Shown here: positions 1 through 64,000 of the stretch, one piece after another
Layout of the letters: every line of letters begins with the position of its first letter
Numbering within the stretch: position 1 is the stretch's first letter
Source of the DNA: Candidatus Thiodiazotropha sp. 'RUGA'
Lineage (GTDB): Bacteria; Pseudomonadota; Gammaproteobacteria; Chromatiales; Chromatiaceae
Reading direction: 5' to 3'
Assembly (NCBI GenBank): GCA_016842065.1
Contig: JAEPDS010000014.1
Location: 12,132 to 76,131 of the forward strand
DNA length: 64,000 nucleotides
Program-made: the position numbers and the translations under genes
Notes under the pieces: model-generated
What the model was told of the DNA's origin: nothing
What the model saw: only the letters and a program-made list of their open reading frames with translations
Database searches by the model: none

Positions 1-1281
1 CGGGTTCTGCTGCTCGGATTGGGTAAAGCATCCGAATTGAATCGCAAACGTTATATGAAGGCCCTCACAGCCAGCATAAAAAGTCTGAATGAAGGGCATG
101 CCATCGAGGCGGTCTGGGGATTGTGCGACGTTGCGGTGAGCAATATCCCGGAGGCCGGGATCGTGCGGGAAACCATTGTCCAGTCAGAAGAGAGTCTGTA
201 TCAGTTCTCGGAGACCAAGAGCTCGGTCAAAAAGCGCCAGCGTCCACTTAAGCGGCTGGCGGTATGGCTCGCTGACAGACGTCAGCTGAAAACGGCGCAG
301 AGGGGCCTGCAACAGGGTACAGCCATTGCCAAAGGCATCAAACTGACCAAGGATCTGGGCAATCTGCCCGGCAACTACTGCACCCCCAGCTACCTGGCGG
401 ACCAGGCACGAAAACTGGGCCGATCCCATGACAAGCTGAAGGTGCAGGTGCTGGAAGAGAAGCAGATGGAGAAACTGGGCATGGGAGCCCTGCTTTCCGT
501 CTCCCGTGGCAGCCGGCAGCCTGCGAAACTGATCATCATGAACTACCAGGGGGGCAAAGTGGATGCCAAACCGGTCGTGCTGGTCGGCAAGGGATTGACC
601 TTCGATGCCGGTGGCATCTCTCTGAAGCCGGCAGCGGCGATGGATGAGATGAAGTATGACATGTGTGGTGGCGCATCCGTTTTCGGCACCATAATGGCCT
701 GCCTCGAGATGGATCTGCCGATCAACCTCATCGGCGTGGTTCCCAGTTCCGAGAATCTGCCGGATGGGGATGCCAACAAACCGGGGGATGTGGTTACCAG
801 TATGTCAGGACAGACCATCGAAGTGCTTAACACAGACGCGGAAGGACGACTGATCCTGTGCGATGCCCTGACCTACAGTGAGCGTTTCAATCCGGCTACG
901 GTCATCGATATCGCCACCCTGACAGGTGCCTGTATTGTTGCGCTGGGCAATCAGGCCTCAGGTCTGATGGCAAATAACGAGGCGCTGGCGGAGGAGCTGC
1001 TGGATGCCGGATCATCCTGTGGTGACCGGGCCTGGCAACTGCCTCTCTGGGATGAGTACCAGGAGCAGCTCGACAGCAACTTTGCCGACATGGCCAATAT
1101 CGGTGGTAAAGGTGCCGGTACCATCACCGCAGCCTGTTTTCTCTCCCGCTATACGAAGAAATTCAAATGGGCTCATCTGGATATCGCTGGTACCGCCTGG
1201 CGTTCAGGTGCGGCCAAGGGAGCCACGGGTCGACCGGTTCCTCTGCTGACCCGCTTTCTGATGGGGCGTTGCGGATTATGA
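1..1281 (+). CDS. pepA: Leucyl aminopeptidase (M17), 5' end outside the window
   Basis: M17 motifs [24 protein letters not shown] and NTDAEGRL. Frame 1 is open back to base 1 (RVLLLGLGK), so the TTG at 19 is not the real start. Confidence 0.97.
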
Positions 1282-1324
1282 GCATGTTGTTGAGCATGGG
1301 GTTGCGCTTTACTGGATAGAATCC

Positions 1325-1753
1325 ATGACACAGATTGACTTTTATGTACTTGAGGAGGGCTCCAGGGGGAATCGTTTCACCTTGACCTGCCGGTTGTGTG
1401 AAAAGATATATCACCAGGGACGTCGTATCCTCATCCATACTGAAAGTGAAGATGAGACGAGGCACATGGAGCGTCTGCTCTGGACCTTTCGCCAGGGCAG
1501 TTTTGTACCGCATGGGATTGCCGAGCGTTGCGACCACAGTGTCACTCCGGTGATTATCAGTCACCAGCAGGAAGCTGGAGAAGAGCAGGATGTGTTGATA
1601 AATTTAGGCCGAGAGGTGCCAAACTTTTTTAGCCGCTTCCAGCGGGTTGCTGAAATTATCGACCAGGAGCCTCCGGTGGTGAGCGCTGGCCGGGAGAGAT
1701 TCAAATTCTACCGCGACCGCGGCTATCCATTGAACAAACACGATATCAGATAG
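1325..1753 (+). CDS. holC: DNA polymerase III subunit chi
   Basis: MTQIDFYVL, LLWTFRQGSFVPH and GRERFKFYRDRGY; usual position directly after pepA. Confidence 0.95.
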   Translation: MTQIDFYVLEEGSRGNRFTLTCRLCEKIYHQGRRILIHTESEDETRHMERLLWTFRQGSFVPHGIAERCDHSVTPVIISHQQEAGEEQDVLINLGREVPNFFSRFQRVAEIIDQEPPVVSAGRERFKFYRDRGYPLNKHDIR

Positions 1754-2131
1754 ATGAGTGACGAAGAGAAAAAGCCGGAAGTTGATGATGCGATTCCTCT
1801 ACTGGAGGATGTCGTCGTACCTGATGAACTGGCTTCGGAATTCCACACCTTTACCAAGCTGCCGGAAGTTTCGGAGGATAGCGGGATTCCCGAGTACGAT
1901 GAAGTTCTGCTGGCGATGCGTGACGAGATTGCCAAGCAGCTGCAGGATGATCTGAGCAAGATGCTGTCAGAGGTACTCGAACGCGCCATCGAGGAAGCCG
2001 GGGAGCAGATTACACGAGCCCTGCACGATGAACTGGATACGACACTGGAGCAGAAGATCCGCTACCGTATCGACCAGCGCCTCGATATGGAGTTCGGTCC
2101 AAGAGGACAACTCGATCCCGAGCAGGATTGA
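1754..2131 (+). CDS. Acidic hypothetical protein abutting holC
   Basis: 125 aa. ATG directly follows the holC stop (TAGATG). Acidic N-terminus with an IPLLEDVV motif and a helical-looking C-terminus. Confidence 0.75.
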   Translation: MSDEEKKPEVDDAIPLLEDVVVPDELASEFHTFTKLPEVSEDSGIPEYDEVLLAMRDEIAKQLQDDLSKMLSEVLERAIEEAGEQITRALHDELDTTLEQKIRYRIDQRLDMEFGPRGQLDPEQD

Positions 2132-2182
2132 GGGTCAGAGGTATCCATTCGGATTCACTTTAACTAGCCTTGCCTGTCGGTC

Positions 2183-2563
2183 ATGAAAATCACCCAACTC
2201 GACCATCTGGTGCTGACCGTCAGGGATATCCGAGTGAGTTGTGACTTCTATACCCGCATACTGGGTATGCAGCTGGTGGAGTTTGCCGGTGACAGAAAAG
2301 CCCTCAGGTTTGGATCACAGAAAATCAATCTGCATCAGCATCAAAAAGAGTTCGAACCCAAAGCGGCCTTACCAACGCCGGGCTCAGCCGATCTCTGTTT
2401 TCTGACCGAAGTACCCGTGAGCGAAGTGGCCGACCATCTGCAGCGGAATAAAATTGAGATCATTGAAGGGCCGCTGGAACGAACCGGCGCTGAAGGGCCA
2501 ATTCTTTCGATCTATCTTCGTGATCCTGACGGCAATCTTCTGGAGATTGCGAACCGGAAATGA
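2183..2563 (+). CDS. VOC/glyoxalase family protein
   Basis: LDHLVLTVRDI, QKINLH, PTPGSADLCF and SIYLRDPDGNLLEI are typical VOC-family motifs. Confidence 0.92.
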   Translation: MKITQLDHLVLTVRDIRVSCDFYTRILGMQLVEFAGDRKALRFGSQKINLHQHQKEFEPKAALPTPGSADLCFLTEVPVSEVADHLQRNKIEIIEGPLERTGAEGPILSIYLRDPDGNLLEIANRK

Positions 2564-2783
2564 TACTGCTGCCTGACAGTGCGTTTATATTCTCAGGGAC
2601 CGGGGATTATTCTCAATTTGCTATGAGTCTTGAGTGGTTGCTAATCAGCATGAGATCGTCACGACCGGATAACAGTGCGAACTCTGCAAATGAAGGGGAA
2701 TTCAGCTGTTAAATGGAAGAGGCGTTCTGATCACTATTCCATCAGTCTGTTGGGGCAAGCAAACTTCTGGTATTTGAATGAGA

Positions 2784-5279
2784 TCAAACAAACGAGGGTT
2801 CTGCATCTATCCAGGATTTTTTTTCTAAAAAAGCCTCCATCTCACTGACTGGGATGGGCTTGGAATAGAAGAATCCCTGGAAAACCACACAACCGTTTTC
2901 TACCAAGAACTCTATCTGCTCAATGGTCTCGACGCCCTCGGCAAGTATTTCCAGGTCAAGACTTTTTGCTAAGGCAATCACCGCTTTAGAAATCGCTTTA
3001 TCCTCTGTGTCATTTGGCAAGTCTTTGATAAATGAGCGGTCGATTTTGAGTTTGGTGATTGGAAGTCTCTTTAGATACGAGAGGGACGAGTAGCCTGTAC
3101 CGAAGTCGTCCAGTGCCAACTTGATGCCGATATTATCGATTTTACTTAGAACTTTTATGGCCTCGTCCGGATTTTCCATTACATGACCTTCGGTGATTTC
3201 CATTTCCAACCATTCGGGACTACAACCGGAATCCTCCAAACTCGCCAGGAGAAACTCCACCAGATCTTTTCTTTGGAGTTGTCGCATGCTCAGATTGAGC
3301 GACAGCGTGCCAGGCTGCAGACCTTTACGATACCATTCCGAGAATTGCGCTACGGCCTTTCTCATGACCAGGCGGTCGATTTCCACGATCAATCCAGTCG
3401 ATTCAGCAATCGGGATGAACTGAGACGGGAAAATCAGGCCCAGGGAGGGGGCTTGCCAGCGCACCAACGCCTCCATGCCTACAAGTCTGTTGCTCACGCC
3501 GTTAAACTGGGGTTGATAAAAGACCACGAATTCATCGTTCTCTATTGCCATGCGCAATCTGGTCTCCATTTGTACTCTCTCGAAGGCCTGCGCAGTCATC
3601 TCGGCACTGTAATATTGAAAATTATTCCGCCCTTCGCTTTTTGCCTTATACATGGCGGCATCGGCATTCTTCAGTAGGTCCTTGGATGTCTTTCCATTAT
3701 CGGGATAGATACTGATACCGATACTGATGGTGATGTAGAGTTCATGGTTATCTACGATTATTGGATTTGATAGCTTGTGTTGAATCTTTTCAGCTAGCCT
3801 GGAAGCGTCCTGATCTTGTTTAAGGTCTTCAATCAGAATAGTAAATTCATCTCCACCGAGCCTTGCAATAGCATCCTCAGCGCGAACTGTCTGTTTAAGG
3901 CGAAGCGTCACTGATTTCAGGACTTCATCGCCTGTCCTATGCCCTAATGAGTCATTGATTTCCTTGAAATGGTCGAGGTCGATAAACAACAGAGCAAGCT
4001 TGGAGTTGTCACGAGCCGCCTTGTCGATACCCTGCTCAAGCTGGTAGGTAAACAAGGTACGGTTAGCGAGGTCTGTCAAGGCATCATGGCTTGCCTGAAA
4101 CTGGAGTGTGTCTCTTTGATGCTGAAGTTCTTCTTGCTGGATTATGAGCTTAGTGATATCCGTGTTGAATCCGACAAAGCGTACAGCAGTTCCTGTCTCA
4201 TCAAACAGTGCTTTTCCGCGTCCTGTAATCCAACGCCAATCACCACTTTTTGTTTGCATACGAAATGTGTTTTCGTATCTTCCTTCTCCTTTCGTGTCAA
4301 GGTACTCTTTAACCCTGCGATGAGCCTGTTCGCTATCTTCAGGATGCAGTAACTCTGACCAGCACTCAATCGAATTGGGCAGTTCGCCGACCTGATAACC
4401 AAGCATGGTCTCGAAACGGGGTGAATGGTATACCTCATTGGTCTTGAGATTCCAGTCCCATAAGCCATCATTGGCACCATCTATTGCCAGTTTGAACCGC
4501 TCTTTTTCTTGTTCCAGTTCAGTTTGCTTGGTTATAAGTTCCGATCTCGAATTTCTGATCGTATCGATCATTCTATTCATTGTCTTCGACAATGTTGTGA
4601 TCTCCTGGGGGCCTGCGCAGGGTACGTTTTCATGCGGTATACCCTCTTTGTCTGCATGACTGATGACCTCTGCAATCTCAGCGATCGGCTTAAGCAAGCG
4701 GAGTCGAATGGATACAAACAGGGAAACGATCAGCAGAAGGGAAATTGAGATTGTACTGATCAGATTGCCGACTACGATTTCACGCAGTTCCGCCCTCAAT
4801 TCATGATCGGAAATGTAGATGGTTATCGCTCCCAGCTCTTCGCCTCCCGGGCTGACAATGGATTGCCGAAACGAGTAATAAGCTTGTTCAAGCTTTCTGT
4901 TCTGTTGTGTGTTGTTCGGATTGAAGTCGGTAGGCCGCCACTGGTCATCTCGTATTTTGCCGCTTACATAGGCTTTCACCCCCATGATGGTGCCCATATT
5001 GTAATCTTCAACGACTATCGCGAAGCTGTTACGCCGCTCTAGCTCATTTGTGACGAGCTTCTGGTACTCGTTTACAGCATAGGATGAGAGATAGGTGGCG
5101 ATATTTTTGTTCAGGGAGATGATACTGCGCTCAACACTCTCTCTCATTTCGTTTTCAATTCGATGCTTGGTCGAGAGATAAGAGTAAGTTGATTGCAATA
5201 CCGATATGATAGCTACGGCTGAAATAATAATGATGCCAAGCGTTACATAAATTGGATGCTTGTTGATCAGCGTTTTCAT
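2784..5279 (-). CDS. Membrane-bound HAMP-PAS-GGDEF-EAL diguanylate cyclase/phosphodiesterase
   Basis: Two TM segments around a periplasmic domain; HAMP (EITTLSKTMNRM); PAS_3 (GLWDWNL...); RAED I-site followed by RLGGDEF; MEALVRW and DDFGTGYSSLSYL. Confidence 0.95.
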   Translation of the reverse strand: MKTLINKHPIYVTLGIIIISAVAIISVLQSTYSYLSTKHRIENEMRESVERSIISLNKNIATYLSSYAVNEYQKLVTNELERRNSFAIVVEDYNMGTIMGVKAYVSGKIRDDQWRPTDFNPNNTQQNRKLEQAYYSFRQSIVSPGGEELGAITIYISDHELRAELREIVVGNLISTISISLLLIVSLFVSIRLRLLKPIAEIAEVISHADKEGIPHENVPCAGPQEITTLSKTMNRMIDTIRNSRSELITKQTELEQEKERFKLAIDGANDGLWDWNLKTNEVYHSPRFETMLGYQVGELPNSIECWSELLHPEDSEQAHRRVKEYLDTKGEGRYENTFRMQTKSGDWRWITGRGKALFDETGTAVRFVGFNTDITKLIIQQEELQHQRDTLQFQASHDALTDLANRTLFTYQLEQGIDKAARDNSKLALLFIDLDHFKEINDSLGHRTGDEVLKSVTLRLKQTVRAEDAIARLGGDEFTILIEDLKQDQDASRLAEKIQHKLSNPIIVDNHELYITISIGISIYPDNGKTSKDLLKNADAAMYKAKSEGRNNFQYYSAEMTAQAFERVQMETRLRMAIENDEFVVFYQPQFNGVSNRLVGMEALVRWQAPSLGLIFPSQFIPIAESTGLIVEIDRLVMRKAVAQFSEWYRKGLQPGTLSLNLSMRQLQRKDLVEFLLASLEDSGCSPEWLEMEITEGHVMENPDEAIKVLSKIDNIGIKLALDDFGTGYSSLSYLKRLPITKLKIDRSFIKDLPNDTEDKAISKAVIALAKSLDLEILAEGVETIEQIEFLVENGCVVFQGFFYSKPIPVSEMEAFLEKKSWIDAEPSFV

Positions 5280-5290
5280 TTAATCCATGC

Positions 5291-5388
5291 TAGGGCCTGT
5301 TAACACTAATCCAATTGTCCCTGCTGGGTCTATTTTTTTGTCCAGCAAGGCACAACAGGGCCAATTGGATTAGTGTTAACAGGCCCTA
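5291..5388. mobile_element. 98-bp TA-flanked MITE-like element (internally deleted copy)
   Basis: Perfect 26-bp inverted repeat TAGGGCCTGTTAACACTAATCCAATT (5291-5316 / 5363-5388), extending to about 33 bp with one mismatch. Interior matches both ends of the element at 7666-7952. Confidence 0.85.
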
Positions 5389-6438
5389 ATGACTTTCTAT
5401 TCCCAGTACATTCCGCCGGATAGTGGGCAGTTTTTCACTTATGTTCTCCTTTGATATTGCAAGAACAGGAAGCTGCTTCTCCTTTTCGACCGTCTCGCCA
5501 TTGAGGTGCCTGTGCATTGTAGTGACCGCTTCTTCACCCATCAGATAGGGCTGTTGCATGGCGGCACCAATGAGAATCCCTTGGGGAATCAGATCCAGGA
5601 AAATTGGTTCTGCATCAAATGTGGTCAGCAGAATTTCTTCTGTCTTTCCCGTATCGGCAATCGCATCGAGTGCACCCTTGTACCGGTCAGATCCCTGTAG
5701 CCAGATCGCTCGCAAGTCTGGGTATTTCTTGATCATCTGTTCGCTGTAATCGTAGGTCTCCCGGTAGGAGAAGGTGACCTGCTGTTTAATGTCAGCGCCT
5801 TTGATACCCGCCTCACTCAAGGCTTGCATGAATCCCGCAGTCCTGGCCCGACCGTTTTCCCTCATTTGTGGGATAGCGATTATCCCAACGCGGCCACTCT
5901 GCCATCCTGCATCGGCTAACTTCCTGGTCAATATCTGCCCTATTTGGTACGCACCATCATGATTGTTGGATGAAATATATGAGACGTATTCGCCTCCATC
6001 CGTACCGATATCTGAAATTACAACTGGAATACCTGCCGGCTTGGAAAATTTCAAAATGGTTTCGCAGGCCGATGAATTAGTGGGTGATACAATGATCCCG
6101 GACACATTATCTTTCAACACCCTGACTGCGAATTCCAGTTCCCGCTTGGCATTGTTCTCTGCACTATAAACCTCTACGTCATAGCCTAACGAAGTGGCGC
6201 GACTCTTTATTCCACGCCACATGATGTCCCAGAAGGGAATTCTGAGATCTGAAACGAGATAGACAAGTTTTTTGTTGCTCATCTGGACTGTGCTGTTTGC
6301 ATCTGCTGCTTCAATGTTGTCTATGCAGCAAAGGCAGCTCAGGAAGATCAGGCTGAGGAGAGAAAACTGTCTGGAGCGGTGTTGGTAGCGTGTCGTATGA
6401 CTGTTCATATTTATACAGTAGCACCAGTATTGACTCAT
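5386..6438 (-). CDS. Periplasmic sugar-binding-fold protein (RbsB/LacI-like), no ABC transporter nearby
   Basis: Signal-peptide-like hydrophobic stretch; PFWDIMWRGIK, VSGIIVSP, GIPVVISD and AAMQQPYLMGEEAV fit type I periplasmic binding proteins. Start codon uncertain. Confidence 0.88.
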   Translation of the reverse strand: MSQYWCYCINMNSHTTRYQHRSRQFSLLSLIFLSCLCCIDNIEAADANSTVQMSNKKLVYLVSDLRIPFWDIMWRGIKSRATSLGYDVEVYSAENNAKRELEFAVRVLKDNVSGIIVSPTNSSACETILKFSKPAGIPVVISDIGTDGGEYVSYISSNNHDGAYQIGQILTRKLADAGWQSGRVGIIAIPQMRENGRARTAGFMQALSEAGIKGADIKQQVTFSYRETYDYSEQMIKKYPDLRAIWLQGSDRYKGALDAIADTGKTEEILLTTFDAEPIFLDLIPQGILIGAAMQQPYLMGEEAVTTMHRHLNGETVEKEKQLPVLAISKENISEKLPTIRRNVLGIESH

Positions 6439-6575
6439 TGTTATCAGGTGCTGATTTGAACTTTGTCAGAACACGCACGATTCCGATCTGAATCACTCCG
6501 GACCATACGCAGCATGTGGTGTGTGGTCTAGCTCCCTAAACCTGTTGTATATAGCGGACTTACGGTACGGTAGTT

Positions 6576-6595
6576 TAGGGCGTGTTAACAGGCCC
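6576..6595. repeat. Collapsed remnant of the same MITE family
   Basis: TAGGGCGTGTTAACAGGCCC is a left terminus fused to a right terminus through the shared GTTAAC core. Confidence 0.55.
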
Positions 6596-6704
6596 CAGTA
6601 CCCATGCCGTTGCTCTCTGAGTCAGTATCAGCACTCAGAAACCGAAGGCGTCTATTTCGGCTATTAAGGTGTCGGTCTAAAAATAACCGGGTGGAAGCAG
6701 GCAA

Positions 6705-7592
6705 CTATCGCCAGCGAACCGTTAGCTGCATTCCGAGATAGTCGTTGACCAGTGGGTCGATGCGTTGCCGGTATGGGCTGTTCCACTCCCTATCGTCGTA
6801 GATACCGAAACTGGGGCTGCGGTAGAATGAGCGTAGTTCCAGTTCACTGTCGGTTTCGATCCAACCATCCACAATGGTGTTGAGGGTGCCCAGAGGGTCG
6901 GTGAGGACCAGCACGGTCTGATCCCAGAAACTGTAGCTCGACTGACTTTTGATCTCCCGGCGGGTGTCTTCGAAATACCAACCGAGCAGAGAGCCGAGAC
7001 CGGGAGTGAAGATCATGTCCTGGATCGAGACAGGTTCGAACAGGGCTTCCAGACCAAACTCATAGATCGAGGAGAGGGTGAACGAGTACCAGAATGCACC
7101 GGTCTCACTCAGACCCCGCTCTCTGCCCCGGGTGTAGTAGGTCATACCCCAGTAGGGGTGGAGGATGTAGTTGATGTACCACTCGTCGGGATCCCAGCGG
7201 GGATGGGTGACATTATCCCACCATTTGTTGACCGTGTACTCCTCTTTCTGCTCATCGGTCCAGGCGGAGATCTCTTCCGGAAGTACATACAGCAAACCGA
7301 CAATAAAGAACTGGTAGCCGAAGAAGTATCCTGCATCCTTGCGCAGCCCGGGATAGTCTGCCGGACTGGTGTCTCCAAGCTCTCTGCCGTAACCGTAGGG
7401 TCGTTCAGGGGGCGGTTCGCTGCTGTCGAGGATGACATTGCCGGTCAATGTGGAGAGGCGGGTGGATTGAAACAGCGTAGTGCGTTGCAGTTCTGTCTCA
7501 TAGAATGAAACCGGGCTCTCTGATAACCACTCTGAACTGTTCGCTGCACCCCAGGGGAGCAGGCTGATGATCAGGATAATCAGTCGACTCAT
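6705..7592 (-). CDS. DUF3943-like exported/outer-membrane protein
   Basis: Signal peptide MSRLIILIISLLPWGAANS; D.WYINYILHPYWG.TYY..GR, SSIYEFGLEALFEPVSIQDMIFTPGLG and DPLG motifs; C-terminal aromatic residue. Start moved to ATG 7592, which has an AAGG RBS. Confidence 0.8.
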   Translation of the reverse strand: MSRLIILIISLLPWGAANSSEWLSESPVSFYETELQRTTLFQSTRLSTLTGNVILDSSEPPPERPYGYGRELGDTSPADYPGLRKDAGYFFGYQFFIVGLLYVLPEEISAWTDEQKEEYTVNKWWDNVTHPRWDPDEWYINYILHPYWGMTYYTRGRERGLSETGAFWYSFTLSSIYEFGLEALFEPVSIQDMIFTPGLGSLLGWYFEDTRREIKSQSSYSFWDQTVLVLTDPLGTLNTIVDGWIETDSELELRSFYRSPSFGIYDDREWNSPYRQRIDPLVNDYLGMQLTVRWR

Positions 7593-7665
7593 GGCACCTT
7601 TCATGTCTGCTTGTCTGATTGCACTCTGCATAGATGCCAGAAATCCTTGAAACACCCGGAAAATC

Positions 7666-7952
7666 TAGGGCCTGTTAACACGAATCCAATCGGCCCTGCT
7701 GGGACTATTTTTTCGTCCAGCAAGGCAGAATGAGCGTTGTGTAGTTATTCTACATGAGCGAATGATAACGCCGCTGGGCGGAAAAATAGCCCCAGCCCCC
7801 TCTTCAACATCAATATGGGGGGTTGCGCCTGAAAAAGCGCCACTCGGCGTTGCTCGTTGTTCATTTGGAATCACCAAACCTCACTCCTCGCGCCTTGATT
7901 GGCGCTTTTTCAGGCACAACAGGGCCGATTGGATTCGTGTTGACAGGCCCTA
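7666..7952. mobile_element. 287-bp TA-flanked MITE-like element (longest copy)
   Basis: About 33-bp terminal inverted repeats with one mismatch (TAGGGCCTGTTAACACGAATCCAATCGGCCCTG ... CAGGGCCGATTGGATTCGTGTTGACAGGCCCTA); two long internal inverted repeats; no transposase. Confidence 0.88.
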
Positions 7953-8233
7953 ACAACCTGGATCCACACCAATCGCCCGGCTCGATTGTGGATGTCATTG
8001 GCCCTTTTGGCGACCACGCCCTGTGGTCCAGCCAATCAGTCTCAAAATATGACGACCCGCACCTAAGAGCTACTATTCATCGGCTGCCACTCTGAATTCT
8101 AAACCACCAGCCCTGATATCCGGATCTGAGAGGGTGATGAGTGGGGCCACAGAAAGAGGTGTCAGGATCGTCAAACCGCGCGATTATAGCGGATTGGGGG
8201 GCGGGCGCCCACTGCAATTGTGGGATTTGAGCG

Positions 8234-9163
8234 TCAGTTGGTTTTGCGCAGGTTTTCCAGATTGTTCAATACCCGCTGGGCACGTTGAATCTTCTCCCGT
8301 GCCCGCGGGTCCTGGGGGTCGAGCGCCAGTGCCGCCCGCCAGGTCGCCTTTGCGCTTTCGATTTCACCATCCCGGTAGAGCCGGTCTCCCGCACTCAGAA
8401 GGTTGTCGATATAGCGTTGCAGTTGCTGGTCGACCTTCGCTAGCATCTCTTTGGCCCGGCTGTTTTTCGGTACATCTTTGAGAATTTTCTGCAGAGCGTG
8501 TTTGGCATCCCGCAGCTGGCCACTCTCCAACAGCCGGTTGGCTTCCGCCAGACGCTTGTCCAGCTTCTCTTTCCAGCGCTTCTGGCGGGCGGATTTCTCT
8601 TTTTTCTCCAGCGCCTTCTTGCTTTCGCTCTGCTCCTTCAGCAGGTGGTCCATCAGGTTTTGATCCGATTCGTCCAGCTTCAGTGAGAGCGCAATACTGA
8701 GGCAATCCTTGGCCAGTGCATTATTCCGCTTGTAGTGTCGCCAACCGCAGTCTGACAGGGCGAGGCGCATACTCTGCAGTTGCGCCTGGGTCTGCTCCAG
8801 CAGTTGCAGGTATTGGGGGTTGTCGCTGGACTTGGTCAGCTTCACCAGGATCGGCAGCTGATTTTTCAGTGCCGAGGTGTTGCTGATCAGCAGCTGGTCG
8901 TTCAGCTCCTCCTCGACGATTTTCTGCTGTCCGCGCAGGTTTTTCAGCTCCTGAATGTAGCTCTGATTCTTTTTTGTGCCTACGCTGGCCTGATTGAGGA
9001 GCTGGATGGCCTCACTGTAGCGCCCTTTGGCGACCAGCTGCCGGCTGTATTCAAGTGAGTCATCTTTGACCGGTGCAGGGGTCTCTCTGGGCTGCAGCAG
9101 CTGGCATCCGCTCAGCAGTAACTGACAGATACAGACTGTAATTAGGGTCAGTGAAGACTTCAT
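8234..9163 (-). CDS. TPR-containing lipoprotein
   Basis: Lipobox LLLSG/C after the start at 9163; TPR-like repeats (AKATWRAALALDPQDPRA); ATGA overlap with the cyclase stop codon. Confidence 0.85.
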   Translation of the reverse strand: MKSSLTLITVCICQLLLSGCQLLQPRETPAPVKDDSLEYSRQLVAKGRYSEAIQLLNQASVGTKKNQSYIQELKNLRGQQKIVEEELNDQLLISNTSALKNQLPILVKLTKSSDNPQYLQLLEQTQAQLQSMRLALSDCGWRHYKRNNALAKDCLSIALSLKLDESDQNLMDHLLKEQSESKKALEKKEKSARQKRWKEKLDKRLAEANRLLESGQLRDAKHALQKILKDVPKNSRAKEMLAKVDQQLQRYIDNLLSAGDRLYRDGEIESAKATWRAALALDPQDPRAREKIQRAQRVLNNLENLRKTN

Positions 9164-10605
9164 CCAGGGTGTTTGTTCAGGATTTGGGCCATGGTGCGCA
9201 TCAACCATTGACCAAATTCTCGCGACGGTGTTCCCGCGATGGAGGGAGAAACCCGATTTTTTTTGCCTCTGATTTTCAATTCCGGCTGTCGGTGCAGCTC
9301 AACCATCTCATTGACTCCAGGAAACTCCGCAGTGGTCTCACTCATCATTATGCCATCGGCCGGAGCGGCACCACAGAGTCGCGAGGCCAGATTCACACTG
9401 TCTCCAACCACGGTATACTCCAGCCGGTCGGGAATGCCGATGTTGCCGGCCAGCATGACACCGCTGTTGATTCCGATACGCAGCATTATCGGCTCTTTTC
9501 CCTCTTGCCGGCGCTGTTTGTTGATATGGCGCACCATGGCCTGGATCAGCCAGGCGCAACGAACTGCCTGTTGGCCATGCTGGTCGTCTGCTTCGGGGAC
9601 GCCAAATAGGATCATAGCACTGTCACCGATGAATTTATCCACCACCCCCCGACAGCGATGGGCCGCATCGGCAATCGCACCGAGATAGAGATTCAGCAGC
9701 GAGGCGACCTCATCCGCCGGCAGATCTTCCGACAGTTGGGTGAAACCCACGATGTCGCAGAACAGCACGCTGCCCTCCATCTCCTGGTTGGCGAGACGGG
9801 GCTGGGAGAGATTGGAGAGGATCTTGTCCGCCACCACCGGTGAGACATAGCGGGAGAGGGCATCCTCCACCTGGCGTTTTTCCAACATGCCAGCCGACAT
9901 GCGCTCGAAGTGGGCGTAGACCTGCCCGATCTCATCCTTTCGGTCCTCATCCCCCTGGGAGATCAACATCCCCGCTTCCGGTTGATGGCCCGCCTGGGCA
10001 AGCAGGGTGATCGGTCGGCTGAGGCGCTTGCTCAGGACATAGGAGAGAATTGCGGCAATCAGGATCAGGCCGATGGTGGCGAAACTGATAATACGAATGG
10101 TGCGTTTCTGGTTGCGGTCGAGAAAGGCCCGATCCAGGGTGATCACGGCGTGTCCCGCGATGACATCCCGAAAATGGATGGGGCTGAAGAAGGTGATTGC
10201 CGGATGCCGGGTGTTCTGCTCATCCCGCCAGGACCAGATCATTGGAGTAAGCTCCTTCGTGGTCGGCAGCTGATGGGGTACATTGCCTGAGATCACCCAG
10301 GGCTTTTCCGAAGGTACGATGGCCGCACCCACCACATTGTCATTCTGAGTCTGACGACTGACCAGGCCCTGCAGGTTGAACTGGTCTTCCGCCAGCAGGG
10401 GTTCGCTCGCCGAGTGGGCCAGCTGTTCAACCAGCACCTCACCGAAGCCTCTGACTTCGCGCATGTGGAAGCTGGTCTGCTGGGTGATCAGAAACCAGCC
10501 GAGAACGCCCATGACCAAGGTGATCAGGGTGCCGATATAGATCGTCCATTTGATGGAGATCGGAACAGGTGCTTTACGAAATAGTCGAACCAACCAGTTT
10601 AACAA
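9160..10605 (-). CDS. Membrane HAMP class III adenylate cyclase
   Basis: Two TMs, a periplasmic domain and HAMP; LFCDIVGFT, VDKFIGDSAM (the Lys indicates ATP specificity) and YTVVGDSVNLASRL. Confidence 0.93.
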   Translation of the reverse strand: MLNWLVRLFRKAPVPISIKWTIYIGTLITLVMGVLGWFLITQQTSFHMREVRGFGEVLVEQLAHSASEPLLAEDQFNLQGLVSRQTQNDNVVGAAIVPSEKPWVISGNVPHQLPTTKELTPMIWSWRDEQNTRHPAITFFSPIHFRDVIAGHAVITLDRAFLDRNQKRTIRIISFATIGLILIAAILSYVLSKRLSRPITLLAQAGHQPEAGMLISQGDEDRKDEIGQVYAHFERMSAGMLEKRQVEDALSRYVSPVVADKILSNLSQPRLANQEMEGSVLFCDIVGFTQLSEDLPADEVASLLNLYLGAIADAAHRCRGVVDKFIGDSAMILFGVPEADDQHGQQAVRCAWLIQAMVRHINKQRRQEGKEPIMLRIGINSGVMLAGNIGIPDRLEYTVVGDSVNLASRLCGAAPADGIMMSETTAEFPGVNEMVELHRQPELKIRGKKNRVSPSIAGTPSREFGQWLMRTMAQILNKHPG

Positions 10606-10766
10606 GACAATAATCCAATATAGTCAGTGGAGTAGGGATGTTTATATTGGTTTTAAAGAGGATTTCAGGGCAATCCGGGAGCGAGATTATAACCCTATTT
10701 CCACACGCTGTCGTAGACTCTGTCGATATTATCGATCAGCTTGAAGAACGGCGCCGGTTTAATCGA

Positions 10767-11576
10767 TCAGGCAACCCGTTTGATGTGCTGAATCAGTCTC
10801 GCTGAGATCTCCTCGATCGACATGGAGGTGGTCTCGAGATAGGGGATGTTGTAGTGCTTGAACAGGCCCTCAGCCAGTTTGACCTCCATTTTACACTGTT
10901 CAAGAGAGGAGTAGCGCCGGTCCGGGCGTCTCTCCTGGCGGATACGCTGCAGTTGATGTGGGTCGATGGTCAGACCGTACAGCTTATCCTTGTACTTGGC
11001 GAGGGTCTTCGGCAGCAGGTCGCTGTGCAGATCGTCATCAGTGAGTGGGTAGTTGGCAGCCAGGACGCTGTGCTGCAGGCCCAAAAAGAGGCAGGTCGGG
11101 GTTTTGCCGCTGCGCGAGACGCCAACCAGAATCAGGTCGGCTGTCTCATAGTTCTTGGTAATCGCACCATCGTCATTGTTGAGAGCGAAATTGACCGCGT
11201 GGATACGCTGGTCATAGGCGCGACCGTTCTTGGTGGTATGGAACTGTCCCAGGGCATGGGAGGAGGGAAGACCCAGCTCCTCTTCCAGGCGGGTGGTGAA
11301 GGTTTCGAAGAAATCCATCACCGGAACATCCAGGGTTTTGAAGTAGTCGCGGATCGAGGGATCCACCAGGGTGGTGAAGACGATCGGTTTCTGTCCCGAC
11401 TCGATGGTCGTGTGGTTGATCCGCTCAGCCACCCGGCGGGCCTTGTCCAGACTGTCTATGAAAGGCCAATGCACGGTCTCATACTCAAAACCGTCGAACT
11501 GACTCAGCAGTGAGCGCCCCATCGCTTCGACAGTGATACCGGTATGGTCGGCCAGGAAATAGACAGTACGTTTCAT
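10767..11576 (-). CDS. ppsR: PEP synthase regulatory protein (kinase/pyrophosphorylase)
   Basis: DHTGIT, NDDG and LVGVSRSGKTPT motifs; adjacent to ppsA. Confidence 0.95.
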   Translation of the reverse strand: MKRTVYFLADHTGITVEAMGRSLLSQFDGFEYETVHWPFIDSLDKARRVAERINHTTIESGQKPIVFTTLVDPSIRDYFKTLDVPVMDFFETFTTRLEEELGLPSSHALGQFHTTKNGRAYDQRIHAVNFALNNDDGAITKNYETADLILVGVSRSGKTPTCLFLGLQHSVLAANYPLTDDDLHSDLLPKTLAKYKDKLYGLTIDPHQLQRIRQERRPDRRYSSLEQCKMEVKLAEGLFKHYNIPYLETTSMSIEEISARLIQHIKRVA

Positions 11577-11614
11577 TGGGATTTCAGATGACTCTACACT
11601 GATTGAGAAAGGTG

Positions 11615-11640
11615 GCGGGGAGACCCGACGGTCTCCCCGC
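11615..11640 (-). terminator. GC-rich hairpin between ppsA and ppsR
   Basis: Perfect 11-bp stem GCGGGGAGACC/GGTCTCCCCGC with a 4-nt loop. The U-tract is weak, so it may be a stabiliser or attenuator. Confidence 0.6.
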
Positions 11641-11646
11641 TACACC

Positions 11647-14058
11647 CTAGTCACTCAAGCCGGTCAACAGCCTCCAGGTATCGACAACCGTGTCAGGATT
11701 CAGGGAAATACTGGCAATCTTCTGCTCCACCAGCCATTCCGCAAGGTCGGGATAGTCAGACGGCCCCTGGCCGCAGATACCGACATACTTACCCGCCTTG
11801 TTACAGGCCTGTATTGCCATGCTGAGCATCCGCTTGACCGCCGGGTTGCGCTCATCGAAGCTGCCGGCAACCAGTCCGGAATCCCGATCGAGTCCCAGGG
11901 TCAGCTGGGTCATGTCGTTGGAGCCGATGGAGAAGCCGTCGAAGTACTCCAGGAACTCTTCCGCCAGCACCGCATTGGAAGGCAGTTCGCACATCATGAT
12001 GACACGCAGGTCGTTTTCACCCCGTTTCAGACCATTCTGTTCCAGCAGGCTGATCACGCCAGAGGCTTCATCCAGGGTACGCACAAAGGGGATCATGATC
12101 TCCACATTGCTGAAGCCCATCTCTTCGCGAACCCGTTTCAGGGCGCGACACTCCAGCTCGAAGCAGGGTCTGAAGCTCTCGGAGATATAGCGCGAAGCAC
12201 CACGGAAACCGATCATCGGATTCTCTTCTGAGGGCTCATAGAGCTTGCCACCGATCAGGTTGGCGTACTCATTCGACTTGAAGTCGGACATGCGTACGAT
12301 GACCGGCTTGCCCTCGAATGCGGCTGCCAGGGTGGAGATGCCTTCCACCAGCTTCTCCACATAGAACTCCACCGGATCGTCGTAGCCGTTCATCTGGCTC
12401 TGTGCGGCCGCCTTGATATCCTCAGGCAGTTTGTCGAACTCCATCAGAGCGCGCGGATGGACACCGATGGTGGTGTTGATGATGAACTCCAGCCGGGCCA
12501 GACCGATACCCCCATTGGGAATTCGGCTGAAGGCGAAGGCGCGACTTGGATTGGCCACATTCATCATGATCTTGGCCGGTGCTTCCGGCAGACTGGTGAC
12601 ATCGCCCTGGGTGACTGAGTATTTCAGCAGGCCCTCATAGATGAAGCCGTCATCCCCTTCCGCACAGGAGACCGTAACCTCCTGGCCTTCCTGAAGTTTT
12701 TCCGTCGCATCATGACAGCCGACCACTGCGGGGATGCCCAGCTCGCGGGCGATGATCGCCGCATGGCAGGTGCGACCGCCCCGGTTGGTGACGATCGCCG
12801 ACGCTTTTTTCATTACCGGTTCCCAGTCAGGATCGGTCATATCGGTGATCAGCACATCACCGGCTTCCACTTTGGCCATCTCACTGGCATCCGCAATCAC
12901 CTTGGCGACGCCGCTGCCGATACGCTGACCGATGGCGCGACCCTGAGCCAGCACTTTAGCGTCACTCTGTTCCAACTTGAAACGCTCGACGGAGGCGGTG
13001 TCGACCCGGCTCTCAACAGTTTCCGGGCGTGCCTGCAGGATGTAGAGCTGGCCGTCGGTACCGTCCAGACCCCATTCGATGTCCATCGGACGCTGGTAGT
13101 GCTTCTCGATGGTGATCGCCATCTGGGCCAGACTCTCGACCTGCTCGCTGGTGAGCGAGAAACTGGTTTGATCCTGTGGTTCCACATCGACCGTCTTGAC
13201 CCGCTCCTCACCTTCCTGGCCATAGACCATCTTGATCGCCTTGCTGCCCAGGTTGCGGCGCAGAATAGCGGGTCTGCCGGCTTCCACATTGCCTTTGTGC
13301 ACATAGAATTCATCGGGATTGACGGCACCTTGTACCACCGTTTCACCCAGGCCGTATGAGCTGGTGATGAATACCGCATCCTTGAAACCGGATTCGGTGT
13401 CGAGGGTGAACATGACCCCGGCTGAGCCGACGTCGGAGCGCACCATCCGTTGGATGCCTGCAGAGAGTGCCACATCCTCATGGGCGAATCCCTGGTGAAC
13501 GCGATAGGAGATGGCCCGGTCGTTGTACAGAGAGGCGAATACCTCTTTGATCGCGATCATTACGTCATCCAGACCCTGTACGTTGAGAAAGGTCTCCTGC
13601 TGTCCGGCAAAGGAGGCGTCGGGCAGGTCTTCAGCAGTCGCAGAGGAGCGCACCGCGACAGAGGGAACCTCCTCAGCATCACCCACCAGCTTCTTGTAGG
13701 CCGCGGTGACAGCATTCTCCAGCTCTTCCGGAAACTCCGCTTCGACCACCCATTCACGCACTGTCTTGCCCGCTTCCGCCAGTGCCGTGACATCGCTCAC
13801 ATCGAGCTGCTGCAACAGCGGGTCGATTCGCTCCGCAAGGCGGTTGTGTTGCAGAAACTCACGATAGGCATGGGCTGTGGTGGCAAAGCCACCGGGAACG
13901 GAGACGCCGGCATCGGCAAGACCGCTGATCATCTCACCAAGAGATGCGTTCTTGCCGCCGACCTGATCGACATCATGCATTTTCAGGTTTTCAAACCAGA
14001 TTATTTGTTCATTCACCGCTTGCCCTCGGCTTGTGGATTGATTGGATGGATCAGTCAT
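11647..14058 (-). CDS. ppsA: Phosphoenolpyruvate synthase
   Basis: [36 protein letters not shown] (phospho-His) and [15 protein letters not shown]. Start moved to ATG 14058 because the longer ORF runs through the upstream small gene. Confidence 0.97.
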
Positions 14059-14062
14059 TGTT

Positions 14063-14260
14063 TTAACCTCTGAGGTGGTCTCCTTGACGTTGGCAGCTGT
14101 TTCCGCTGCACAGACAGCTTTTACCACAGCCTGTGCCCTCTTCCTTATGAGGACCTAACTCAGGATGCAGTTTAGAAAAGCGTCGGGTGATGGACTGGAC
14201 GATCAACCAGCCCAACAACAGAATCGGTATCACGGTCATGGCGATGAGATAGTCGAGCAT
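14063..14260 (-). CDS. 65-aa single-TM protein with a C-terminal C-x3-C-x-C-x4-C motif (NqrM/FeoB-associated-like architecture)
   Basis: GGAGG RBS; start 4 nt after the rnfA stop; stop 4 nt before the ppsA start. Sequence [22 protein letters not shown]...[13 protein letters not shown]. Confidence 0.8.
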
Positions 14261-14264
14261 CGAA

Positions 14265-14855
14265 TCAACCTCCAAGTCCGGCAAAGCCCATGAACGAGAG
14301 TGAAAGCAGACCACCCAGCATCAGACTCACGGCGGCACCCTGGGTGATGCTCGGCATGGTCGAAAGCTCAAGCTTCTCGCGCAGACCGGCCATCAGCAGG
14401 ATCGCCAGGATAAAACCGACTCCGGCACCCAGTGCATAGACCAGGGATTGCAGGAAACTGTACTCCTTGAATGTCTGGAACAGGGCCAGACCGAGGATCG
14501 CACAGTTGGTGGTGATCAACGGCAGAAAGATGCCCAATGAGCGAAACAGGGCAGGGCTGAATTTTTTCAGGGTCATCTCCACCAATTGTACGGCACTGGC
14601 GATCACCGCGATATAGGCGATCAGGCGCAGGAATTCGATCTCAAAGGCGACCAGCACCTCATTGATCAGAAACGCACAGACTGAACTGACCAGCATTACG
14701 AACAGGGTTGCCAGGCCCATTGGTACGGCGGTATTGATCTTTCCCGAGACACCGAGGAACGGGCACAGGCCGAGAAACAGGGCAAGTACAAAGTTGTTTG
14801 CCAGTACCGCGTTGAGAAAGATAAAGCTTAGGGTTTCTGTCGCCATCGTGGTCAC
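14265..14855 (-). CDS. rnfA: Rnf electron transport complex subunit A
   Basis: NNFVLALFLGLCPFLGVS and FLPLITTNCAILG. Confidence 0.95.
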   Translation of the reverse strand: MTTMATETLSFIFLNAVLANNFVLALFLGLCPFLGVSGKINTAVPMGLATLFVMLVSSVCAFLINEVLVAFEIEFLRLIAYIAVIASAVQLVEMTLKKFSPALFRSLGIFLPLITTNCAILGLALFQTFKEYSFLQSLVYALGAGVGFILAILLMAGLREKLELSTMPSITQGAAVSLMLGGLLSLSFMGFAGLGG

Positions 14856-14931
14856 TTAATGATGTTTGAGGAGAGCGGGCTGCAACCGCCTGCAGGAATC
14901 TGAACCAATTTCATCTGATCGATTCTGTCGT

Positions 14932-15576
14932 TCATGATTCTGCCGCCGGATTCAGTTCAGTCTCGGATTTGCGCTGCTTCAGCCACTCGAACAGCAGCAG
15001 CCAGGCACCCAGTACGAGAAAGCCGCCGGCGGGCAGTACCATCACCACCCAGGGTTCGAATCTGGGGCCGAACAGATCAATGCCGAACAGGCTGCCGGCA
15101 CCGAGGATTTCGCGCACCACGCCAAGGCAGAGCAGGGCCAGGGTAAATCCCAGCCCCATGCCGGTGGCGTTGACGATCGACTTCAACGGCGGATTCCTGG
15201 AAGAGTAGGCCTCGGCCCGGCCCAGTATCATGCAGTTGGCTACGATCAGCTGGATGAAGGCACCCAGTGCATTGTAGAGATCCAGGGAGATCGCCTGGAT
15301 GGTGTAGTCGACAATGGTGACGAAGGTGGCGATGATGACGATGTAGGTGGCGATGCGCACCTGCTTGGGAATGCTGTTGCGCAGCAGCGAGATCAAAGTG
15401 CCTGAGGCGAGCAGTACGAAAAGTGTCGCAATACCCATCGCCAGGGCATTGATTGCCGAGTTGGTCACTGCCAGTACCGGGCACATGCCCAGCAGCATGA
15501 CAAACACAGGATTCTCACGCCACAAACCTTCACTGAAGGTATCCCAGGTGATGGTGTTGTCTTGTTTTTTCGCCAT
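14932..15576 (-). CDS. rnfE: Rnf subunit E
   Basis: ENPVFVMLLGMCPVLAVT, IPKQVRI and LIVANCMILGRAEAY. Confidence 0.95.
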   Translation of the reverse strand: MAKKQDNTITWDTFSEGLWRENPVFVMLLGMCPVLAVTNSAINALAMGIATLFVLLASGTLISLLRNSIPKQVRIATYIVIIATFVTIVDYTIQAISLDLYNALGAFIQLIVANCMILGRAEAYSSRNPPLKSIVNATGMGLGFTLALLCLGVVREILGAGSLFGIDLFGPRFEPWVVMVLPAGGFLVLGAWLLLFEWLKQRKSETELNPAAES

Positions 15577-15660
15577 GGTTATCAGTTAGTTCAATTCAGT
15601 TATTGTCAATCAATCGGACTCGGTCTTACTTTGCGCATGATCAATTAAATCAGGCATTGT

Positions 15661-16389
15661 TCACTGCGTCCCGCTGTCCGGCGTTTCAGGTTCGCTTGGC
15701 GGCGGTGGCGCATTGCGGATCACATCAATGTGTGGCATCAACTGGGGCAGTAGTTGCTGAGTGGATTGATTCAGCGCCTTGCCCACCGCTTTTGCGGAGA
15801 TGGTCGCGCCGGATATGGCGTCAATCTCCCAAGGGTTCTGTTTGGTGCCCGCTTTGACGGTCACAATCTCATTGGCCAGTGCGTCGCCGCCCGCATTCAG
15901 CTTTGCCTCCAGTGCATCGAAGTTGGCGACAAAGTTGGCATCGGTGATGATTTTGTCACCCAGCCCCGGGGTTTCTGCCAGCTTGAGCACTTTGATCCCA
16001 CGGACGCATTCACAATCGGGATCGTAGCCATACAGTAGGTGAATCATATCCGCATAGCCCTGAGCGCCGGCCTTGGCGGCAACACCATTCAGGTTGCCCT
16101 GTTGATCGTAACCCGCGTAGACCAGTACCCCCTCAGTGGGACCATCCGGGCTGACTGGCGTCACCGCCGATTCAGTGACCAGGAAATCACGTCGGGCAAC
16201 CGCACCCGGGATCACCTGAAACACCGCGGCCTCGATGGCACGCCGTTGGTTTTCTGCGATGATTGGTTTGGTCAGCTGGTAGGTGAGTACCACCAGAAAA
16301 CCCGACAACATGGCAATTCCCATCAGGGTACGAATCATCGGGCCCGTCGGGGTGGACGGTTGGATGGCTTGAGCTTCCGGTGTACTCAT
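15661..16389 (-). CDS. rnfG: Rnf subunit G
   Basis: N-terminal TM, ETPGLGDKI, and the FMN-attachment motif DAISGATIS. Confidence 0.94.
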   Translation of the reverse strand: MSTPEAQAIQPSTPTGPMIRTLMGIAMLSGFLVVLTYQLTKPIIAENQRRAIEAAVFQVIPGAVARRDFLVTESAVTPVSPDGPTEGVLVYAGYDQQGNLNGVAAKAGAQGYADMIHLLYGYDPDCECVRGIKVLKLAETPGLGDKIITDANFVANFDALEAKLNAGGDALANEIVTVKAGTKQNPWEIDAISGATISAKAVGKALNQSTQQLLPQLMPHIDVIRNAPPPPSEPETPDSGTQ

Positions 16390-17432
16390 TTGCCCGCCCT
16401 CTGCTCGCCGAACACCCGGGGTTGGGTGATCTGATCAATCAACGGTGTGGCCGCATTGCCCAGCAGGATGGCATACATCACCCCTTCGGTCAGACCGCCG
16501 AAGAGTCGGATGATCACGGTGATTACACCAATCATCACGGCATAGATCACCACCCCGAGTGGGGTAACCGGTGAACCGACCATGTCACTGGCCATGAACC
16601 AGGCGCCAAGCATCAGGCCGCCGGAGAGTACCACGAACAGTGGGTCCGGATATTTGGCCGGATCGATCATGTAGAAGATACCGGCAGTCACTGCGGCGCT
16701 GAGCAGGACCAGTACCGGAATGCGCCAATCGAGCATCCGTCTTGCCGCCAGATAGAGACCTCCGGCCAGAATCAGCAGCGCGGAGGTTTCGCCGGCGGAA
16801 CCGGCAGTGGTACCGAGCAGCATATCCATGTGGTCGGTCACGACACCTTCAAACTTCTGCAGTGCCAGCGGGGTGGCGCCGGAAAAGGCATCCACGGTGA
16901 CTTCCGAGATCCAGTCGCCTACAGCGGGGGGTTGCAGGAATGGGGGCGTCAGTGTGGTGGGGATGAACTGGCTGAAGCGGCCATCGAAAAATGCCGGTGT
17001 CCAGGTGGTGATGGCAACCGGAAAGGCGGCTTGAACAAAGGCCCGTCCGATCAGTGCAGGATTCATGGCGTTCATGCCCAGTCCGCCGAACATCGCCTTG
17101 CCCAGCGCGACACCGACGAAGGCGGCAACCGCACCCATCCAGAGGGGGAAACCGGGCGGCAGGGTCATCGCCAGCAACAGGCCGGTGATGGTGGCGGACC
17201 AGTCTCCCAGGGAACTGGGCTTACCGCTCAGCGCATTGAACATACGCTCACTCAACAGGCAGGTCAGGGTGACGACCACCAGCAGTGCCAGTGCGCTGAT
17301 ACCGAATTGCCAGACAGTGAATGCACAGATCGGTAGCAGGGCGTAGACCACATTGCGCATGATGACGACCACATCCTCCCCGGCATGGGCATGAGGTGAG
17401 GTACGCAGTTCAATGGTGGGTTTTTTACTCAT
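16386..17432 (-). CDS. rnfD: Rnf subunit D
   Basis: SPHAH, FGGLGMN.MNPAL, the FMN motif DAFSGATPL, and GSAGETS. Confidence 0.95.
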   Translation of the reverse strand: MSKKPTIELRTSPHAHAGEDVVVIMRNVVYALLPICAFTVWQFGISALALLVVVTLTCLLSERMFNALSGKPSSLGDWSATITGLLLAMTLPPGFPLWMGAVAAFVGVALGKAMFGGLGMNAMNPALIGRAFVQAAFPVAITTWTPAFFDGRFSQFIPTTLTPPFLQPPAVGDWISEVTVDAFSGATPLALQKFEGVVTDHMDMLLGTTAGSAGETSALLILAGGLYLAARRMLDWRIPVLVLLSAAVTAGIFYMIDPAKYPDPLFVVLSGGLMLGAWFMASDMVGSPVTPLGVVIYAVMIGVITVIIRLFGGLTEGVMYAILLGNAATPLIDQITQPRVFGEQRAGK

Positions 17433-17468
17433 GTTTGTTTTTTCAGCTATACAACATAGGCCGGAGGG

Positions 17469-18809
17469 TTAGGCAGCCTGTTCCCGGTTGATCGCTTTGG
17501 CGATCCGAAAATACTGCACCAGGGGAATATTCGAGGGGCAGACATAGGAGCAGCAGCCACACTCGAAACAGTCGGTCAGGTGATACTCTTCGGCCATCTC
17601 CTCATATTTACGCTTCGCTGCCAGTTGTCCAAGCATCGAGGGATTGAGATGCATGGGGCAGGCACTGACACAACGGGCACAGCGGATACAGGGCCAGATT
17701 TTGTGGCTCTCTTCCTCGATGGAGGGTTCATTCAGGACCAGTAGTCCGGAGGTGCCCTTGGTAATCGGGGTATCCAGGGCGGAGACGGCAGGCCCCATCA
17801 TCGGACCACCCAGTATAAACTCAGTACGAGCACCCTCATAACCCACATAATCGAGAATATATCGGATCGGGGTACCCAGTGGCACCAGGTAGTTGGCCGG
17901 CTTGGCGATGCCGGGCCCTGCGACGGTGATCACCCGTTCGATCAACCCCCGTCCTTTGGGCAGCAGATCCCCCAGACCGGCCAGGGTGCCCACATTATTG
18001 ACCACTACGCCCACATCGGCGGGCAGACCGCCTGTGGGTACCTCCCGATCGAGGGCCGATTTGATCAGCATCTTTTCAGAGCCTTGAGGGTACTTGGTCT
18101 CTACTGCTTTGACCTCCACCGGGCTGCCTTTGGATAGATGGCTCTTAAGCAGCTCCACCGCGTCCATTTTATTGTCTTCGATACCGATGATCGCCTTTTC
18201 CGTACCGGTGGCGCGCATCGCGTAACGAATGCCACGCAACAGAGCTTTGGGGTGTTCCAGCATGATCCTGTGGTCACAGGTCAGGTAGGGCTCACATTCG
18301 CAACCGTTGACGATCAGGGTATCGACCTGTTTGTCTGGCGGTATCGAGAGCTTCATATGGGAGGGGAAGGCGGCGCCGCCGAGTCCCACCATGCCGCTGT
18401 CCTGGATTGCCTGGATGATCTCTTGCGGGGAGAGTTCACTCATCTCCCGCGGCTGTTCCCAAAGCACCTCTTGTGTCGAGCCTTCATAGACATCGATGAG
18501 GATCGCATTGGTCTTCGGGCCCTTCGGAGTCGGCATCAGTTCGATGCCGGCGATTCGGCCAGTAGCCGGGGCATGCAGAGGCACTGAAAAGTTTCCGTCC
18601 GCTTTGGCAATCGGTTCACCCCGAACCACCTCCTGGCCTTTGACAACCAGAGGTATCGCCGGTTTGCCGATATGCTGGTCCAGCGGCAACACCAGTTGCG
18701 GGGGGAAGGGAAGACGGCGGATCGGTTTATCCGCCGTATCCTTGTGATAGGGTGGATGGATGCCGTGTGTAAAGCCTTTCTGCCCAAACAGCAGGTTGAA
18801 CAATCCCAT
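17469..18809 (-). CDS. rnfC: Rnf subunit C (short form without C-terminal repeats)
   Basis: GMVGLGGAAFP, NGCECEPYLTCD, YPQGSEK, GGPMMG, CIRCARCVSACP and CFECGCCSYVCP. Confidence 0.96.
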   Translation of the reverse strand: MGLFNLLFGQKGFTHGIHPPYHKDTADKPIRRLPFPPQLVLPLDQHIGKPAIPLVVKGQEVVRGEPIAKADGNFSVPLHAPATGRIAGIELMPTPKGPKTNAILIDVYEGSTQEVLWEQPREMSELSPQEIIQAIQDSGMVGLGGAAFPSHMKLSIPPDKQVDTLIVNGCECEPYLTCDHRIMLEHPKALLRGIRYAMRATGTEKAIIGIEDNKMDAVELLKSHLSKGSPVEVKAVETKYPQGSEKMLIKSALDREVPTGGLPADVGVVVNNVGTLAGLGDLLPKGRGLIERVITVAGPGIAKPANYLVPLGTPIRYILDYVGYEGARTEFILGGPMMGPAVSALDTPITKGTSGLLVLNEPSIEEESHKIWPCIRCARCVSACPMHLNPSMLGQLAAKRKYEEMAEEYHLTDCFECGCCSYVCPSNIPLVQYFRIAKAINREQAA

Positions 18810-18935
18810 AGTCTCTCTGATCTCGTTTAACCTTGAGTTCGCAATTGAACACGGTGTTGTGGGAAATCCATTATCGGGTTTGCCATAACAGAATCCATGC
18901 GCCGGATAGTAGCCACCAATTGCAGAATCGAGATT

Positions 18936-19003
18936 TAACAGGCGGAGCCGAAGCTCCGCACACTGTTAGCCAAATCGACCATCCTGGCTGTGCCGGATGG
19001 TCG
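18936..19003 (-). promoter_or_regulatory. Tandem hairpins directly 3' of the PFOR gene
   Basis: On the transcribed strand, a GCGGAGC stem closes a cUUCGg tetraloop (18942-18959). A second 9-bp stem lies at 18976-19003. Confidence 0.6.
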
Positions 19004-19011
19004 CCGTGGGT

Positions 19012-22000
19012 TTACTGAAATTTCGCTGCACGTTTGACAAACTTTTCCAGGTCTTTTTCAGTAGCGTTCCAAGGTGTTCCCGGATGGATGCAGGCCGCCG
19101 TGCACTTCTCGGCAGCCTTCACAATATCCTTGAACTGACCACCCTTGGGATCGGTGATAATCGCTTTCTTCTCGTCGTTGTAGGCGAAAATTTTCGGATT
19201 GATCTCGATACACTCATCACAGGCTGTACATTCCGGGGTTTCGATCCATACCGGCTCGTAGTCCTCTGCGGCAGCGCCGTTACTTCCCGCCGCAGCGGCA
19301 GAGCCATTGCTGCCATTGGCAGAGATGGAACCTGCCAGGGCGTCCGCGTTACCGCTGGCCGCCATGGAGAGCAGGGTGGAGCTGAGGCGGTTGGCCATAT
19401 CGACCTTGGCCTGATCGACCAGGGCATCCACATCCACTTTGTTCATCTCGCCGGCGACACCTTTCAGTTGACGCCAGAACTGTCGGCGCTCTTCACAGGA
19501 TTTGGCGATCTCCTGCGCACAGATGATACGCATCAGGCGGTTCTTGCTGTCCACACCCCAGATGTAAGGGAATTTGCCTTCCCGGTCATCTTCATCCATC
19601 TCCAGGAACTCATCCATGGGGACCATGTCATCGTTCCAGGTCTCCGGAGGCGCCATGCGGAACTGCTTGCGGAAACGCCCTTCGGTGACGGCAAAATCGG
19701 CGAAGGTCATGGGTACTTCCAGTTTACGCGCTTCACCCTTGTCATCCTGGTAGTCGATGGTATAGGTAGGCCAGTCATCGTCCAGTGAAGGGTTGCCATC
19801 CAGATCGATACAATCCTCGATGGTCTCGCCCGCATCCGGATCGTACTTCATCAGCGGATAGGCTCTCGATTCCACAGCCATTTTTGACTGTCTGAACGCG
19901 ATGTCGTCGCCCACACCATGCTCCGGAGGACAGACCGCATAGATGTTGAACAGTGCCGGATGACGGCTGTTCAGGCCATCGATGTAACCTTCCAGCAGGT
20001 GGGTGGTGTTACTGATGGTGCCCTGCAGGACATAGGTTGTCCGATGGGCGATACCGATCAGGGAGACCTCTTTGCGAATCTCTTCCTTACCTTTCCAGGC
20101 TTTACCGTAAGGACTCATATCCGCAACCTGGCCGATGTAGCCGGAGGTACAGGCCTGGCCACCGGTGTTGGAGTAGACCTGGGTATCGAGTACCAGGACT
20201 TTCACCGGCATGCCGGAGGCGAGGACACGGGAGAGGTTCTGGAAACCGATGTCATACATCGCGCCATCACCACCGACCGATACGACCGGCGGACAGAGCA
20301 GCCACTCCTCTTCGCTGAACTGCTTCCAGTTGAACTGCTGGAAGAAGGCGCCGTGCTCGATCGCATTGTACTTGCCTGCCAGTTCCAGTTCCGCTTTACG
20401 AATGGTGGCGAAGCCGTTCGCCATCTTACGCATGTGACCTTCGAAAAGTCCCATCGCGACCGATGGGCTGTCCTGGAACAGGTGGCTGGCCCAGGGGAAC
20501 GGATAGGGGTTGAAGGGGTAAGTGGATCCCCACACTGAGGTACAGCCGGTGGCGTTGACAATACCCATCTCGGCGCGACCGTTGTTGGTCTCACCCTCGG
20601 TGTAACGCCATTTCAAATCTCTCAGTTCATCCAGCAATCGGGTTGCTGATTGCAGCCACTCACGATCGATGACCGTCTTCTCGTGATCGCTGTCCAGATT
20701 CTCGCTCAGCCCGGAGAGGGTCAGATCACTCTCTTCACTGCCGGACATCGCTTCCGAGATCGCTTTCGAGCTGCTCAGATCCACACCTTCGGCCAGTTTC
20801 AGTCGGATGTGCTGTTCCAGCTGTTCGATCAGTTTGTCAATCTTCTCGATCTGCTGTTTGACCCGGGGCTGCATCAACGCAGTGACGGTAGAGGTGAACA
20901 GATGGATGATGGTCTTCTCACCACAACCCAGGCAGGCGCCGTCACCGCAGGAGAGGGAGTTGTAGTTCTCCTTGTCCATCAGCAGGGTCTGCAGAGCGCC
21001 GATCTTTTCGTCCAGGTCGTCGATGCGGTTGAATGAAGGATCACTGGTTGGCAGGTCGAGCCAGAAGTTCCAGTCATCGCGCATACGCGTAATCGCGGCT
21101 TCGTCCTGATGGGTGGCGAGCAGTGCTTCGTCTTCACAGATGGTGACACACTCCATACAGCCCTTACAGGTGTAAGGGTTGACGGTAATGGAGAAGAGAC
21201 CACCACTGTTCTTGCTCTTCTTCTCCATGTTGTTCCAGTAGGGCTTGGTGATGGAGAAATCGAACTCACCCATCGCCTGCAGGAATAGACCGAACTCCTC
21301 TTCCAGGGTAGCCCGTGCATCCTCTTCAATCTCGGCGGCCGCTATGGTCTCGAGTACCGCCTGATCCAGGACAGTCCGCACATTGGCCGCTTCGCCGGCC
21401 TCTTCGAGCAGTGCACGCAGACGTTTCTCCACGTTGCGGCTCTCTTTACGCAGGTATTGGGTCGGACGGCCAGCGGTTTCGATGCGGTTGATCGCGGTGG
21501 CGAAAACATCGCTGACCTTGTTGACCAGGCCGGGGATCGCGCTGTCGGGACAGATGGTGTAGCAGTCGCCACAGGCGGTACAGTTCTCCGCAACCCATTT
21601 CGGGTAGTCGAAACGGATCTGGGTCATGTCGCGGAAGACGCCGGTAGAGGCTGGAATCAGTGACAGAGCCTGATAGGGGTCGGCCAGATTCTCATTACCC
21701 TTGCCACTGGCGTAGAAGCTGCCGGTCTGTTCCCAGAAACGGTGTACATCGGAGATGCCGCCCTCTGCTTCAGGCAGTTGCTTGAGCATCACCGGCATGC
21801 CGATCTCTTTCTTCACCGGCAGCTGAGCGCTGCTGCCGATGGCTTTGTTGGTGATCTCGTGGATCTCATCGAAGCCGCGGCGTACAACCCGCAGGTTGTC
21901 CTCAACCACCCGGCGACCCTTGCTGCCGAATTTGGCGACAAGTTGACTCTCGATGGCGCTGAACAGTTTCTTCTCGTCCAGTCCCGCCATCTCCATCAGC

Positions 22001-23949
22001 GGAGAACCGGCAAAGAAGGCGCCTTGGAAGGCGTTACCCTGCATACGCAGCTGTAATTCGGCGTCGGAGGCCTCATCTTTGGCGATCTTGAAACCGTCCA
22101 GATAGAAGACATGGATCTCGTTGTCGATGATCTGCTGCTGCATCCAGCGGGGGAATGATTCCCATACCTCATCCGCCGAACCAAGGTCCGATTGGATGAT
22201 CAGGGTACCGCCCTGTTTCAGACCGGCCAGTGGATTGGAGTGACCGAACACGTTCGCGTCCGGGCTCAAGACCACATCCACATAGTGATACTCACAGTTC
22301 AGCGGAATCGGTGTCGGCGCCGCAGAGAGGTAGTAGGTGGTGGGTTGACCCTTCTTCTCCGAACCATATTTCGGATTCGCTTTGATCTCGTATCCGAGCA
22401 GATCATAGAGCGTCATGACCAGGTTCTTACCGGTGGTGATGGCGCCCCAGCCACCGACCGAGTGCATTCTTACGGTAATCGAGCCTTCCGGCATCAGATT
22501 CGGGTTTTCCGAACCGCGCAGCGCCATCTCGCCGATGTTCGGATAGGCTTCGAGCAGTTTCTGGATATGGATCTCCTGCTTGGGTGTGTCCGCATCGCGC
22601 ACGAAATCGATACCCAGGTAGAAGAACTTCCGCTGGCTGCCGTCAGGCAGCATATTCTCAACCGCAGCGATCAGTGCCTCAGGCTGCAGGTCACGGGAAC
22701 CCAGCCCATAGGCGCCGGAGTAGAGATGAGGGGCATCGGCAAAGCTGCTGTAGCAGTCATACTTTGCATAGGGCCGTGCCAGTTTGCCCGCTTTAGCCTG
22801 ACCGTTTTCAATACACTTGGAGACCACCGAGCGGACTTCTCGCATCAGCGGCAGGTCTTCCGCAAGCGGCTGGTCGGTACGCTCCAGTACGCAGACACCC
22901 TTTTTACCTTTCAGGATCTGACCCAACTGGTCACCCGGGAAGGGGCGGAACATGGTGATGTCGACCACACCGATCTTCAGTTTGCGGGTCTTCTCCAGAT
23001 AGTCGGCCAGGCCATGGGCCTGAACAATCATCGAACCCATGCCGACGATCAGGTAGTCGGCTTTCTCAGTGTTATAGGTGCCGATGCGGTTGTAACGACG
23101 CCCGGTAAGTTCATAGAACTCATCCATCGCCTTGTCAGCAATTTCCGGGATGTGCTGGAAGAAATAGGGCCTCTGTGCAGCGGTAGTCTGCATATAGGCA
23201 TCCTGGTTCTGCACCGAGCCTGAGAGCATGGGGTTGTCCACATCCCAGATCGCCGGTACCCGGCGACGGGTCTCACCGAACAGCAGCTTCTGTGCCGGGG
23301 TGGGGCATTCGATCTCATCATCCGGACGACCCAGATACTCAGCGATCAGCTCCCGTTCAGGCACCTGCAGCGGTTCGATCAGATGGGTGGTCAGAAATCC
23401 GTCCTGGGCAACCGCAGCCGGAGTCAGCGACATTTCGGCGATCTTGCGGCCGATCAGGTTCAGATCGGCGGCACCCTGGGCGTTGTTGGCGAAGACCTGG
23501 AAAAAGCCGGTATCGTCAATACAGTGGAAATCGTCATGGCCGCAATGCACGTTGAGTGAGGCCTTGGTGATCGCGCGACAGCCGATGTTCAGCACATAGG
23601 GGAGGCGTTTGCCCACTGCCGCATAGAGGGATTCATGCATGAATGCAATACCCTGGGCAGAGGAGAAGTTGGTGGCACGCAAGCCTGTCATGGACATACC
23701 GGCGGTAACCGCTGCAGCCGCGTGCTCCGACTCCGGTTCGATAAAGATCAGTGACCGATCAGAAACATTGACATGCCCTTTGGCGGTCTCTTCGGCCCAA
23801 TATTCACCCATTTGGGTGGATGGGGTGATGGGATATGCACCAGCGGCGTCAGAGGCTTCCCTCTCACACATAATGACTGCCCCGTTACCGTCCATTGCCA
23901 TACGGATACCAGGGTATTTGAAGCTCTTCTCTTCTTTCTTACCGAACAT
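19012..23949 (-). CDS. por: Giant single-chain pyruvate:ferredoxin (2-oxoacid:acceptor) oxidoreductase, NifJ/Por type, with an extra C-terminal ferredoxin domain
   Basis: AYPITPSTQMGE; GGWGAITTGKN; CTACGDCYTICP and CKGCMECVTIC; GACLGCGEK; GGDGAMYDIG...LDTQVYSNTGGQ (TPP binding); C-terminal CTACDECI...KCTAACIH. Confidence 0.93.
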   Translation of the reverse strand: MFGKKEEKSFKYPGIRMAMDGNGAVIMCEREASDAAGAYPITPSTQMGEYWAEETAKGHVNVSDRSLIFIEPESEHAAAAVTAGMSMTGLRATNFSSAQGIAFMHESLYAAVGKRLPYVLNIGCRAITKASLNVHCGHDDFHCIDDTGFFQVFANNAQGAADLNLIGRKIAEMSLTPAAVAQDGFLTTHLIEPLQVPERELIAEYLGRPDDEIECPTPAQKLLFGETRRRVPAIWDVDNPMLSGSVQNQDAYMQTTAAQRPYFFQHIPEIADKAMDEFYELTGRRYNRIGTYNTEKADYLIVGMGSMIVQAHGLADYLEKTRKLKIGVVDITMFRPFPGDQLGQILKGKKGVCVLERTDQPLAEDLPLMREVRSVVSKCIENGQAKAGKLARPYAKYDCYSSFADAPHLYSGAYGLGSRDLQPEALIAAVENMLPDGSQRKFFYLGIDFVRDADTPKQEIHIQKLLEAYPNIGEMALRGSENPNLMPEGSITVRMHSVGGWGAITTGKNLVMTLYDLLGYEIKANPKYGSEKKGQPTTYYLSAAPTPIPLNCEYHYVDVVLSPDANVFGHSNPLAGLKQGGTLIIQSDLGSADEVWESFPRWMQQQIIDNEIHVFYLDGFKIAKDEASDAELQLRMQGNAFQGAFFAGSPLMEMAGLDEKKLFSAIESQLVAKFGSKGRRVVEDNLRVVRRGFDEIHEITNKAIGSSAQLPVKKEIGMPVMLKQLPEAEGGISDVHRFWEQTGSFYASGKGNENLADPYQALSLIPASTGVFRDMTQIRFDYPKWVAENCTACGDCYTICPDSAIPGLVNKVSDVFATAINRIETAGRPTQYLRKESRNVEKRLRALLEEAGEAANVRTVLDQAVLETIAAAEIEEDARATLEEEFGLFLQAMGEFDFSITKPYWNNMEKKSKNSGGLFSITVNPYTCKGCMECVTICEDEALLATHQDEAAITRMRDDWNFWLDLPTSDPSFNRIDDLDEKIGALQTLLMDKENYNSLSCGDGACLGCGEKTIIHLFTSTVTALMQPRVKQQIEKIDKLIEQLEQHIRLKLAEGVDLSSSKAISEAMSGSEESDLTLSGLSENLDSDHEKTVIDREWLQSATRLLDELRDLKWRYTEGETNNGRAEMGIVNATGCTSVWGSTYPFNPYPFPWASHLFQDSPSVAMGLFEGHMRKMANGFATIRKAELELAGKYNAIEHGAFFQQFNWKQFSEEEWLLCPPVVSVGGDGAMYDIGFQNLSRVLASGMPVKVLVLDTQVYSNTGGQACTSGYIGQVADMSPYGKAWKGKEEIRKEVSLIGIAHRTTYVLQGTISNTTHLLEGYIDGLNSRHPALFNIYAVCPPEHGVGDDIAFRQSKMAVESRAYPLMKYDPDAGETIEDCIDLDGNPSLDDDWPTYTIDYQDDKGEARKLEVPMTFADFAVTEGRFRKQFRMAPPETWNDDMVPMDEFLEMDEDDREGKFPYIWGVDSKNRLMRIICAQEIAKSCEERRQFWRQLKGVAGEMNKVDVDALVDQAKVDMANRLSSTLLSMAASGNADALAGSISANGSNGSAAAAGSNGAAAEDYEPVWIETPECTACDECIEINPKIFAYNDEKKAIITDPKGGQFKDIVKAAEKCTAACIHPGTPWNATEKDLEKFVKRAAKFQ

Positions 23950-24055
23950 GGAAACTTCTCTTTGCTAGGTTTGCAATTTACTTTCTACCGCTATATCGAT
24001 GAGTATCTATATAGAGGAAACAGAAAGCATAGGCTTAAGGTTTTGACTGCCAACA

Positions 24056-24934
24056 TCAGAACGGCAGTGCTTCTTTACGTACTATGCGCTTGGCTTGTTG
24101 CCCTTTGATGACTCCCAGGGATTCATCAAGCCATACAATTGCCCCGGTCGGGCAGCGCTCAGTAGCAATAGGGGAGGCTAGACTAATCTTGTTATAGTCG
24201 ATTACAGCCAAATTGTCTTGAATACTAATCAATCCTTCCGGGGAGTCTTTGACACATCTTTCACAGGCGGTGCAGGCGACTTCGCAATCGTTTTCTGCAG
24301 TATCACCATGTTCCAGATTCTTACAGGCCACCCACAAGCGATGGGCAGCGTCCTGAATTGAGAACAGATCCTTGGGACAGATATCGACGCAATCGCCACA
24401 AGCGGTGCATTTTGCGTTGTCCACGATGGGTAATCCGTTGTGGTCCATGGTGATCGCATCGAACTCACACACATCCGCGCAATCGGCCAGACCGATGCAG
24501 CCCCAGGTACAGCTCTTCGGGCCGCCGGAGACGACGGCGGCTGCACGGCAGCTCTCCAAACCTTTATAATGGGCGCGCATACGGGCGACATGATTGCCAC
24601 CGGCGCAGGCCAGACGAGCTACCCGTTTCGCCACATCACCACTCTCCACGCCCAGGTAGTCGGCGATCTCCTCGATCGCATCGGCGTTGCTGACGGTACA
24701 TTGAGCGGGAGTGACCTCGCCGGAGATCAGTGCCTCGGCGAAGGGACGGCATCCGGCACTGCCACAGGCACCACAATTGGTGGCGGGCAACATGCCTTCC
24801 AGGTCATCGATTCGGGGGTCTTCAAATACCCAGAGCTTTTTGTTGGCGAATACCAGCATGGACGAGAGTAGCAGGCCAAGAATGCCCATAAAAAGGATAG
24901 CGGTCGTGACGTTAAGTGCGATCTCAATATCCAT
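24056..24934 (-). CDS. rnfB: Rnf subunit B
   Basis: N-terminal TM, LPATNCGACGSAGC, CTWGCIGLADCADVC, CTACGDCVDICP and CTACERC. ATG 24934 preferred over TTG 24940. Confidence 0.94.
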   Translation of the reverse strand: MDIEIALNVTTAILFMGILGLLLSSMLVFANKKLWVFEDPRIDDLEGMLPATNCGACGSAGCRPFAEALISGEVTPAQCTVSNADAIEEIADYLGVESGDVAKRVARLACAGGNHVARMRAHYKGLESCRAAAVVSGGPKSCTWGCIGLADCADVCEFDAITMDHNGLPIVDNAKCTACGDCVDICPKDLFSIQDAAHRLWVACKNLEHGDTAENDCEVACTACERCVKDSPEGLISIQDNLAVIDYNKISLASPIATERCPTGAIVWLDESLGVIKGQQAKRIVRKEALPF

Positions 24935-24958
24935 TTCCAATACCCGATGTCATGCCTG

Positions 24959-24991
24959 TGAAACCTAACTGAAACCCTTTAGAAACCTTAC
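24959..24991 (-). promoter_or_regulatory. Three direct repeats at 11-bp period upstream of rnfB
   Basis: GAAACC begins at 24960, 24971 and 24982 (TGAAACCTAAC TGAAACCCTTT AGAAACCTTAC). Confidence 0.6.
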
Positions 24992-25314
24992 ATAGTTTAA
25001 TGTTGGGGCTAGTATTGGTCTATGGAATGGGTTAAATAGAAAGTATTAATATATCTAAATACTTCAATAGCATTTAAAAAATTAATGAGTACATAAGTGC
25101 TCTGATCGATTGATACCAATCCCTACACTCAACTCTATACCCAAGGCATAGGATTTCAACCATGCTGGCCTATCAGAAAAAGTATCGGCGGGGTGGGCTG
25201 AAATTTAACCTGAAAAAAGTGGTGTTATAGCATCTTTCAGCTGTTTTTCAGGTGCCCATTCCGTCTGTTGGTCTGAGTGTGCTGGTGATTGGGACGGTGA
25301 GTTGCGCCGCTGAC

Positions 25315-26001
25315 TCAAAAGGGCCACCATCCCGAGCCGTTTTCCAGTCTGCTACGGCAACTGGCAATCTGTTGACGATAGCGTTTTGCATTACTCTCGA
25401 CCCGGCGGGCGACCTTGGTCAGCCAGGGTTTTTTCTTGTAACTGCCTTTTGCGTAACCGCCGTGCCCCTCATGGTAGGCCAGGTACTGTCGGTACGGGTC
25501 CCATTTCGAGATGCCGAGTTTGCTGTGGGTGGTTTTCACATACCAGCCGATGAAATCCACCGCATCTTCGTAGTCATCCCTGTCTGCCCAGCGGTTACCC
25601 GTCTTCTCCCGGTACCAGTCCCAGGTGGAGTCTTTGACCTGGGCATAACCATAGGCGGAGGATTTTCGAAACCAGGGGATGAACCAGAACAGCTTCTCCC
25701 TGGGCGGCTTGGCATCGTGCCTGAACCTGGACTCCTGATGGATGAATGACAGTTGCAGATGAATCGGTACGCCCCATTTTTCAAACGACGATTGGGAGGC
25801 CTCGTACCAGTTACTCTTCTCCTCAAAGATATGGCAGGCGTCAGCGGTGTTTTTCGGCGGCGAGCTCGAGCAGCTGTTAAGCAATAAGAGTGAAGCTGAA
25901 AAAGCCACAGTAAGTTTTTCTTTTTGCTTGAAAATAACTTGGTACCTCAAGTTCTGCCTGAGTTGCTGGCCTATCCTGCAGGACTGCCGGGTTCTTGTCA
26001 C
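25315..26001 (-). CDS. Transglycosylase SLT-like lipoprotein
   Basis: Lipobox LLLNS/C; QESRF (catalytic Glu), SSAYGYAQ and YLAYHEGHGGY. The real start probably lies downstream of 26001. Confidence 0.85.
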   Translation of the reverse strand: MTRTRQSCRIGQQLRQNLRYQVIFKQKEKLTVAFSASLLLLNSCSSSPPKNTADACHIFEEKSNWYEASQSSFEKWGVPIHLQLSFIHQESRFRHDAKPPREKLFWFIPWFRKSSAYGYAQVKDSTWDWYREKTGNRWADRDDYEDAVDFIGWYVKTTHSKLGISKWDPYRQYLAYHEGHGGYAKGSYKKKPWLTKVARRVESNAKRYRQQIASCRSRLENGSGWWPF

Positions 26002-26123
26002 GTATAATAGCGCCGGTTTTGACCATGGGCTGAGCGTAACGATCCCGTTATCGGGTATTTTTGTGCCGGCCTTAACAAGAAAAACACGATTTTAGAAAAA
26101 CAACTTTCAGGAGCGATCAAATT

Positions 26124-26765
26124 ATGAAGCTGATACTTTTAGGTGCGCCCGGTGCGGGCAAGGGCACGGTTGCCAAGGAATTGACCAAGCTGGACGGTTC
26201 AGTTCAGATTTCCACCGGTGACATCCTACGTGGTGCGGTGCAGGCCGGCACAGAACTTGGTAAACAGGCCGAAGCCTTTATGAAGGCCGGTGACCTGGTG
26301 CCCGATGATCTGATCATGGGCATCATGGAACAGCGCCTGCAGGAACCGGATTGTGAGAAGGGATTTCTGTTGGACGGTTTTCCCCGCACCATTCCTCAGG
26401 CTGAGGCGCTGGGTGAACTGCTGACGAAGATCGGTGTGGATCTCGACTTTGCGGTGGAGATCGATGTACCCAGGGAGGTGATCCTGGATCGCCTGACCAC
26501 CCGTAGAACCTGCGAAGCGTGCGGTGCCATCTACAATGTCAAAAGCATGCCGACCAAGGTCGAGGGTGTCTGCGACAAATGCGGTGGCAATGTGGTTCAG
26601 CGGGATGACGAAACGGAAGAGGCGATCTCAAACCGCCTCGACGTCTATCAGGAAAAGACCGCACCGCTGGTCGGCTACTACAGCAATGAAGAGATGCTGT
26701 TGACCGTCAGCGCTACCTCCAGTGAGGCGGTAGTGAATGCTATTCAGGAGAGATTGAACGGCTGA
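26124..26765 (+). CDS. adk: Adenylate kinase with a four-Cys zinc LID
   Basis: LLGAPGAGKGT, ISTGDILR, FLLDGFPRT and C-x2-C-x16-C-x2-C. Confidence 0.97.
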   Translation: MKLILLGAPGAGKGTVAKELTKLDGSVQISTGDILRGAVQAGTELGKQAEAFMKAGDLVPDDLIMGIMEQRLQEPDCEKGFLLDGFPRTIPQAEALGELLTKIGVDLDFAVEIDVPREVILDRLTTRRTCEACGAIYNVKSMPTKVEGVCDKCGGNVVQRDDETEEAISNRLDVYQEKTAPLVGYYSNEEMLLTVSATSSEAVVNAIQERLNG

Positions 26766-26804
26766 ATAGGCCCCGGAAAGGTGCCGGCGTAATCAGCCCG
26801 TTGC

Positions 26805-26840
26805 AACAGCCAGCCCGCTCTCTGAGCGGGTTGGTTGTTT
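26805..26840 (+). terminator. Hairpin terminator after adk
   Basis: AACAGCCAGCCCGCTC-TCT-GAGCGGGTTGGTTGTTT, a long imperfect stem with G-U pairs ending in T-rich sequence. Confidence 0.7.
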
Positions 26841-26873
26841 CAGGGCATATTGGATTCGTTTTAACAGGCCCTA
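26841..26873. repeat. Orphan right terminus of the MITE family
   Basis: CAGGGCATATTGGATTCGTTTTAACAGGCCCTA matches the right TIR of 7666-7952 with a few mismatches. No left TIR found. Confidence 0.7.
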
Positions 26874-26931
26874 GCAGCGCTGATTGTGAATTCGAGCTAT
26901 TATCTCTAGATTGCGACGAGGAGAGGTTTTT

Positions 26932-27339
26932 ATGCCTGAGTTTGGTAATCCCTACATGCTCGAAGAGTATACCCTGGATGATCTGAAGCAGAACCCGATT
27001 CTGGTCTGGGCGATGCATGATACTGAGAGTGGAGAGAGACAGTTTCTCACCCCGCTCCTCAATACCAGGAATCTCAGCCCTGAATTCAACCATGCCAAAA
27101 TACTCCTCTCTGTGGTTGGTGAAGAGGTGTATGCCGAAGCCAGCTACAATGTGGAGGATCGTTCGATCTACTCAATACTGATCTGGGATGGAGACAACAC
27201 AGTCGAAGCAGAAGACTGCGAACTGGAAGCACCAATCACCTTGCAGGCAGTCCCCGAGATTGATGGCGAAGCCAATGTGGCATTCGTGCTCAAATCGAAG
27301 GAGGACTACTATGCCTACCGGGGCGATACCCCTCGATAG
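26932..27339 (+). CDS. Acidic hypothetical protein
   Basis: GGAGAGG RBS before ATG 26932; 135 aa, D/E-rich, no recognised motif. Confidence 0.7.
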   Translation: MPEFGNPYMLEEYTLDDLKQNPILVWAMHDTESGERQFLTPLLNTRNLSPEFNHAKILLSVVGEEVYAEASYNVEDRSIYSILIWDGDNTVEAEDCELEAPITLQAVPEIDGEANVAFVLKSKEDYYAYRGDTPR

Positions 27340-27508
27340 TAAAAATTCCACACAACAACAGCATTCTTGTGCGGAAATTGTTATGCTTGTCTGATTAACA
27401 GGCCCTGGTCTGTCAACGCAAGGATAATGTAAAATTCGACGGATTGGATTTCTGATGTAAATTGGATGACGTCTGTTAGTACCATCGAGAGATAGCAATA
27501 GCTAAGCC

Positions 27509-28900
27509 ATGATCAAGCTTTTTGGAATCTATATCTCTAAGGCCGTCGTACTGCTGGCCGTTGCGGAGGTATTGATATTTGTCTCCTCGATGCATGGCGC
27601 CATTCTGCTATTCCATCAAATCATCAACGAAACAGTCTCCCATCTGGAGAACAACATGCCAGTGATTTTCGCACTGGTGATGTTTTCTTCGATGACCGCC
27701 CTGGGTCTCTACCAGAAAGGCTCGATGGCAACCTCATCAGGTTTCCTGCTACGGATCATCCTGGCCTTTCTGGTCGGTGGCGTGGCAATGCTCTTGTTAT
27801 TGGCTATCGCTCCCATGTTCGTCGATCATGGCCAATCGGTACTCAGTTACGGTTTGACCCTGTCACTGCTGGGTATTCTGCTGGCGCGGACGATTTTTGT
27901 TCGGGTGACTTCCGATAAGATTCTGAAGCGCCGAGTGCTGGTTCTGGGTGTGGGAATCAATGCGGATCGCATTGAGGAGTCGGTTAGAAACAAAGATACG
28001 CTGGGTATTGTGGTGGTGGCCTATGTCAATCTTGGTGACAGGATTGAACTGATCGACAAGGACAGACAGATCATCAAGGATCAATCACTGCTGGAGATAT
28101 CCAACCGTCTGGCAGTGGATGAGATTGTGGTGGCGGTGGATGATCGACGCAAGAAACTGCCAAACCACGAGTTACTTGAGTGCAAGATCAAGGGAGTCAG
28201 GATACTCGATCTGCTGACCTTCTTTGAAAAAGAGCTCTCGATCATCAATATCGATCTGCTCTATCCAAGCTGGATGCTCTACACCGATGGCTACCGTCAG
28301 AGGGCCCTGAACCGGGCGATTAAAAAAGCCTTTGATATGTCAGTAGGCATCATCATTTTTGTGTTTGCCGCACCACTGATGGTTCTGGTCACCATCGCCA
28401 GTCTGATCGAATCAGCGGGCCGGGATCCGATTCTCTACAGTCAGGTTCGTGTCGGCAAGAACGGCAAGTTGTTCAAAGTCTACAAATTCCGCAGTATGCG
28501 TACCGATGCCGAGGCGGATGGAGTTGCCAGGTGGGCGACCAAAAATGACGCCCGCATTACCAAGTTGGGTGGTTTTCTGCGCAAGACCCGGCTGGATGAG
28601 TTACCGCAGATCTACAACATTCTGAATGGGGATATGAGCTTGGTCGGGCCACGACCGGAACGGCCTGAATTCGTCATGCAGTTGTCGAATGACATTCCCT
28701 ACTATCCGCAGCGTCATTGGGTTAAACCCGGCCTGACCGGTTGGGCGCAGATGCTCTATCCCTATGGTGCGTCTGAAGAGGATGCCAAGCGAAAACTCGA
28801 GTACGATCTCTACTACGTTAAAAATGCCAGCACCATGCTCGACTTCGTTATCCTCTTGCAAACCATAGAAGTGGTGCTGCTTGGCAAAGGCGCCCAGTAA
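27509..28900 (+). CDS. Priming sugar transferase (PEP-CTERM/XrtA EPS-system type)
   Basis: Four N-terminal TMs, a CoA-binding-like domain (RRVLVLGVG), YKFRSM, LDELPQ, GDMSLVGPRPERP, KPGLTGWAQ and YDLYY. Confidence 0.92.
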   Translation: MIKLFGIYISKAVVLLAVAEVLIFVSSMHGAILLFHQIINETVSHLENNMPVIFALVMFSSMTALGLYQKGSMATSSGFLLRIILAFLVGGVAMLLLLAIAPMFVDHGQSVLSYGLTLSLLGILLARTIFVRVTSDKILKRRVLVLGVGINADRIEESVRNKDTLGIVVVAYVNLGDRIELIDKDRQIIKDQSLLEISNRLAVDEIVVAVDDRRKKLPNHELLECKIKGVRILDLLTFFEKELSIINIDLLYPSWMLYTDGYRQRALNRAIKKAFDMSVGIIIFVFAAPLMVLVTIASLIESAGRDPILYSQVRVGKNGKLFKVYKFRSMRTDAEADGVARWATKNDARITKLGGFLRKTRLDELPQIYNILNGDMSLVGPRPERPEFVMQLSNDIPYYPQRHWVKPGLTGWAQMLYPYGASEEDAKRKLEYDLYYVKNASTMLDFVILLQTIEVVLLGKGAQ

Positions 28901-29186
28901 GCTGCTCTCAGCATGGGTTTAGAAAAGAGTATTCTGTAGACCGTACAAATACTCGCTCAAGTTGTGGCTCGCTGACAAGAGTAATCTACCCAAGGAGAAC
29001 AACAACCGACAGCAAGCCAAGTCAACAATTCCCTTTGTCCCTAAGAAAATCATGTTATATCATCATCTTATGAAATTGAGTTCCAGCGGAATGAAATTCA
29101 TGAGGTGTAACAGCATTGGATCGCTGACTTCTGGGTGGATGATTCACCCTTGATTCTAATAAAAATGGTTGAAGCGATCCTGTCCA

Positions 29187-32100
29187 ATGAAACGTATCGA
29201 CATCTTTCCCTGGGACGATAATTTCAATACCGGTCTTCCCACGATTGATGAACAGCACCGCCAATTGGTGCTGATGTTGAACGAACTGGCATCCCAGTTT
29301 GCGTTCGAATCGGAGCAGATCGACCTCAGCAAAGTGTTTGATGGGCTGTTGGAGTACACGGTCTACCACTTCGAGACAGAAGAGGCTGTCTGGCGTAAAT
29401 ATCTGCCGGATGAATCTTTGGAGGCGAGTCACCGGAATTCCCATCAGGCCTTTATCGATGAGCTGCAGACGCTGATCAGTCAGAAGGAGCAGGGCTCCAA
29501 ACATCGGGCTGCTGAACAGACCCTGGAATTTCTGGTTCGCTGGCTGGCTTCCCACATTCTTGAGTCCGATCGACATCTCTCCTATATCGTTTTAGGCCTG
29601 CGGCAGGGCCTTGCGCTGGAAGAGGCCAAGCACTACGCACTCGAAGAGATGAGTGGGTTTACCCGCAAGATGATCGATATCATTCTCTCCAGCTACGGGA
29701 TTCTCTCCAGCAACACATTGCGCCTGATGCAGGAGCTGGTGCAGCAGAAACAACTGGAGACAAAACTGCTGCGTCAAAGCGGATTTCTTAAAGTTCTGAT
29801 ACAGACCCTGCCTGATCTGATCTGGTTGAAGGATCCGGATGGGATCTATTTGGCCTGCAATCCAAGGTATGAGGATTATTTTGGTGCTGCAGAGGATGAA
29901 ATCCTGGGGAAATCAGCTATCGATTTCATGCCGGCGGATAAGGCGGCATCCTATCGTGAACATGATCTGAAAGTTATCGAACAGGGTGGTCCGAAGGTCT
30001 ATGAAGAGTGGGTCAGTTTTGCGGACGATCATCGTGAACTGCTGGAGACCACCAAGACACCGATGTATGACGAACAGGGGAACCTGATTGGAATCCTTGG
30101 GATTGGACACGATATTACTGAGCGTCGAGAGAGTGAAGACCAATTGCGTCAGGCCGCCAGCGTTTTCGCCTCAGCCCGTGAGGGGATCATGATCACCGAT
30201 CCTGATGGCACCATTCTGGATGTCAACAGTGCTTTCAGTCGAATTACCGATTACAGCCGCGACGAGGTGCTCGGCAAGAATCCCAGGCTGCTGGCTTCCG
30301 GGCGTCATGACACAGCTTTCTACGCAGGATTGTGGCAGGAGTTGCTGAAGCACGGGCACTGGTCAGGGGAGATCTGGAACCGGCGAAAGAACGGTGAGGT
30401 CTACGCTGAAATGCTGACCATCAGCAATGTCTACGATGAGCAGGGCAGCCTCAAATACTATGTGGGACTCTTCTCCGACATCACACCACTCAAAGAGCAG
30501 CAGAGAAAACTGGAGCGGATTGCCCACTACGATGTGCTGACCGGTCTGCCGAACCGGGTTTTGTTGGCTGATCGGCTCTATCAGGCAATGCTTCAGGCAC
30601 AACGGCGCAACACGCTGGTGGGTATCGTCTATCTGGATCTGGATGGCTTCAAGCAGATCAATGATGCTCATGGTCACGATGTGGGGGATCTGTTTCTGAT
30701 TCAGCTTGCGGAGCGCATGAAACACGCCTTACGAGAAGGCGACACCCTGTCTCGTCTGGGTGGGGATGAGTTTGTCGCGGTGCTGATGGACCTTGTGGAT
30801 CATGCCGCGAGTGTCAATATTATTGAGCGGTTGATGGCATCGGCAGCAGAACCGATACATATCAAAGGTATGGAGCTGAAAGTCTCGGCCAGTCTTGGTG
30901 TGACCTTCTTTCCTCAGGCAGAACTGCTCGATGCGGATCAACTGCTGCGACAGGCGGACCAGGCCATGTATCAGGCCAAGCAGGCAGGCAAGAATCGCTA
31001 TCATATCTTCGACGCTGAACATGACCGGACGGTGCGTGGCTATCATGAGAGCCTGGAACGGATTCGCATTGCCCTGAAAAGTGGTGAGATGGTGCTCTAC
31101 TATCAACCCAAGGTGAATATGCAGAGCGGTAGCGTTTTGGGTATGGAGGCACTGATTCGCTGGCAGCATCCACAACGAGGATTGCTGTTACCCGGTGCCT
31201 TCATGTCGGTCATAGAGCAGCATCCGTTTTCTGTCGAGCTGGGGGAGTGGGTGCTGGATACCGCACTCGCACAGATCGCTGAGTGGCGACGGGCCGGGGT
31301 ACCTTTGCAGGTCAGTGTGAACATCGATGCCATGCATCTGCAACAACCCAATTTTGTCACCCGACTGCGTTATCTGCTGGCAAAACATCCCAATGTAAAG
31401 CCCGGCGATCTGGAACTCGAGGTGTTGGAGACCAGTGCTCTGGATGAGATCGATCAGGTCTCTGAAATCATTCGTGATTGTCGTAACCTGGGTGTTGGTT
31501 TTGCGCTGGATGATTTTGGCACCGGTTACTCCTCTCTGACCTATCTGAAACGATTACCAGCCGGGCTGCTCAAGATCGATCAGAGTTTTGTGCGGGATAT
31601 GCTGGATGACCCGGATGATCTGGCAATACTGGAGGGTGTGCTCGGCCTGGCATCCGCCTTCAGTCGCAACGCCATCGCCGAAGGGGTTGAAACCCTGGCG
31701 CACGGTGAGATGCTGCTGAAACTGGGATGTCAGTATGGGCAGGGATACGCAATCGCCCGACCCATGCCATCGGAGGAGGTTCTGCAGTGGCTAAGCGATT
31801 GGCAACCAGATCAGCTTTGGAGTGAGACAGTCCGACTCAGCCGGGACGATCAACCCTTGCTGTTTGCTGCGGTAGAACATCGGGCCTGGATCGCTCACCT
31901 GTTGCAGTATGCGCAAGGTGAGAAGCTGGCACCACCGGTTTTGGATAGACATCAGTGCCGATTTGGTCAATGGCTGGATGGGCAAGCCAAGACCCGATTG
32001 GCCGATTCTCCAATGTTGCAAAAGATCATTTCAATTCACGAATCGATTCATGACTCGGCCGAGCAGCTTGTCAATCAAAAGATCGGTGTCGAGGTGAAGG

Positions 32101-32192
32101 ATTTCTTGAGTGAAATCGAGACATTTGAATCCCATCGGGATGAGTTGTTGCTGCTGTTGAATGAACTGATGGAGCACTCCAATCGGGATTGA
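29187..32192 (+). CDS. Hemerythrin-PAS-PAS-GGDEF-EAL-CZB c-di-GMP enzyme
   Basis: Hemerythrin ligands IDEQH, HFETEE, HRNSH and HILESD; REGD I-site followed by GGDEF; MEALIRW and DDFGTGYSS; CZB-like EH.AW, HQCRFGQWL and H...H. Confidence 0.93.
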   Translation: MKRIDIFPWDDNFNTGLPTIDEQHRQLVLMLNELASQFAFESEQIDLSKVFDGLLEYTVYHFETEEAVWRKYLPDESLEASHRNSHQAFIDELQTLISQKEQGSKHRAAEQTLEFLVRWLASHILESDRHLSYIVLGLRQGLALEEAKHYALEEMSGFTRKMIDIILSSYGILSSNTLRLMQELVQQKQLETKLLRQSGFLKVLIQTLPDLIWLKDPDGIYLACNPRYEDYFGAAEDEILGKSAIDFMPADKAASYREHDLKVIEQGGPKVYEEWVSFADDHRELLETTKTPMYDEQGNLIGILGIGHDITERRESEDQLRQAASVFASAREGIMITDPDGTILDVNSAFSRITDYSRDEVLGKNPRLLASGRHDTAFYAGLWQELLKHGHWSGEIWNRRKNGEVYAEMLTISNVYDEQGSLKYYVGLFSDITPLKEQQRKLERIAHYDVLTGLPNRVLLADRLYQAMLQAQRRNTLVGIVYLDLDGFKQINDAHGHDVGDLFLIQLAERMKHALREGDTLSRLGGDEFVAVLMDLVDHAASVNIIERLMASAAEPIHIKGMELKVSASLGVTFFPQAELLDADQLLRQADQAMYQAKQAGKNRYHIFDAEHDRTVRGYHESLERIRIALKSGEMVLYYQPKVNMQSGSVLGMEALIRWQHPQRGLLLPGAFMSVIEQHPFSVELGEWVLDTALAQIAEWRRAGVPLQVSVNIDAMHLQQPNFVTRLRYLLAKHPNVKPGDLELEVLETSALDEIDQVSEIIRDCRNLGVGFALDDFGTGYSSLTYLKRLPAGLLKIDQSFVRDMLDDPDDLAILEGVLGLASAFSRNAIAEGVETLAHGEMLLKLGCQYGQGYAIARPMPSEEVLQWLSDWQPDQLWSETVRLSRDDQPLLFAAVEHRAWIAHLLQYAQGEKLAPPVLDRHQCRFGQWLDGQAKTRLADSPMLQKIISIHESIHDSAEQLVNQKIGVEVKDFLSEIETFESHRDELLLLLNELMEHSNRD

Positions 32193-32264
32193 CAACACAA
32201 TACAGGGGCGCCGAATGTATCGGTCTTCCTGGCTCCAATCCTCAATTGGTTACCGATTGGCGCT

Positions 32265-34031
32265 TTAAACCGCAGCGGCCGCTAACAGTTGACCCGATAG
32301 CTCTTTAATCTGGATTTTGCGGGAAAACCTCAACTTCTGAGGGTAGGGGAAGACATCCGCCTGTCTACCGGCTGCCAGGCTCTCCTGGGCATTCTGCCAA
32401 CTGCTGATGTCAAACAGATCCGGATGCAATTCCATCAGCATTTTGCGGATTTTTGGATCGGTACTGACGAAAGTGATGAACTCTTCTGGAAAGATGTCAT
32501 TGGGATTGACGCTATACCAGGGCTCATCTCTGAACAGATCGAGAGAGCTTCTTGGCGGCGGGATTCTGCGGAAGTTACATTCACTGAGATAACAGATCTC
32601 ATCATAGTCGTAGAACACCACTTTCTGCTGGTCATTGACCCCAAAATTCTTAAACAACAGGTCGCCCGGGAAGATGTTCACGCCCATCAGCTGTTTCAGC
32701 GCCAGTCCCCAGTCATCGAGGATCTTTCGCGCCATCTCTTCATCGGTCTCTTCCAGAAAGAGATTGAGGGGTTTCATGCGGCGTTCGATATAGAGATGCT
32801 TGATCACCAGTTTGTCATCGTCGATTTCGAGTTGATTGGCGATGGTGTTCTGCAGCTCCTCGAGTAATTTCGGTTCAAACCGATCGATTGGCAGGGCCAC
32901 TTCGGCAAAGTCGAGGGTGTCTGCCATACGGCCGATACGGTCATGCTTCTTGACCTGAAAATAGCGCTCTTTGATCAGCTTGTGGGTAACCTCTTTCTGG
33001 GGTGGAAATTGGTCACGTATCACTTTGAATACATAGGGAAAGGATGGCAGGGTAAAGACCTGCATCACAAGTCCGGGTGTGCCGGCGGCAAGGATGAATT
33101 TATCCTCGCTGTCGTCGAGATGGTTGAGCAGATCCCGGTAGAACTCATTCTTCGCCTGTTTGTGTAGCCCAATGCTCATGTAGAGCTCAGAGAGGGTTTT
33201 ATCGGGCATGATCGTTTTCAGAAAAGCGACTGTGGCGGTGGGTACCGGGGTTTTCGCCATGAAGTAGGCCCGGGCAAAGCTGAACAGGGCTTCCACATGC
33301 CGGCTGCGGATCAGCAGGGCATCGACGAACAGGGCTCCCTCTTCATTGTTGATCAGCGGGATGATGAACGGACGGATTCGATCCCCATAGACCATTCTGC
33401 CAATCAGATAGGCCGCCTTGTTGCGGTAGAAGGGTGATTCGAGGATATCGAAGCGCAGATCTTTCGGTAGGCTGTCGAATCCGGCCTGCTCGATCAGCGA
33501 CTCGGCCAGCAGTTTGCAATCCCTGTCGATGTCCTCGTAGGGAAGGGAGAAGTAGAAGGCGGAGAGCATGTCCCAGATGCAGCCCTGAAGATTTCCCTCA
33601 TCCAGGTGGAACGACATATAGACCTGGTAGCGTTCGGAGAGGCCCTGACGATCCACCTGAGACTCGATGAAGATCTTGTCGTTATCGTAGTAACGTCTGT
33701 CAAAGAGCCTGCAAAATACTGAATTATAGAAAGTTTCAGCCAGTTCAGGACGGCTGTGAGTACGCAGCAGTTTACCGTAGATCTGTTTTACATCCTGCCA
33801 CAGCCCTTCATCCAGTACCTCAATGTCAAAGCTCGACTTGAGTCGTTCGATCGCCTCTTTGACACGCATGTCATAGAAGCTGATGCGCTTCGCCGATGCC
33901 TCACGCACAGCCTGCCAGTCCGCATGTTCAAAGCGTTGACGGGCAGCACTGCTGATCTCCTGAAAGAAGGAGAAGTGTCTCTCAAATCCGGTCAGGATCG
34001 AGCGGGCGATCTGTTGGGGCTGGTTCTGCAT
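32265..34031 (-). CDS. aceK: Isocitrate dehydrogenase kinase/phosphatase
   Basis: PELAETFYNSVFCR, FYRNKAAYLIGR, AAGTPGLVMQVF, HDRIGRMADT, FPGDLLFKNFGV and VFYDYDEI. Confidence 0.97.
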   Translation of the reverse strand: MQNQPQQIARSILTGFERHFSFFQEISSAARQRFEHADWQAVREASAKRISFYDMRVKEAIERLKSSFDIEVLDEGLWQDVKQIYGKLLRTHSRPELAETFYNSVFCRLFDRRYYDNDKIFIESQVDRQGLSERYQVYMSFHLDEGNLQGCIWDMLSAFYFSLPYEDIDRDCKLLAESLIEQAGFDSLPKDLRFDILESPFYRNKAAYLIGRMVYGDRIRPFIIPLINNEEGALFVDALLIRSRHVEALFSFARAYFMAKTPVPTATVAFLKTIMPDKTLSELYMSIGLHKQAKNEFYRDLLNHLDDSEDKFILAAGTPGLVMQVFTLPSFPYVFKVIRDQFPPQKEVTHKLIKERYFQVKKHDRIGRMADTLDFAEVALPIDRFEPKLLEELQNTIANQLEIDDDKLVIKHLYIERRMKPLNLFLEETDEEMARKILDDWGLALKQLMGVNIFPGDLLFKNFGVNDQQKVVFYDYDEICYLSECNFRRIPPPRSSLDLFRDEPWYSVNPNDIFPEEFITFVSTDPKIRKMLMELHPDLFDISSWQNAQESLAAGRQADVFPYPQKLRFSRKIQIKELSGQLLAAAAV

Positions 34032-34292
34032 TGTTTTGGTGCGTCGTTTTTTCGTTTGGTCGTTATATCTGAGCGATTAAGTAAGGTTTAGCAGATTTTT
34101 ATTGCGGTGCACTATTTTTTTTGTCAAAGCTAACTATTGAGATTTTTTTGAAAATAATGTTGACCTTTTCACTATGCTTTAACGCAGTGCACAAAAAGTC
34201 GAACACGCCTCAGAGAATGGCAGTGCGATTTTTCAGCCGTTACGACCGCACCAAGCAAGTGCGCGGCGAAGAATATGAGGAGATTGAAAATT

Positions 34293-35906
34293 ATGTCTAG
34301 TACCACATCGACCCTCTGGCATCAGGCGCAAGAGGTCAGAATCACCGGCGAGATGAAGTCGGAGTATCAGGAGATACTGTCACCGGAGGCACTTCACTTC
34401 GTTGCTGAGCTGGAGCGTCTGTTTGGCGAAACCAGACGTGAGCTGCTGAAGAGCCGGTCACAACGCCAGCAACTGCTCAACCAGGGTCAACTCCCCGATT
34501 TTCTGGAAGGGACCAGCGGAATCCGGCAGTCTGAATGGACGGTTCGCCCGGCGCCAAAGGATCTGCAGGATCGACGGGTGGAGATTACCGGTCCGGTTGA
34601 TCGCAAGATGCTGATCAACGCCCTCAATTCCGGGGCAAAATGTTTTATGGCGGACCTCGAGGATGCCCACTCGCCTCACTGGAACACCACTGTGGAAGGG
34701 CAGATCAACCTGCGTGAGGCGGTCAACCGCACACTCAGCTTCACCAGTCCGGAAGGCAAGCAGTACCAGCTCGGTGATCAGCTGGCTACCCTGATTGTAC
34801 GTCCCCGTGGCTGGCATCTGGAAGAGAAACACATGAGTGTGGACGGCCGACGGATCAGTGGCGCCTTTTTCGATTTCGGGCTCTATCTGTTCCATAACGC
34901 CAAAACCCTGCTGGAGATGGGCAGTGGACCCTATTTCTACCTACCGAAAATGGAGAGCTACCTCGAGGCTCGGCTATGGCGTGATGTCTTCGCCTGGGCA
35001 GAACAGGAGCTTGGTCTCGACCAGGGCACCATTCGCTGTACCGTACTGATCGAAACCATCACCGCGGTTTTCGAGATGGATGAGATCCTCTACGAGTTGA
35101 GAGACTACATCTGCGGTCTCAACTGTGGTCGCTGGGACTATATCTTCAGCTTCATCAAACGTTTTCACGCCAATCCGGAATTCGTCCTGCCGGACCGCAG
35201 CCAGGTCAGCATGACCGTGCCTTTCCTCAGATCCTATTCAAAGCTGCTGATCAATACCTGTCATCGTCGTGGCGCCCATGCGATGGGCGGTATGGCGGCA
35301 CAGATCCCGATTCGCGACGATCCGCAAGCGGATGCAGCGGCCAAAGAGAAGGTCAGACAGGACAAGGAGCGGGAAGCGACAGACGGCCATGACGGTACCT
35401 GGGTGGCGCATCCGGGACTGGTTCCTGTAGCGATGGAGATTTTCAATCACCACATGCCTGAAGCCAATCAGCTTGATCGTATCGATGAGTCACTCTCGGT
35501 CAAGGCGGCTGATCTGCTGGCGGTGCCTGAAGGTGAAATTACAGAAGCCGGATTACTCAACAACGTCAGTGCCGCATTGCGCTATACCGCTGCCTGGATC
35601 GGTGGCCGCGGTGCAGTACCAATTCACCACCTGATGGAAGACGCGGCTACTGCCGAAATCGCCAGATCCCAGATCTGGCAGTGGATCCGCTATCCGAAAG
35701 GTGTTTTGAGCGATGGCCGCAAGGTCACCTATCAGATTTTCGAACAGGCGGTTAAGGACGAACTTCATGAGATCAGACAGGAGTTCGGAGAGTTGGCCTA
35801 TGAGTCAGGCAACTTTGAGCAGGCAGCTGAGCTGTTGAAACAGATCGTTGCCAACGATGAGTTTGAGGAGTTCCTCACCTTACCGGCTTACGAGCAATTA
35901 ACTTGA
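34293..35906 (+). CDS. aceB: Malate synthase A
   Basis: RRVEITGPVDRKM, MADLEDA, GPYFYLPKMES, LNCGRWDYIFS, LMEDAATAEIARSQ. ATG 34293 follows a GAGGAG RBS. Confidence 0.97.
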   Translation: MSSTTSTLWHQAQEVRITGEMKSEYQEILSPEALHFVAELERLFGETRRELLKSRSQRQQLLNQGQLPDFLEGTSGIRQSEWTVRPAPKDLQDRRVEITGPVDRKMLINALNSGAKCFMADLEDAHSPHWNTTVEGQINLREAVNRTLSFTSPEGKQYQLGDQLATLIVRPRGWHLEEKHMSVDGRRISGAFFDFGLYLFHNAKTLLEMGSGPYFYLPKMESYLEARLWRDVFAWAEQELGLDQGTIRCTVLIETITAVFEMDEILYELRDYICGLNCGRWDYIFSFIKRFHANPEFVLPDRSQVSMTVPFLRSYSKLLINTCHRRGAHAMGGMAAQIPIRDDPQADAAAKEKVRQDKEREATDGHDGTWVAHPGLVPVAMEIFNHHMPEANQLDRIDESLSVKAADLLAVPEGEITEAGLLNNVSAALRYTAAWIGGRGAVPIHHLMEDAATAEIARSQIWQWIRYPKGVLSDGRKVTYQIFEQAVKDELHEIRQEFGELAYESGNFEQAAELLKQIVANDEFEEFLTLPAYEQLT

Positions 35907-35961
35907 TTGGTCGTAGCGATACCACCAAAACAAAATTGAGACATGACTGGAGATGACACAA

Positions 35962-37284
35962 ATGACACGTAAAGAACAGATCGAAGCGTTGAACAAGGAT
36001 TGGGCAGAAAATCCCCGTTGGACAGACGTCAAACGCGGTTACAGCGCTGAGGACGTAGTCCGTCTGCGCGGCTCGGTTCAACCTGAATACACCTATGCAA
36101 AGAAAGGTGCCGAAAAACTTTGGGACCTGGTTCGCGGCGATGCCAAGAAAGGCTATGTGAACTGCATGGGCGCGATCACCGGTGGTCAGGCGATGCAGCA
36201 GGCAAAGGCCGGTATCGAAGCGATCTATCTGTCGGGTTGGCAGGTTGCCGCCGACGGTAATACTTCCGAAACCATGTATCCAGACCAGTCTCTCTACGCC
36301 TACGACTCGGTACCCACCATGGTGCGTCGTATCAACAGTGCCTTCAAGCGTGCTGACGAGATCCAGTGGTCAAGAGATATCAACCCGGGTGAAGAAGGTC
36401 ACGTGGACTATTTCCTTCCCATCGTGGCCGACGCGGAAGCCGGTTTCGGTGGTGTACTCAACGCCTTCGAACTGATGAAAAACATGATCGCTGCCGGTGC
36501 TGCCGGTGTGCACTATGAAGACCAGCTGGCGGCAGTAAAGAAATGTGGTCACATGGGTGGCAAGGTACTGGTACCGACTCAGGAAGCGGTGCAGAAACTG
36601 ATCGCCGCCCGTCTGGCAGCGGATGTGATGGGTGTGCCCACCCTGGTACTGGCCAGAACCGATTCTGAGGCAGCCAATCTGTTGACCTCCGATGTGGACG
36701 CCAACGATCAGCCCTTCCTCACCGGTGAGCGTACTGCCGAGGGTTTCTATCGGGTTAAGAACGGTCTGGAACAGGCCATCTCCCGCGGAATTGCCTATGC
36801 GCCTTATGCCGATCTGGTGTGGTGTGAAACCGGTACGCCGGATCTGGGTTTTGCTCGTGAATTCGCTCAGGCGGTACTGGCTGAGAATCCAAACAAGCTG
36901 TTGGCCTATAACTGCTCACCTTCTTTCAACTGGAAGAAAAACCTGGATGACAGCACCATCGCGAAATTCCAGGATGAGCTCGCTGACATGGGTTATAAAT
37001 ATCAGTTCATTACCCTGGCGGGTATCCACAACATGTGGTTCAACATGTTCGACCTGGCCTATGACTACGCCCGCGGTGAAGGCATGAAACACTATGTTGA
37101 GAAGGTTCAGGAACCTGAATTCGCAGCCCGCGACAAAGGCTATACCTTTGTTTCTCACCAGCAGGAAGTCGGCGCTGGCTACTTCGACGATGTCACCACC
37201 GTGATTCAGGGTGGTGCCTCCTCCGTGACCGCTTTGACCGGTTCCACTGAAGAAGAGCAATTCGACAGCGCGGCAAGCATGTAG
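35962..37284 (+). CDS. aceA: Isocitrate lyase
   Basis: [28 protein letters not shown] and [12 protein letters not shown] 35962 has the better RBS spacing. Confidence 0.98.
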
Positions 37285-37290
37285 TCTCTA

Positions 37291-37395
37291 CAGCGTGTGA
37301 TCCAGCGGTTGAATGATCCCTTCAACCGCTGCCGTCACACAGCTGCTACCCAGTTTTCTGCCCTTCGGCCGTGCCTCCTGGCACGGCTTTTTTTT
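37291..37395 (+). terminator. Long hairpin plus rho-independent terminator after aceA
   Basis: Stem CAGCGGTTGAA/TTCAACCGCTG (37303-37331), then GCCGTGCC-TCCT-GGCACGGC followed by T7 (37368-37394). Confidence 0.8.
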
Positions 37396-37482
37396 CTTTC
37401 CGGAAAGGGTGGCCGGGCTGGCGTTGCTGGACATGAGTAAGTGCTATAACTTGATATAACAAAAGAAGAAACAGATTGGAGA

Positions 37483-37983
37483 GTGGAGATGACTACCAGT
37501 GAAAGCACCCTGAAGACAGCCGATCTATATGACATCCATGAAGAGTCGTTACAGATCTGCTATCCCGGATTTCGCCACTATGGGGGACAACATGCCTTCA
37601 GCGGCCCCATCGCAACCCTGAAGTGCTTCGAAGACAATTCGCTGGTGCGGGAACAGTTGGACCAGGCAGGGCAGGGCAGGATATTGGTTGTGGATGCCGG
37701 CGGCTCGCTTCGTTGTGCCATGTTGGGTGACATCCTGGCGCAGATGGCGGTGGACAATGGATGGGCCGGGATCATCATGAATGGCTGTATTCGGGATGCG
37801 GCTGAAATCGGTGAGATGCCTCTGGGGGTTATGGCACTCGCCACCAATCCACGAAAAAGTGTAAAAAAAGGTGTCGGGGAAGTGGGCGGTGAGGTCTATT
37901 TCGCCGGGGTAAGTTTCAAACCCGGTGAGTGGCTCTATGCGGATGAAGACGGCATTGTGGTGCTTGATCATCAGGCGACTTAA
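37483..37983 (+). CDS. rraA: RraA family protein (regulator of RNase E / HMG aldolase-like)
   Basis: TADLYD, FSGPIATLKCFEDNS, LVVDAGGS, LGDILA, GCIRD and ADEDG. Confidence 0.93.
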   Translation: MEMTTSESTLKTADLYDIHEESLQICYPGFRHYGGQHAFSGPIATLKCFEDNSLVREQLDQAGQGRILVVDAGGSLRCAMLGDILAQMAVDNGWAGIIMNGCIRDAAEIGEMPLGVMALATNPRKSVKKGVGEVGGEVYFAGVSFKPGEWLYADEDGIVVLDHQAT

Positions 37984-38105
37984 GTTGGTGTTTTTTGTAA
38001 TCGTTCGTCGATTCGGCCCGGGTTGATTCATAAGTTGCCTAGTGAATTCCCCGGCGGATCACGGTATAACCTGCATTCAATATCCAACCAAACGATGGTG
38101 TCTGT

Positions 38106-39161
38106 ATGGTTTTACTGATCGTCTATGTCTCCATAGCCTTGGGTTTTTCCTTTCTCTGCTCGGTAGCCGAGGCGGTGATTCTGAGTGTCACTCATCCCTA
38201 TATCTCGGTGTTGGAGAAGGAGGGACACAATGCCTCCTATCTACTGCGCAAGATGAAGCAGAACATCAATGATCCCCTGGCTGCGATTCTGACCCTCAAT
38301 ACCACTGCCCATACCATTGGTGCCGCCGGCGCCGGTGCCCAGGCTGCTGCGGTATTCGGCAACGCCTATGTGGGGGTTGCCTCAGCGGTACTGACCCTGA
38401 TGATCCTGATTTTCTCCGAGATCATTCCGAAGACTCTCGGTGCTCACTACTGGCGCCAACTGGCACCGATCACCGCCTATGTGCTGCAATTCCTGATCTG
38501 GATTCTCTATCCTTTTATCTGGATGTCGGCGATTTTGACCAGGTTGCTTTCCGGCGGCCACAGTCATGGACAGTTCAGAAGGGATGAGTTTGCCGCCATG
38601 GCTCAGGCGGGTGCCGACGAGGGTAAGCTGGAACAACATGAATCCCTGATCCTGAAAAACCTGCTGCTGTTAAGGGAGACCCGGGTGAGTGATGTCATGA
38701 CCCCTCGAACAGTGGTCTTTTCACTGGATGAGGATATGACGGTCGATGACTACCTCGAGCAGCACAACAGCAGCCGCTTCTCGCGGATTCCTGTCTACAA
38801 GGATAATCGTGACCATGTTACCGGATTCGTGCTGCGCAGCGACCTGTTGCTCTCCCATGCCAGGGGCAATTCTGACAACCCGTTGACTGTCTATCGGAGA
38901 GAGATCACTGCCGTGCCCAACAGCAGCTCTCTTCAGGCAAGTTTCGAAACCTTCATGGAGAAGCGCAGCCATCTCATGTTGGTGGTGGATGAGTATGGCA
39001 GTATGGAAGGTATTCTCACACTTGAGGATATTGTCGAGACTCTGCTCGGGATAGAGATCGTCGATGAGGGAGACAAGATCGAGGATATGCGCAAACTGGC
39101 CAGACGCTTATGGAAAAAGCGGGCTGCGGATATGGGGATCGATATCGAAGAACAGGGTTAG
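38106..39161 (+). CDS. CNNM/HlyC-CorC family membrane protein (DUF21 plus two CBS domains)
   Basis: FLCSVAEAVILS, ILTLNTTAHT, SEIIPKT, VMTPR, FSRIPV and VVDEYGS.EGILTLEDIVE. Confidence 0.93.
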   Translation: MVLLIVYVSIALGFSFLCSVAEAVILSVTHPYISVLEKEGHNASYLLRKMKQNINDPLAAILTLNTTAHTIGAAGAGAQAAAVFGNAYVGVASAVLTLMILIFSEIIPKTLGAHYWRQLAPITAYVLQFLIWILYPFIWMSAILTRLLSGGHSHGQFRRDEFAAMAQAGADEGKLEQHESLILKNLLLLRETRVSDVMTPRTVVFSLDEDMTVDDYLEQHNSSRFSRIPVYKDNRDHVTGFVLRSDLLLSHARGNSDNPLTVYRREITAVPNSSSLQASFETFMEKRSHLMLVVDEYGSMEGILTLEDIVETLLGIEIVDEGDKIEDMRKLARRLWKKRAADMGIDIEEQG

Positions 39162-39443
39162 TCACACTCTGGGTAATTCGAATTTTATCTCATCGATGGT
39201 TCAGCATGTTGTATATCGCTTCGGTGAGTGCTCATGACTGTGTGGAACAAATCCCACTGATCCAGATCTGCGGCAACTGGTGGAAAGATCTAACCACGGA
39301 TCGACACCGTTCATCCTGAGTATTCCAATAACTCTGATTAGACACGAGGATCGAATTCCTGGTCATTGAAATAACCCTGCAAGCAGGGGATTCCTAGATT
39401 ACACTTGGAGATTCGTAAGCATGTCAAAAACAGGAAATAAAGG

Positions 39444-40031
39444 ATGAATCAATTATATCGAGTTGTATCTATTGGAATCATGTTGATTATTGTGATGAGT
39501 GGCTGTGGCGGTACCACAGGTGGTACAAAGCCGGCTGGAACTGCAACTGCAACAAAACAGAACGCGGTGAGCGTTGCCTCCGGTGGGCCTGCTGTGAGTG
39601 TCACCAAGCGGATCAAATATGGTAAGCACTCCAATGTGCCCGATAAGGTTAAGGCAGAGTGTAACTTGGATACCCAACTGCCTGCCTATATCAAAACCTT
39701 TGCTGCTGAAACTGATACTGCGGTCAATCTGAAGGATGGTGCGGTCAATAAAAAAGCCAAGGGCAGGGTGCTGAATGTTGAGTTCAGCAATGTGGTTGGA
39801 GCCGGAGGTGGTGCCTGGAGCGGTGCGAAGTTTGTTGCTGTAAAAGGTGAGCTGTTCGAGAACGGCAAAAAAATCGGTAGTTTCAACGGACGCCGCACAT
39901 CCGGCGGTGGTTTCTTCGGCGCCTACAAAGGTACCTGTAAGATTCTGGATCGATGTGTAAAAGCCCTCGGTAAGGATATCGCCTTATGGATGATCGATCC
40001 GTCAATGGATGCAATGATCGGAGAGTTTTGA
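39444..40031 (+). CDS. Hypothetical lipoprotein
   Basis: Lipobox VMSG/C, Gly/Thr-rich linker and two further Cys residues. Confidence 0.8.
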   Translation: MNQLYRVVSIGIMLIIVMSGCGGTTGGTKPAGTATATKQNAVSVASGGPAVSVTKRIKYGKHSNVPDKVKAECNLDTQLPAYIKTFAAETDTAVNLKDGAVNKKAKGRVLNVEFSNVVGAGGGAWSGAKFVAVKGELFENGKKIGSFNGRRTSGGGFFGAYKGTCKILDRCVKALGKDIALWMIDPSMDAMIGEF

Positions 40032-40173
40032 ATCGCCGCTGGCACAGGCTTAGTCTGGCTGGCAAACGATCCGCGTCGTAGCCCGGTGGGTCTGCCTGCA
40101 GTAAGTTGCAATAATCAACTCTGCAGGTAGCCTCAATCGGGACTGTCTTTGTTTAATCTCAATGTCAGGTATG

Positions 40174-41241
40174 TCAGGCCTCATACCAACCTTTCGTGCT
40201 GTTGACGATCTTCACGACTGAAAGCATTACCGGGACCTCGACTAAAACACCAACAACAGTTGCCAGTGCTGCGCCTGAATCAAAACCAAAAAGAACAATG
40301 GCAGTGGCAACTGCCAACTCAAAAAAGTTACTTGCTCCGATCAGGGCGGAAGGGGCCGCAATACAATGCTCAACACCAAACTTTTTATTGAGTAAATAGG
40401 CTAAACCTGAGTTGAAATAGACCTGAATCAAGATCGGGATTGCCAGTAGAACTATGATCAACGGTTGAGAAAGTATCTGTTCTCCCTGAAACCCGAAAAG
40501 TAGAACCAGAGTCGCCAGCAGCGCAGTCAGTGATGGTATGTGCAGGGAATCAAGTCTTCTCTGGAGCAGACTTTCACCGCCGGAAGCGAGTAAGCGTTTT
40601 CTCCAGATCTGCCCCAAAGCGACTGGTAAAACGATATACAACACTACTGAGAGCAGTAAGGTATCCCAGGGTACCGTGATTGCGGACAGGCCCAGCAACA
40701 GACCGACTACCGGAGCAAAGGCAAAAATCATAATGGTGTCATTCAGTGCAACCTGACTCAGGGTGAAATTTGCATCACCACCGGACAGTCGACTCCAGAC
40801 AAAAACCATTGCAGTACAGGGTGCTGCTGCCAACAGAATCAGACCGGCGATATAGCTGTCGAGTTGGTCTGCTGGCAGATAGGTTGCAAACAGGTTATGG
40901 ATGAAAATCCAGCCAAGCAGGGCCATTGAGAATGGTTTCACCGCCCAATTGATAAACAGGGTAACACCGATACCTTTCCAGTGTTCCCCGACATGGTGAA
41001 GTGAGGTGAAATCCACTTTGATCAGCATCGGTATGATCATCAACCAGATCAATATCGCAACCGGTATGTTGACGTGGGAAAATTCCATTTTTCCAATCGC
41101 CTTAAACTGCTCGGGAAAATAGCTTCCAAGTAGGATGCCGGCGACGATGCATAGCCCCACCCAGACGGTCAGGTAACGCTCAAAAATTCCCATCTCACTA
41201 CCTGTCACACGTTTGGCAGTAACTTCACATTGGGCTGTCAT
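40174..41241 (-). CDS. acr3: ACR3 family arsenite efflux transporter
   Basis: FERYLTVWV, APCTAMVFVWS, ASNFFELAVATAI and VLVEVPVMLS. Confidence 0.96.
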   Translation of the reverse strand: MTAQCEVTAKRVTGSEMGIFERYLTVWVGLCIVAGILLGSYFPEQFKAIGKMEFSHVNIPVAILIWLMIIPMLIKVDFTSLHHVGEHWKGIGVTLFINWAVKPFSMALLGWIFIHNLFATYLPADQLDSYIAGLILLAAAPCTAMVFVWSRLSGGDANFTLSQVALNDTIMIFAFAPVVGLLLGLSAITVPWDTLLLSVVLYIVLPVALGQIWRKRLLASGGESLLQRRLDSLHIPSLTALLATLVLLFGFQGEQILSQPLIIVLLAIPILIQVYFNSGLAYLLNKKFGVEHCIAAPSALIGASNFFELAVATAIVLFGFDSGAALATVVGVLVEVPVMLSVVKIVNSTKGWYEA

Positions 41242-41561
41242 TTCTGTTCTCGGTTAAAATGATTTCAACGGCTGTCACGCCGCAGTGTCTTTGTATGGTA
41301 TAGGCATTGCTGATGCCGATCAGATCGAGTTGCTCCTGAAGCTTTAATCTGTCCAGTGAGGCAATTGGCAGATTTACAAAGATTGAAATTCTGTTTAGCA
41401 GTTCATTGAAGGCTTTGACAGAGGCTGCTTTCTTCTCGATCCCACTGCCGTCAACAGCGGTAGGATCTTGTAAACTCCATTGCGCTGTCATGGGTTGTCC
41501 GGGTCAAACGGGACAGACTTCCGCTGCACAGGAACAGTACGTTGTAGATTTTGTCAGTCAT
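41225..41561 (-). pseudogene. arsC: Arsenate reductase (LMW-PTP/thioredoxin type) pseudogene
   Basis: MTDKIYNVLFLC (ATG 41561) is fused out of frame to AAEVCPV*PGQPMTAQWSLQDP...RISIFVNLP. This gives a large internal deletion plus a stop at 41504-41506 in place of a conserved Trp. The 3' end is approximate. Confidence 0.88.
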
Positions 41562-41587
41562 AATTCAGTTCCATGTTATTACTTATT

Positions 41588-41944
41588 TCAGTTACGACAC
41601 TTAGACTCTGTGTTACGGCTAATTTTCTTCAGCTTGATCAGGTCCGTTTTGTAGGGCTCGTGACCAACTGCCCCCGTTTTGGAAGCCTGCAGAATATCGC
41701 TTACCCACTCAGGCAGATCGGGATTGAGCCGGTAATGGATCCATTGTCCCTCACGTCGATCTATGACCAGTCCGATGTCGCGTAACTGTCCAAGATTTCT
41801 TGAAATATTGGGTTGCGCTCCACCAATCAGATCATTCAATTCACAGACACAAAGCTCATCCTGCTCAAGCAGGAGCAGAACCGAGCGCATTCTTGTGGTG
41901 TTGGATAGTGCGTTAATGACGGATTCTGTGCTTATGTTCTTCAT
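41588..41944 (-). CDS. arsR: ArsR/SmtB transcriptional repressor
   Basis: ELCVCEL, QPNISRNLGQLR and RREGQWIHYRLN; upstream of arsC-acr3. Confidence 0.94.
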   Translation of the reverse strand: MKNISTESVINALSNTTRMRSVLLLLEQDELCVCELNDLIGGAQPNISRNLGQLRDIGLVIDRREGQWIHYRLNPDLPEWVSDILQASKTGAVGHEPYKTDLIKLKKISRNTESKCRN

Positions 41945-42180
41945 ATTTATATACTATAAATGATATATATCAAAAAACAAATATAAACTTTTTGGAAAAC
42001 CAACGATTGATCTCAATTTGTCCAAATCCTGTACAAATCAAGCTTCAATCAAATCACGGATGTGAGGGGTGCTAGGTGCTATGTTGTGTGGAAGGTTGCG
42101 CTGACTCTTTTTGCCTATCTATCCGATCAGAGGGCAACTCATTCTGATTCATTGAAATTGAGTGGTCCGGGGCTGTCAGG

Positions 42181-42372
42181 TTACTGTCTTTTGGCCTGTT
42201 GTTGTTTGCAATAAGCTTTGGATTTCATATCCGCAGCATCTTGGCCGGCTCCCTGATTGATATATTCCGCTGTCATTTTTTTACGGCAATCCTGGTAGTT
42301 GAAGAACTCAACATCGACAGACTCTGAACAACCGGATATGAGGATTGCGATTACAAGAAAACCAGACTTCAT
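42181..42372 (-). CDS. 63-aa lipoprotein
   Basis: Strong GGAGAGAGG RBS before ATG 42372; lipobox ISG/C; two further Cys residues. Confidence 0.7.
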   Translation of the reverse strand: MKSGFLVIAILISGCSESVDVEFFNYQDCRKKMTAEYINQGAGQDAADMKSKAYCKQQQAKRQ

Positions 42373-42425
42373 CAGCCTCTCTCCAAAAACATCTAGCCAA
42401 TGGTTAATCGAAGCAAACAGCGTTT

Positions 42426-42905
42426 TCATTCAGACAACGTTTTGATCTTTTTTATCATATATTTATTCCTTGCGTTTGCCTTTTCGACAATACTTGTGAG
42501 CACTCTGGTTGGTGCGATCTTATCCTGCTGGTCACCATAACAGGGTGATCCTCTGAAATAGACTCTCAAGGTATGAGCAACGAGCTTTTCCGACCCTGAA
42601 AACCGTTGTCGATTAGCATTAATCGCCCGAATAAATGCGCTGTCACACTCACAATCCATATGTCCGTTTGCCAGATAGCAAAAGTCGTGCTCTCTGCAGA
42701 TTGAATCCAATGTGTCGATAGGTGGTGGGGCGGTGAGTGGATCATTCGGATGGTTCAAACCACACCAGTTACCATACTTCGGGAAAAAGGATGAGCGCTC
42801 CTCCGATCGGTCGATGCTTTGAGTATTAGCTACATCCGCGGCGGCATTGGATAGGGCAAGCAGCGTCGAGAGGAGAGTTAAAAAAAGGACGATATTATTA
42901 TTCAT
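42426..42905 (-). CDS. Secreted phospholipase A2-like protein
   Basis: Signal peptide; YGNWCG (Ca-loop-like); DTLDSICREHDFCY (His-Asp dyad); DCECD. Confidence 0.8.
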   Translation of the reverse strand: MNNNIVLFLTLLSTLLALSNAAADVANTQSIDRSEERSSFFPKYGNWCGLNHPNDPLTAPPPIDTLDSICREHDFCYLANGHMDCECDSAFIRAINANRQRFSGSEKLVAHTLRVYFRGSPCYGDQQDKIAPTRVLTSIVEKANARNKYMIKKIKTLSE

Positions 42906-42984
42906 ATGGATTCCTTTATATGAATAAATCTCTACATGCTTGATTGTTGAATGATCTATGCCAAACAGTCGTTGTCGTCAAGCG

Positions 42985-44355
42985 CTATAGGTAGGAACCA
43001 GGGCCGACCACTTTCATGCCGTGGATCACCAGGTCCTCGTAGAGTGGACTGTCGATGCGCCCCAGCGAAAAGATCAGGGTCGAGTCCTGCGGTGCCTTGA
43101 CGGCGGCCTGATGTCCCACCAGTTGCGTGCCTGCAATGTCGAGTCGACTGTTATTGGCCTCGATTGCCACTTCCCCTTCAAGATGTCCACCGGTGATAGT
43201 GACGTTTGAATTGCGTGTCTTCAGAGCGGTACCCATGGAAATCACCCGGGTGTTGCGCAGGCTGACATTGGAATCGATGATGACGATGTTATTGATTTCC
43301 GCATCGTTGACCACCACATCTTCACAGCTCTGTATCAGCAGACTGCCGATACGTCCGCTGATCACATGGCCCGACTCACTGTTGCACTGCACTGTCTGAC
43401 GGAAAGGCTGCGTGGCCGGTTTGGCGCTGGATTTGGCTTTTGTCTTGGTGCGTTGGCTGAGATGTGGCCTGAGCATATTGTGGAACAGTTCAGGCTGATC
43501 GATAAAGGCCACATGGCCGCCATTTGGAATCAGCTTCAGACGGGCATCGGGCATCAGCGATTCGAGCACATAACCGGTGCGCACGGGGGCGATCTTATCC
43601 TGCTCTCCCCAGATGATCAGGGTCGGCTGGTGAACGGTCTCCGGAATCCGGCTGAAATCATTTTGCACCAGTGCCAGTCCGGCTATGGCTGACGGATCGC
43701 CGCGCAGTACCTTGTTGCGGAATGGCTCCAGATTGATCAGCAGATCCATGTTAACCGGATAGCGCTTCTCCAGGGCGCTCATCAGGGTGCCAGCCAGATC
43801 GGTGACCTTGCGCTCATTGAAAACATTGTACTGATTGAGCACCTTATCGACGCCGAGTGGAGCCAGATACTTGGTATAGGCCTGTCGATGCAGGATGCCG
43901 GCGGCAGAGATCAGAGTCAGCGTCTTCACTGCGGCCGGGTAGCTGTGGGTGAACTGCAGGCTGATTGCGCCGCCCATGGAGTGACCAACCAGATGAAATG
44001 GCTTGCCCACATGTTTGTCGGTCAGCTGATGGATCAGCCGGGCGTAGTTGACCGGTGAGTAGAGGGCGTTCTGCTTGGTCGAGCGGCCAAACCCCGGCAG
44101 ATCGAAGGTAAAGATGAAATAGTCCTTTTTCAGCCGCTGCAGGATATCTTCCCAGCAGGTCGAGGCCTCATCCCCAAGACCGTGAACCATCACAACCGCG
44201 GGTTTGCTCGGATTTCCGGCGGTTCTCAGGTAGACCTGGCCACCGAAGACCCTCTCCGGCTCATACCACTCCCGCTCATGGGGTTTGGCATTCGCCTGCA
44301 GGCTGACGAACAGCAGCGAGAGCAGAAAAAGCAGTACAGTTGGTTTTATCATCAT
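42985..44355 (-). CDS. Secreted alpha/beta hydrolase with an uncharacterised C-terminal beta-repeat domain
   Basis: Signal peptide; VHGLG, DLPGFGRS, VGHSMGG (nucleophile), WGEQD and GGH. The last ~130 aa have a beta-helix-like periodicity. Confidence 0.88.
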   Translation of the reverse strand: MMIKPTVLLFLLSLLFVSLQANAKPHEREWYEPERVFGGQVYLRTAGNPSKPAVVMVHGLGDEASTCWEDILQRLKKDYFIFTFDLPGFGRSTKQNALYSPVNYARLIHQLTDKHVGKPFHLVGHSMGGAISLQFTHSYPAAVKTLTLISAAGILHRQAYTKYLAPLGVDKVLNQYNVFNERKVTDLAGTLMSALEKRYPVNMDLLINLEPFRNKVLRGDPSAIAGLALVQNDFSRIPETVHQPTLIIWGEQDKIAPVRTGYVLESLMPDARLKLIPNGGHVAFIDQPELFHNMLRPHLSQRTKTKAKSSAKPATQPFRQTVQCNSESGHVISGRIGSLLIQSCEDVVVNDAEINNIVIIDSNVSLRNTRVISMGTALKTRNSNVTITGGHLEGEVAIEANNSRLDIAGTQLVGHQAAVKAPQDSTLIFSLGRIDSPLYEDLVIHGMKVVGPGSYL

Positions 44356-44379
44356 AGGGCAGCACTCAGCAGCTTTCCT

Positions 44380-45804
44380 TTACTCCAGGGCAAGATGATA
44401 GCAGGGTGAGTAGTCCCCTTGTAGTTTCATTCTGTTCTGTTCGGCGAAGGCGATCAGCAGCCGGTCCATGGCGTCCACCACCTGCTGCTCGCCATGCAGT
44501 TTGAATGGCCCATGCTGCTCCACAGCACGGATGCCATCCTCCTTGACGTTGCCGGCGACAATGCCTGAAAAGGCTTTGCGCAGGTTGGCGGCGGCCAGAT
44601 GGGCCTGCTGTTGCCGGTTCAGCTGCAAGCGGGCCATCGCCTTATGGGTTGGGGTGAAGGGGTGCTGCAGATCTGTCTCTATGTGCAGTTGCCAATTGAA
44701 ATAGAAGGCGTCATTACCGTCGTACCGGTAGCTTCTGACCCGCTCCATGTCCTCAGCCATGGCTTTAGCCACGGCTTCCGAATCATCGATGATGACCTGA
44801 TAGTATTGGCGCGCCTGATCACCCAGTGCGATTCCGATAAAGCGGTCGATTTCATCGAAATAGTCCGCGCACTCGGCAGGCCCGGTCAGGATCAACGGAA
44901 AGGCGTGCTCCCGGTTGTCGTGGTGCATCAGTATGCCGAGCAGGTAGAGCAGCTCCTCCATGGTTCCCGCGCCTCCGGGAAAGATCACTACCCCATGACC
45001 GGCGCGGACGAAGGCTTCCAGGCGCTTTTCGATGTCCGGCATGATCACCAGTTCATTGACGATGGGATTCGGTGGTTCCGAGGCAATGATGCCGGGTTCG
45101 GTGATGCCTAGGTAGCGACCATTACCGATACGCTGCTTGGCATGACCCAGAGCCGCCCCTTTCATCGGGCCTTTCATCGCCCCGGGGCCGCATCCTGTGC
45201 AGATGTTCAAGCCCCTCAGGCCGAGCTGGTAGCCTACCTCTTTGGAGTAGTCGTATTCGGATCTTCCAATTGAGTGTCCACCCCAGCAGACAATCAGATT
45301 GGGATCCATGCCGGTGTGCAACACCCTGGCATTTCGCAGGATATGGAATACCGCCGAGGTGATGTGTACCGGATCGTCCAGATCGTACGCTGGATTGTTC
45401 TGAATCTCGTTGTGGACGTAGATGATATCTCTCAGTACGGCAAACAGATGCTCCTGGATACCACGCACCATCCTGCCATCCACAAAGGCGCTGCCCGGGG
45501 CATTCTCCAGGCGTAGCTGGATTCCCCGGTTACTCTGCATCAGATGGATGCCAAAGTCCCGGTAGCTGTCGAAGATATCCTTTGCGTTATCGGTTTCACT
45601 GCCACAGTTGAGTACCGCCAGTGCGCAGCGGCGAAACAGTCCATACAGACCCCTTGCGCTGGTATCCAGCAGGTCGCTGACTTCAAGGTGAGAGAGTACT
45701 TCCAGGCTGCCACCCGGCCTGACTGTGGCGCTCAGTCGGGTGATCGGCGGTTTGTCTTCATTGTGGGTCGCTGAGGAGATCTTGCTCTGGCTTGCTTTAC
45801 TCAT
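44380..45804 (-). CDS. ppnN: Nucleotide 5'-monophosphate nucleosidase PpnN (YgdH)
   Basis: LFRRCALAVLNCG, VCWGGHSI, TGCGPGAMKGPMKGA, DIEKRLEAFVR and PGGAGTMEE. Confidence 0.95.
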   Translation of the reverse strand: MSKASQSKISSATHNEDKPPITRLSATVRPGGSLEVLSHLEVSDLLDTSARGLYGLFRRCALAVLNCGSETDNAKDIFDSYRDFGIHLMQSNRGIQLRLENAPGSAFVDGRMVRGIQEHLFAVLRDIIYVHNEIQNNPAYDLDDPVHITSAVFHILRNARVLHTGMDPNLIVCWGGHSIGRSEYDYSKEVGYQLGLRGLNICTGCGPGAMKGPMKGAALGHAKQRIGNGRYLGITEPGIIASEPPNPIVNELVIMPDIEKRLEAFVRAGHGVVIFPGGAGTMEELLYLLGILMHHDNREHAFPLILTGPAECADYFDEIDRFIGIALGDQARQYYQVIIDDSEAVAKAMAEDMERVRSYRYDGNDAFYFNWQLHIETDLQHPFTPTHKAMARLQLNRQQQAHLAAANLRKAFSGIVAGNVKEDGIRAVEQHGPFKLHGEQQVVDAMDRLLIAFAEQNRMKLQGDYSPCYHLALE

Positions 45805-45949
45805 AGTGATACTGGTTTGAGTCCGTTACGCATTATCGTGAACCTGTGAGTTCAGAAAAAGGCTATGCAAAATCAATAGACCGAGTAGCAGCCTGAGAGT
45901 TCGAGGATGTGACCTTGTCACATCCTCGATGTGGTTGATGGTATCAGCG

Positions 45950-46930
45950 TTATGGCAGAAGGTCCTCGATGATCTTACGCTCTTCGAGCAGCTCTTTTTC
46001 AGAGGCTTTCAGGCGCGCATTACTGAAATCATCCAGTTCCAGGCCCTGGACTATCTCATAGTCTCCATTTGTACATTTCACCGGAAATGAGAAAACGACA
46101 CCCTCATCAATGCCGTAGCTGCCATCGGAGTGGACCGCCATACTGACCCAGTCATCATCCCTTGTACCCAGTGCCCAATCGTGCACATGGTCAACAACCG
46201 CGTCAGCCGCAGAAGCAGCAGAGGAGAGTCCGCGCGCCTCGATGATTTCCGCACCGCGTCGTTGAATCCTGGGAATGAAGTGATCGATCGCCCAATCCTG
46301 ACTGACCAGATCGAATACCGGCTGGCCGTTGATCAGGCAGTTGTCGATATGCGGATATTGGGTCATGGAGTGGTTGCCCCAAATGGTCATTCTGGTGATA
46401 TCGGCGACCTGAACATTACTCTTGTTGGCCAGCTGTCCCAGGGCCCGGTTGTGGTCCAGACGGGTCATCGCGGTGAACTGGCTGGGTTTCAGATCCGGTG
46501 CATTGGCCGCTGCGATCAACGCATTGGTATTGGCCGGATTACCCACCACCAGAACCCGCACATCCGGCGAGGCATAATCGTTGATCGCCTTACCCTGATT
46601 GGAGAATATCTTGGCGTTCTCAGTAATCAGATCCTTACGCTCCATACCCTTGCTGCGGGGTTTGGCGCCAATCAGGATGGCGTAATTGGTACCTCGAAAA
46701 CCGATACTTGGATCATCGGTGAGGACGATATCGTGCAACAGGGGAAAGGCACAATCCTCTAACTCCATACCAACACCGTTGAGTGAGGAGAGAGCCTGGG
46801 GGATCTCAAGCAGACGAAGAATGACCGGTTGGTCCTGACCGAACATGTCGCCTGAAGCGACTCGAAATGCCAGCGCGTATCCGATATGTCCAGCAGCGCC
46901 GGTTATGGTGACTTTTACAGCGGGTTTCAT
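45950..46930 (-). CDS. mdh: Malate dehydrogenase (MDH type 2)
   Basis: [37 protein letters not shown] and IWGNHS. Confidence 0.97.
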
Positions 46931-47064
46931 TTCAGTTGGATCCTCCCATTAATTTATTAGATGCCCGGATAAGTATAGTTAGTTCCATTCTTATGGCATA
47001 GTCAATTCTAAAGCCAAAAGCGATGTATTTATCAATCCTTTTTATTGTTCCACACCGGAACCGC

Positions 47065-47379
47065 CTAGGCTTTGCCAGATTCAGCCTCAATGATCACTTC
47101 ATGCATCTCTATGGCGCCCTCACCTTTGAAGGCCTCTTTCGGCATCGGGTTGGCGTGGGCTTGTCGAAAGTCATCGCTACCGACCCAATTTTCGAAGGCT
47201 GCTTTGTCCTGCCAACTGGTCAATACAATATAGGGTGTATCCGGATTACTTGGTTTCAACACCTGCATCCGTACAAAGCCGGGTTGTTTTTCAATCTGAC
47301 CGCTACGAGCCTGAAAGCGGGCCTCGAACATCTCCTCGAAGGCCTCGGCGACCGGAACTCGGTTGGCAACAATAAACAT
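47065..47379 (-). CDS. ABM family monooxygenase (IsdG/HmoA-like)
   Basis: ABM fold pattern with an N-terminal Asn, W(VGS) and AH, matching the IsdG-type Asn/Trp/His triad. Confidence 0.85.
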   Translation of the reverse strand: MFIVANRVPVAEAFEEMFEARFQARSGQIEKQPGFVRMQVLKPSNPDTPYIVLTSWQDKAAFENWVGSDDFRQAHANPMPKEAFKGEGAIEMHEVIIEAESGKA

Positions 47380-47420
47380 TTTTGACTCCTTGGATTCTGA
47401 TTTCTTGGGTGGTATAGCGG

Positions 47421-49046
47421 TTAACTACCTAAATGGTGGTAGGCGGGGAGTGTCTGCAACCTGTTGTCAGGCTTTGCTTCGCCAACGGTAAAGTGATAGA
47501 GACTTTGCAATCCACTCTCTTTCAGCCCCGCAATCTGGTGAACCGAATCATCGAAAAAACAGCCGATGCCGGTACCTCTGACGCCATGGGCCTCCGCCTG
47601 CAGATAGAGTACCTGACCGATCAGCCCGGCCTCCCAGAATAGCTCTGGGTAGGCTAGCGGCCCTGACGTCTGTAACGCTGCGTCAAACTCCGCCAGCATG
47701 CCGAGGCTGAAAAAGCTGCTGGCAGCGATATCCTGATGGCAACTGAGGGCTCGGGCGGCTTTTTTTACCTCAGTAGCGACCAGCTGATGGAGCAGAATAT
47801 GGGCTGGACAGCCCTCAATAGGCTGCCAGCTGAAATCCTCATCCAGGCTCTGCTTCAGGAGCGGCAGTGCCTGTCGGGAGCGGGGCAGCAGATAGAGACC
47901 GGGTGACAGCCCGTCCACCCGGTGGACAAACAGCAGCAGATGTATTCGGGCCTGGTAGGGCCAGCTTTTCCATGGATGTTCGGTTGCTCGGGGCAGGCAG
48001 TGGTCGAGTATCTGATAGAAGTGGCTCAATGGCAGGATCGATTTGCCGTTGAAGGCCTGTGCACTTCGTCGCTGCAGAATGATCTGGTGGATCGGTTGGT
48101 CCGGTCCCCTGGCGGGTTCCGGGAGCGACTCCGTCAGGGGTAATTGTCGGCAGGCTGGGCACTCCATGAGGGGGTGTTCCAACTCATCGATCAGTGGCCA
48201 TTGGTGGCTTGGCTGCTGGCTGAGTCGATTGGCGGTGCCATGCCATTGTTTGGCTGTGGGGAGTTGCATTCCTTCACCACTACTCAGGTCTGATGGCTGA
48301 TCCGGCGGTTCCCGCAGACGGAATATCAGATCCGGGTATTCATTCTCCGCATCCTTGAAATCCTCCTGCCTGTCGAGCCCCAGCAGCCTGGCCAGCTCGC
48401 TGCGACTGAGTGGCAGACGTTGCAGGCAAACTCCCAGTGCGGCAGCCGAGTAGGCGAGGGCACCGATTGCATGACCGATGTCGAGCTGCACATAGCGATA
48501 GGCCCGTTCGCCATATTTCCAGGCTTCACGCCAGGCAATGCTGCTGAAGGCCAGCAGGATCTGCGACTGATTTGTTGCAGCTGATTCGGTTTCTGTACGT
48601 AGTTCCAGGGCGTGGGGATAGGGCGCATAGTGATAAACGCCATCCTTCAGCGACTTCAAGCCACTGACCAGCATGTAGGTTTCTGTCGGATGCAGATTGC
48701 CGCTGGAGGGATTGCAGCGCAGTGACCAGCGGTCAGGTCCGTAGACCTTCCAGGCGGCCAGGCCCATGCTGAAGCGCAACAGGCTGGAGATCTCGGTCAA
48801 TCCCCAATCCTTCAGGGCAAGCTGGGGTTGCCGGGTGTTGAGACTGTTGAAAGCCGCTTCGGGCAGTTCTTCAAAGTTCAGAGGAAGTTTGATCAGAGGT
48901 GCCGATTCAAACTCTCTGAATGGATTTGGTTGCTGCTCCCAGTCGAGATATTCCGGGCCGGCAGCGTATCGGTCGAAGTGGTGTTTGGTCCGCTCGTGAT
49001 AGGCGCGTACCAGCTCCAGGGTTGCTGTCGAGTGGTTTGCAATCAT
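47421..49046 (-). CDS. SagB/ThcOx-family nitroreductase-like dehydrogenase with two domains
   Basis: YHERTKH, LRCNPSSGNLHPTE, WREAWKYGERAYRY, RRSAQAF and GTGIGCFFDD. Confidence 0.9.
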   Translation of the reverse strand: MIANHSTATLELVRAYHERTKHHFDRYAAGPEYLDWEQQPNPFREFESAPLIKLPLNFEELPEAAFNSLNTRQPQLALKDWGLTEISSLLRFSMGLAAWKVYGPDRWSLRCNPSSGNLHPTETYMLVSGLKSLKDGVYHYAPYPHALELRTETESAATNQSQILLAFSSIAWREAWKYGERAYRYVQLDIGHAIGALAYSAAALGVCLQRLPLSRSELARLLGLDRQEDFKDAENEYPDLIFRLREPPDQPSDLSSGEGMQLPTAKQWHGTANRLSQQPSHQWPLIDELEHPLMECPACRQLPLTESLPEPARGPDQPIHQIILQRRSAQAFNGKSILPLSHFYQILDHCLPRATEHPWKSWPYQARIHLLLFVHRVDGLSPGLYLLPRSRQALPLLKQSLDEDFSWQPIEGCPAHILLHQLVATEVKKAARALSCHQDIAASSFFSLGMLAEFDAALQTSGPLAYPELFWEAGLIGQVLYLQAEAHGVRGTGIGCFFDDSVHQIAGLKESGLQSLYHFTVGEAKPDNRLQTLPAYHHLGS

Positions 49047-49148
49047 AGGGGGCGGTGACTGTACTTCACTCTGGTTTGGTGGTGCTCATTTGACCGATGT
49101 TGATACCAGTCGGCATCACCCTTCACCTTAGGCAGATCTTTCTGCGCT

Positions 49149-49385
49149 CTATGAGGCGGCCACTTCATCAGGAGTTTTGGCCCGTACGGTAAGGGCATGC
49201 AGTTCCCCGGAGGCGATCTCCTGATTGAAAAGGGTTAATATGGAACGTTGGCGCTGCAGGCTTTTCATATCGGCAAACGCCGGCGTGGTGACATTGACCT
49301 CAAAGCTGCAACTCTCTCCGGCAACGCTGATTTCCGCATCCGGATAGAGCTGTTTAATGCGATGCATCAAATCTTGTTCATTCAT
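49149..49385 (-). CDS. BolA/IbaG family protein
   Basis: F...K.LQRQR and ELHAL...KTP motifs; start at ATG 49385 (or 49418). Confidence 0.88.
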   Translation of the reverse strand: MNEQDLMHRIKQLYPDAEISVAGESCSFEVNVTTPAFADMKSLQRQRSILTLFNQEIASGELHALTVRAKTPDEVAAS

Positions 49386-49786
49386 GTCGATATCTCGTTG
49401 CTCAATTTGAACCGCCATCTTCTCACGGTTTCGCATCCCAATGGCAGAGTGTTTCGATCGGGAAATTGTGGAAATCTGGCTGAAAGTTGTTGAGTAACCC
49501 TCTTCGGCTCACTATACGGACTGCTAGTCGTTGCCTCAACTCACTGATCACCAGGGTGATATTTCGCTCTGTTATGAAGAACACGAGCTCATCCGGCCGT
49601 TGCCTGTTGTTGAGTATTTATCCCCTTAATAGTTTTCTGCAGAGAGATATTTGACACTCTGTTGCAGTTGGTGCAACGTTCTATTGATTCGGCGAGCCAA
49701 GCCTATACCAAAGGCGTGCTGAAAATCACTGTAAAGTGATCTGTAGGGCCGCCGGCTAATAATAAAATTCCGGCAGGAAGGTGACC

Positions 49787-50851
49787 ATGGATATCCATAA
49801 TAAACCGATTGAAGAGCGCATTGACTGGTTGTTCAACCACGCACACAACCACTCCTGTAACTACACCAATCCGGAAAACTGGTTGGCTCGTACCCGTTAT
49901 CTGGCAGAACACCCGACGGCGATTGCAGTACTGAAGTGTATGGATGGGCGAATCAATATCCCGATTGCCACCAACACCCCGAAAGGCATCATTCAGCCTT
50001 TCCGTAATCTGGGCGGCATGTTCGATCTGGGCTGGCCCCATCTGGGTGAAGTGCTGGCCAGCTATGTGCAGAACATAATTTCCGAAGGTCGCCACACCAT
50101 GATTCTGATCACCTACCACTTTTCCAAAGGTGATCCAAGTAGGGGGTGTGCCGGATTCAACTACGATACGGAGGCGGCAAAGGCCCATACCTTCGAGATC
50201 AAACGTCAGGTAGAAGCGGTATTTGGTGGAGGACACCAGACCGTCTATCCCATCGTCTGCGGTTTCGAAACCGACGAGGACGCCCTGATTCTGCATGGCA
50301 GCAACGGGGAGCTGCTGAACATGGCCGATATCAAGCCATTTGAAAGGGATACCCTGAGACCGCGGCTGGAAGCCCTGTTCCCGGATATGTCAAAGCAGAT
50401 GTGTGAGGATCTACTGCCGTTGATTGCAGGCAATCTCGATCATATCGAAGCGGCCAGGCAGGTCGACCGCGAACTGAATATCGAGCATCGGGAGTGGATG
50501 ATCTGTATCGGTCGTGGTTTCGACTTTCTGCACATGCCGAATATTGCACTGATCATCGGTCCATACAGTCCCAGCCTGGCCGATCCGATTCATAAAGCCG
50601 CCGGTATCATTGAGAGCAACATGAAGGCAGGCCGGATACCGGATGATGGTTTTCTGCTGTTTGCCTCGGTGCCTTTTCAGGATGTGGGTGTGGATCAGGC
50701 CAGGGCAAAGATGAAATCGAATTTTTTGTGTGATTTCGCTGCCAATGAGATTCGCCAGAGCAATCCGCAACTGGCTGAGAAAATGTATGTGAAATCTGCT
50801 GTACTGAATTGGCAGTCACGGGCACTTGAGATACTCAACGAACAGCACTGA
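49787..50851 (+). CDS. CsoSCA-like beta-carbonic anhydrase, short form, with no carboxysome genes in the window
   Basis: LKCMDGR (C-x-D-x-R) and HFSKGDPSRGCAGF resemble the Zn ligand motifs of carboxysomal CsoSCA; 354 aa. Confidence 0.75.
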   Translation: MDIHNKPIEERIDWLFNHAHNHSCNYTNPENWLARTRYLAEHPTAIAVLKCMDGRINIPIATNTPKGIIQPFRNLGGMFDLGWPHLGEVLASYVQNIISEGRHTMILITYHFSKGDPSRGCAGFNYDTEAAKAHTFEIKRQVEAVFGGGHQTVYPIVCGFETDEDALILHGSNGELLNMADIKPFERDTLRPRLEALFPDMSKQMCEDLLPLIAGNLDHIEAARQVDRELNIEHREWMICIGRGFDFLHMPNIALIIGPYSPSLADPIHKAAGIIESNMKAGRIPDDGFLLFASVPFQDVGVDQARAKMKSNFLCDFAANEIRQSNPQLAEKMYVKSAVLNWQSRALEILNEQH

Positions 50852-50935
50852 TACCGATAGGCCGGTTTAATAGATCGACAAACGTGTAGCTGGCCGCGTG
50901 ATTAGAGTAGCAGGCGCAGTTTATTGTACCCAGGA

Positions 50936-50951
50936 TGGCGCCAGGGTTGCA
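50936..50951 (+). promoter_or_regulatory. Candidate sigma54 -24/-12 promoter upstream of phnF
   Basis: TGGCGC-CAGGG-TTGCA has the spacing of the TGGCAC-N5-TTGCW consensus with one mismatch. Confidence 0.4.
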
Positions 50952-51208
50952 TTCACTACCTGCTGGGAGACCAGCAGGATCACATCAGAAACTTCTTAGA
51001 GAAGTCTGATCTTCTGTAGCGTCATGTTGCAGTCGCCAGTCCCCTTGAGGCTAAACAAAACACATCAATAACCTATTATCTGTTTGGCTTGAGCAGTGCA
51101 AGATCTTGAAAGAAAAATAAATAAATAAGTAATACAACTGCAATTCAGGCGTCAATCGAACGTTATATTCGACTGTTAGGGTAGCGCCACCTAACAGGAG
51201 ATATCTAG

Positions 51209-51940
51209 ATGTCTGTACAGATGGTGCGTAGAGGAAGCGGTGGGCTTCCCATCTATCGACAAATCAGTGATCTGTTGCGAAGAGAGATCCAGGATCTCTA
51301 TAAGGCAGGTGATGCTTTGCCCCCGGAAGGGGAGCTGGCAATACGATTCAATGTCAACCGCCATACCCTGAGAAGAGCGATTGATGAGCTCGTCAATGAA
51401 GGGCTGGTAATACGCCGGCACGGATCCGGTGTTTTCGTTTTGTCGCCAACAATTGATTACTGCATCAACGCGGAAACTCGCTTCACTGCCACACTCGAGA
51501 GCAAAGGCAAGACAACCCAAAGCAGAGTACTACGTAAACAGGTCATCCTGGCGAAGGGTGGTGTGGCCTCGCGCTTGCAGGTGCCGGTAGGGGAGGAGGT
51601 GATCTTTCTTGAGACCCTGCGCGAAGTAGACAACAAACCATTCTGTGTAATCTCCCACTTTCTGCCTTTACAACAGGTACCCCAGGTCCTGGCTGACTAC
51701 AACAGCGGTTCACTGCATGCCTTTCTCGAACAGCAGAGCAATATCAAGGTGATGCGAAGTGAGAGTCTGATCAGCGCTGTTATTCCTGAAGCTGATGATG
51801 CAGTTCTATTGAATATGCCCCGCAATCTACCGGTACTGCGGGTTAAGAGCGTCAATTTGGCGGTCCACAACAAGAGACCGGTGGAATATGTGGTAACGCG
51901 ATTCAGAGGCGATGCCACACAACTTTCTGTTAATCCCTAG
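51209..51940 (+). CDS. phnF: Phosphonate metabolism GntR/HutC regulator
   Basis: LPPEGELA.RFNVNRHTLRRAI HTH plus a UTRA domain; AGGAGA RBS. Confidence 0.95.
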   Translation: MSVQMVRRGSGGLPIYRQISDLLRREIQDLYKAGDALPPEGELAIRFNVNRHTLRRAIDELVNEGLVIRRHGSGVFVLSPTIDYCINAETRFTATLESKGKTTQSRVLRKQVILAKGGVASRLQVPVGEEVIFLETLREVDNKPFCVISHFLPLQQVPQVLADYNSGSLHAFLEQQSNIKVMRSESLISAVIPEADDAVLLNMPRNLPVLRVKSVNLAVHNKRPVEYVVTRFRGDATQLSVNP

Positions 51941-51969
51941 CAACATTACCCAACTGTCGAGGAAAAGTA

Positions 51970-52890
51970 ATGAAACTGAAGAAACTGTTAGCTGCGGGCA
52001 TCGCCGCAGTCATTTTATCCACTCCTGTGTTTGCAGCCAAGTTGCCGGATGGCAGCAAAGAGAACCCACTGCGTGTATTGATGATTCCAGCGGATACCGG
52101 AACCAATGATATCACCCAGGACTATGCCCCCGTGTTCAATGGCATTACCAAACACTACGGGATTCATTTCAAGCTGTCTGCAGGCGAAAGTTACGCGGCT
52201 GTGGTCGAAGGAATGTGCAATGATCAGGCTGATATCGCCTGGTATGGTGCAGTGACCTATGGACAGGCCAACGAGAAGTGTGGTGTTGACCTGTTGGCAG
52301 TGGATGTGAAAAAAGGTGATGCATCTTACTACTCCGGTATCTTTGTCGCCAAAGACAGCGGTATCAACACCATTTCAGACCTGAAGGGTAAAGGTGTAGC
52401 CTTCGGCAGCCCCAACTCCACTTCCTCCTTTAATTTTCCAGTAGCAATGCTGATTGCCGGTGAAATCGACCCGGTGAAGGATCTCAGCAAAGTGATCATT
52501 GCAGGCTCCCATTCTGCTTCGCTGGCTGCATTGGCTGAAGGTAAGGTTGACGCGGCTGCGGCTTCATACAACTCGTTTGGCAAGGCAGTAAAGAAGGGTG
52601 CTATTGATCCCGCCAAATTCAAGCCGCTGGTCAAATCCCAACCGATCCCCAATCCACCCCTGGCCATGAACAAGGGTATCTCTGACGACTTGAAAGCTAA
52701 GCTGCGGGTTGCTTTCAGTGAGATTCACACCAAGATTGCAGCGGAGAAGATCCGTGGTTATGGCGGCAAAAAGGTGGATCGTTATGACACCCAGTTTGAA
52801 GAGCAGAAAATCTTCGAGGCACTGGAGAAACTGGCTGCTGTGACCAAGCAGGTCAAGGCCGAAATGATCGACAAAGCCGGTCAGCGATAA
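51970..52890 (+). CDS. phnD: Phosphonate ABC transporter substrate-binding protein
   Basis: Signal peptide; SYAAVVEGM, YYSGIFV, GSPNSTSSFNFP and GSHSAS. Confidence 0.93.
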   Translation: MKLKKLLAAGIAAVILSTPVFAAKLPDGSKENPLRVLMIPADTGTNDITQDYAPVFNGITKHYGIHFKLSAGESYAAVVEGMCNDQADIAWYGAVTYGQANEKCGVDLLAVDVKKGDASYYSGIFVAKDSGINTISDLKGKGVAFGSPNSTSSFNFPVAMLIAGEIDPVKDLSKVIIAGSHSASLAALAEGKVDAAAASYNSFGKAVKKGAIDPAKFKPLVKSQPIPNPPLAMNKGISDDLKAKLRVAFSEIHTKIAAEKIRGYGGKKVDRYDTQFEEQKIFEALEKLAAVTKQVKAEMIDKAGQR

Positions 52891-52904
52891 ACGACTGTTA
52901 TGTA

Positions 52905-52948
52905 TGCGGCCATATGGCCGCAGCTAGGGGGCGGCATCGCCGTCCCCG
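52905..52948 (+). promoter_or_regulatory. Tandem palindromes after phnD (probable mRNA stabiliser)
   Basis: Perfect 18-bp palindrome TGCGGCCATATGGCCGCA followed by GGGGCGGC-ATC-GCCGTCCC. Confidence 0.55.
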
Positions 52949-52972
52949 TCACTGCAATTTCGAGGTGTCGCT

Positions 52973-53737
52973 ATGTTGAAATTCGAATCAGTCAGTCGTG
53001 TCTATGACGATGGTACGCGGGCGGTTGATGATGTCTCACTGCATGTCAAAAAAGGCGAGTTCTGCGTGCTGCTCGGTCCCTCAGGCGCCGGAAAGAGCAC
53101 CCTGATGAATATGGTCAACGGTGTGGTGGTGCCCAGCGGCGGCAAGCTCATCATTGGTGGTGAGATGCTTACCAAAAAGAATCGCGCCAGCATCCAGCGG
53201 CGGGTCGGCATGATCCACCAGCAACTGCACCTGGTACCCAGATTGTCCGTACTGCACAACGTGCTCTCCGGTCTGCTGCCGGGTACGGGTTTCTGGCGCA
53301 GTCTGCTGAAGTGGTTTCCCCTTGATGATCAGCTCACTGCTTGTCAACTGCTTCATGAGGTCGGCATGGAGGAGAAGCATCTCTACCGACGCGCATCGGA
53401 ACTTTCCGGTGGTCAGCAACAGCGGGTGGCAATCGCCCGCGCCTTCATCTCCAAACCAGAAGTGGTATTGGCTGATGAACCTGTGGCCAGTCTCGATCCG
53501 GCGATGAGTCGTAGTGTACTGGAGAGTTTGAAGAGCGCCGCCAGAAACCATGCGGCTACCGTCGTCTGTACTTTGCATCAGCTTGAATACGCACTTGAAT
53601 TCGCTGACCGTATCGTTGCCTTGCGTAAGGGTAAGGTGTTCTTCGATGGTCATCCATCGGAGCTGGATGAGGCAACCCAGTCAGAACTCTACGAATTGGC
53701 AAAACCAGTCGCAGAAGTTGCCCAGGAGGCAGCATGA
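52973..53737 (+). CDS. phnC: Phosphonate ABC transporter ATPase
   Basis: GPSGAGKS, LSGGQQQRVAIARA and LADEPVASLDP. Confidence 0.95.
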   Translation: MLKFESVSRVYDDGTRAVDDVSLHVKKGEFCVLLGPSGAGKSTLMNMVNGVVVPSGGKLIIGGEMLTKKNRASIQRRVGMIHQQLHLVPRLSVLHNVLSGLLPGTGFWRSLLKWFPLDDQLTACQLLHEVGMEEKHLYRRASELSGGQQQRVAIARAFISKPEVVLADEPVASLDPAMSRSVLESLKSAARNHAATVVCTLHQLEYALEFADRIVALRKGKVFFDGHPSELDEATQSELYELAKPVAEVAQEAA

Positions 53738-54732
53738 ACACAGATAGCGTTCAATCAAACTGGCAGCAGTGGCAACTGCACCGAAGTATCACGCCACGCA
53801 ATCTGTTGATCGCTTTCGTGGTCTTTGTGCTGCTCTCCATCTCAGCTCATAACACGGAGATGGACAAGGCATTTATGCAGACCTCACAGGCGTTGCTATC
53901 GGCTGTGGGAATTGGTGAATCACCGGTACTGGATGGTGCCATCCGTTTCGGCAGTCAAGCCTTTCCCTTGGTCATTTCGCAACGCACACCGGTCAATCGA
54001 CTGGACGAGTTCGATCGGGACAATCTGCCCCTTTTCGCATATATCGAGGTGGCTGAAGATCGGGATTATGACGCCCTGACCGATAGCTGGGAAGTGGAAA
54101 CCACCGAGTTTCTGGTAGAACCCGTCGGCTATCTGGTGAAGGTGTCCTGGAAGATGTGGGAGACCATCGAGATGGGGTTCTGGGGAACCTTCATCTCAAT
54201 CATGATCTCCTTACCCCTGGGCATCCTCTCCAGCCGTAACTACACGCCTCACCGAATTGTCTACAGCATCTCTCGCAGCTGGTTGAGTCTGCACCGGGCC
54301 ATGCCGGAGTTGATTATCGCTCTGTTTCTGGTGCTGATGTATGGATTCGGTCCGATTGCCGGCGTGTTGGCTCTGGCGATTCACACCAGTGGGGTATTGG
54401 GGAAATTTTTCGCTGACGAGATCGAGAATGCTCCTCCAGGGCCTCAGTTGGCACTCAAGGCTTCCGGTGCCAGTTCACTGAAGGTACTGCGTTATGCAGT
54501 ATTCCCCCACGTTTTCCCTGCCTGGATCGCTTATGTGCAATACATCTTCGAACGCAATATCCGTACCGCTACAGTATTGGGAATCGTTGGCGCCGGAGGT
54601 ATTGGCATGGAGTTGAAGGGGCGCTGGGATCTGTTCGACTACAGTCACGTCACCACGATTCTGCTGGCGATTTTTATCACTGTCCTACTACTCGAATACA
54701 TCTCACAGAAGATGCGTAACAAGACCCTATAA
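53734..54732 (+). CDS. phnE: Phosphonate ABC transporter permease
   Basis: ETIEMGFWGT, RAMPELIIAL, EIENAPPGP and FERNIRTATVLGIVGAGGIG. Reading frame intact. Confidence 0.95.
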   Translation: MNTDSVQSNWQQWQLHRSITPRNLLIAFVVFVLLSISAHNTEMDKAFMQTSQALLSAVGIGESPVLDGAIRFGSQAFPLVISQRTPVNRLDEFDRDNLPLFAYIEVAEDRDYDALTDSWEVETTEFLVEPVGYLVKVSWKMWETIEMGFWGTFISIMISLPLGILSSRNYTPHRIVYSISRSWLSLHRAMPELIIALFLVLMYGFGPIAGVLALAIHTSGVLGKFFADEIENAPPGPQLALKASGASSLKVLRYAVFPHVFPAWIAYVQYIFERNIRTATVLGIVGAGGIGMELKGRWDLFDYSHVTTILLAIFITVLLLEYISQKMRNKTL

Positions 54733-54786
54733 AGGCTCGGTCCAATAACACCTTTGTAATCAGCAACCGATCCATACAGTTGAAGA

Positions 54787-55251
54787 GTGAGTGAAATGAC
54801 AAGAGAAGAGTGGGTAAGCGCGCTGACAGCACTGCCCGAGAAGCGCCTGACGGAGTTGGTCAAAGGCTTTCCTGCAGATTGGAAAGTCCAACCCACAACC
54901 TTGCCACAGGTCGGTCTTGGCATGATGAAGATGAAAGAGAGTGCATTCAACGAATCGTTCTATCTTGGTGAGTTTCCCCTTGCCAGCTGTACGGTCACTG
55001 TCACCACCGATTCGGGTGAGTGTGCTGCAGGTGGTGCACTGGTAATGGATGACCGGATGGAGCGGGCTGAACAGCTGGCCGTCTGCGACGCGGTGATGAC
55101 TGGTCGATTGCCTGGCTGGCAAAAGGTCGAGGCACTTCTGCAAGAGGGCAGTGCACGGCGTGAGCAGATCAGCCGGGAGCGTAAAGCGATGCTGGCACGT
55201 ACCAAAGTGGATTTCTCTTTGCTTGAGGATGTGGGGGGTGAGGATGCTTGA
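54787..55251 (+). CDS. phnG: C-P lyase subunit PhnG
   Basis: GLGMMKMKE...FYLGE...CTV and AVCDA; expected operon position. Confidence 0.9.
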   Translation: MSEMTREEWVSALTALPEKRLTELVKGFPADWKVQPTTLPQVGLGMMKMKESAFNESFYLGEFPLASCTVTVTTDSGECAAGGALVMDDRMERAEQLAVCDAVMTGRLPGWQKVEALLQEGSARREQISRERKAMLARTKVDFSLLEDVGGEDA

Positions 55252-55798
55252 AGTGGCGCCCATCTGGCAACCGCACATCCAGCAGCAGAACTATCGTTTA
55301 CTACTGGAAGCCATGTCCCGACCCGGCACTGTGCATCCGATACAGGGTCTCAACAGAACCTCGAATTCCTTGCTGGCGGTATTGGCTGCTCTGCTCGATG
55401 GTTCGGTGCGTTTCTGTGACCTGAGTGAACGGCTTGAGACCTCAGACATCGCCTTGTTGCAAGCCATACAAACAGTACCGGAGGAGGCAGACTATCTGCT
55501 TTGCTCCGGTATTGACGCACCTGACTTCCAACCCAGGCTTGGCTCATTGGCCAGCCCGGAGCAATCGGCCACTCTGTTGGTTCATGTGGAGGCGCTGCAA
55601 GCGGGTGATCTGCAGCTCGATTTGACTGGACCCGGTATCAAGCAGAATCGGATCTGCAACATCCAGGGCCTCGATACCGATTGGTTGGTCAAACGTGAGA
55701 GCTGGGTGTGTGGCTTTCCTATGGGGGTCGATCTGATTCTGCTCGATCAGCAACAGTTGATGGCACTGCCCCGTACCACACGCGTGGAGGTGCACTGA
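55244..55798 (+). CDS. phnH: C-P lyase subunit PhnH
   Basis: QQNYRLLLEAMSRPG, GSLASPEQSATL, LTGPGIK, FPMGVDLIL and LPRTT. Start moved to ATG 55244. Confidence 0.92.
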   Translation: MLEVAPIWQPHIQQQNYRLLLEAMSRPGTVHPIQGLNRTSNSLLAVLAALLDGSVRFCDLSERLETSDIALLQAIQTVPEEADYLLCSGIDAPDFQPRLGSLASPEQSATLLVHVEALQAGDLQLDLTGPGIKQNRICNIQGLDTDWLVKRESWVCGFPMGVDLILLDQQQLMALPRTTRVEVH

Positions 55799-56913
55799 TG
55801 GCTTATGTGGCGATCAAGGGTGGTGCTCAGGCGATCGAGGGGAGCAAACTGGTATATGACTATCTGCGTAGCCGTCAGGCTGAGGATAGTCAGCCTCTGG
55901 ATACGTCTACGATAGAAAACCAGCTGCGGCTTTTGCATAGCCGGGTGATATCTGAGGGAGGTGTCTACCATCCACAGTTGGCATCCCTAGCCATCAAGCA
56001 GGCTCAGGGAGATACCCTGGAAGCAGCCTTCGCACTGCGGGCATACCGATCCACCATGCCGCGTCTTGCGGAGACCGAGGCATTGGATAGCAGTCGTATG
56101 CGGATTACCCGACGCATCTCATCCGCCTTCAAGGATATCCCCGGGGGACAGATGCTGGGCGCCACCACCGACTACCATCTGCGGCTGATGCGCATGGAAC
56201 TGCTCAATGAATCGCCGGAAGCCTTTATGGCAATCTCCAGAAGTTGGTTCGAAGGATGCGATGTTGGACAGATTCCAGATACCTTTCCCAAGGTTCTCGA
56301 CGGACTTCGTCAACAGGGATTGCTGGCGGAAACTCCAGCTCAACCACAACAGGATCAACCCTTCGACATTACCCGCGAGCCGCTGATCTTCCCGGTACCC
56401 CGGTCCGCCGCTCTGGCGACCATGACGCGCAGTGAGCAGGGATCACTGCTGGCACTGGCCTACTCGAATATGCGCGGCTATGGGGATGTCCATCCAACCG
56501 TGGCCGAGTTGCGGGTGGGTTTCGTGCCGGTGATGCTGCCACATCCGATCAGCGGAAAGCCGATGGAGATTGGTGAGGTGGAGATCACCGAATGTGAAGT
56601 GGTGGCCATGTATGAGAGTGATGAGCAGGGGGGCAAGCCGAGTTTCACACTTGGATATGGCGCCTGCTTCGGTCACAACGAAGTGAAAGCGATCAGCATG
56701 GCGATTCTGGATCGTTCCCTGCAAAAGGGAATGCAGGGTACTCCATCCAATCCCTCGGAGGATCCGGAGTTCGTGTTACTGCACATTGACGGCATCGACT
56801 CGATGGGATTCTGCACTCACTACAAAATGCCCCACTACGTGACTTTTCAATCGGACATGGATCGGCTGCGTGCCACCCAAAACAAACATGCCGCTGAGGA
56901 TCAGAATTCATGA
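55798..56913 (+). CDS. phnI: C-P lyase subunit PhnI
   Basis: MAYVAIKGG, QAQGDTLEAAFALRAYRST, RRISSAFKDIPGGQ, HPTVAELRVG and HYKMPHYVTFQS. TGATG coupling with phnH. Confidence 0.96.
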   Translation: MAYVAIKGGAQAIEGSKLVYDYLRSRQAEDSQPLDTSTIENQLRLLHSRVISEGGVYHPQLASLAIKQAQGDTLEAAFALRAYRSTMPRLAETEALDSSRMRITRRISSAFKDIPGGQMLGATTDYHLRLMRMELLNESPEAFMAISRSWFEGCDVGQIPDTFPKVLDGLRQQGLLAETPAQPQQDQPFDITREPLIFPVPRSAALATMTRSEQGSLLALAYSNMRGYGDVHPTVAELRVGFVPVMLPHPISGKPMEIGEVEITECEVVAMYESDEQGGKPSFTLGYGACFGHNEVKAISMAILDRSLQKGMQGTPSNPSEDPEFVLLHIDGIDSMGFCTHYKMPHYVTFQSDMDRLRATQNKHAAEDQNS

Positions 56914-57797
56914 ATCAGGAGCACTTTGGTTTTCTCGATGAGTACGCCAAGAAGGAGGTGCGGCGTGCAACCCTCAAGGCCGTGGCGATCCCCGGTTATC
57001 AGGTACCTTACTCAAGCCGTGAGATGCCGATGGGTCGAGGCTTCGGTACGGGTGGTCTGCAGCTCACCCTGGCGCTGATCGGACGGGGTGAGACCTTGAA
57101 GGTGATCGACCAGGGTTCCGATGACTCGGTGAACGCAGTCAATCTGCGCAGTTTCATTGAGATGACCTGTCCAGGTATCCATACAACAATCAGAACCGAA
57201 CAGGCGGATCTGATCCAGTCACGTCACCGGATCCCTGAAAAACCTCTTCGAGAGGATCAGCTGCTGGTTCTGCAGGTCCCTTATCCGGATGCTCTGGTGG
57301 TTGTGGAGGCCTCTGAGGACCGGCGCAAACTGCTGCATGGTGAGGCTGATTACTCCCGGCTGCTGGTCAAACTCTATGAAGATATCGTCAAGTTCAGTGA
57401 GATCACCATATCCCACCGCTACCCAACCCGCATCAATGGCCACTATGTGATCGACCCTTCACCCATTCCCCGATGGGATGTGCCCAAATTGCATAATTCG
57501 CCTGCCTTGATTCTGCTGGGAGCCGGCCGGGAGAAAAAGATCTACGCGGTACCACCCTATACCCAGGCCGAACCACTGGCTTTTGAGGACGTGCCGTTCC
57601 GGGTGGAGGATTTCAGTGACGAGCATGGGCAGCGCAGAAGTTGTGTGCGCTGTGGTTGCAACAGCAGCTTCCTGGACGAGTATGTGGACTCCGCCACCGG
57701 CGAACAGGTCTACCGCTGTTCGGACTCGGACTGGTGCAATCAGCAGCTAGAGCAGCAGCAAGGGGTGGAGCAAGCCGTGGAGGTGGCCAATGGATGA
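56910..57797 (+). CDS. phnJ: C-P lyase radical SAM subunit PhnJ
   Basis: AIPGYQVPY.SREMP, DQGSDDSVNA, and C-x2-C-x21-C followed by SDSDWC. Confidence 0.97.
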   Translation: MNQEHFGFLDEYAKKEVRRATLKAVAIPGYQVPYSSREMPMGRGFGTGGLQLTLALIGRGETLKVIDQGSDDSVNAVNLRSFIEMTCPGIHTTIRTEQADLIQSRHRIPEKPLREDQLLVLQVPYPDALVVVEASEDRRKLLHGEADYSRLLVKLYEDIVKFSEITISHRYPTRINGHYVIDPSPIPRWDVPKLHNSPALILLGAGREKKIYAVPPYTQAEPLAFEDVPFRVEDFSDEHGQRRSCVRCGCNSSFLDEYVDSATGEQVYRCSDSDWCNQQLEQQQGVEQAVEVANG

Positions 57798-58620
57798 GGT
57801 GCTCAGTGTTCGTGGGCTCTCAAAGCGATATGGGCAAGGTTGTCCGGCATGCTATGAGCTGACCGGTCCCCGTTTCGAGACGAATCTCTGCCCCAGGTGT
57901 GGCAGTGTGGTGGCTGCTCATGATGTCTCGTTCAGTCTCTATCAGGGAGAGATTCTCGGCATTATGGGTGAATCGGGATCAGGTAAGTCCACCGCCGTGA
58001 AATGTCTCTATTTCGATGAACCACCGAGTGCAGGCAGTGCAGAGTTTTTCGACCAGGGAGAGGCTTACCAGCTGTTTGATCTCAATAATGCACAGCAACG
58101 GCGTCTGGCCAATCAACGTTTTGGCATGGTCTACCAAAATCCCCATCTGGGATTGAATTTTGATATCTCGGCAGGTGGCAATATCGCCGAACGTCTGCTC
58201 ATGTCCAACGTGGACAACTATGCACAGATCCGTCAACGAGCGATCAGTCTGCTCTCCCGTACCGAGGTGTTGGCAGAACGAATGGACGAGATGCCGCGTA
58301 ACTTTTCGGGGGGGATGCAGCAGCGGGTTCAGATTGCCAAGGCTCTGGCCACCAATCCGCCACTGCTGTTTCTCGATGAGGTCACCACCGGACTGGATCT
58401 CTCGGTTCAGGCAGCAATCCTCGATCTGATTCTGGAGATCCAGCAGCAGTCCCGTACCTCGATGATTGTGGTGACCCATGATCTGGGGGTGATTCGTCTA
58501 CTGGCGGACCGAACCCTGGTGATGAAGTACGGGCGTGTCATCGAAAGCGGACTCACAGACCAGATCCTCGAGGATCCACAACACGCCTATACGCAACGTC
58601 TTGTTGCCTCAGCCCTGTAA
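57790..58620 (+). CDS. phnK: C-P lyase ATPase PhnK
   Basis: GESGSGKS, FSGGMQQRVQIAKAL, DEVTTGLDLSVQA and DPQHAYTQRLV. Confidence 0.95.
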   Translation: MDEVLSVRGLSKRYGQGCPACYELTGPRFETNLCPRCGSVVAAHDVSFSLYQGEILGIMGESGSGKSTAVKCLYFDEPPSAGSAEFFDQGEAYQLFDLNNAQQRRLANQRFGMVYQNPHLGLNFDISAGGNIAERLLMSNVDNYAQIRQRAISLLSRTEVLAERMDEMPRNFSGGMQQRVQIAKALATNPPLLFLDEVTTGLDLSVQAAILDLILEIQQQSRTSMIVVTHDLGVIRLLADRTLVMKYGRVIESGLTDQILEDPQHAYTQRLVASAL

Positions 58621-58631
58621 GGAATCGATCA

Positions 58632-59357
58632 ATGAAGCAGCAGTTGGTTCTGTCTGTTGAAGGTTACAGCAAAGCGTTTTCCCTGCATGAACAGGGGACT
58701 GTGATCCCCTCTGCCAAGGATGTGAATCTGCAGGTTTACAGCGCCAGTCTCACCGCTCTGGTGGGCCCAACGGGAGCCGGAAAGTCGAGCATCTTAAAGG
58801 GCATATACCGCACCTATCTGGCAACCTCGGGACAGCTTTTTTACACCATGCAGTCAGGTAAACGGGTGGATCTGGTGCAGGCGGATGAACACACGATCCT
58901 GACACTGCGACGTAACGAAATTGGTTTTGTTACCCAGTTTCTCCACTTTCTGCCCCGTCAACCTACCGAACTGGTGGTGGCCCAGCCATTGATCCAGCGG
59001 GGGCGTCCTGTGGAAGAGGCGCTGGCCGTGGCGCGGGATATGTTGGCTGCCATGAACCTGCCGCGACGCTTGTGGAGCATCTCTCCTGCCACGTTCTCAG
59101 GTGGAGAGAAGCAGCGGGTCAATCTGGCCCGTGGGCTGGTGGCCAAGCCACGCTTGCTGCTGCTCGATGAACCAACCGCCAGTCTTGATCCGATTACCTG
59201 CGAACGGGTGTTAAGACAGATTGAGGAGTTGAAAAAGGAGGGAATCGCCATGCTTGCCATCTTCCACCAGCCTGAGCTGGTCAAACGTATCGCCGATCGT
59301 GTAGTGGAACTTGAACCACCGTTGAATGGGCAAACACAACTTGAGGATATCGCCTGA
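58632..59357 (+). CDS. phnL: C-P lyase ATPase PhnL
   Basis: GPTGAGKSS, PATFSGGEKQRVNLAR and LLDEPTASLD. Confidence 0.95.
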   Translation: MKQQLVLSVEGYSKAFSLHEQGTVIPSAKDVNLQVYSASLTALVGPTGAGKSSILKGIYRTYLATSGQLFYTMQSGKRVDLVQADEHTILTLRRNEIGFVTQFLHFLPRQPTELVVAQPLIQRGRPVEEALAVARDMLAAMNLPRRLWSISPATFSGGEKQRVNLARGLVAKPRLLLLDEPTASLDPITCERVLRQIEELKKEGIAMLAIFHQPELVKRIADRVVELEPPLNGQTQLEDIA

Positions 59358-60508
59358 TGAAGACCTATCTGACCCACGCCCGCATCGTACTTGCTGATGA
59401 GGTACTCGACGATGCTTCTCTGTTGATGGAGGAGGGTGTCATTACCGGGATCAATCCCCTCTCCTGTGGTGATGCAATGGAGATCGATCTGCAGGGGGAG
59501 TTGCTGATGCCCGGAATGATCGACCTGCATTGCGACGCCCTGGAGAAGGAGGTTGAGCCCAGACCCAATGTCCATTTTCCATTGGATTTCGCTTGCGCCC
59601 AGGCGGATAAACGCAATGCCTCCGCCGGTATTACCACAGTCTATCATGCCCTATCGTTCGCCAATGACGAGCTGGGTGTACGCAACAACGGTTTCGCTGC
59701 CGAAGTGGCCAGAGCGGTACACGATTGGCGTCCCCATGGACTGGTCGATAATCGGGTGCATTGTCGCTATGAGATTACCGATGAGAGCGGACTGCCGATT
59801 CTTCAGCAGCTGCTGGCGGACGATGCCATGCACATGGTCTCGATGATGGATCACACACCGGGACAGGGTCAATTCAAGGACATGGCTGCCTATCGTGACT
59901 ACCTGACCCGCACTTACAAAAAAACCGCAGATGAAGTGGAAGTAATCGTGGAGCGTAAGCTGGCGGCCGCCAGCGGTGCCTTTGCGCGGATGCAGACCCT
60001 GGCAGAGGCTGCCCACAGTGCCGGTATCTCCGTGGCCAGCCATGATGACGACTCGACAGAACGTGTGGATACCATGCTCGGCATAGGCGCCGATATCTCC
60101 GAGTTTCCGATCAATATGGTAGCTGCTGCGGCCGCCAAGACCGCCGGCATGTCCACCATTTTCGGTGCACCGAATATCATTCGCGGTAAGAGCCAATCCG
60201 GTTCCATGCGGGCAATCGATGCAATTCATGAGGGGCTGGCCGACTGTCTTTGTGCGGACTATGCGCCGGCCACCCTGATTGTGGCCGTAATGCGTATTCC
60301 ACAGATGTCAGATCTCAGCCTGCCCGAGGCGATACGCCTGGTAACCGTGAATCCGGCGAAAGCCGCACAACTTCATGACCGGGGTATGATTGAAGCGGGT
60401 AAGCGTGCTGATCTGATAGCGGTGGGAGAGCCGGGTGGTGTACCCCAGGTAACCGATTGCTGGGTGCACGGCAAGCTGGCCTACCGGGCGCGCTACGATC
60501 ATGGCTGA
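59357..60508 (+). CDS. phnM: Alpha-D-ribose 1-methylphosphonate 5-triphosphate diphosphatase
   Basis: PGMIDLHCDALEK, SMMDHTPGQGQF, ASHDD, SEFP and GAPNIIRG.SQSG. Confidence 0.96.
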   Translation: MKTYLTHARIVLADEVLDDASLLMEEGVITGINPLSCGDAMEIDLQGELLMPGMIDLHCDALEKEVEPRPNVHFPLDFACAQADKRNASAGITTVYHALSFANDELGVRNNGFAAEVARAVHDWRPHGLVDNRVHCRYEITDESGLPILQQLLADDAMHMVSMMDHTPGQGQFKDMAAYRDYLTRTYKKTADEVEVIVERKLAAASGAFARMQTLAEAAHSAGISVASHDDDSTERVDTMLGIGADISEFPINMVAAAAAKTAGMSTIFGAPNIIRGKSQSGSMRAIDAIHEGLADCLCADYAPATLIVAVMRIPQMSDLSLPEAIRLVTVNPAKAAQLHDRGMIEAGKRADLIAVGEPGGVPQVTDCWVHGKLAYRARYDHG

Positions 60509-61067
60509 ACTGTTCTACATCATCGGCGCATCGGGTGTCGGTAAGGACAGTCTGATCAATTATCTGCGACAGCATCTTCAACCCGGGGCGCCGGTGGCAA
60601 TCGCCCATCGCTATATCACACGGCCATTCGATGCGAATGGTGAGAACCACATTGAACTGAGTGAGATAGAGTTTGCCAATCGTATGTATTGGGGGTGTTT
60701 TGCACTCGAGTGGTACAGCCATAGAACCTGGTATGGTATCGGTATTGAAATCGATCAGTGGCTATCGAGCGGGTTGAGTGTTGTGGTCAATGGTTCACGT
60801 GCCTATCTTGCTGAAGCATATCATCTCTATCCCGATCTCATACCAGTGTTGATTACTTCGGATTATGATCAGTTGCGTGAGCGCTTGCTCAATCGGGGTC
60901 GGGAGAGCACAGAACAGATCGAACAACGACTTGAGACAGCCCGGTTACTCGATCAGCAACTTCAACATCCCCAGTTGCAGCGAATCTCCAACAATGGCCC
61001 CATCGAACTGGCGGGTGAACAGCTGTTGAAACTGGTGCAAAGGAAGGAGTCCAGGACATGCGCCTGA
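60501..61067 (+). CDS. phnN: Ribose 1,5-bisphosphokinase
   Basis: IGASGVGKDSL, RYITR, WYGIG, VVVNGSRAYL and RGRES.EQI..RL. Confidence 0.95.
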   Translation: MAELFYIIGASGVGKDSLINYLRQHLQPGAPVAIAHRYITRPFDANGENHIELSEIEFANRMYWGCFALEWYSHRTWYGIGIEIDQWLSSGLSVVVNGSRAYLAEAYHLYPDLIPVLITSDYDQLRERLLNRGRESTEQIEQRLETARLLDQQLQHPQLQRISNNGPIELAGEQLLKLVQRKESRTCA

Positions 61068-61813
61068 AGCTGCTTGGTAGTGGCAACGCGGCCGGTATGC
61101 CACTCTATGGATGTGGTTGCGAGGTTTGTAGTGTAGCCAGTGCTGACCGCCAGTTGCAGCGCACACCTTGCAGTGCTCAGCTCGAAATTGATGGCGGTAC
61201 CTATCTGCTGGACGCAGGGCAGATGAATCTGACTCAACGGTTCCCGGCTGGAAGCTTGGGTGGGATATTGTTAACCCACTTCCATGTCGACCATGTACAG
61301 GGTCTGTTTCATCTGCGTTGGGGGGTTGGTCAGGAAATTCCGGTCTATTGCCCTGAGGATGAGGAAGGTTGTGCCGATCTCTATAAGCATCCGGGAATCC
61401 TGCGTTTCCATTCAAAGCAAGCCTATGTTCCGTTTGTCTTGGAGGGGGTGCAGGTGACACCTCTGTCACTCAATCACTCGAAGCCAACTCTCGGTTATCT
61501 GATTACATCGCAGAATGAGCAAATTGCCTATCTGACCGACACCAAAGGCTTGCCAGCAAAAACGGCTGAACTGCTAGGTAGGCAGAAGCTCGATCTGATG
61601 GTGATCGACTGCAGTCTGATGCCCGGCTGTGACCACCCTGGTCATAACAATCTGGATGATGCGTTGGTTCTGCATAAAACCATAAGACCAAGACGGAGCG
61701 TTCTGACCCACATTGGTCATGATCTGGATATCTGGTTGAAGGCGAATCCCCAGGCACTGCCGGATGATCTATCGGTGGGACATGACGAACAGCTTGTCTA
61801 CCCCTTTGAGTGA
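61058..61813 (+). CDS. phnP: 5-phospho-ribose 1,2-cyclic phosphate phosphodiesterase
   Basis: PLYGCGC..C, LLTHFHVDHVQGL, LNHSKPT.GY, YLTDT and LTHIGH. Confidence 0.96.
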   Translation: MRLKLLGSGNAAGMPLYGCGCEVCSVASADRQLQRTPCSAQLEIDGGTYLLDAGQMNLTQRFPAGSLGGILLTHFHVDHVQGLFHLRWGVGQEIPVYCPEDEEGCADLYKHPGILRFHSKQAYVPFVLEGVQVTPLSLNHSKPTLGYLITSQNEQIAYLTDTKGLPAKTAELLGRQKLDLMVIDCSLMPGCDHPGHNNLDDALVLHKTIRPRRSVLTHIGHDLDIWLKANPQALPDDLSVGHDEQLVYPFE

Positions 61814-62670
61814 CCATGCATAATGCCTATCTGATGATTGGCGCTTCGGTGCTGATGCATGTGGCCTGGAACCTGCTGGCCCGTCACGTGGATTCCAGGG
61901 CCAACTATCTCTGGTGGGGACTGTTGGCGCATCTGCTGTTACTTGGCCCCTGGGCGCTGTGGAATCTTCTGCTTAATGCCGACTGGAATCAAACACTGCT
62001 ATTGGCGATGGTAGTCACGGCACTCTCCAACACCCTCTATTTCATTGCACTCAGACGTGCCTACCATTATGCACCGGTTGCCCTGGTCTACCCATTGGCT
62101 CGAAGTTCACCGCTTCTGATTGTTGTCTGGTCATGGCTTTTCTTTGCCGATGATCTGTCTATGTGGGAAGCTTCAGCGATCGGTATCAGTGTGTTTGGTT
62201 TGTGGATACTATCCGCTTCCTCGGGAGATGGTGATACCAGACACGCGCTGCCATGGACACTGCTTGCCGCTTTCTGCACCAGTCTTTACTCATTGAGCGA
62301 CAAACTGGCGGTAGCTTATCTGCCAGGATTTACCGAGCAACTCGGTTTTATAACAGTCGGTTATGCCGCGTCTTTCTTTGGCCTGACACTGATGCAAAGA
62401 AAACAGACCGGCAGTTGGATACCTCCGGTAAGACCCAGCTGGCCACAGATAATGGTTGGGGGGTTATGTATCGGCGTTGCCTATGCTCTGGTGGTGGGAG
62501 CTATGCGTGAACTGCCGGCAGCTCATGCGGTTGCTTTCACCAATGGGGGTATTGTTTTGGCAGTGCTGCTCTCTGTTTTCCTGTTTCATGAAAAAGCCCA
62601 TTGGCGGCAACGTTTAGCCGGAGCGAGCGTGGTCAGCGCCGGTTTGCTCCTGTTGGGATGGGTGAGGTGA
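61810..62670 (+). CDS. EamA/DMT-family membrane protein associated with phosphonate utilisation
   Basis: H.AWNLLAR, AYHYAPVALVYPLARSSP and YSLSDK; about 10 TMs; overlaps the phnP stop. Confidence 0.88.
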   Translation: MTMHNAYLMIGASVLMHVAWNLLARHVDSRANYLWWGLLAHLLLLGPWALWNLLLNADWNQTLLLAMVVTALSNTLYFIALRRAYHYAPVALVYPLARSSPLLIVVWSWLFFADDLSMWEASAIGISVFGLWILSASSGDGDTRHALPWTLLAAFCTSLYSLSDKLAVAYLPGFTEQLGFITVGYAASFFGLTLMQRKQTGSWIPPVRPSWPQIMVGGLCIGVAYALVVGAMRELPAAHAVAFTNGGIVLAVLLSVFLFHEKAHWRQRLAGASVVSAGLLLLGWVR

Positions 62671-62691
62671 AGTGACAATAATGGGATTTTA

Positions 62692-64000
62692 CTAATGCAG
62701 CCTGGACAGCCAGGCGCTAGTCGTCGCCTGGGTCATCTGCAAAACTTCTCCAGGAAACAGACCGAACATAAGCACCAGCAGGGAGAACACCAGCATGGTG
62801 ATCAGTTCTCTGGGTTTCAGATCCTGAGCGATACGAACCTGACTGTCGGTAATCGGTCCGTAAAAACTCTGTCGATAGCTGTTGAGCAGATAGCCGGCTC
62901 CGACAATGATGCCGAACAGGGCTGCCAACCCTGCACCCGTATGGGTGGTCAGGGCGCTGATGAGGATCAGAAACTCAGCAGGGAATCCACTGGTACCGGG
63001 TATCCCCAGTGAGGCGAGACCGAGAAACATAAAGAAGGCGGCCAGCAGCGGCATGGATTGGGCCGCACCGCCGAGATGAATCAGATCGGTAGAGCCCAGG
63101 CGGTGGTGCAGATAACCGGTGAGCAGAAACAGTCCGCCGGCAATCAGAACAAAGTTATAGAGCTGAAACATCGCACCCTGCAGCCCTTGCTGGTTGAAGG
63201 CGGCAACACCCAACACCACCAGACCGACATGGCTCATCGAAGCGTAGGCGAGCATACGCCGCAGATTGGTCTGGTTGAGTGCAGCCAGAGCGCCATACAG
63301 TATCCCCACCACGCCAAGCCCGGCCAGCAACCAGTGCAACTCCTGGGCTGCATTGGGTGCCAGGGGGATGGCGAAACGGATCAGTCCGTAGGCACCGAGT
63401 TTCAAACCGACCAGCAGTGCGGCAATCGGCACCGGCCCCTCCAGGGCTACGATCGGCAGCCAGGTGTGGAGTGGGAACAGTGGGGTCTTGATGGCAAAAC
63501 CGATCAGCAGGAAAGCAAAGACGATGGTCTCCATGCCTGGGGGGAGGCGGGTGTCGAGCAGGGTCAGATAGTCGAATGATAGCCCGGCCGGGGGCGTCGC
63601 ACCGATGATCTCAGCATGGTTGATCGCCAGTACCGTGAAAGCCAGCAACAGGGGGATTCCGCCTGCCAGCATGAACAGAGTGTACTTGGTGGCGGCGTAG
63701 CGCCTGTGTGGTCCAATACCCCATAGGCTGATGAGAAAATAGAGCGGCGCCAGGGTGAGTTCCCAAAACAGGAAAAAGGCCAGGGTATCGATACTGATAA
63801 ACACTCCCAGAGTGGCAGTGGCGAACATCAGCAGCAGGCTGTAATAGATACGCGGCATGTTCTGGATCCGCTTCCATGAAGCCAGCGTGACAGCGATAAA
63901 CAGCAAGATCGTGAGCGGCAGAAAGGGGGCTGAGAAGCCATCGATGCCGAATCTGAAATGGGCATCCAGCGCCGGTATCCAGGGGTAGGTCTCCAACATC
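62692..64000 (-). CDS. NuoM/ND4-family proton-translocating subunit, 5' end outside the window
   Basis: GIDGFS, LAFFLFWE, IKTPLFPLHTWLP, LKLGAYG, RRMLAYASMSH and GIPGTSGFPAEF. Confidence 0.9.
   Translation of the reverse strand, partial: MLETYPWIPALDAHFRFGIDGFSAPFLPLTILLFIAVTLASWKRIQNMPRIYYSLLLMFATATLGVFISIDTLAFFLFWELTLAPLYFLISLWGIGPHRRYAATKYTLFMLAGGIPLLLAFTVLAINHAEIIGATPPAGLSFDYLTLLDTRLPPGMETIVFAFLLIGFAIKTPLFPLHTWLPIVALEGPVPIAALLVGLKLGAYGLIRFAIPLAPNAAQELHWLLAGLGVVGILYGALAALNQTNLRRMLAYASMSHVGLVVLGVAAFNQQGLQGAMFQLYNFVLIAGGLFLLTGYLHHRLGSTDLIHLGGAAQSMPLLAAFFMFLGLASLGIPGTSGFPAEFLILISALTTHTGAGLAALFGIIVGAGYLLNSYRQSFYGPITDSQVRIAQDLKPRELITMLVFSLLVLMFGLFPGEVLQMTQATTSAWLSRLH

What the first reader, a model, noticed from the sequence alone, without database searches (positions are those of the whole stretch)
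10767..24991. Dedicated Rnf-PFOR-PEP synthase module: candidate ion-gradient-driven route from acetyl-CoA + CO2 to pyruvate to PEP
Seen: ten co-oriented genes, rnfB - por - rnfC - rnfD - rnfG - rnfE - rnfA - small Cys-rich gene - ppsA - ppsR, with gaps of at most about 200 nt, including 4-nt gaps and an ATGA overlap. The PFOR gene is inserted between rnfB (the ferredoxin-facing subunit) and rnfC. The C-D-G-E-A order is that of the Firmicute-type rnfCDGEAB operon rather than the proteobacterial rnfABCDGE(H); there is no rnfH, and RnfC is the short form. Established: Rnf can run in reverse, using pmf/smf and NADH to reduce ferredoxin; PFOR needs low-potential ferredoxin to carboxylate acetyl-CoA; PpsA converts pyruvate to PEP and pulls the reaction forward. 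Inference: one transcription unit encodes a reverse-electron-transport pyruvate synthase pipeline for acetate or CO2 assimilation under low O2, distinct from the housekeeping or nif-linked Rnf. The opposite direction (pyruvate oxidation with ion pumping) cannot be excluded, but ppsA fits it less well.
Basis: partly seen in the sequence, partly recalled or inferred. Interest (0 to 1): 0.85.

Follow-up and report, generated by a model that had tools for sequence, protein, structure and literature searches.

The report
Rnf operon with built-in pyruvate oxidoreductase
A sulfur-oxidising clam symbiont carries one operon joining a membrane ion pump (Rnf), an unusually long pyruvate:ferredoxin enzyme with its own tethered ferredoxin, a tiny cysteine-rich membrane protein and PEP synthase; the pump-plus-enzyme core is conserved across at least six bacterial phyla, has been noticed only in passing, and has never been characterised.

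Summary
Ten co-oriented minus-strand genes lie at 24940-10767: rnfB, a 1645-aa PFOR-like gene, rnfC-D-G-E-A, a 65-aa membrane/Cys-rich gene, ppsA and ppsR. Gaps are 4-202 nt, with one ATGA overlap. The window is Candidatus Thiodiazotropha, 99% identical to T. taylori. Metatranscriptome contigs span every junction.

New findings:
- The "PFOR" is a distinct long family. It has two inserted helical modules and a C-terminal single-cluster ferredoxin on a disordered linker.
- It sits between rnfB and rnfC in every testable genome: 71/71 and 64/65 loci in Gamma/Betaproteobacteria, 31/31 and 33/33 in Gemmatimonadota, Planctomycetota, Acidobacteriota and Nitrospirota, and 4/4 in Calditrichota-like MAGs.
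- The small Cys-rich gene follows rnfA in 59/61 proteobacterial loci.
- ppsA follows in 16/57 loci; a plant-type FNR follows in about 27/57.
- Congeners also carry a separate nif-linked rnfABCDGEH.

Functional coupling of PFOR and Rnf is strongly supported. The direction is not settled by sequence. ppsA fits ion-gradient-driven acetyl-CoA + CO2 to pyruvate to PEP, but it also fits a pyruvate-utilisation operon. The rnfB-PFOR-rnfC adjacency was noted in 2014 for the Solemya velum symbiont. I class it as a new variant of known kinds, of moderate to high interest.

The parts
25106..25159 (-). Candidate promoter region: a sigma-70-like site at 25159-25132 and an FNR/CRP-type box-like sequence TTGGTATCAATCGA at 25119-25106, in an AT-rich leader upstream of rnfB
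   Evidence: Consensus scan. RNA contigs end with adapter sequence at 25095 and 25165. The box has 2 mismatches here and 1 in L001. Boxes with at most 2 mismatches occur upstream of rnfB in 25/69 loci against 9.7 expected. This is weak evidence and only a lead.
24056..24940 (-). rnfB: long polyferredoxin form (292-294 aa, 20 Cys) with an N-terminal membrane anchor
   Evidence: TIGR01944 89 bits, above its cut-off of 69. Best PDB matches are A. woodii RnfB 9ERI (182 bits) and C. tetanomorphum 7ZC6 (168 bits), against 45 bits for A. vinelandii Rnf1 8AHX.
19012..23949 (-). Long PFOR-like 2-oxoacid:ferredoxin oxidoreductase, 1645 aa
   Evidence: Pfam domains POR_N, PFOR_II, POR, Fer4 and TPP_enzyme_C. 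Closest solved structure is M. thermoacetica PFOR 6CIN. The TPP motif and all cluster Cys are invariant in the family.
21214..21504 (-). Insertion A (residues about 816-912), inside the two-cluster ferredoxin domain V
   Evidence: The 6CIN alignment jumps from chain residue 711 to 726 while the query runs from 815 to 913. AF2 predicts a five-helix bundle with pLDDT 73-87. Mean identity to the window's protein across 50 homologs is 63%.
20569..20892 (-). Insertion B (residues about 1020-1127), in domain VI just after the CxxC cluster ligands
   Evidence: Gap in the 6CIN alignment between chain residues 822 and 829. AF2 predicts a long helical hairpin that includes a 46-residue helix. Mean identity to the window's protein is 60%.
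19261..19356 (-). Ala/Gly/Ser/Asn-rich flexible linker (residues about 1532-1563)
   Evidence: pLDDT below 50. Only 41% identity across homologs, against 75-81% for the flanking domains.
19015..19260 (-). C-terminal tethered single-cluster ferredoxin domain (residues about 1564-1645)
   Evidence: Pfam Fer4_13. Matches D. africanus ferredoxin I 1DAX at E 4e-7. Cys1574, 1577, 1580 and 1616 are invariant. pLDDT 76-84.
18940..19005 (-). Two hairpins without a T-run in the 202-nt PFOR-rnfC gap, one of them GCGGAGC-TTCG-GCTCCGC; possible attenuator or mRNA-stabilising element
   Evidence: Read directly from the sequence. Not called as a terminator. Contig depth is higher upstream than downstream in runs X1-X3, but contig depth is a poor measure of expression.
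17469..18809 (-). rnfC, short form of 446 aa, with two CxxCxxCxxxC motifs
   Evidence: TIGR01945 511 bits, above its cut-off of 246. 7ZC6_C 376 bits. Motifs shown.
16386..17432 (-). rnfD, with an SGAT flavinylation motif
   Evidence: TIGR01946 289 bits, above its cut-off of 207. Motif at residue 184.
15661..16389 (-). rnfG (FMN_bind domain, SGAT motif); overlaps rnfD by ATGA
   Evidence: TIGR01947 100.7 bits, just under its cut-off of 102. Motif at residue 193.
14932..15576 (-). rnfE, with the conserved Cys pair (MCP and NCM motifs)
   Evidence: TIGR01948 232 bits, above its cut-off of 213. Cys32 and Cys115.
14265..14855 (-). rnfA, with the conserved Cys pair (LCP and NCA motifs)
   Evidence: TIGR01943 234 bits, above its cut-off of 229. 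Cys28 and Cys115.
14063..14260 (-). 65-aa protein with one transmembrane helix, an HPE(L/F)GP motif and a GCGxxCxCxxxxC tail; candidate accessory subunit or assembly factor of this Rnf type
   Evidence: Lies 4 nt after rnfA and 4 nt before ppsA. An ortholog follows rnfA in 59/61 proteobacterial loci. Analogous TM+Cys ORFs follow rnfA in other phyla. No Pfam or NCBIfam match even at E 10. NCBI names it 'chemotaxis protein'.
11647..14058 (-). ppsA, PEP synthase (803 aa), with catalytic His motif GGRTCHAAI
   Evidence: NF005057 1253 bits, above its cut-off of 598. Motif shown.
10767..11576 (-). ppsR, the PEP synthase regulatory kinase/phosphorylase
   Evidence: NF049928 354 bits, above its cut-off of 350.

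Best explanation
This is one operon. It encodes an ion-translocating ferredoxin:NAD+ oxidoreductase (Rnf, clostridial/Chlorobi-Bacteroidetes type) together with its own dedicated pyruvate:ferredoxin oxidoreductase.

The PFOR belongs to a special long family. It carries a fourth [4Fe-4S] cluster in a ferredoxin domain tethered by a flexible linker. I infer that this domain shuttles electrons between the PFOR cluster chain and the polyferredoxin RnfB.

The pair would then act as a reversible, ion-gradient-coupled pyruvate:NAD+ oxidoreductase:
pyruvate + CoA + NAD+ <-> acetyl-CoA + CO2 + NADH, coupled to Na+/H+ export or import.

The small Cys-rich membrane protein is probably an accessory subunit or metal-centre assembly factor.

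In this Thiodiazotropha the module is translationally tight with ppsA-ppsR. I therefore think that, when sulfur oxidation keeps the membrane energised, it mainly runs in the assimilatory direction. NADH plus ion influx reduces the tethered ferredoxin, PFOR carboxylates acetyl-CoA (from acetate or storage polymer), and PpsA pulls pyruvate on to PEP.

Shown: gene content, motifs, synteny, expression. Inferred: electron path, physical coupling, direction.
For: - Gene identities and intact cofactor motifs.
- 4-nt gaps and an ATGA overlap, with no coding-strand terminator in any gap.
- RNA contigs cross every junction. One is a single 12.5-kb contig running from ppsR into PFOR. Contigs cross the rnfA/small gene/ppsA junction in the four sediment metatranscriptomes X1-X4 and in X5, a host-labelled run whose RNA status is only guessed.
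- The PFOR lies between rnfB and rnfC in 71/71 and 64/65 proteobacterial loci, 31/31 and 33/33 loci from four other phyla, and 4/4 Calditrichota-like loci.
- PFOR and the Rnf subunits diverge in step (about 48-57% identity to the Gemmatimonadota versions), so the module evolves as a unit.
- The ferredoxin domain is 75% conserved while its linker is 41% conserved and predicted disordered.
- For direction: ppsA follows the module in 16/57 loci from Sedimenticolaceae, Thiohalomonadaceae, Chromatiaceae, Gallionellaceae and Methylophilaceae.
- Glyoxylate-shunt genes lie 8-12 kb away.
- A separate nif-linked rnfABCDGEH exists in congeners, so this Rnf is not the nitrogenase one.
- From established knowledge (my memory, not tested here): Rnf is reversible; purple sulfur bacteria cannot photoreduce ferredoxin directly; ferredoxin-dependent pyruvate synthase and PEP synthase activities were first shown in Chromatium extracts (Buchanan, Bachofen and Arnon 1964; Buchanan and Evans 1965).
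Against: - Direction cannot be read from sequence. ppsA is absent from 41/57 proteobacterial loci and from the Gemmatimonadota, Planctomycetota, Acidobacteriota and Nitrospirota loci. Those phyla are, to my knowledge, largely heterotrophic, and there an oxidative role is more natural.
- PpsA is also required for growth on pyruvate, lactate or alanine, so co-expression fits pyruvate consumption by both enzymes.
- The organism has a glyoxylate shunt, so it does not need pyruvate synthase for C2 assimilation.
- Long PFORs without the C-terminal ferredoxin are also Rnf-embedded, so the tether is not essential to the association.
- The RNA evidence comes from assembled contigs with no strand information, and DNA carry-over is not excluded. 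The same contigs run on into neighbouring genes.
- Substrate specificity (pyruvate versus another small 2-oxoacid) is inferred only from motifs shared with 6CIN.
- The AF2 model is of moderate quality (mean pLDDT 65).
Confidence: 0.5

Rival explanations
1. Energy-conserving pyruvate oxidation. Under hypoxia or anoxia, or on C3 substrates or glycogen breakdown, the long PFOR oxidises pyruvate to acetyl-CoA + CO2. Its ferredoxin domain passes electrons to RnfB, and Rnf reduces NAD+ while exporting Na+/H+. This would be a pyruvate dehydrogenase replacement that saves the roughly 180 mV drop. ppsA-ppsR sit in the operon because both enzymes draw on the same pyruvate pool (a pyruvate-utilisation operon: part to acetyl-CoA, part to PEP for gluconeogenesis).
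For: - The module is found in Gemmatimonadota, Planctomycetota, Acidobacteriota and Nitrospirota without ppsA within about 9 kb. Those phyla are, to my knowledge, largely heterotrophic.
- Most proteobacterial loci lack ppsA.
- The only published reading of the locus is oxidative (PMC4287430).
- FNR-box-like sequences are about 2.6-fold enriched upstream of rnfB, which hints at low-oxygen induction.
- A peroxiredoxin gene lies inside the operon in L006, which hints at an oxygen-sensitive enzyme used at oxic/anoxic interfaces.
- The Rnf type is that of fermenters, in which it runs forward.
Against: - PpsA only makes PEP from pyruvate, and the 4-nt coupling to the Rnf genes suggests stoichiometric co-production with a pyruvate producer.
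- Many carriers are autotrophs or acetate photo-assimilators (Chromatiaceae, Gallionella, Sulfuritalea). To my knowledge ferredoxin-dependent pyruvate synthase activity has been reported in Chromatium extracts.
- An FNR-type NADP reductase in the operon fits either direction.
Confidence: 0.35
2. General low-potential electron hub. PFOR and Rnf are two alternative sources or sinks for one ferredoxin pool. That pool feeds other consumers such as nitrogenase, OGOR, FNR (to make NADPH) and sulfite or nitrite reduction. ppsA is only a neighbour sharing a promoter.
For: - A plant-type FNR gene follows the module in about 27/57 proteobacterial loci and in L213.
- Carriers are often diazotrophs, and Thiodiazotropha has nif genes.
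Against: - A dedicated nif-linked Rnf already exists.
- Fusing a ferredoxin domain to the PFOR argues for a private electron path rather than a free pool.
- The embedding between rnfB and rnfC is universal.
Confidence: 0.1
3. The adjacency has no functional meaning: a selfish or accidental insertion of a por gene into an rnf operon.
For: None beyond the general possibility. One locus, L025, shows that insertions of 5.4 kb are tolerated between PFOR and rnfC.
Against: The position is conserved in every testable locus across at least six phyla at 33-50% protein identity.
Confidence: 0.02

Closest known systems
Rnf complex of Acetobacterium woodii / Clostridium tetanomorphum (PDB 9ERI, 7ZC6)
   Same: Six subunits. 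Long multi-cluster RnfB (182 and 168 bits). RnfC and RnfD score slightly better against these than against A. vinelandii Rnf1. Short RnfC and no RnfH.
   Different: The gene order is rnfB first (rnfBCDGEA, given as Chlorobi/Bacteroidetes-type in PMC4014512). A 5-kb PFOR gene is embedded after rnfB, and a conserved small Cys-rich membrane gene follows rnfA. The host is a microaerobic sulfur oxidiser, not a fermenter or acetogen.
Homodimeric NifJ/YdbK-type PFOR (M. thermoacetica 6CIN, D. africanus 1B0P)
   Same: Same domain order. The YPITPS, ESE, R(A), GDG and YSNTGGQ motifs and all twelve Cys of the three [4Fe-4S] clusters are conserved.
   Different: - About 470 aa longer, at roughly 20-30% identity.
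- Scores 400 bits against the 911-bit cut-off of TIGR02176.
- No Pfam EKR (domain IV) match.
- Insertion A lies inside domain V and insertion B in domain VI.
- A 269-aa C-terminal extension ends in a fourth cluster domain resembling D. africanus ferredoxin I.
rnf2 (rnfBCDGEA with PFOR between rnfB2 and rnfC2) of the Solemya velum gill symbiont, Dmytrenko et al. 2014 (PMC4287430)
   Same: The same locus type. The S. velum symbiont contig is L067, with PFOR 69% identical, followed by rnfCDGEA, the small gene and FNR.
   Different: That paper gave one sentence and an oxidative reading. It did not note the unusual PFOR, the small gene, the ppsA or FNR links, or the cross-phylum distribution. In L067 the gene after the small gene is FNR, not ppsA.
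nif-linked rnfABCDGEH of Rhodobacter capsulatus / Azotobacter vinelandii Rnf1 (PDB 8AHX)
   Same: The same principle of reverse, gradient-driven ferredoxin or flavodoxin reduction for one dedicated low-potential consumer. This type is also present in Thiodiazotropha congeners next to nifL.
   Different: Different Rnf type (short RnfB of about 190 aa, RnfC of 533 aa, RnfH present, gene order ABCDGEH; 30-46% identity in L036). The consumer, nitrogenase, is not encoded inside that operon.
Pyruvate:NADP+ oxidoreductase (PNO) of Euglena / Cryptosporidium (from memory, not tested here)
   Same: A PFOR covalently fused to its own electron-acceptor module, making a private path from pyruvate to a pyridine nucleotide.
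   Different: The PNO partner is a soluble CPR-like flavoprotein reducing NADP+, with no membrane or ion coupling. Here the fused partner is a small ferredoxin, and the pyridine-nucleotide step is the membrane Rnf.
NqrM (DUF539), maturation factor of Na+-NQR (from memory)
   Same: A small protein with one transmembrane helix and a Cys-rich tail, encoded next to the operon of a homologous ion pump whose NqrD/E (equivalent to RnfE/A) Cys pairs hold an iron centre.
   Different: No sequence match to any Pfam or NCBIfam model even at E 10. The HPE(L/F)GP motif is specific to this family. The function is untested.

Membership tests
Rnf complex (RnfABCDGE-type ion-translocating ferredoxin:NAD+ oxidoreductase) | All six subunits present and matching the curated subunit models | tested here: met
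   RnfB, C, D, E and A score above their TIGRFAM cut-offs. RnfG scores 100.7 against 102, marginally below, but has the FMN_bind domain.
Rnf complex (RnfABCDGE-type ion-translocating ferredoxin:NAD+ oxidoreductase) | Cofactor sites: SGAT flavinylation motifs in RnfD and RnfG, Cys pairs in RnfA and RnfE, two 4Fe-4S motifs and the Nuo51-type FMN/NADH domain in RnfC, Fe-S domains in RnfB | tested here: met
   Motifs listed; domains.
Rnf complex (RnfABCDGE-type ion-translocating ferredoxin:NAD+ oxidoreductase) | Ferredoxin:NAD+ oxidoreductase activity coupled to Na+ or H+ translocation | not testable with these tools
   Requires membrane vesicles or a reconstituted enzyme.
NifJ/YdbK-type pyruvate:ferredoxin (flavodoxin) oxidoreductase (TIGR02176) | Score above the curated equivalog cut-off | tested here: not met
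   400.6 bits against a cut-off of 911.35. It is therefore a separate subfamily, not an equivalog.
NifJ/YdbK-type pyruvate:ferredoxin (flavodoxin) oxidoreductase (TIGR02176) | Domains I, II, III, V and VI with TPP-binding GDG/YSNTGGQ motifs and ligands for three [4Fe-4S] clusters | tested here: met
   The residues are invariant across homologs. No match was found for domain IV (EKR).
NifJ/YdbK-type pyruvate:ferredoxin (flavodoxin) oxidoreductase (TIGR02176) | Pyruvate as the substrate | tested here: inconclusive
   The positions that align with the YPITPS Thr and with the Arg and Leu/Ile of the 6CIN active-site stretch are conserved (T42, R125, L132, V134). Their role in pyruvate binding is from memory. 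There is no biochemical test.
PEP synthase PpsA with regulator PpsR | Three PpsA domains with the catalytic His; scores above the equivalog cut-offs; PpsR (Kinase-PPPase) adjacent | tested here: met
   PpsA 1253 bits against 598. PpsR 354 bits against 350. GGRTCHAAI motif present.
NqrM (Pfam DUF539) for the 65-aa protein | Sequence match to the family model | tested here: not met
   No Pfam or NCBIfam hit for five orthologs at E up to 10. Only the architecture is similar.
Rnf-embedded long PFOR module (proposed here) | Long PFOR (about 1450-1700 aa, with insertions A and B) encoded between rnfB and rnfC, followed by rnfDGEA and a small TM+Cys gene | tested here: met
   Window. Proteobacteria 71/71 and 64/65; small gene 59/61. 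Other phyla 31/31 and 33/33. Calditrichota-like loci 4/4.

The most novel reading that the evidence does not exclude
The long PFOR is not merely co-expressed with this Rnf but is a physical, stoichiometric partner of it. Its family-specific helical insertions dock it onto RnfB/RnfC, and the tethered ferredoxin domain (where present) swings between the two. This would create a single membrane-bound, ion-translocating pyruvate:NAD+ oxidoreductase. In energised sulfur oxidisers and purple sulfur bacteria, that complex would be the long-sought source of low-potential electrons for pyruvate synthase. It would be assembled with the help of a previously unrecognised small Cys-rich membrane protein, and it would be an ancient module shared by at least six bacterial phyla.
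Probability: 0.3. Interest if true: 0.8.

Novelty: new variant of a known kind. Interest (0 to 1): 0.62.

Why it matters
Rnf and PFOR are both well known, but they are normally pictured as communicating through a free ferredoxin pool in strict anaerobes. Here a special PFOR family is hard-wired into one Rnf type.

If the pair works as an ion-gradient-coupled pyruvate:NAD+ oxidoreductase, three things would follow:
- It would explain how organisms without a low-potential photosystem or electron bifurcation make pyruvate from acetyl-CoA and CO2. To my knowledge this activity has been reported in Chromatium extracts since the 1960s.
- It would add an energy-conserving alternative to pyruvate dehydrogenase.
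- It would change carbon-budget models for chemosynthetic symbioses (heterotrophic CO2 fixation, re-assimilation of acetate or storage polymer).

The conserved 65-aa protein, currently misnamed 'chemotaxis protein', and the tethered ferredoxin are concrete and cheap experimental handles. Several carriers are culturable.

Tried and rejected
1. My first synteny script used ppsA and small-gene coordinates that were off by 1-2 nt. It reported odd identities (PpsA 51% within the genus), which I briefly read as xenologous replacement. With the correct frames, PpsA is 99/87/88% identical in L001/L003/L007. That idea is withdrawn.

2. NqrM membership of the small protein: no match.

3. I tested whether the C-terminal ferredoxin is what ties long PFORs to Rnf. 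It is not. A Calditrichota-like clade without it is also embedded between rnfB and rnfC.

4. I looked for rTCA genes next to the module in the Lamellibrachia symbiont (L006), which would have fixed the direction. None were found within 9 kb. A peroxiredoxin gene lies inside the operon instead.

5. FNR-box regulation: only a 2.6-fold enrichment, and the box is not conserved among all Thiodiazotropha loci. I keep it as a lead.

6. Intrinsic terminators and promoters: the consensus scans found no more sites than in shuffled sequence.

7. A Foldseek search with the AF2 model returned only PFORs. It gave no identity for the inserted modules.

8. A profile of distant long PFORs was too divergent for the search for related loci.

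9. Nine successful literature searches (one further query was rejected for syntax) found no characterisation beyond one sentence in PMC4287430. The A. vinosum genome paper calls the role of its three rnf clusters 'entirely unclear'. Subscription-only papers are not covered.

Full report
**Observation**

ORF listing and family scans confirm a row of ten minus-strand genes:
- rnfB, 24940-24056
- a 1645-aa PFOR-like gene, 23949-19012
- rnfC, 18809-17469 (446 aa)
- rnfD, 17432-16386
- rnfG, 16389-15661
- rnfE, 15576-14932
- rnfA, 14855-14265
- a 65-aa ORF, 14260-14063
- ppsA, 14058-11647
- ppsR, 11576-10767

Reading the sequence shows 4-nt gaps on both sides of the small ORF and an ATGA overlap between rnfD and rnfG. 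The largest gaps are 106 nt (rnfB-PFOR) and 202 nt (PFOR-rnfC).

The flanks are unrelated. Upstream lie an SLT transglycosylase and adk. Downstream lies an adenylate-cyclase-domain gene.

The best protein matches are Candidatus Thiodiazotropha, lucinid clam symbionts: 99% to T. taylori and 97% to T. endoloripes.

**Transcription**

- No terminator-like site lies on the coding strand in any intergenic gap.
- In four sediment metatranscriptomes holding a strain about 97% identical, assembled contigs cover the whole row. One is a single 12.47-kb contig from 10667 (just past ppsR) to 23138 (inside PFOR). Contigs cross the rnfA/small/ppsA junction in all four runs.
- Contig ends carrying adapter sequence at 25095 and 25165 lie near a sigma-70-like site at 25159-25132. 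A break at about 10666 follows ppsR.
- Three gill, mollusc or host-labelled metatranscriptomes, plus X5 (a host-labelled run whose RNA status is only guessed), also hold parts of the row. X5 has a contig from 11240 to 14992 that crosses ppsR/ppsA/small/rnfA.
- Caveats: these are assembled contigs with no strand information, DNA carry-over is possible, and they also run into neighbouring genes. Co-transcription is therefore likely but not proven.

**The Rnf**

- All six subunits carry their cofactor motifs: SGAT in RnfD and RnfG, Cys pairs in RnfA and RnfE, two 4Fe-4S motifs in RnfC, and 20 Cys in RnfB.
- RnfB is the long polyferredoxin form. It scores 182 and 168 bits against the A. woodii and C. 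tetanomorphum subunits, but only 45 bits (N-terminus only) against A. vinelandii Rnf1. RnfC and RnfD also score slightly better against the clostridial complexes.
- The order rnfBCDGEA is the one PMC4014512 assigns to the Chlorobi/Bacteroidetes lineage.
- Thiodiazotropha congeners carry a second, different cluster next to nifL: rnfA, a short rnfB, a 533-aa rnfC, then D, G, E and rnfH.
- A Chromatiaceae MAG has both types side by side (L036).
I could not check it in the window's own genome.

**The PFOR**

It has the PFOR Pfam domains but reaches only 400 bits against the 911-bit cut-off of the NifJ equivalog. The closest solved structure is M. thermoacetica PFOR 6CIN.

Alignment to 6CIN shows three differences:
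- Insertion A, residues about 816-912, between the two cluster motifs of the ferredoxin domain.
- Insertion B, about 1020-1127, just after the CxxC ligands of the proximal cluster.
- A 269-residue C-terminal extension.

The last 80 or so residues of that extension match single-cluster ferredoxins, best D. africanus ferredoxin I at E 4e-7.

The TPP motif and all Cys ligands of four clusters are invariant in the family.

An AF2 model of residues 700-1645 (mean pLDDT 65, so moderate) predicts the following:
- Insertion A is a five-helix bundle.
- Insertion B is a long helical hairpin.
- The extension holds a beta-rich domain.
- A linker of about 30 residues is disordered (pLDDT below 50).
- The ferredoxin fold is confident (pLDDT 76-84).

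Across 50 homologs the ferredoxin domain is 75% identical to the window's, the catalytic core 81%, the insertions 60-63% and the linker 41%. That pattern fits a functional domain on a flexible tether.

**Distribution and synteny**

This is the main new result.
The best 80 loci include Sedimenticola, tubeworm and Solemya symbionts, Allochromatium, Thiocapsa, Marichromatium, Ectothiorhodospira, Thiothrix, a Shewanella, Sulfuritalea, Sulfurisoma, Gallionella and Novimethylophilus.
- In these loci rnfB is directly upstream in 71/71 testable cases and rnfC downstream in 64/65. The exception, L025, has a 5.4-kb insertion.
- An exhaustive phmmer search of 1.84 billion cluster representatives showed that the long form is a large family. 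More than 100 representatives are 1450-1700 aa long at 25-50% identity. Some have the C-terminal ferredoxin and some do not.
- Relatives of one distant member (42% identical) occur in Gemmatimonadota, Planctomycetota, Acidobacteriota (Vicinamibacteria), Nitrospirales and a Deltaproteobacteria-labelled MAG. There rnfB is upstream in 31/31 loci and rnfC downstream in 33/33.
- A clade without the ferredoxin domain (Calditrichota-like) is also embedded in 4/4 loci, with a further OFOR paralog upstream of rnfB.
- PFOR and the Rnf subunits diverge in step, so the module is inherited as a unit.

**The small gene**

- An ortholog follows rnfA within 3-97 nt (mostly 5-30 nt) in 59/61 proteobacterial loci. 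The shared features are one transmembrane helix, an HPE(L/F)GP motif and a GCGxxCxC tail.
- Analogous TM-plus-Cys ORFs follow rnfA in the other phyla.
- It matches no Pfam or NCBIfam model even at E 10. NCBI records call it 'chemotaxis protein'.
- By architecture it recalls NqrM, the maturation factor of the homologous Na+-NQR. That is my memory, not a test. I propose that it is an accessory subunit or an assembly factor for the RnfA/E metal centre.

**What follows the core**

After the small gene comes either ppsA (16/57 loci) or a plant-type ferredoxin-NADP reductase-like gene (about 27/57 loci), or both (L059, L079).
- ppsA is usually accompanied by ppsR. It follows in Thiodiazotropha, the Lamellibrachia symbiont, Thiohalomonadaceae, some Chromatiaceae, Gallionella and Novimethylophilus.
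- FNR follows rnfA in one non-proteobacterial locus too (L213).
- ppsA is absent within about 9 kb downstream in the Gemmatimonadota-type loci.

**Mechanism**

*Shown:* the genes, motifs, operon structure, expression and universal synteny.

*Inferred:* electrons pass from TPP through the three PFOR clusters to the tethered ferredoxin cluster, then through the RnfB clusters and the RnfA/E, G and D centres to RnfC and NAD+. That transfer is coupled to ion movement and is reversible.

*Energetics (established values, from memory):* the acetyl-CoA+CO2/pyruvate couple is near -500 mV and NAD+/NADH is -320 mV. About two ions per electron pair at a normal membrane potential could therefore drive pyruvate synthesis, and ATP hydrolysis to AMP by PpsA pulls the product on to PEP.

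*Favouring the assimilatory direction in this organism:*
- the tight coupling to ppsA
- the lifestyle of many carriers (autotrophs, acetate photo-assimilators)
- the neighbouring glyoxylate-shunt genes (aceK, malate synthase and isocitrate lyase at 32-37 kb)

*Equally compatible with an oxidative role:*
- PpsA is needed on pyruvate-type substrates.
- Most loci lack ppsA.
- The Gemmatimonadota, Planctomycetota, Acidobacteriota and Nitrospirota loci carry the module without ppsA, and those phyla are, to my knowledge, largely heterotrophic.
- There are weak hints of FNR-type low-oxygen control and a peroxiredoxin inside the operon in L006.

*Verdict:* functional PFOR-Rnf coupling is very likely (about 0.85). 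Primarily reductive operation here is about even odds. A reversible role that depends on energy state is the most economical summary.

**Literature**

- Dmytrenko et al. [quoted passage not shown] They suggested pyruvate as electron donor.
- The A. vinosum genome paper lists three rnf clusters of 'entirely unclear' role.
- Work on Endoriftia mentions a 'PFOR-like' isoform and an Rnf of unknown direction.
- The Kentron study argues for PFOR-based heterotrophic CO2 fixation in related symbionts.
- I found no description of the long PFOR family, its tethered ferredoxin, the small protein, the ppsA or FNR links, or the cross-phylum distribution. The library lacks most subscription journals.

**Verdict**

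The feature is a new variant of known kinds: an Rnf-embedded long PFOR module. The adjacency itself was already reported. Interest is moderate to high, because the module is widespread, uncharacterised, mechanistically suggestive and testable in culturable bacteria.

Noticed in passing
window 32265-37284 and 45950-46930: Glyoxylate-shunt set 8-12 kb from the operon: aceK (32265-34031, minus strand), malate synthase (34275-35906, plus), isocitrate lyase (35953-37284, plus), and a malate dehydrogenase at 45950-46930. A second acetyl-CoA assimilation route sits close to the PFOR-Rnf-Pps operon.
   Followed up: partly
window 51209-61067: A phosphonate uptake and C-P lyase cluster: a GntR/UTRA regulator, a phosphonate-binding protein, ABC transporter genes, phnI, phnJ and an amidohydrolase. 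This implies phosphonate use by a lucinid symbiont.
   Followed up: no
window 29169-32192, 2784-5279 and 9160-10605: Dense second-messenger signalling around the operon: a hemerythrin-PAS-GGDEF-EAL-CZB protein (a possible O2/NO or zinc sensor), a HAMP-PAS-GGDEF-EAL protein, and an adenylate/guanylate-cyclase-domain gene directly after ppsR with its own promoter-like site at 10714-10686.
   Followed up: no
L006 15005-15502: In the Lamellibrachia symbiont a peroxiredoxin (Redoxin/AhpC-TSA) gene sits between the long PFOR and rnfC. Several other loci have 600-800-nt gaps at the same place that may hold a similar small gene.
   Followed up: partly
L025 14923-20340: A 5.4-kb insertion separates the PFOR from rnfC in one uncultured gammaproteobacterium. 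This is the only break of the synteny seen, and its content was not examined.
   Followed up: no
L210-L213 (e.g. L210 4048-8118; L213 656-3089): Calditrichota/KSB1-like loci carry an extra, divergent OFOR paralog (about 24% identical) immediately upstream of rnfB. L213 also has a second rnfE-rnfA-FNR set nearby.
   Followed up: no
window 14063-14260 and public records (P0121, P0123, P0124, P0127): The conserved 65-aa Rnf-associated protein is annotated 'chemotaxis protein' in NCBI MAG records. That name has no support from any family model.
   Followed up: yes
L011, L014, L015, L026-L028, L032, L033, L056, L067 and others, directly after the small gene: A plant-type (PetH/BoxA-like) ferredoxin-NADP reductase gene is the commonest gene after the module (about 27/57 loci). 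This suggests that the same ferredoxin node is also wired to NADP(H) in many carriers. It is absent at this position in the window.
   Followed up: partly
window 18940-19005: Two stable hairpins without a T-tract lie just after the PFOR stop codon, one with a TTCG tetraloop. RNA contig depth tends to be higher upstream than downstream of them, so this may be a partial attenuator or an mRNA-stability element.
   Followed up: no
L058: Shewanella atlantica carries the full module (PFOR 69% identical), an unexpected host among mostly sulfur- and iron-oxidising carriers. The contig was not checked for signs of transfer.
   Followed up: no

Follow-up and report, generated by a model that had tools for sequence, protein, structure and literature searches.

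A small four-cysteine membrane protein encoded directly behind rnfA in POR-linked Rnf clusters is a candidate Rnf accessory protein with NqrM-like architecture

NqrM is a small, membrane-bound protein that is needed to insert the intramembrane [2Fe-2S] centre of NQR, and its gene is cotranscribed with the nqr genes (PMC12174285). RseC, a partner of Rnf, carries a cytoplasmic four-Cys motif able to form an O2-sensitive Fe-S cluster (PMC11729352). As NqrM and RseC are both of this kind, Cys4 membrane partners recur in the Rnf/NQR superfamily. The unusual Fe-S centre that NQR builds with the aid of NqrM lies between two of its membrane subunits, and to our knowledge a counterpart of NqrM has not been reported for Rnf. 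An extra Rnf subunit, RnfH, has been described in A. vinelandii (PMC12174285); RnfX and RnfY are further proposed subunits. The rnf passages of a paper on the Solemya velum symbiont describe an rnfBCDGEA cluster ('rnf2') with a PFOR gene between rnfB2 and rnfC2, and contain no mention of a small ORF (PMC4287430).

The window analyzed here is a stretch of 64,000 nucleotides from Candidatus Thiodiazotropha sp. 'RUGA' (GenBank assembly GCA_016842065.1, contig JAEPDS010000014.1). It harbors a cluster of the same type as rnf2 of the S. velum symbiont, with rnfB parted from rnfC by the gene for a pyruvate:ferredoxin oxidoreductase (POR) and all genes on the minus strand in the order rnfB, POR, rnfC, rnfD, rnfG, rnfE, rnfA, X, ppsA, and ppsR (Table 1). 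X denotes the small ORF that is the subject of this report; the S. velum symbiont locus in our collection (L046) likewise has X behind rnfA. Both RnfA (C31 and C118) and RnfE (C32 and C115) retain the cysteines of the conserved LCP and NCA motifs, positions known to ligate the intramembrane [2Fe-2S] centre. Among solved structures, the nearest RnfA sequences come from A. woodii (9eri) and C. tetanomorphum (7zc6). No nqr genes were present in the window cluster, and neither an RseC nor an ApbE gene was found near it. The true start of rnfB is likely an ATG two codons inside the called start.

Table 1. Features of the Rnf cluster and of the small ORF X, in positions of the window
Feature	Position	Strand	Basis or remark
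rnfB	24056..24940	minus	TM helix, PF04060 FeS domain, ferredoxin domains
POR, pyruvate:ferredoxin oxidoreductase, 1645 aa (unusually long)	19012..23949	minus	Ferredoxin-like C-terminal domain
rnfC	17469..18809	minus	ORF list and syntenic locus
rnfD	16386..17432	minus	ORF list and syntenic locus
rnfG	15661..16389	minus	FMN_bind in syntenic locus
rnfE, 214 aa	14932..15576	minus	Cys32, Cys115
rnfA, 196 aa	14265..14855	minus	PF02508, 1.9e-55; Cys31, Cys118
RBS of X, GGAGG	14269..14273	minus	8 nt 5' of X ATG, within rnfA 3' end; read directly
X, small ORF, 65 aa plus TAA	14063..14260	minus	Predicted bitopic membrane protein with Cys4 tail; sequence and translation
X TM helix (predicted), codons 4-24	14189..14251	minus	Hydrophobic; carries conserved G17-W18...Q22
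X juxtamembrane linker, codons 25-44	14129..14188	minus	Signature R-x-F-A-x-R-H-P-E-F-G-P-x-R-E-E-G-x-G
X Cys4 motif, codons 45-56	14093..14128	minus	Presumed metal or Fe-S ligands
ppsA, 803 aa from ATG 14058	11647..14058	minus	Starts 4 nt past X stop
ppsR, PEP synthase regulatory kinase/pyrophosphorylase	10767..11576	minus	Final gene of the run

Reading of the sequence together with its translation placed the ATG of X at 14260-14258 and its TAA at 14065-14063. Four nucleotides (TTCG) separate the rnfA stop codon (TGA, 14267-14265) from the start of X, and another four (AACA) lie between the X stop codon and the ATG of ppsA (14058-14056). X is probably translationally coupled to rnfA. The mechanical ORF list stretched ppsA to a GTG at 14127, in another frame and overlapping the 3' end of X; when ppsA is read from ATG 14058, its PPDK_N domain (Pfam) starts at residue 31, so the shorter start is the sensible one. 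A preliminary description of this DNA had reported a 65-amino-acid ORF with a TM segment and four Cys residues between rnfA and ppsA, with 4-nt gaps on both sides, its own GGAGG ribosome binding site, and concealment by an over-extended ppsA call, and it was accurate on each of these features, the site being confirmed at 14273-14269. Its statement that the ORF is easily missed holds for the mechanical list but not for PGAP, which calls close homologues of X and misnames them. These are annotated by NCBI as 'chemotaxis protein', a label that is evidently uninformative and wrong.

To the nearest homologues of X, found in Candidatus Thiodiazotropha and related Sedimenticolaceae, identity ranges from 63 to 97%. 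Using HMMER with 1.84 billion representatives, 160 family proteins were identified at an E value of ≤1e-3 and 68 at ≤1e-10, the family size of approximately 160 being a count of clusters at 50% identity; lengths across all 160 range from 48 to 122 amino acids. From an alignment of 93 sequences it was found that C45 is invariant, while P33, G36, C49, C51, and C56 are each conserved in at least 90%; the preliminary description had named a lack of Cys conservation as refuting its reading, and the Cys residues are thus conserved. In a set of 17 sequences reaching down to 30% identity, H32, P33, E34, G36, P37, E40, E41, G42, and G44 are invariant, as is the block H-P-E-x-G-P-x2-E-E-G-x-G-C-G, and the helix residues W18 and Q22 are conserved in at least 90%. 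The commonest Cys spacings in the family are 3-1-4 and 3-1-5. X fits the motif of the 'rnfA-trailing' family, defined in the present analysis with the X of the window as query, which consists of a G-W-x3-Q helix, R-x-F-A-x-R-H-P-E-F-G-P-x-R-E-E-G-x-G-C-G, and then C-x-C-x3-5-C.

The median dN/dS across 66 unique orthologous X coding sequences was 0.14, and variable sites numbered 39, 30, and 55 of 57 at codon positions 1, 2, and 3, respectively. Transcription of the region was found: metatranscriptome contigs from three runs extend unbroken from ppsA through X into rnfA, one of them being 12.5 kb long. They are consistent with ppsA, X, and the rnf genes lying on one transcript, DNA carry-over being the other possible source of such contigs. 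Neither a sigma-70-like promoter nor an intrinsic terminator was found on the coding strand from rnfA to ppsR. Given the low dN/dS, the excess of third-position variation, the 160 representatives, the contigs, and the uninterrupted stretch from rnfA to ppsR, X is a genuine coding gene that evolves under purifying selection. A chance ORF between rnfA and ppsA would fit the small size of X and the missing curated family, a reading that is refuted for practical purposes by the dN/dS, the family, the conserved Cys residues, the ribosome binding site, and the tight packing.

No Pfam or NCBIfam match to the X of the window was obtained, even at an E value of ≤10, and there were no above-threshold matches among 93 relatives. 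A tblastn search of 72,556 plasmids gave no X matches, and a family-profile sequence search of the PDB returned chance matches only (E values of at least 0.3). As no related PDB chain was found, an X-like subunit is absent from the structures on deposit, among them the Rnf and NQR entries recovered via RnfA. The X family is uncurated and, by these searches, not demonstrably a member of any described family.

X is predicted to be an inner-membrane protein with one N-terminal TM helix. The basic residues R25, R26, and K29 come after the helix, and the positive-inside rule suggests an N-out/C-in topology. AlphaFold2, supplied with the family alignment, modeled a single helix over residues 2 to 31 (pLDDT of 86 to 95) and left the Cys tail unstructured at low confidence (pLDDT of 43 to 59), as expected in such a model of a metal-dependent loop. 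The cysteines are arranged as C45-x3-C49-x-C51-x4-C56, so that all four fall inside a 12-residue span. SoxR, a soluble MerR-type regulator that Rsx, an Rnf homologue, reduces, binds [2Fe-2S] through a compact CX2CXCX5C loop, in which four Cys residues likewise lie within 12 residues of one chain, so that a motif of the compactness seen in X is able to carry a cluster of this kind; the likeness is one of compactness, with no homology claimed.

To collect loci through X itself, 185,579 species, each represented by a single genome, were scanned for the pattern HPE[FL]GPx[RK]EE, giving 201 confirmed loci, 80 of which were fetched; with the loci of ten metagenomic representatives, the X-selected set comprises 91 loci. 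Carriers of X include Thiodiazotropha, other Sedimenticolaceae, symbionts of tubeworms and Solemya, Methylococcales, and relatives of Beggiatoa, as well as single MAGs of Binatia, Hyphomicrobiales, and Opitutaceae; at least one cultured carrier is named in the source records, Thiothrix nivea (strain DSM 5205, protein WP_002709125.1). Among the first 88 loci, rnfA lies upstream of X on the same strand in 85, with a gap of ≤400 nt in 84 of these and ≤30 nt in 60, and X overlaps the rnfA stop codon by 1 to 8 nt in 17. X also adjoins rnfA in the three loci added later, and it stands behind rnfA in all ten metagenomic representatives sampled, including the weakest (E value of ~1e-4). Conservation of X next to rnfA, on which the preliminary description had made its reading depend, was thus found at every assessable locus of the 91 but one, the sole true exception being a Hyphomicrobiales MAG in which 8.1 kb of unrelated genes lie between rnfA and X. 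X is restricted to Rnf clusters ending in rnfA. The earlier assignment of X to a por-linked rnf cluster was also right, as POR is present in the window and a POR of ~1650 amino acids is encoded upstream of rnfC in 58 of the 62 X loci with enough flanking sequence. Downstream of X, 47 loci have ppsA, 13 have a gene for a PetH-type ferredoxin-NADP reductase, and 23 have another gene. As the downstream gene changes and the upstream rnfA does not, the constant partner of X is rnfA, within a POR-Rnf module. A split NqrF, composed of X and the downstream FAD/NAD protein, was considered and rejected: the FAD/NAD protein matches PetH-type structures (E value of 1e-48) and nqrF only weakly, and is an ordinary ferredoxin-NADP reductase of the plant/cyanobacterial type. 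It is missing from the lineage of the window.

Taken at the level of sequence and gene order, X is very probably an accessory protein dedicated to Rnf, with a metal site formed by its four Cys residues. X could instead be a general metal or redox peptide unrelated to Rnf, either a relative of the FeoB-associated Cys-rich proteins (PF12669) or a redox sensor, carried in the operon as a passenger. The FeoB-associated proteins are likewise short and combine a single TM helix with a Cys-rich tail, and sub-threshold PF12669 matches were obtained for 4 of the 93 X relatives (best E value of 0.036) and for two divergent mini-ORFs from the sample described below (E values of 0.004 to 0.02, best score of 17.9 bits). 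However, all of these lie under the curated cutoff of 27 bits, which no relative reaches, the X of the window has no PF12669 match, and the signature of that family is unlike that of the X family. No feoB was noted among the annotated neighbors of X, and the other neighbors vary while the slot behind rnfA is near-invariant in Gammaproteobacteria, Opitutaceae, Binatia, and further groups, which makes a passenger highly improbable. RseC/RnfF (PF04246) resembles X in being a small membrane protein with a four-Cys motif and a functional tie to an Rnf-type complex. Its Cys domain (CX5CX2CX5C) is N-terminal, however, and is followed by two TM helices, an order opposite to that of X; PF04246 was matched neither by the X of the window nor by the 93 relatives.

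An independent sample of 80 metagenome loci was picked by RnfA alone (49 to 78% identity to a family-linked RnfA). A mini-ORF was counted behind rnfA if it encoded 35 to 125 amino acids, started between -60 and +250 nt of the rnfA stop codon, had an N-terminal Kyte-Doolittle mean of ≥1.6 over 19 residues, and carried at least 3 Cys residues in the next 50. Among clusters with no further rnf gene after rnfA, a mini-ORF was found in 21 of 26, plus both of the two whose upstream side is cut off (23 of 28). Among the 48 clusters with rnfB after rnfA, the only ORF to satisfy the rule is a truncated RnfB next to a contig end. The background was 26 ORFs satisfying the same rule in 765 kb of strand sequence (≤0.01 per window of search), so that ~0.3 would be expected by chance across the 28 clusters, against the 23 observed. 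Only ten of the mini-ORF loci match the X-family HMM; several of the remaining mini-ORFs have the W-x3-Q helix motif and some look unrelated. As only these ten match, the pattern of a TM-plus-Cys mini-protein behind rnfA wherever rnfB is not is broader than the X family. No description of this rule was found in our paper searches, which were aimed at other questions. In four loci, an apbE-like gene appears after the mini-ORF, as judged by eye from N-terminal sequence.

The mutual exclusion of mini-ORF and rnfB directly after rnfA bears on the possibility that X is the leftover 5' end of an ancestral rnfB, which stayed behind rnfA once a full rnfB lay upstream and was retained only as a helix filling the RnfA site. 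X occupies the exact slot of rnfB in rnfCDGEAB operons, and both proteins have a TM helix, a basic-x-F juxtamembrane stretch, and then a Cys-rich stretch. RnfB continues into ferredoxin domains, though, and the cluster in the window already has a complete rnfB. X has no Pfam match to the PF04060 Fe-S domain, and hhalign aligned it with a 52-sequence RnfB N-terminal profile over only 7 juxtamembrane columns at 31% probability, and with the N terminus of the window RnfB at 0.3% probability. The RHPEFGP-REEG-GCG signature is without an RnfB counterpart, and the strong constraint on the Cys residues is unexpected for a mere helix plug. Such an origin is very unlikely.

NqrM parallels X in several respects. 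At 77 amino acids it is close in size to X (65 amino acids), and it has one N-terminal TM helix with Gly-aromatic...Gln at its end, followed by basic residues as in X. Its four conserved Cys residues, in G-x-C-G and then C-x-C-x3/4-C, are collinear with those of X. Like X, it is encoded at the operon tail of a homologous pump, and its clients NqrD and NqrE are homologues of RnfE and RnfA. Comparison was made with an authentic NqrM set, all members of which carry PF04400; the 20 that were aligned have a TM helix ending in G-Y-I-F-Q-K-K, then G-S-C-G-G, an 8-residue spacer, and K-x-C-x-C-P-E-P-C. The Cys arrangement is therefore C-x11-C-x-C-x3-C in these 20, as opposed to C-x3-C-x-C-x4-C in X. 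The 15- to 20-residue RHPEFGP-REEG linker of X is missing from NqrM, and the nqrM gene comes after nqrF and apbE, whereas that of X directly follows rnfA.

Profile comparisons gave no firmer connection. The X of the window has no PF04400 (NqrM/DUF539) match even at an E value of ≤10, and 1 of 93 relatives has a sub-threshold match (E value of 0.0024). Local hhalign of X against NqrM gave 31% probability over 15 columns, confined to the C-x-C...C stretch; the global alignment brought the helix, G-aromatic...Q, G-C-G, and C-x-C...C into register in that order, at 18% probability. The best score of the NqrM HMM on the X family was 16.1 bits, and as tail-shuffled decoys score as well, giving 0.1 to 2 expected matches at the observed scores, these scores are not significant. 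The NqrM-like reading proposed in the preliminary description consequently stands for architecture and operon logic and not for homology; that description had itself made no claim of a match in Cys spacing and had called the resemblance architectural, as was found. X is thus best regarded, at the sequence level, as an analogue of NqrM that is alike in architecture, size, and operon logic, with homology not demonstrable.

By this analogy, X may tentatively be taken as an NqrM-like maturation factor, delivering or stabilizing the Cys-ligated RnfA/RnfE centre. The helix of X and its invariant RHPEFGP-x-REEG linker would dock on RnfA/RnfE from the cytoplasmic side, and the Cys4 loop would bind, at the membrane surface, either an Fe ion or a small Fe-S cluster; we infer both the docking and the binding. 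X would then pass the centre to C31/C118 of RnfA and C32/C115 of RnfE, which would build the intramembrane [2Fe-2S] centre, or would stabilize it there. It would thereby do for Rnf of the window type what NqrM does for NqrD/NqrE. Several considerations weigh against such a role, among them the lack of significant similarity to NqrM and the low confidence of the modeled Cys tail. The structurally solved Rnf complexes that we know of come from operons with rnfB after rnfA, and as clusters of this layout are without the mini-ORF, the RnfA/RnfE centre can form without a dedicated factor. The tight coupling to rnfA suits a stoichiometric subunit equally well. The confinement of X to POR-linked clusters hints at a job in the POR module rather than at the RnfA/RnfE centre.

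The last two points lead to the alternative that X is a stoichiometric seventh subunit of POR-linked Rnf, its helix lying permanently against RnfA/RnfE and its Cys4 motif either forming a structural Zn or Fe site or giving RnfB or the giant POR an additional point for electron relay or docking. Overlaps with rnfA of -8, -4, and -1 nt are common and suggest equimolar synthesis, and X co-occurs with the 1650-amino-acid POR at the 58 of 62 loci given above. The 20-residue juxtamembrane linker is strongly conserved, resembling a permanent interface, and the mini-ORF appears exactly where no rnfB comes after rnfA. Lineage-specific extra subunits of Rnf also have precedent in RnfH and in the proposed RnfX and RnfY. 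On the other hand, the soluble tail of X, at ~20 to 40 residues, offers little for a 180-kDa enzyme to dock on; the RnfB of the window retains its own TM helix and FeS domain, so that no anchor is missing; and, in the PDB profile search, a chain related to X was absent from every solved Rnf and NQR structure. A seventh subunit is the main alternative and, on sequence evidence, somewhat less likely than a maturation factor, the reading tentatively retained here.

A broader version of the maturation reading is that TM-plus-Cys mini-proteins are a general, unrecognized part of rnfA-ending clusters, of which X is the best-conserved branch, and that they were the evolutionary source of NqrM. This is unlikely. 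If true, Rnf and NQR would share one ancient dedicated inserter of the [2Fe-2S] centre that lies in the membrane between the A and E (or D and E) subunits, and the N terminus of RnfB may have assumed the inserter job in rnfCDGEAB and rnfABCDGE operons.

The X family, itself newly recognized, joins the other small Cys4 membrane proteins that partner Rnf/NQR pumps. Its definition corrects a propagated 'chemotaxis protein' misannotation and provides a gene by which the POR-Rnf module can be traced in sulfur-oxidizing and methanotrophic symbionts, together with a genomic rule for mini-proteins of this type, which are present exactly where rnfA has no rnfB after it. Thiothrix nivea offers a cultured carrier in which X is testable, and heterologous expression of an X-type Rnf may need the small gene to be included. 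Rnf complexes power ferredoxin reduction in nitrogen fixation, acetogenesis, and the fitness of gut anaerobes, and here probably in pyruvate synthesis by chemosynthetic symbionts; for one class of these complexes, the X family is a concrete candidate for how, or with what, the intramembrane Fe-S centre is built.

The mini-ORF count was based on metagenome loci picked by RnfA (L092 to L171), within which an ORF of 35 to 125 aa, encoding a transmembrane (TM) helix and at least three Cys residues, was found at the rnfA stop in 23 of the 28 clusters ending in rnfA. The HMM of the X family, named for the 65-aa TM plus four-Cys protein encoded between rnfA and ppsA in the window, matched in only 10 loci of this sample. 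Among its clusters with rnfB after rnfA, no mini-ORF was identified except one truncated RnfB. An apbE-like gene, assigned by eye, appeared to follow the mini-ORF in L114, L115, L120, and L130. The order in L102 (positions 3669 to 5678) was rnfCDGEA, a divergent X-like ORF, a ferredoxin-NADP reductase (FNR) gene, and rnfB, placing rnfB downstream of the mini-ORF and not upstream of the pyruvate:ferredoxin oxidoreductase (POR) gene.

Close homologues of X (e.g., MCG7884870.1 and WP_116446359.1) are labeled "chemotaxis protein" at NCBI, a name that has no support from sequence or context, and the Thiothrix nivea homologue (WP_002709125.1) is named "hypothetical protein." X adjoined rnfA in every assessable X-bearing locus except one, L077 (positions 877 to 9001), from a Hyphomicrobiales MAG, where 8.1 kb of unrelated genes separates the two, including those for an HPP membrane protein, an L,D-transpeptidase, a MarR regulator, a fused methylmalonyl-CoA mutase/MeaB, and hemB; either a rearrangement or an incorrect assembly might account for this separation. 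In two Methylococcales MAGs (L073 and L075; positions 2988 to 5605), Cas1 and WYL-domain genes lie immediately upstream of rnfD. The rnf cluster appears truncated in both, as neither rnfC nor the POR gene was found at the locus, and X is nevertheless still present.

One base within X, at window position 14192, was missing in a single contig assembled from a gill metatranscriptome run (X8). This loss, which would shift the X frame, was not seen in the other three runs and probably reflects either faulty assembly or a sequence variant. The longest-ORF version of ppsA begins at a GTG at 14127, and its added stretch (14059 to 14127) runs over the 3' end of X; a start at the ATG at 14058 agrees with the domain match as well as with how the operon is packed.

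Coordinates of further window features
Feature	Window position	Strand	Arms	Complementarity
POR gene	19012-23949	-
Inverted repeat	7666-7706 and 7912-7952		41 nt	90%
Inverted repeat	7822-7845 and 7897-7920		24 nt	92%

The two inverted repeats are nested in the noncoding stretch separating a DUF3943 gene from a TPR gene and may represent a REP-like or structured element.

The window POR is 1,645 aa long, compared with approximately 1,170 for the TIGR02176 model, against which it scored 400 bits, below the cutoff of 911 bits. It carries additional Fe-S stretches and, at its C terminus, a Fer4_13 domain, and relatives of 1,640 to 1,661 aa are present in L001, L090, and L091. The window enzyme may be a POR that incorporates its own ferredoxin and is fed from Rnf.

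Outside Sedimenticolaceae, a gene for a 286-aa plant/cyanobacterial-type FNR was identified 3' of X as the following gene (L042, L046 to L049, L052, L053, L062, L070, L082, L084, L086 to L088, and L090), overlapping the stop of X in L088. In these FNR-bearing loci, POR-Rnf-X-FNR is a ferredoxin module.

Follow-up and report, generated by a model that had tools for sequence, protein, structure and literature searches.

A long PFOR-like oxidoreductase encoded within a clostridial-type rnf operon ends in a predicted monocluster ferredoxin on a low-complexity linker

Introduction

Monocluster ferredoxins such as D. africanus FdI, D. gigas FdII and those of P. furiosus and T. maritima are diffusible acceptors for PFOR/POR in their own organisms. 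The redox partner can also be part of the enzyme itself, as in PNO of Euglena and Cryptosporidium, which is a PFOR with a C-terminal flavodoxin/FNR-like NADPH-cytochrome P450 reductase domain. Pyruvate synthase requires electrons near -500 mV, which organisms that are not strict anaerobes have to supply without losing them to oxygen. The organisms concerned include lucinid, tubeworm and Solemya symbionts, Sedimenticola, Thiothrix and purple sulfur bacteria.

In the rnf2 cluster (rnfBCDGEA) of the Solemya velum symbiont, PFOR genes were found between rnfB2 and rnfC2, and pyruvate was proposed as the electron donor (Dmytrenko et al. 2014, PMC4287430). The passages of that paper on Rnf and ferredoxin oxidoreductases treat the oxidative direction only and do not mention a fused ferredoxin domain. 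For Endoriftia, the literature notes in general terms that Rnf lies near rTCA genes. Our literature search returned the 2014 synteny remark on the Solemya symbiont and no published description of a PFOR-ferredoxin fusion. The location of PFOR between rnfB and rnfC is therefore already known, and the fusion is apparently undescribed. Here we describe a locus of this kind in the window, that is, the whole 64-kb stretch of DNA that was analysed, and compare it with its relatives in other genomes.

Results

The window was found to encode a long PFOR-like 2-oxoacid:ferredoxin oxidoreductase of 1645 aa (19012..23949, minus strand), identified with Pfam and NCBIfam. The POR_N, PFOR_II, POR (gamma), 2x[4Fe-4S] and TPP_enzyme_C domains are all on one chain in the canonical order, according to Pfam and to alignments with the nearest structures, the PFORs of M. 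thermoacetica (6CIN) and D. africanus (1B0P). In the full Pfam order, POR_N, PFOR_II and POR are followed by a split 2x[4Fe-4S] domain V, TPP_enzyme_C, a C-terminal extension, a linker and Fer4_13. The NifJ equivalog model TIGR02176 matched in three stretches with 400.6 bits, below its cut-off of 911.35. Judged by its sequence, the 1645-aa PFOR is a member of a divergent sister family and not NifJ proper. The Thr of the YPITP motif and the equivalent of Arg114, which are the two residues compared out of the D. africanus set Thr31, Arg114 and Asn996, were found to be kept in the 6CIN alignment, and pyruvate is the presumed substrate.

Both cluster motifs of domain V could be aligned to those of 6CIN. 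Motif 1 is at 21547..21582 on the minus strand (C790-x2-C793-x2-C796-x3-C800-P, CTACGDCYTICP) and motif 2 at 21133..21168 on the same strand (C928-x2-C931-x2-C934-x3-C938, CKGCMECVTICE). Between them lies a family-specific insertion of approximately 100 aa (residues ~815-913; 21211..21507, minus strand), seen as a gap in the 6CIN alignment in which query residues 815 to 913 correspond to 711 to 726 of the chain. It is rich in Glu, Ala, Leu and Arg, a composition by which it is probably helical, and its conservation is moderate (0.63-0.74). A second family-specific insertion was located at the start of the TPP domain (residues ~1020-1128; 20566..20892, minus strand), where the query advances from 1020 to 1128 while the 6CIN chain advances from 823 to 829; its conservation ranges from 0.56 to 0.80.

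The first-pass annotation had proposed an approximately 80-aa single-cluster ferredoxin at the end of this protein, and the proposal was borne out. The C-terminus reads ...LLSM-AASGNADALAGSISANGSNGSAAAAGSNGAAAEDY-EPVWIETPECTACDECIEINPKIFAYNDEKKAIITDPKGGQFKDIVKAAEKCTAACIHPGTPWNATEKDLEKFVKRAAKFQ and then stops. Residues 1566-1645 (19015..19254, minus strand) form a predicted monocluster [4Fe-4S] ferredoxin domain with a conserved basic C-terminal helix, the tail being PGTPWNxxEKDxxKLxKRAxKFQ. In the domain search that had been suggested as a check, the last 142 aa matched Pfam PF13370 Fer4_13 ('4Fe-4S single cluster domain of Ferredoxin I') with 33.8 bits against a gathering threshold of 24.5 (E 5.5e-8), and the whole PFOR scored 28.2 bits. 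The top PDB sequence match was D. africanus ferredoxin I (1DAX/1FXR, E 5e-8). The AF2 model of the domain had a pLDDT of 92-96, and in Foldseek its best match was 1FXR, with a TM score of 0.85, an rmsd of 0.8 A over 58 columns and 33% identity. Further matches were 1FXD, 2Z8Q and 1VJW, and D. gigas FdII, P. furiosus Fd and T. maritima Fd were among them; the top matches were all free carrier ferredoxins. Conservation of the domain (0.74-0.87) is level with that of the catalytic core, and it was detected in at least ~590 loci of a species-representative genome collection. These findings confirm, from sequence and predicted fold together, that the last ~80 residues make up a complete monocluster [4Fe-4S] ferredoxin module, far beyond chance.

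The four cluster ligands, C1574, C1577, C1580 and C1616, were invariant in 98/98 relatives and also in alignments of fragments, and the domain would be expected to bind a cluster. The pattern CTACDEC...C(TAAC) given in the first-pass annotation was correct as to a single-cluster ferredoxin and can now be made precise, the fourth ligand being the first Cys of CTAAC (Cys1616) and not the fifth Cys of the domain, C1620, which is kept in 87/98 relatives. This additional Cys, together with hosts that are microaerophiles or facultative anaerobes, would fit a domain that does not carry electrons at all. It could instead cap the enzyme for structural, regulatory or O2-protective purposes, in the way of domain VII in D. 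africanus PFOR, whose C-terminal extension has a protective role, or it could be the site of a [3Fe-4S] or redox-sensing gating cluster. However, C1620 is dispensable in Ectothiorhodospira, where Val or Ala is found, and the domain has a full predicted ferredoxin fold with four invariant CxxCxxC...C ligands typical of low-potential [4Fe-4S] carriers, so that a role of this kind appears very improbable.

Many proteins of 79-81 aa beginning 'MW[IV]ETPEC...' in the databases match the ferredoxin domain. A free-standing version of the domain was rejected, since the homologous linker runs on in frame upstream of them, and the initial 'M' is the GTG-encoded Val of PVW called as a start after a break; these proteins give no evidence of a naturally split gene. 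The breaks were traced to a frameshift (locus L064), to 100-N scaffold gaps (L066 and L068) and to contig ends (L065 and L067). Wherever sequence upstream of the domain was present, it contained either the continuing PFOR frame or a frameshifted or gapped PFOR copy, and none of these proteins is a free diffusible ferredoxin. The low-complexity linker breaks assemblies and gene calls, leaving false 'ferredoxin' open reading frames in databases.

The first-pass annotation had placed a low-complexity linker after the TPP domain. The linker is real (residues 1529-1565; 19255..19365, minus strand), but ~150 conserved residues (~1380-1528), including three predicted helices, lie between it and the TPP domain. 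This segment includes a conserved helical C-terminal extension with the motif ...EERRxFWRQLKxxAG... that anchors the tether (residues ~1440-1528; 19366..19632, minus strand). Its conservation is 0.64-0.78, it is also present in relatives that have no ferredoxin, and AF2 placed helices at 1478-1498, 1506-1531 and 1535-1542.

Among 98 relatives the linker was found to be 22-64 aa long (median 36) and to consist of 30% A, 21% G, 10% S and 7% N, with K, R and aromatic residues nearly absent; in Ectothiorhodospira it is rich in Ala and Pro. It is the conservation minimum of the protein (0.49, with gaps) and differs even inside the genus. With an AF2 pLDDT of ~30-50 in two models, it is predicted to be disordered. 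A variable, low-complexity, flexible linker between carrier and enzyme, as expected of a swinging arm, is therefore present. A tether of ~36 residues would limit the ferredoxin to an estimated reach of ~40-130 A from PFOR, and a Gaussian-chain model put its effective concentration at ~2-19 mM.

The same features bear on a static arrangement, in which the ferredoxin would stay attached to the PFOR dimer, in the manner of the delta subunit or domain V of other OFORs, and would add a fourth fixed cluster extending the wire to the RnfB-facing surface, the linker merely spanning the distance. To our knowledge, wherever a ferredoxin-like module occurs in an OFOR it is a fixed subunit or domain, as PorD and domain V are. 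Moreover, the surface of the domain and its basic C-terminal helix are strongly conserved, and the relatives without ferredoxin indicate that the core can meet RnfB alone. On the other hand, a linker of unconserved sequence whose length varies threefold is atypical of a fixed-geometry connector, and the nearest relatives of the domain are soluble carriers and not embedded domains. In an AF2 model of residues 1130-1645 (515 aa; pTM 0.57), the ferredoxin had a pLDDT of 57-77 and was placed relative to the core with low confidence, a result that fits a docked and a free domain alike. Taken together, we regard permanent docking as unlikely.

The gene order around the long PFOR was that of an rnf operon. 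The rnfB gene (24056..24940, minus strand, 294 aa) lies before it, and rnfC (17469-18809), rnfD (16386-17432), rnfG (15661-16389), rnfE (14932-15576) and rnfA (14265-14855) follow on the minus strand. All were identified with Pfam, and rnfC and rnfA also scored above their NCBIfam cut-offs, so that all six Rnf subunits, RnfA-E and RnfG, were accounted for, with a multi-cluster RnfB. RnfB has a TM helix at its N-terminus, then a PF04060 cluster and a 2x[4Fe-4S] domain; its terminal ferredoxin-like domain keeps one cluster (C223, C226, C229 and C263). Its best PDB matches were A. woodii 9ERI (E 1e-52) and, over the full length, C. tetanomorphum 7ZC6 (E 1.5e-48), compared to just 5e-11 for A. vinelandii 8AHX. 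The score was under the NCBIfam equivalog cut-offs of the PRK07118 subtypes and over that of TIGR01944. In the 105 RnfBs of the family 20 Cys are invariant, and none of these proteins has ligands for cluster II in the terminal domain. On sequence grounds, the Rnf of this operon is of the clostridial, ferredoxin-dependent type.

The order rnfB-PFOR-rnfCDGEA on one strand was found in all of the ~140 loci that had enough flanking sequence among 63 + 80 genome loci, in Gamma- and Betaproteobacteria and Hydrogenedentota, except in L064, where no rnfC follows rnfB-PFOR, and in L107. Metatranscriptome contigs from symbionts, representing relatives that are 95-99% identical, covered rnfD, rnfC, the gap and the 3' end of PFOR (16966-20061) and the 5' end of PFOR with rnfB (20099-25095). 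A terminator between PFOR and rnfC was rejected, as a consensus scan found none and the RNA contigs cross the gap.

A small conserved open reading frame was located 3' of rnfA (14063..14314, minus strand), with an internal Met as the probable start of a 65-aa product that has a single TM helix and then a Cys-rich tail. No Pfam or NCBIfam match was obtained for it, and tblastn found a homologue at the same position in most loci; it is possibly an extra Rnf-associated subunit. Immediately downstream are ppsA, for PEP synthase (11647-14127, minus strand), and the gene for PSRP, the ppsA regulatory kinase/pyrophosphorylase (10767-11576, minus strand), both identified with Pfam. The two genes follow rnfA in most loci of Sedimenticolaceae, Thiohalomonadaceae and tubeworm symbionts.

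The earlier statement that the cluster has no free ferredoxin or flavodoxin was found to hold across the window, in which the only real CxxCxxC open reading frames are those of RnfB, RnfC and PFOR. No flavodoxin or ferredoxin Pfam match was obtained elsewhere on the scanned open reading frames of at least 150 aa; smaller ones (<150 aa) were searched for Cys motifs only, a search that a small [2Fe-2S] ferredoxin would escape.

Embedding in rnf was found throughout the long-PFOR superfamily (26-99% identity) and extends to members without ferredoxin. Two of these, P0246 and P0275, are flanked by rnfB and rnfC, and so is P0283, in which the C-terminus is a different, coiled-coil one. Co-occurrence of the ferredoxin domain with rnf linkage across long PFORs, a check put forward in the first-pass annotation, consequently did not discriminate, and the domain was ruled out as a marker of rnf linkage. 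A rough NJ tree suggests that the domain was lost several times independently. The idea that the PFOR ferredoxin compensates for the loss of the outer RnfB cluster was also ruled out, because the systems without ferredoxin and those with the coiled coil share the single-cluster terminal domain of RnfB. Since rnf embedding is kept in PFORs that have no ferredoxin, the tethered ferredoxin would not be obligatory for Rnf coupling. It is an optional add-on, an accessory that would speed or insulate electron exchange between PFOR and Rnf and not create it.

The independence of rnf embedding from the ferredoxin domain would also fit a direct exchange between PFOR and RnfB through domain V and the insertions, with the ferredoxin left as an outlet to other partners, namely the two-subunit 2-oxoglutarate oxidoreductase KorAB, nitrogenase or hydrogenase, or as a link between protomers. 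The korAB-type OGOR genes that adjoin the cluster in distant ferredoxin-bearing members point the same way. In contrast, the estimated reach of the tether favours partners of the same assembly, and no other candidate partner is conserved nearby across the ~140 loci, which makes such an outlet distinctly unlikely.

Discussion

We put at about 0.55 the probability that the tethered ferredoxin is a built-in electron carrier, present at high local concentration, between PFOR and a clostridial-type Rnf, within an Rnf-PFOR-ppsA unit. This reading is plausible and partly supported by the results above. The first-pass annotation had proposed a swing between RnfB and the PFOR clusters, channelling of electrons and less leakage to O2. 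These proposals, like the mobility of the domain, RnfB as docking partner and the direction of electron flow, are inferences from the arrangement.

In the mechanism that we propose, the ferredoxin would have two docking sites, used by turns or in series: the distal cluster of PFOR domain V and the RnfB terminal domain with its single cluster. NADH and the ion-motive force would push electrons via Rnf to the tethered ferredoxin, PFOR would spend them on the reductive carboxylation of acetyl-CoA to pyruvate, and PEP synthase, which is co-transcribed, would draw the reaction on to PEP. Run backwards, the path could serve anaerobic pyruvate oxidation. In favour of the proposed direction count ppsA and PSRP, downstream in many lineages, and the korAB neighbours.

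More tentatively, and with the odds against it, the long PFOR may be a stoichiometric attached module of a dedicated Rnf supercomplex, held by the helical insertions and the C-terminal extension and in contact with the single-cluster terminal domain of RnfB. Such an assembly would be an NADH:pyruvate synthase driven by the ion-motive force; run backwards, it would conserve energy as a pyruvate:NAD+ oxidoreductase. The ferredoxin would be a mobile Fe-S swinging arm between RnfB and domain V. If true, the supercomplex would account for the way in which microaerophilic sulfur oxidizers, purple sulfur bacteria and rTCA symbionts obtain pyruvate from acetyl-CoA with no pool of free low-potential ferredoxin.

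The operon combines PFOR, a tethered ferredoxin, a ferredoxin-dependent Rnf and PEP synthase, and because these are encoded together they constitute a testable module for NADH- and ion-gradient-driven carboxylation of acetyl-CoA. Members of the family are found in several hundred species or more, among them the cultured Sedimenticola selenatireducens DSM 17993, Marichromatium gracile DSM 203 and Ectothiorhodospira spp., and the natural PFOR variants that lack the ferredoxin or end in a coiled coil are ready controls. A mobile Fe-S carrier domain, if true, would be an uncommon extension of swinging-arm mechanisms.

Compared to the closest known proteins, the ferredoxin domain shares the Fer4_13 family, the CxxCxxC...C ligands and the CxxxCIH ending with D. 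africanus ferredoxin I and other monocluster ferredoxins. Those are free proteins of 58-66 aa, whereas the present domain is covalently tethered to PFOR, is less acidic (core net charge ~ -3), has Thr for Pro after the fourth Cys and adds the conserved basic C-terminal helix. With the NifJ-type PFORs (1B0P, 6CIN), the long PFOR shares the domain order I-II-III-(IV)-V-VI, the TPP motif GDG...NTGGQ and the two cluster motifs of domain V. In contrast to them, it is found inside an rnf operon and is ~450 aa longer, owing to the ~100-aa insertion in domain V, the ~110-aa insertion in domain VI, the helical C-terminal extension of ~100 aa, and the linker with its ferredoxin.

PNO follows the same principle of a C-terminally fused redox partner, but the long PFOR carries a ferredoxin instead. 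No Pfam match to a flavodoxin, FAD or NAD-binding domain was found on the long PFOR, which in this respect is not a fusion of the PNO type, and its coupling to NAD(H) would run via the separate membrane Rnf complex. The swinging-arm carriers, that is, the lipoyl domain of 2-oxoacid dehydrogenase E2, BCCP, ACP and the mobile Rieske head of bc1, likewise are small cofactor domains on variable linkers rich in Ala, Pro and Gly, and the PFOR ferredoxin similarly sits on an enzyme that converts 2-oxoacids. It differs from them in that its cofactor would be an electron-carrying Fe-S cluster and not a covalently bound substrate, and in that its movement is presumed.

The clostridial Rnf complexes (9ERI, 7ZC6) have the CDGEA order in common with this locus, and RnfB aligns to 7ZC6 over its full length. 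Compared to them, rnfB has moved to the front and is separated from rnfC by the PFOR gene, and in every member of the family the RnfB terminal domain is down from two clusters to one.

A divergent PFOR with a C-terminal ferredoxin domain

The PFOR gene occupies 19012-23949 on the minus strand (4938 nt, 1645 aa), with the ferredoxin encoded at its 3' end. The whole PFOR domain set was found by Pfam on a single chain: POR_N (residues 32-263), PFOR_II (residues 297-378), POR (residues 499-694), Fe-S motifs (residues 783-805 and 913-939), TPP_enzyme_C (residues 1221-1283) and Fer4_13 (residues 1572-1622). The score against the NifJ equivalog TIGR02176 was only 400.6 bits compared to a cut-off of 911, and judged from its sequence the protein is a divergent PFOR. 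Alignment with the M. thermoacetica PFOR (6CIN) gave four blocks in which the YPITP threonine and the Arg114 equivalent were kept, and the C-terminus extended about 200 residues beyond 6CIN. Two family-specific insertions, one of ~100 aa within the ferredoxin-like domain V between two cluster motifs (21211-21507, minus strand) and one of ~110 aa where the TPP domain begins (20566-20892, minus strand), were delimited by the same alignment and could be surfaces on which Rnf docks. Conservation of both insertions was moderate.

The linker and the CTACDEC...C pattern were present where the first-pass annotation had placed them, but the linker does not directly follow the TPP domain as was claimed; about 150 conserved, partly helical residues lie in between. 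The last 142 residues matched Fer4_13 with 33.8 bits (gathering score 24.5), and the closest solved structure by sequence was D. africanus ferredoxin I (E 5e-8). In an AF2 model of these residues (input 102 sequences), a helix with pLDDT >90 was followed by ~30 residues near 50 and then by an 80-residue domain at 92-96. Foldseek matched the predicted domain to 1FXR (TM 0.85, rmsd 0.8 Å, 33% identity) and then to further free monocluster ferredoxins.

Ligand and linker conservation was counted in 98 distinct full-length relatives. Cys1574, Cys1577, Cys1580 and Cys1616 were invariant and would bind the cluster. The CTAAC, also assigned to the cluster site earlier, supplies the fourth ligand with its first Cys, but the second (Cys1620) occurred in only 87 of the 98. 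The module includes a conserved basic tail, PGTPWNxxEKDxxKLxKRAxKFQ. The linker was 22-64 residues long (median 36) and contained Ala (30%), Gly (21%), Ser (10%) and Asn (7%), with Lys, Arg and aromatics almost absent; in Ectothiorhodospira it was Ala/Pro-rich. Its conservation (0.49) was the lowest of the entire PFOR, and that of the ferredoxin domain (0.74-0.87) equaled the catalytic core. A domain permanently docked as a static fourth relay cluster is an unlikely reading of this architecture; when residues 1130-1645 were modeled with AF2, the domain was placed with low confidence (pTM 0.57), which speaks weakly against fixed docking.

Apparent free ferredoxins of 79 aa were rejected as artefacts, produced where a frameshift, an N gap or a contig end falls in the linker. 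Its DNA, low-complexity and GC-rich, shifts frame or breaks off at scaffold gaps and contig borders, after which gene callers restart at the GTG-encoded Val of PVW. Many false 'ferredoxin' or 'PFOR' ORFs of 79-145 aa are found in public protein sets (loci L064-L068, proteins P0121-P0240).

The PFOR is embedded in an rnf operon

The same-strand gene order was rnfB, PFOR, rnfC, D, G, E, A, a small TM/Cys-rich ORF, ppsA and the gene for PSRP, the regulatory kinase of PEP synthase. By Pfam, rnfB (24056-24940, minus strand) lies just before PFOR, and rnfC, D, G, E and A follow it from 18809 down to 14265 (minus strand). RnfB matched A. woodii 9ERI (E 1e-52) and, over its full length, C. tetanomorphum 7ZC6 (E 1.5e-48), and A. 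vinelandii only with 5e-11; by these similarities it is of the clostridial, ferredoxin-dependent type. Its terminal ferredoxin-like domain (residues 219-270) retained cluster I (C223, C226, C229 and C263), and cluster II, with C. tetanomorphum RnfB as reference, was without all four ligands in 105 of 105 family members. The small ORF (14063-14314, minus strand; an internal Met is the probable start, giving 65 aa) encodes one TM helix and then [12 protein letters not shown]. It matched nothing in Pfam or NCBIfam, kept the same position in most loci as far as Betaproteobacteria, and is possibly an uncharacterised accessory subunit of Rnf.

As had been noted, the cluster has no free ferredoxin or flavodoxin: RnfB, RnfC and PFOR were the only CxxCxxC proteins in the 64-kb window, and no flavodoxin or ferredoxin Pfam match was obtained on its other ORFs of at least 150 aa. 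By its 99% identity, the window belongs to Ca. Thiodiazotropha taylori or to a near neighbour of it. Metatranscriptome contigs of relatives 95-99% identical ran across the cluster and spanned the rnfB-PFOR and PFOR-rnfC junctions, with DNA carry-over possible in these libraries, and the linker in them was without indel.

The survey covered 63 loci found with the PFOR protein and the best 80 of at least 594 found with the ferredoxin-domain motif, from Sedimenticolaceae, tubeworm and lucinid symbionts, Chromatiaceae, Ectothiorhodospira, Thiothrix, Thiohalomonadaceae, Rhodocyclales, Acidithiobacillales, Hydrogenedentota and others. In all loci with sufficient flanks except two, rnfB-PFOR(Fd)-rnfCDGEA lay on one strand. 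In L107, rnfC was 5.4 kb distant; in L064 (GCA_942491615.1), rnfB and PFOR were together, with sucrose synthase and sucrose-phosphatase genes downstream rather than rnfC. RnfB and PFOR appear to be the tightest pair. Downstream, ppsA and the PSRP gene were found in many lineages. Oxaloacetate decarboxylase Na+ pump genes lay upstream in L064, rnfC was tandemly duplicated downstream of PFOR in L141 and L145, and, some 3.5 kb upstream of rnfB, L040 carried a second PFOR homologue of canonical length (1764-5561, 35% identity).

Ferredoxin-bearing and ferredoxin-less long PFORs

Residues 446-1645 were used in an exhaustive search without profiles, which uncovered a much larger long-PFOR superfamily (1420-1780 aa, 26-49% identity) with three kinds of C-terminus: a homologous ferredoxin that likewise ends in IHPGTP...KRAxKF, a helical extension or linker stump lacking ferredoxin, and a different, coiled-coil ending. 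Genomic context was readable for five proteins. The ferredoxin-less P0246 was preceded by rnfB and followed by rnfC 8 nt past its stop, the ferredoxin-less P0275 lay between the RnfB C-terminus and the RnfC N-terminus, and the coiled-coil P0283 was flanked by rnfB and rnfC. The distant ferredoxin-bearing P0263 and P0244 stood in rnfB-PFOR-rnfCDGEA, and genes for a korAB-type two-subunit 2-oxoacid:ferredoxin oxidoreductase adjoined this array (L152, 17238-20093; L153, 1987-4871). Co-occurrence of the ferredoxin with rnf linkage, the test that had been proposed, therefore does not discriminate among long PFORs; rnf embedding belongs to the whole superfamily and not to the ferredoxin-bearing subset. 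The single-cluster RnfB terminal domain was also found with ferredoxin-less and coiled-coil PFORs and, being common to all types, does not co-vary with the ferredoxin. In a rough, midpoint-rooted NJ tree, which is not a robust phylogeny, ferredoxin-bearing and ferredoxin-less branches interleaved; the interleaving and the linker stumps suggest that the domain was lost several times.

Proposed function

The best-supported reading is that the ferredoxin domain is a built-in electron carrier of PFOR, a low-potential monocluster ferredoxin that would be held beside domain V and the co-encoded RnfB. A Gaussian-chain model estimate gave an effective concentration of 2-19 mM for the tethered domain. 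Since ferredoxin-less relatives have this operon too, the domain is best regarded as an accessory for faster or better-insulated PFOR-Rnf exchange, not as its creator. A port to other partners is an improbable alternative, and a protective or regulatory cap a very improbable one. The data show the domain's identity and ligands, the linker properties, the synteny and transcription, whereas cluster binding, mobility, docking partners, direction of electron flow and substrate are inferences. The neighbouring genes (clostridial Rnf, ppsA, PSRP and, in distant members, korAB) speak for the reductive direction: Rnf, fed by NADH and the ion gradient, would reduce the ferredoxin, PFOR would use it to convert acetyl-CoA and CO2 to pyruvate, and PEP synthase would turn pyruvate into PEP. 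Chemically, the opposite, energy-conserving direction is just as feasible, and it is the one that was proposed for the Solemya symbiont (PMC4287430).

At 8-22 kb from the PFOR-Rnf-ppsA cluster are the glyoxylate shunt genes aceK (32265-34031, minus strand), malate synthase (34275-35906, plus strand) and isocitrate lyase (35953-37284, plus strand), and malate dehydrogenase (45950-46930, minus strand). The region around the cluster is a hub of C2/C3 metabolism. A 1007-aa signalling protein nearby (29169-32192, plus strand; hemerythrin, two PAS, GGDEF, EAL and a C-terminal chemoreceptor zinc-binding (CZB) domain) is possibly a c-di-GMP enzyme that responds to O2 or redox state. The window also carries an apparently complete phosphonate C-P lyase (phn) operon (51209-61813, plus strand; GntR regulator, phnD/C/E transporter, phnH, I, J, K, L, M, N and P-like).

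Comparison with known systems

One report, from 2014, notes PFOR-rnf synteny (PMC4287430), and papers on Endoriftia refer to Rnf close to rTCA genes and to a 'PFOR-like' gene. PF13370 is already tagged on PFOR-Fd proteins by domain databases. In the open-access literature, a scope outside which many subscription-journal papers fall, no paper describing or interpreting the PFOR-ferredoxin fusion was found. The finding would gain in interest if Rnf and PFOR were shown to form a supercomplex in which the Fe-S domain is mobile. The closest known designs are PNO, in which PFOR is fused to a flavin reductase whereas the partner here is a ferredoxin, and swinging-arm carrier domains.
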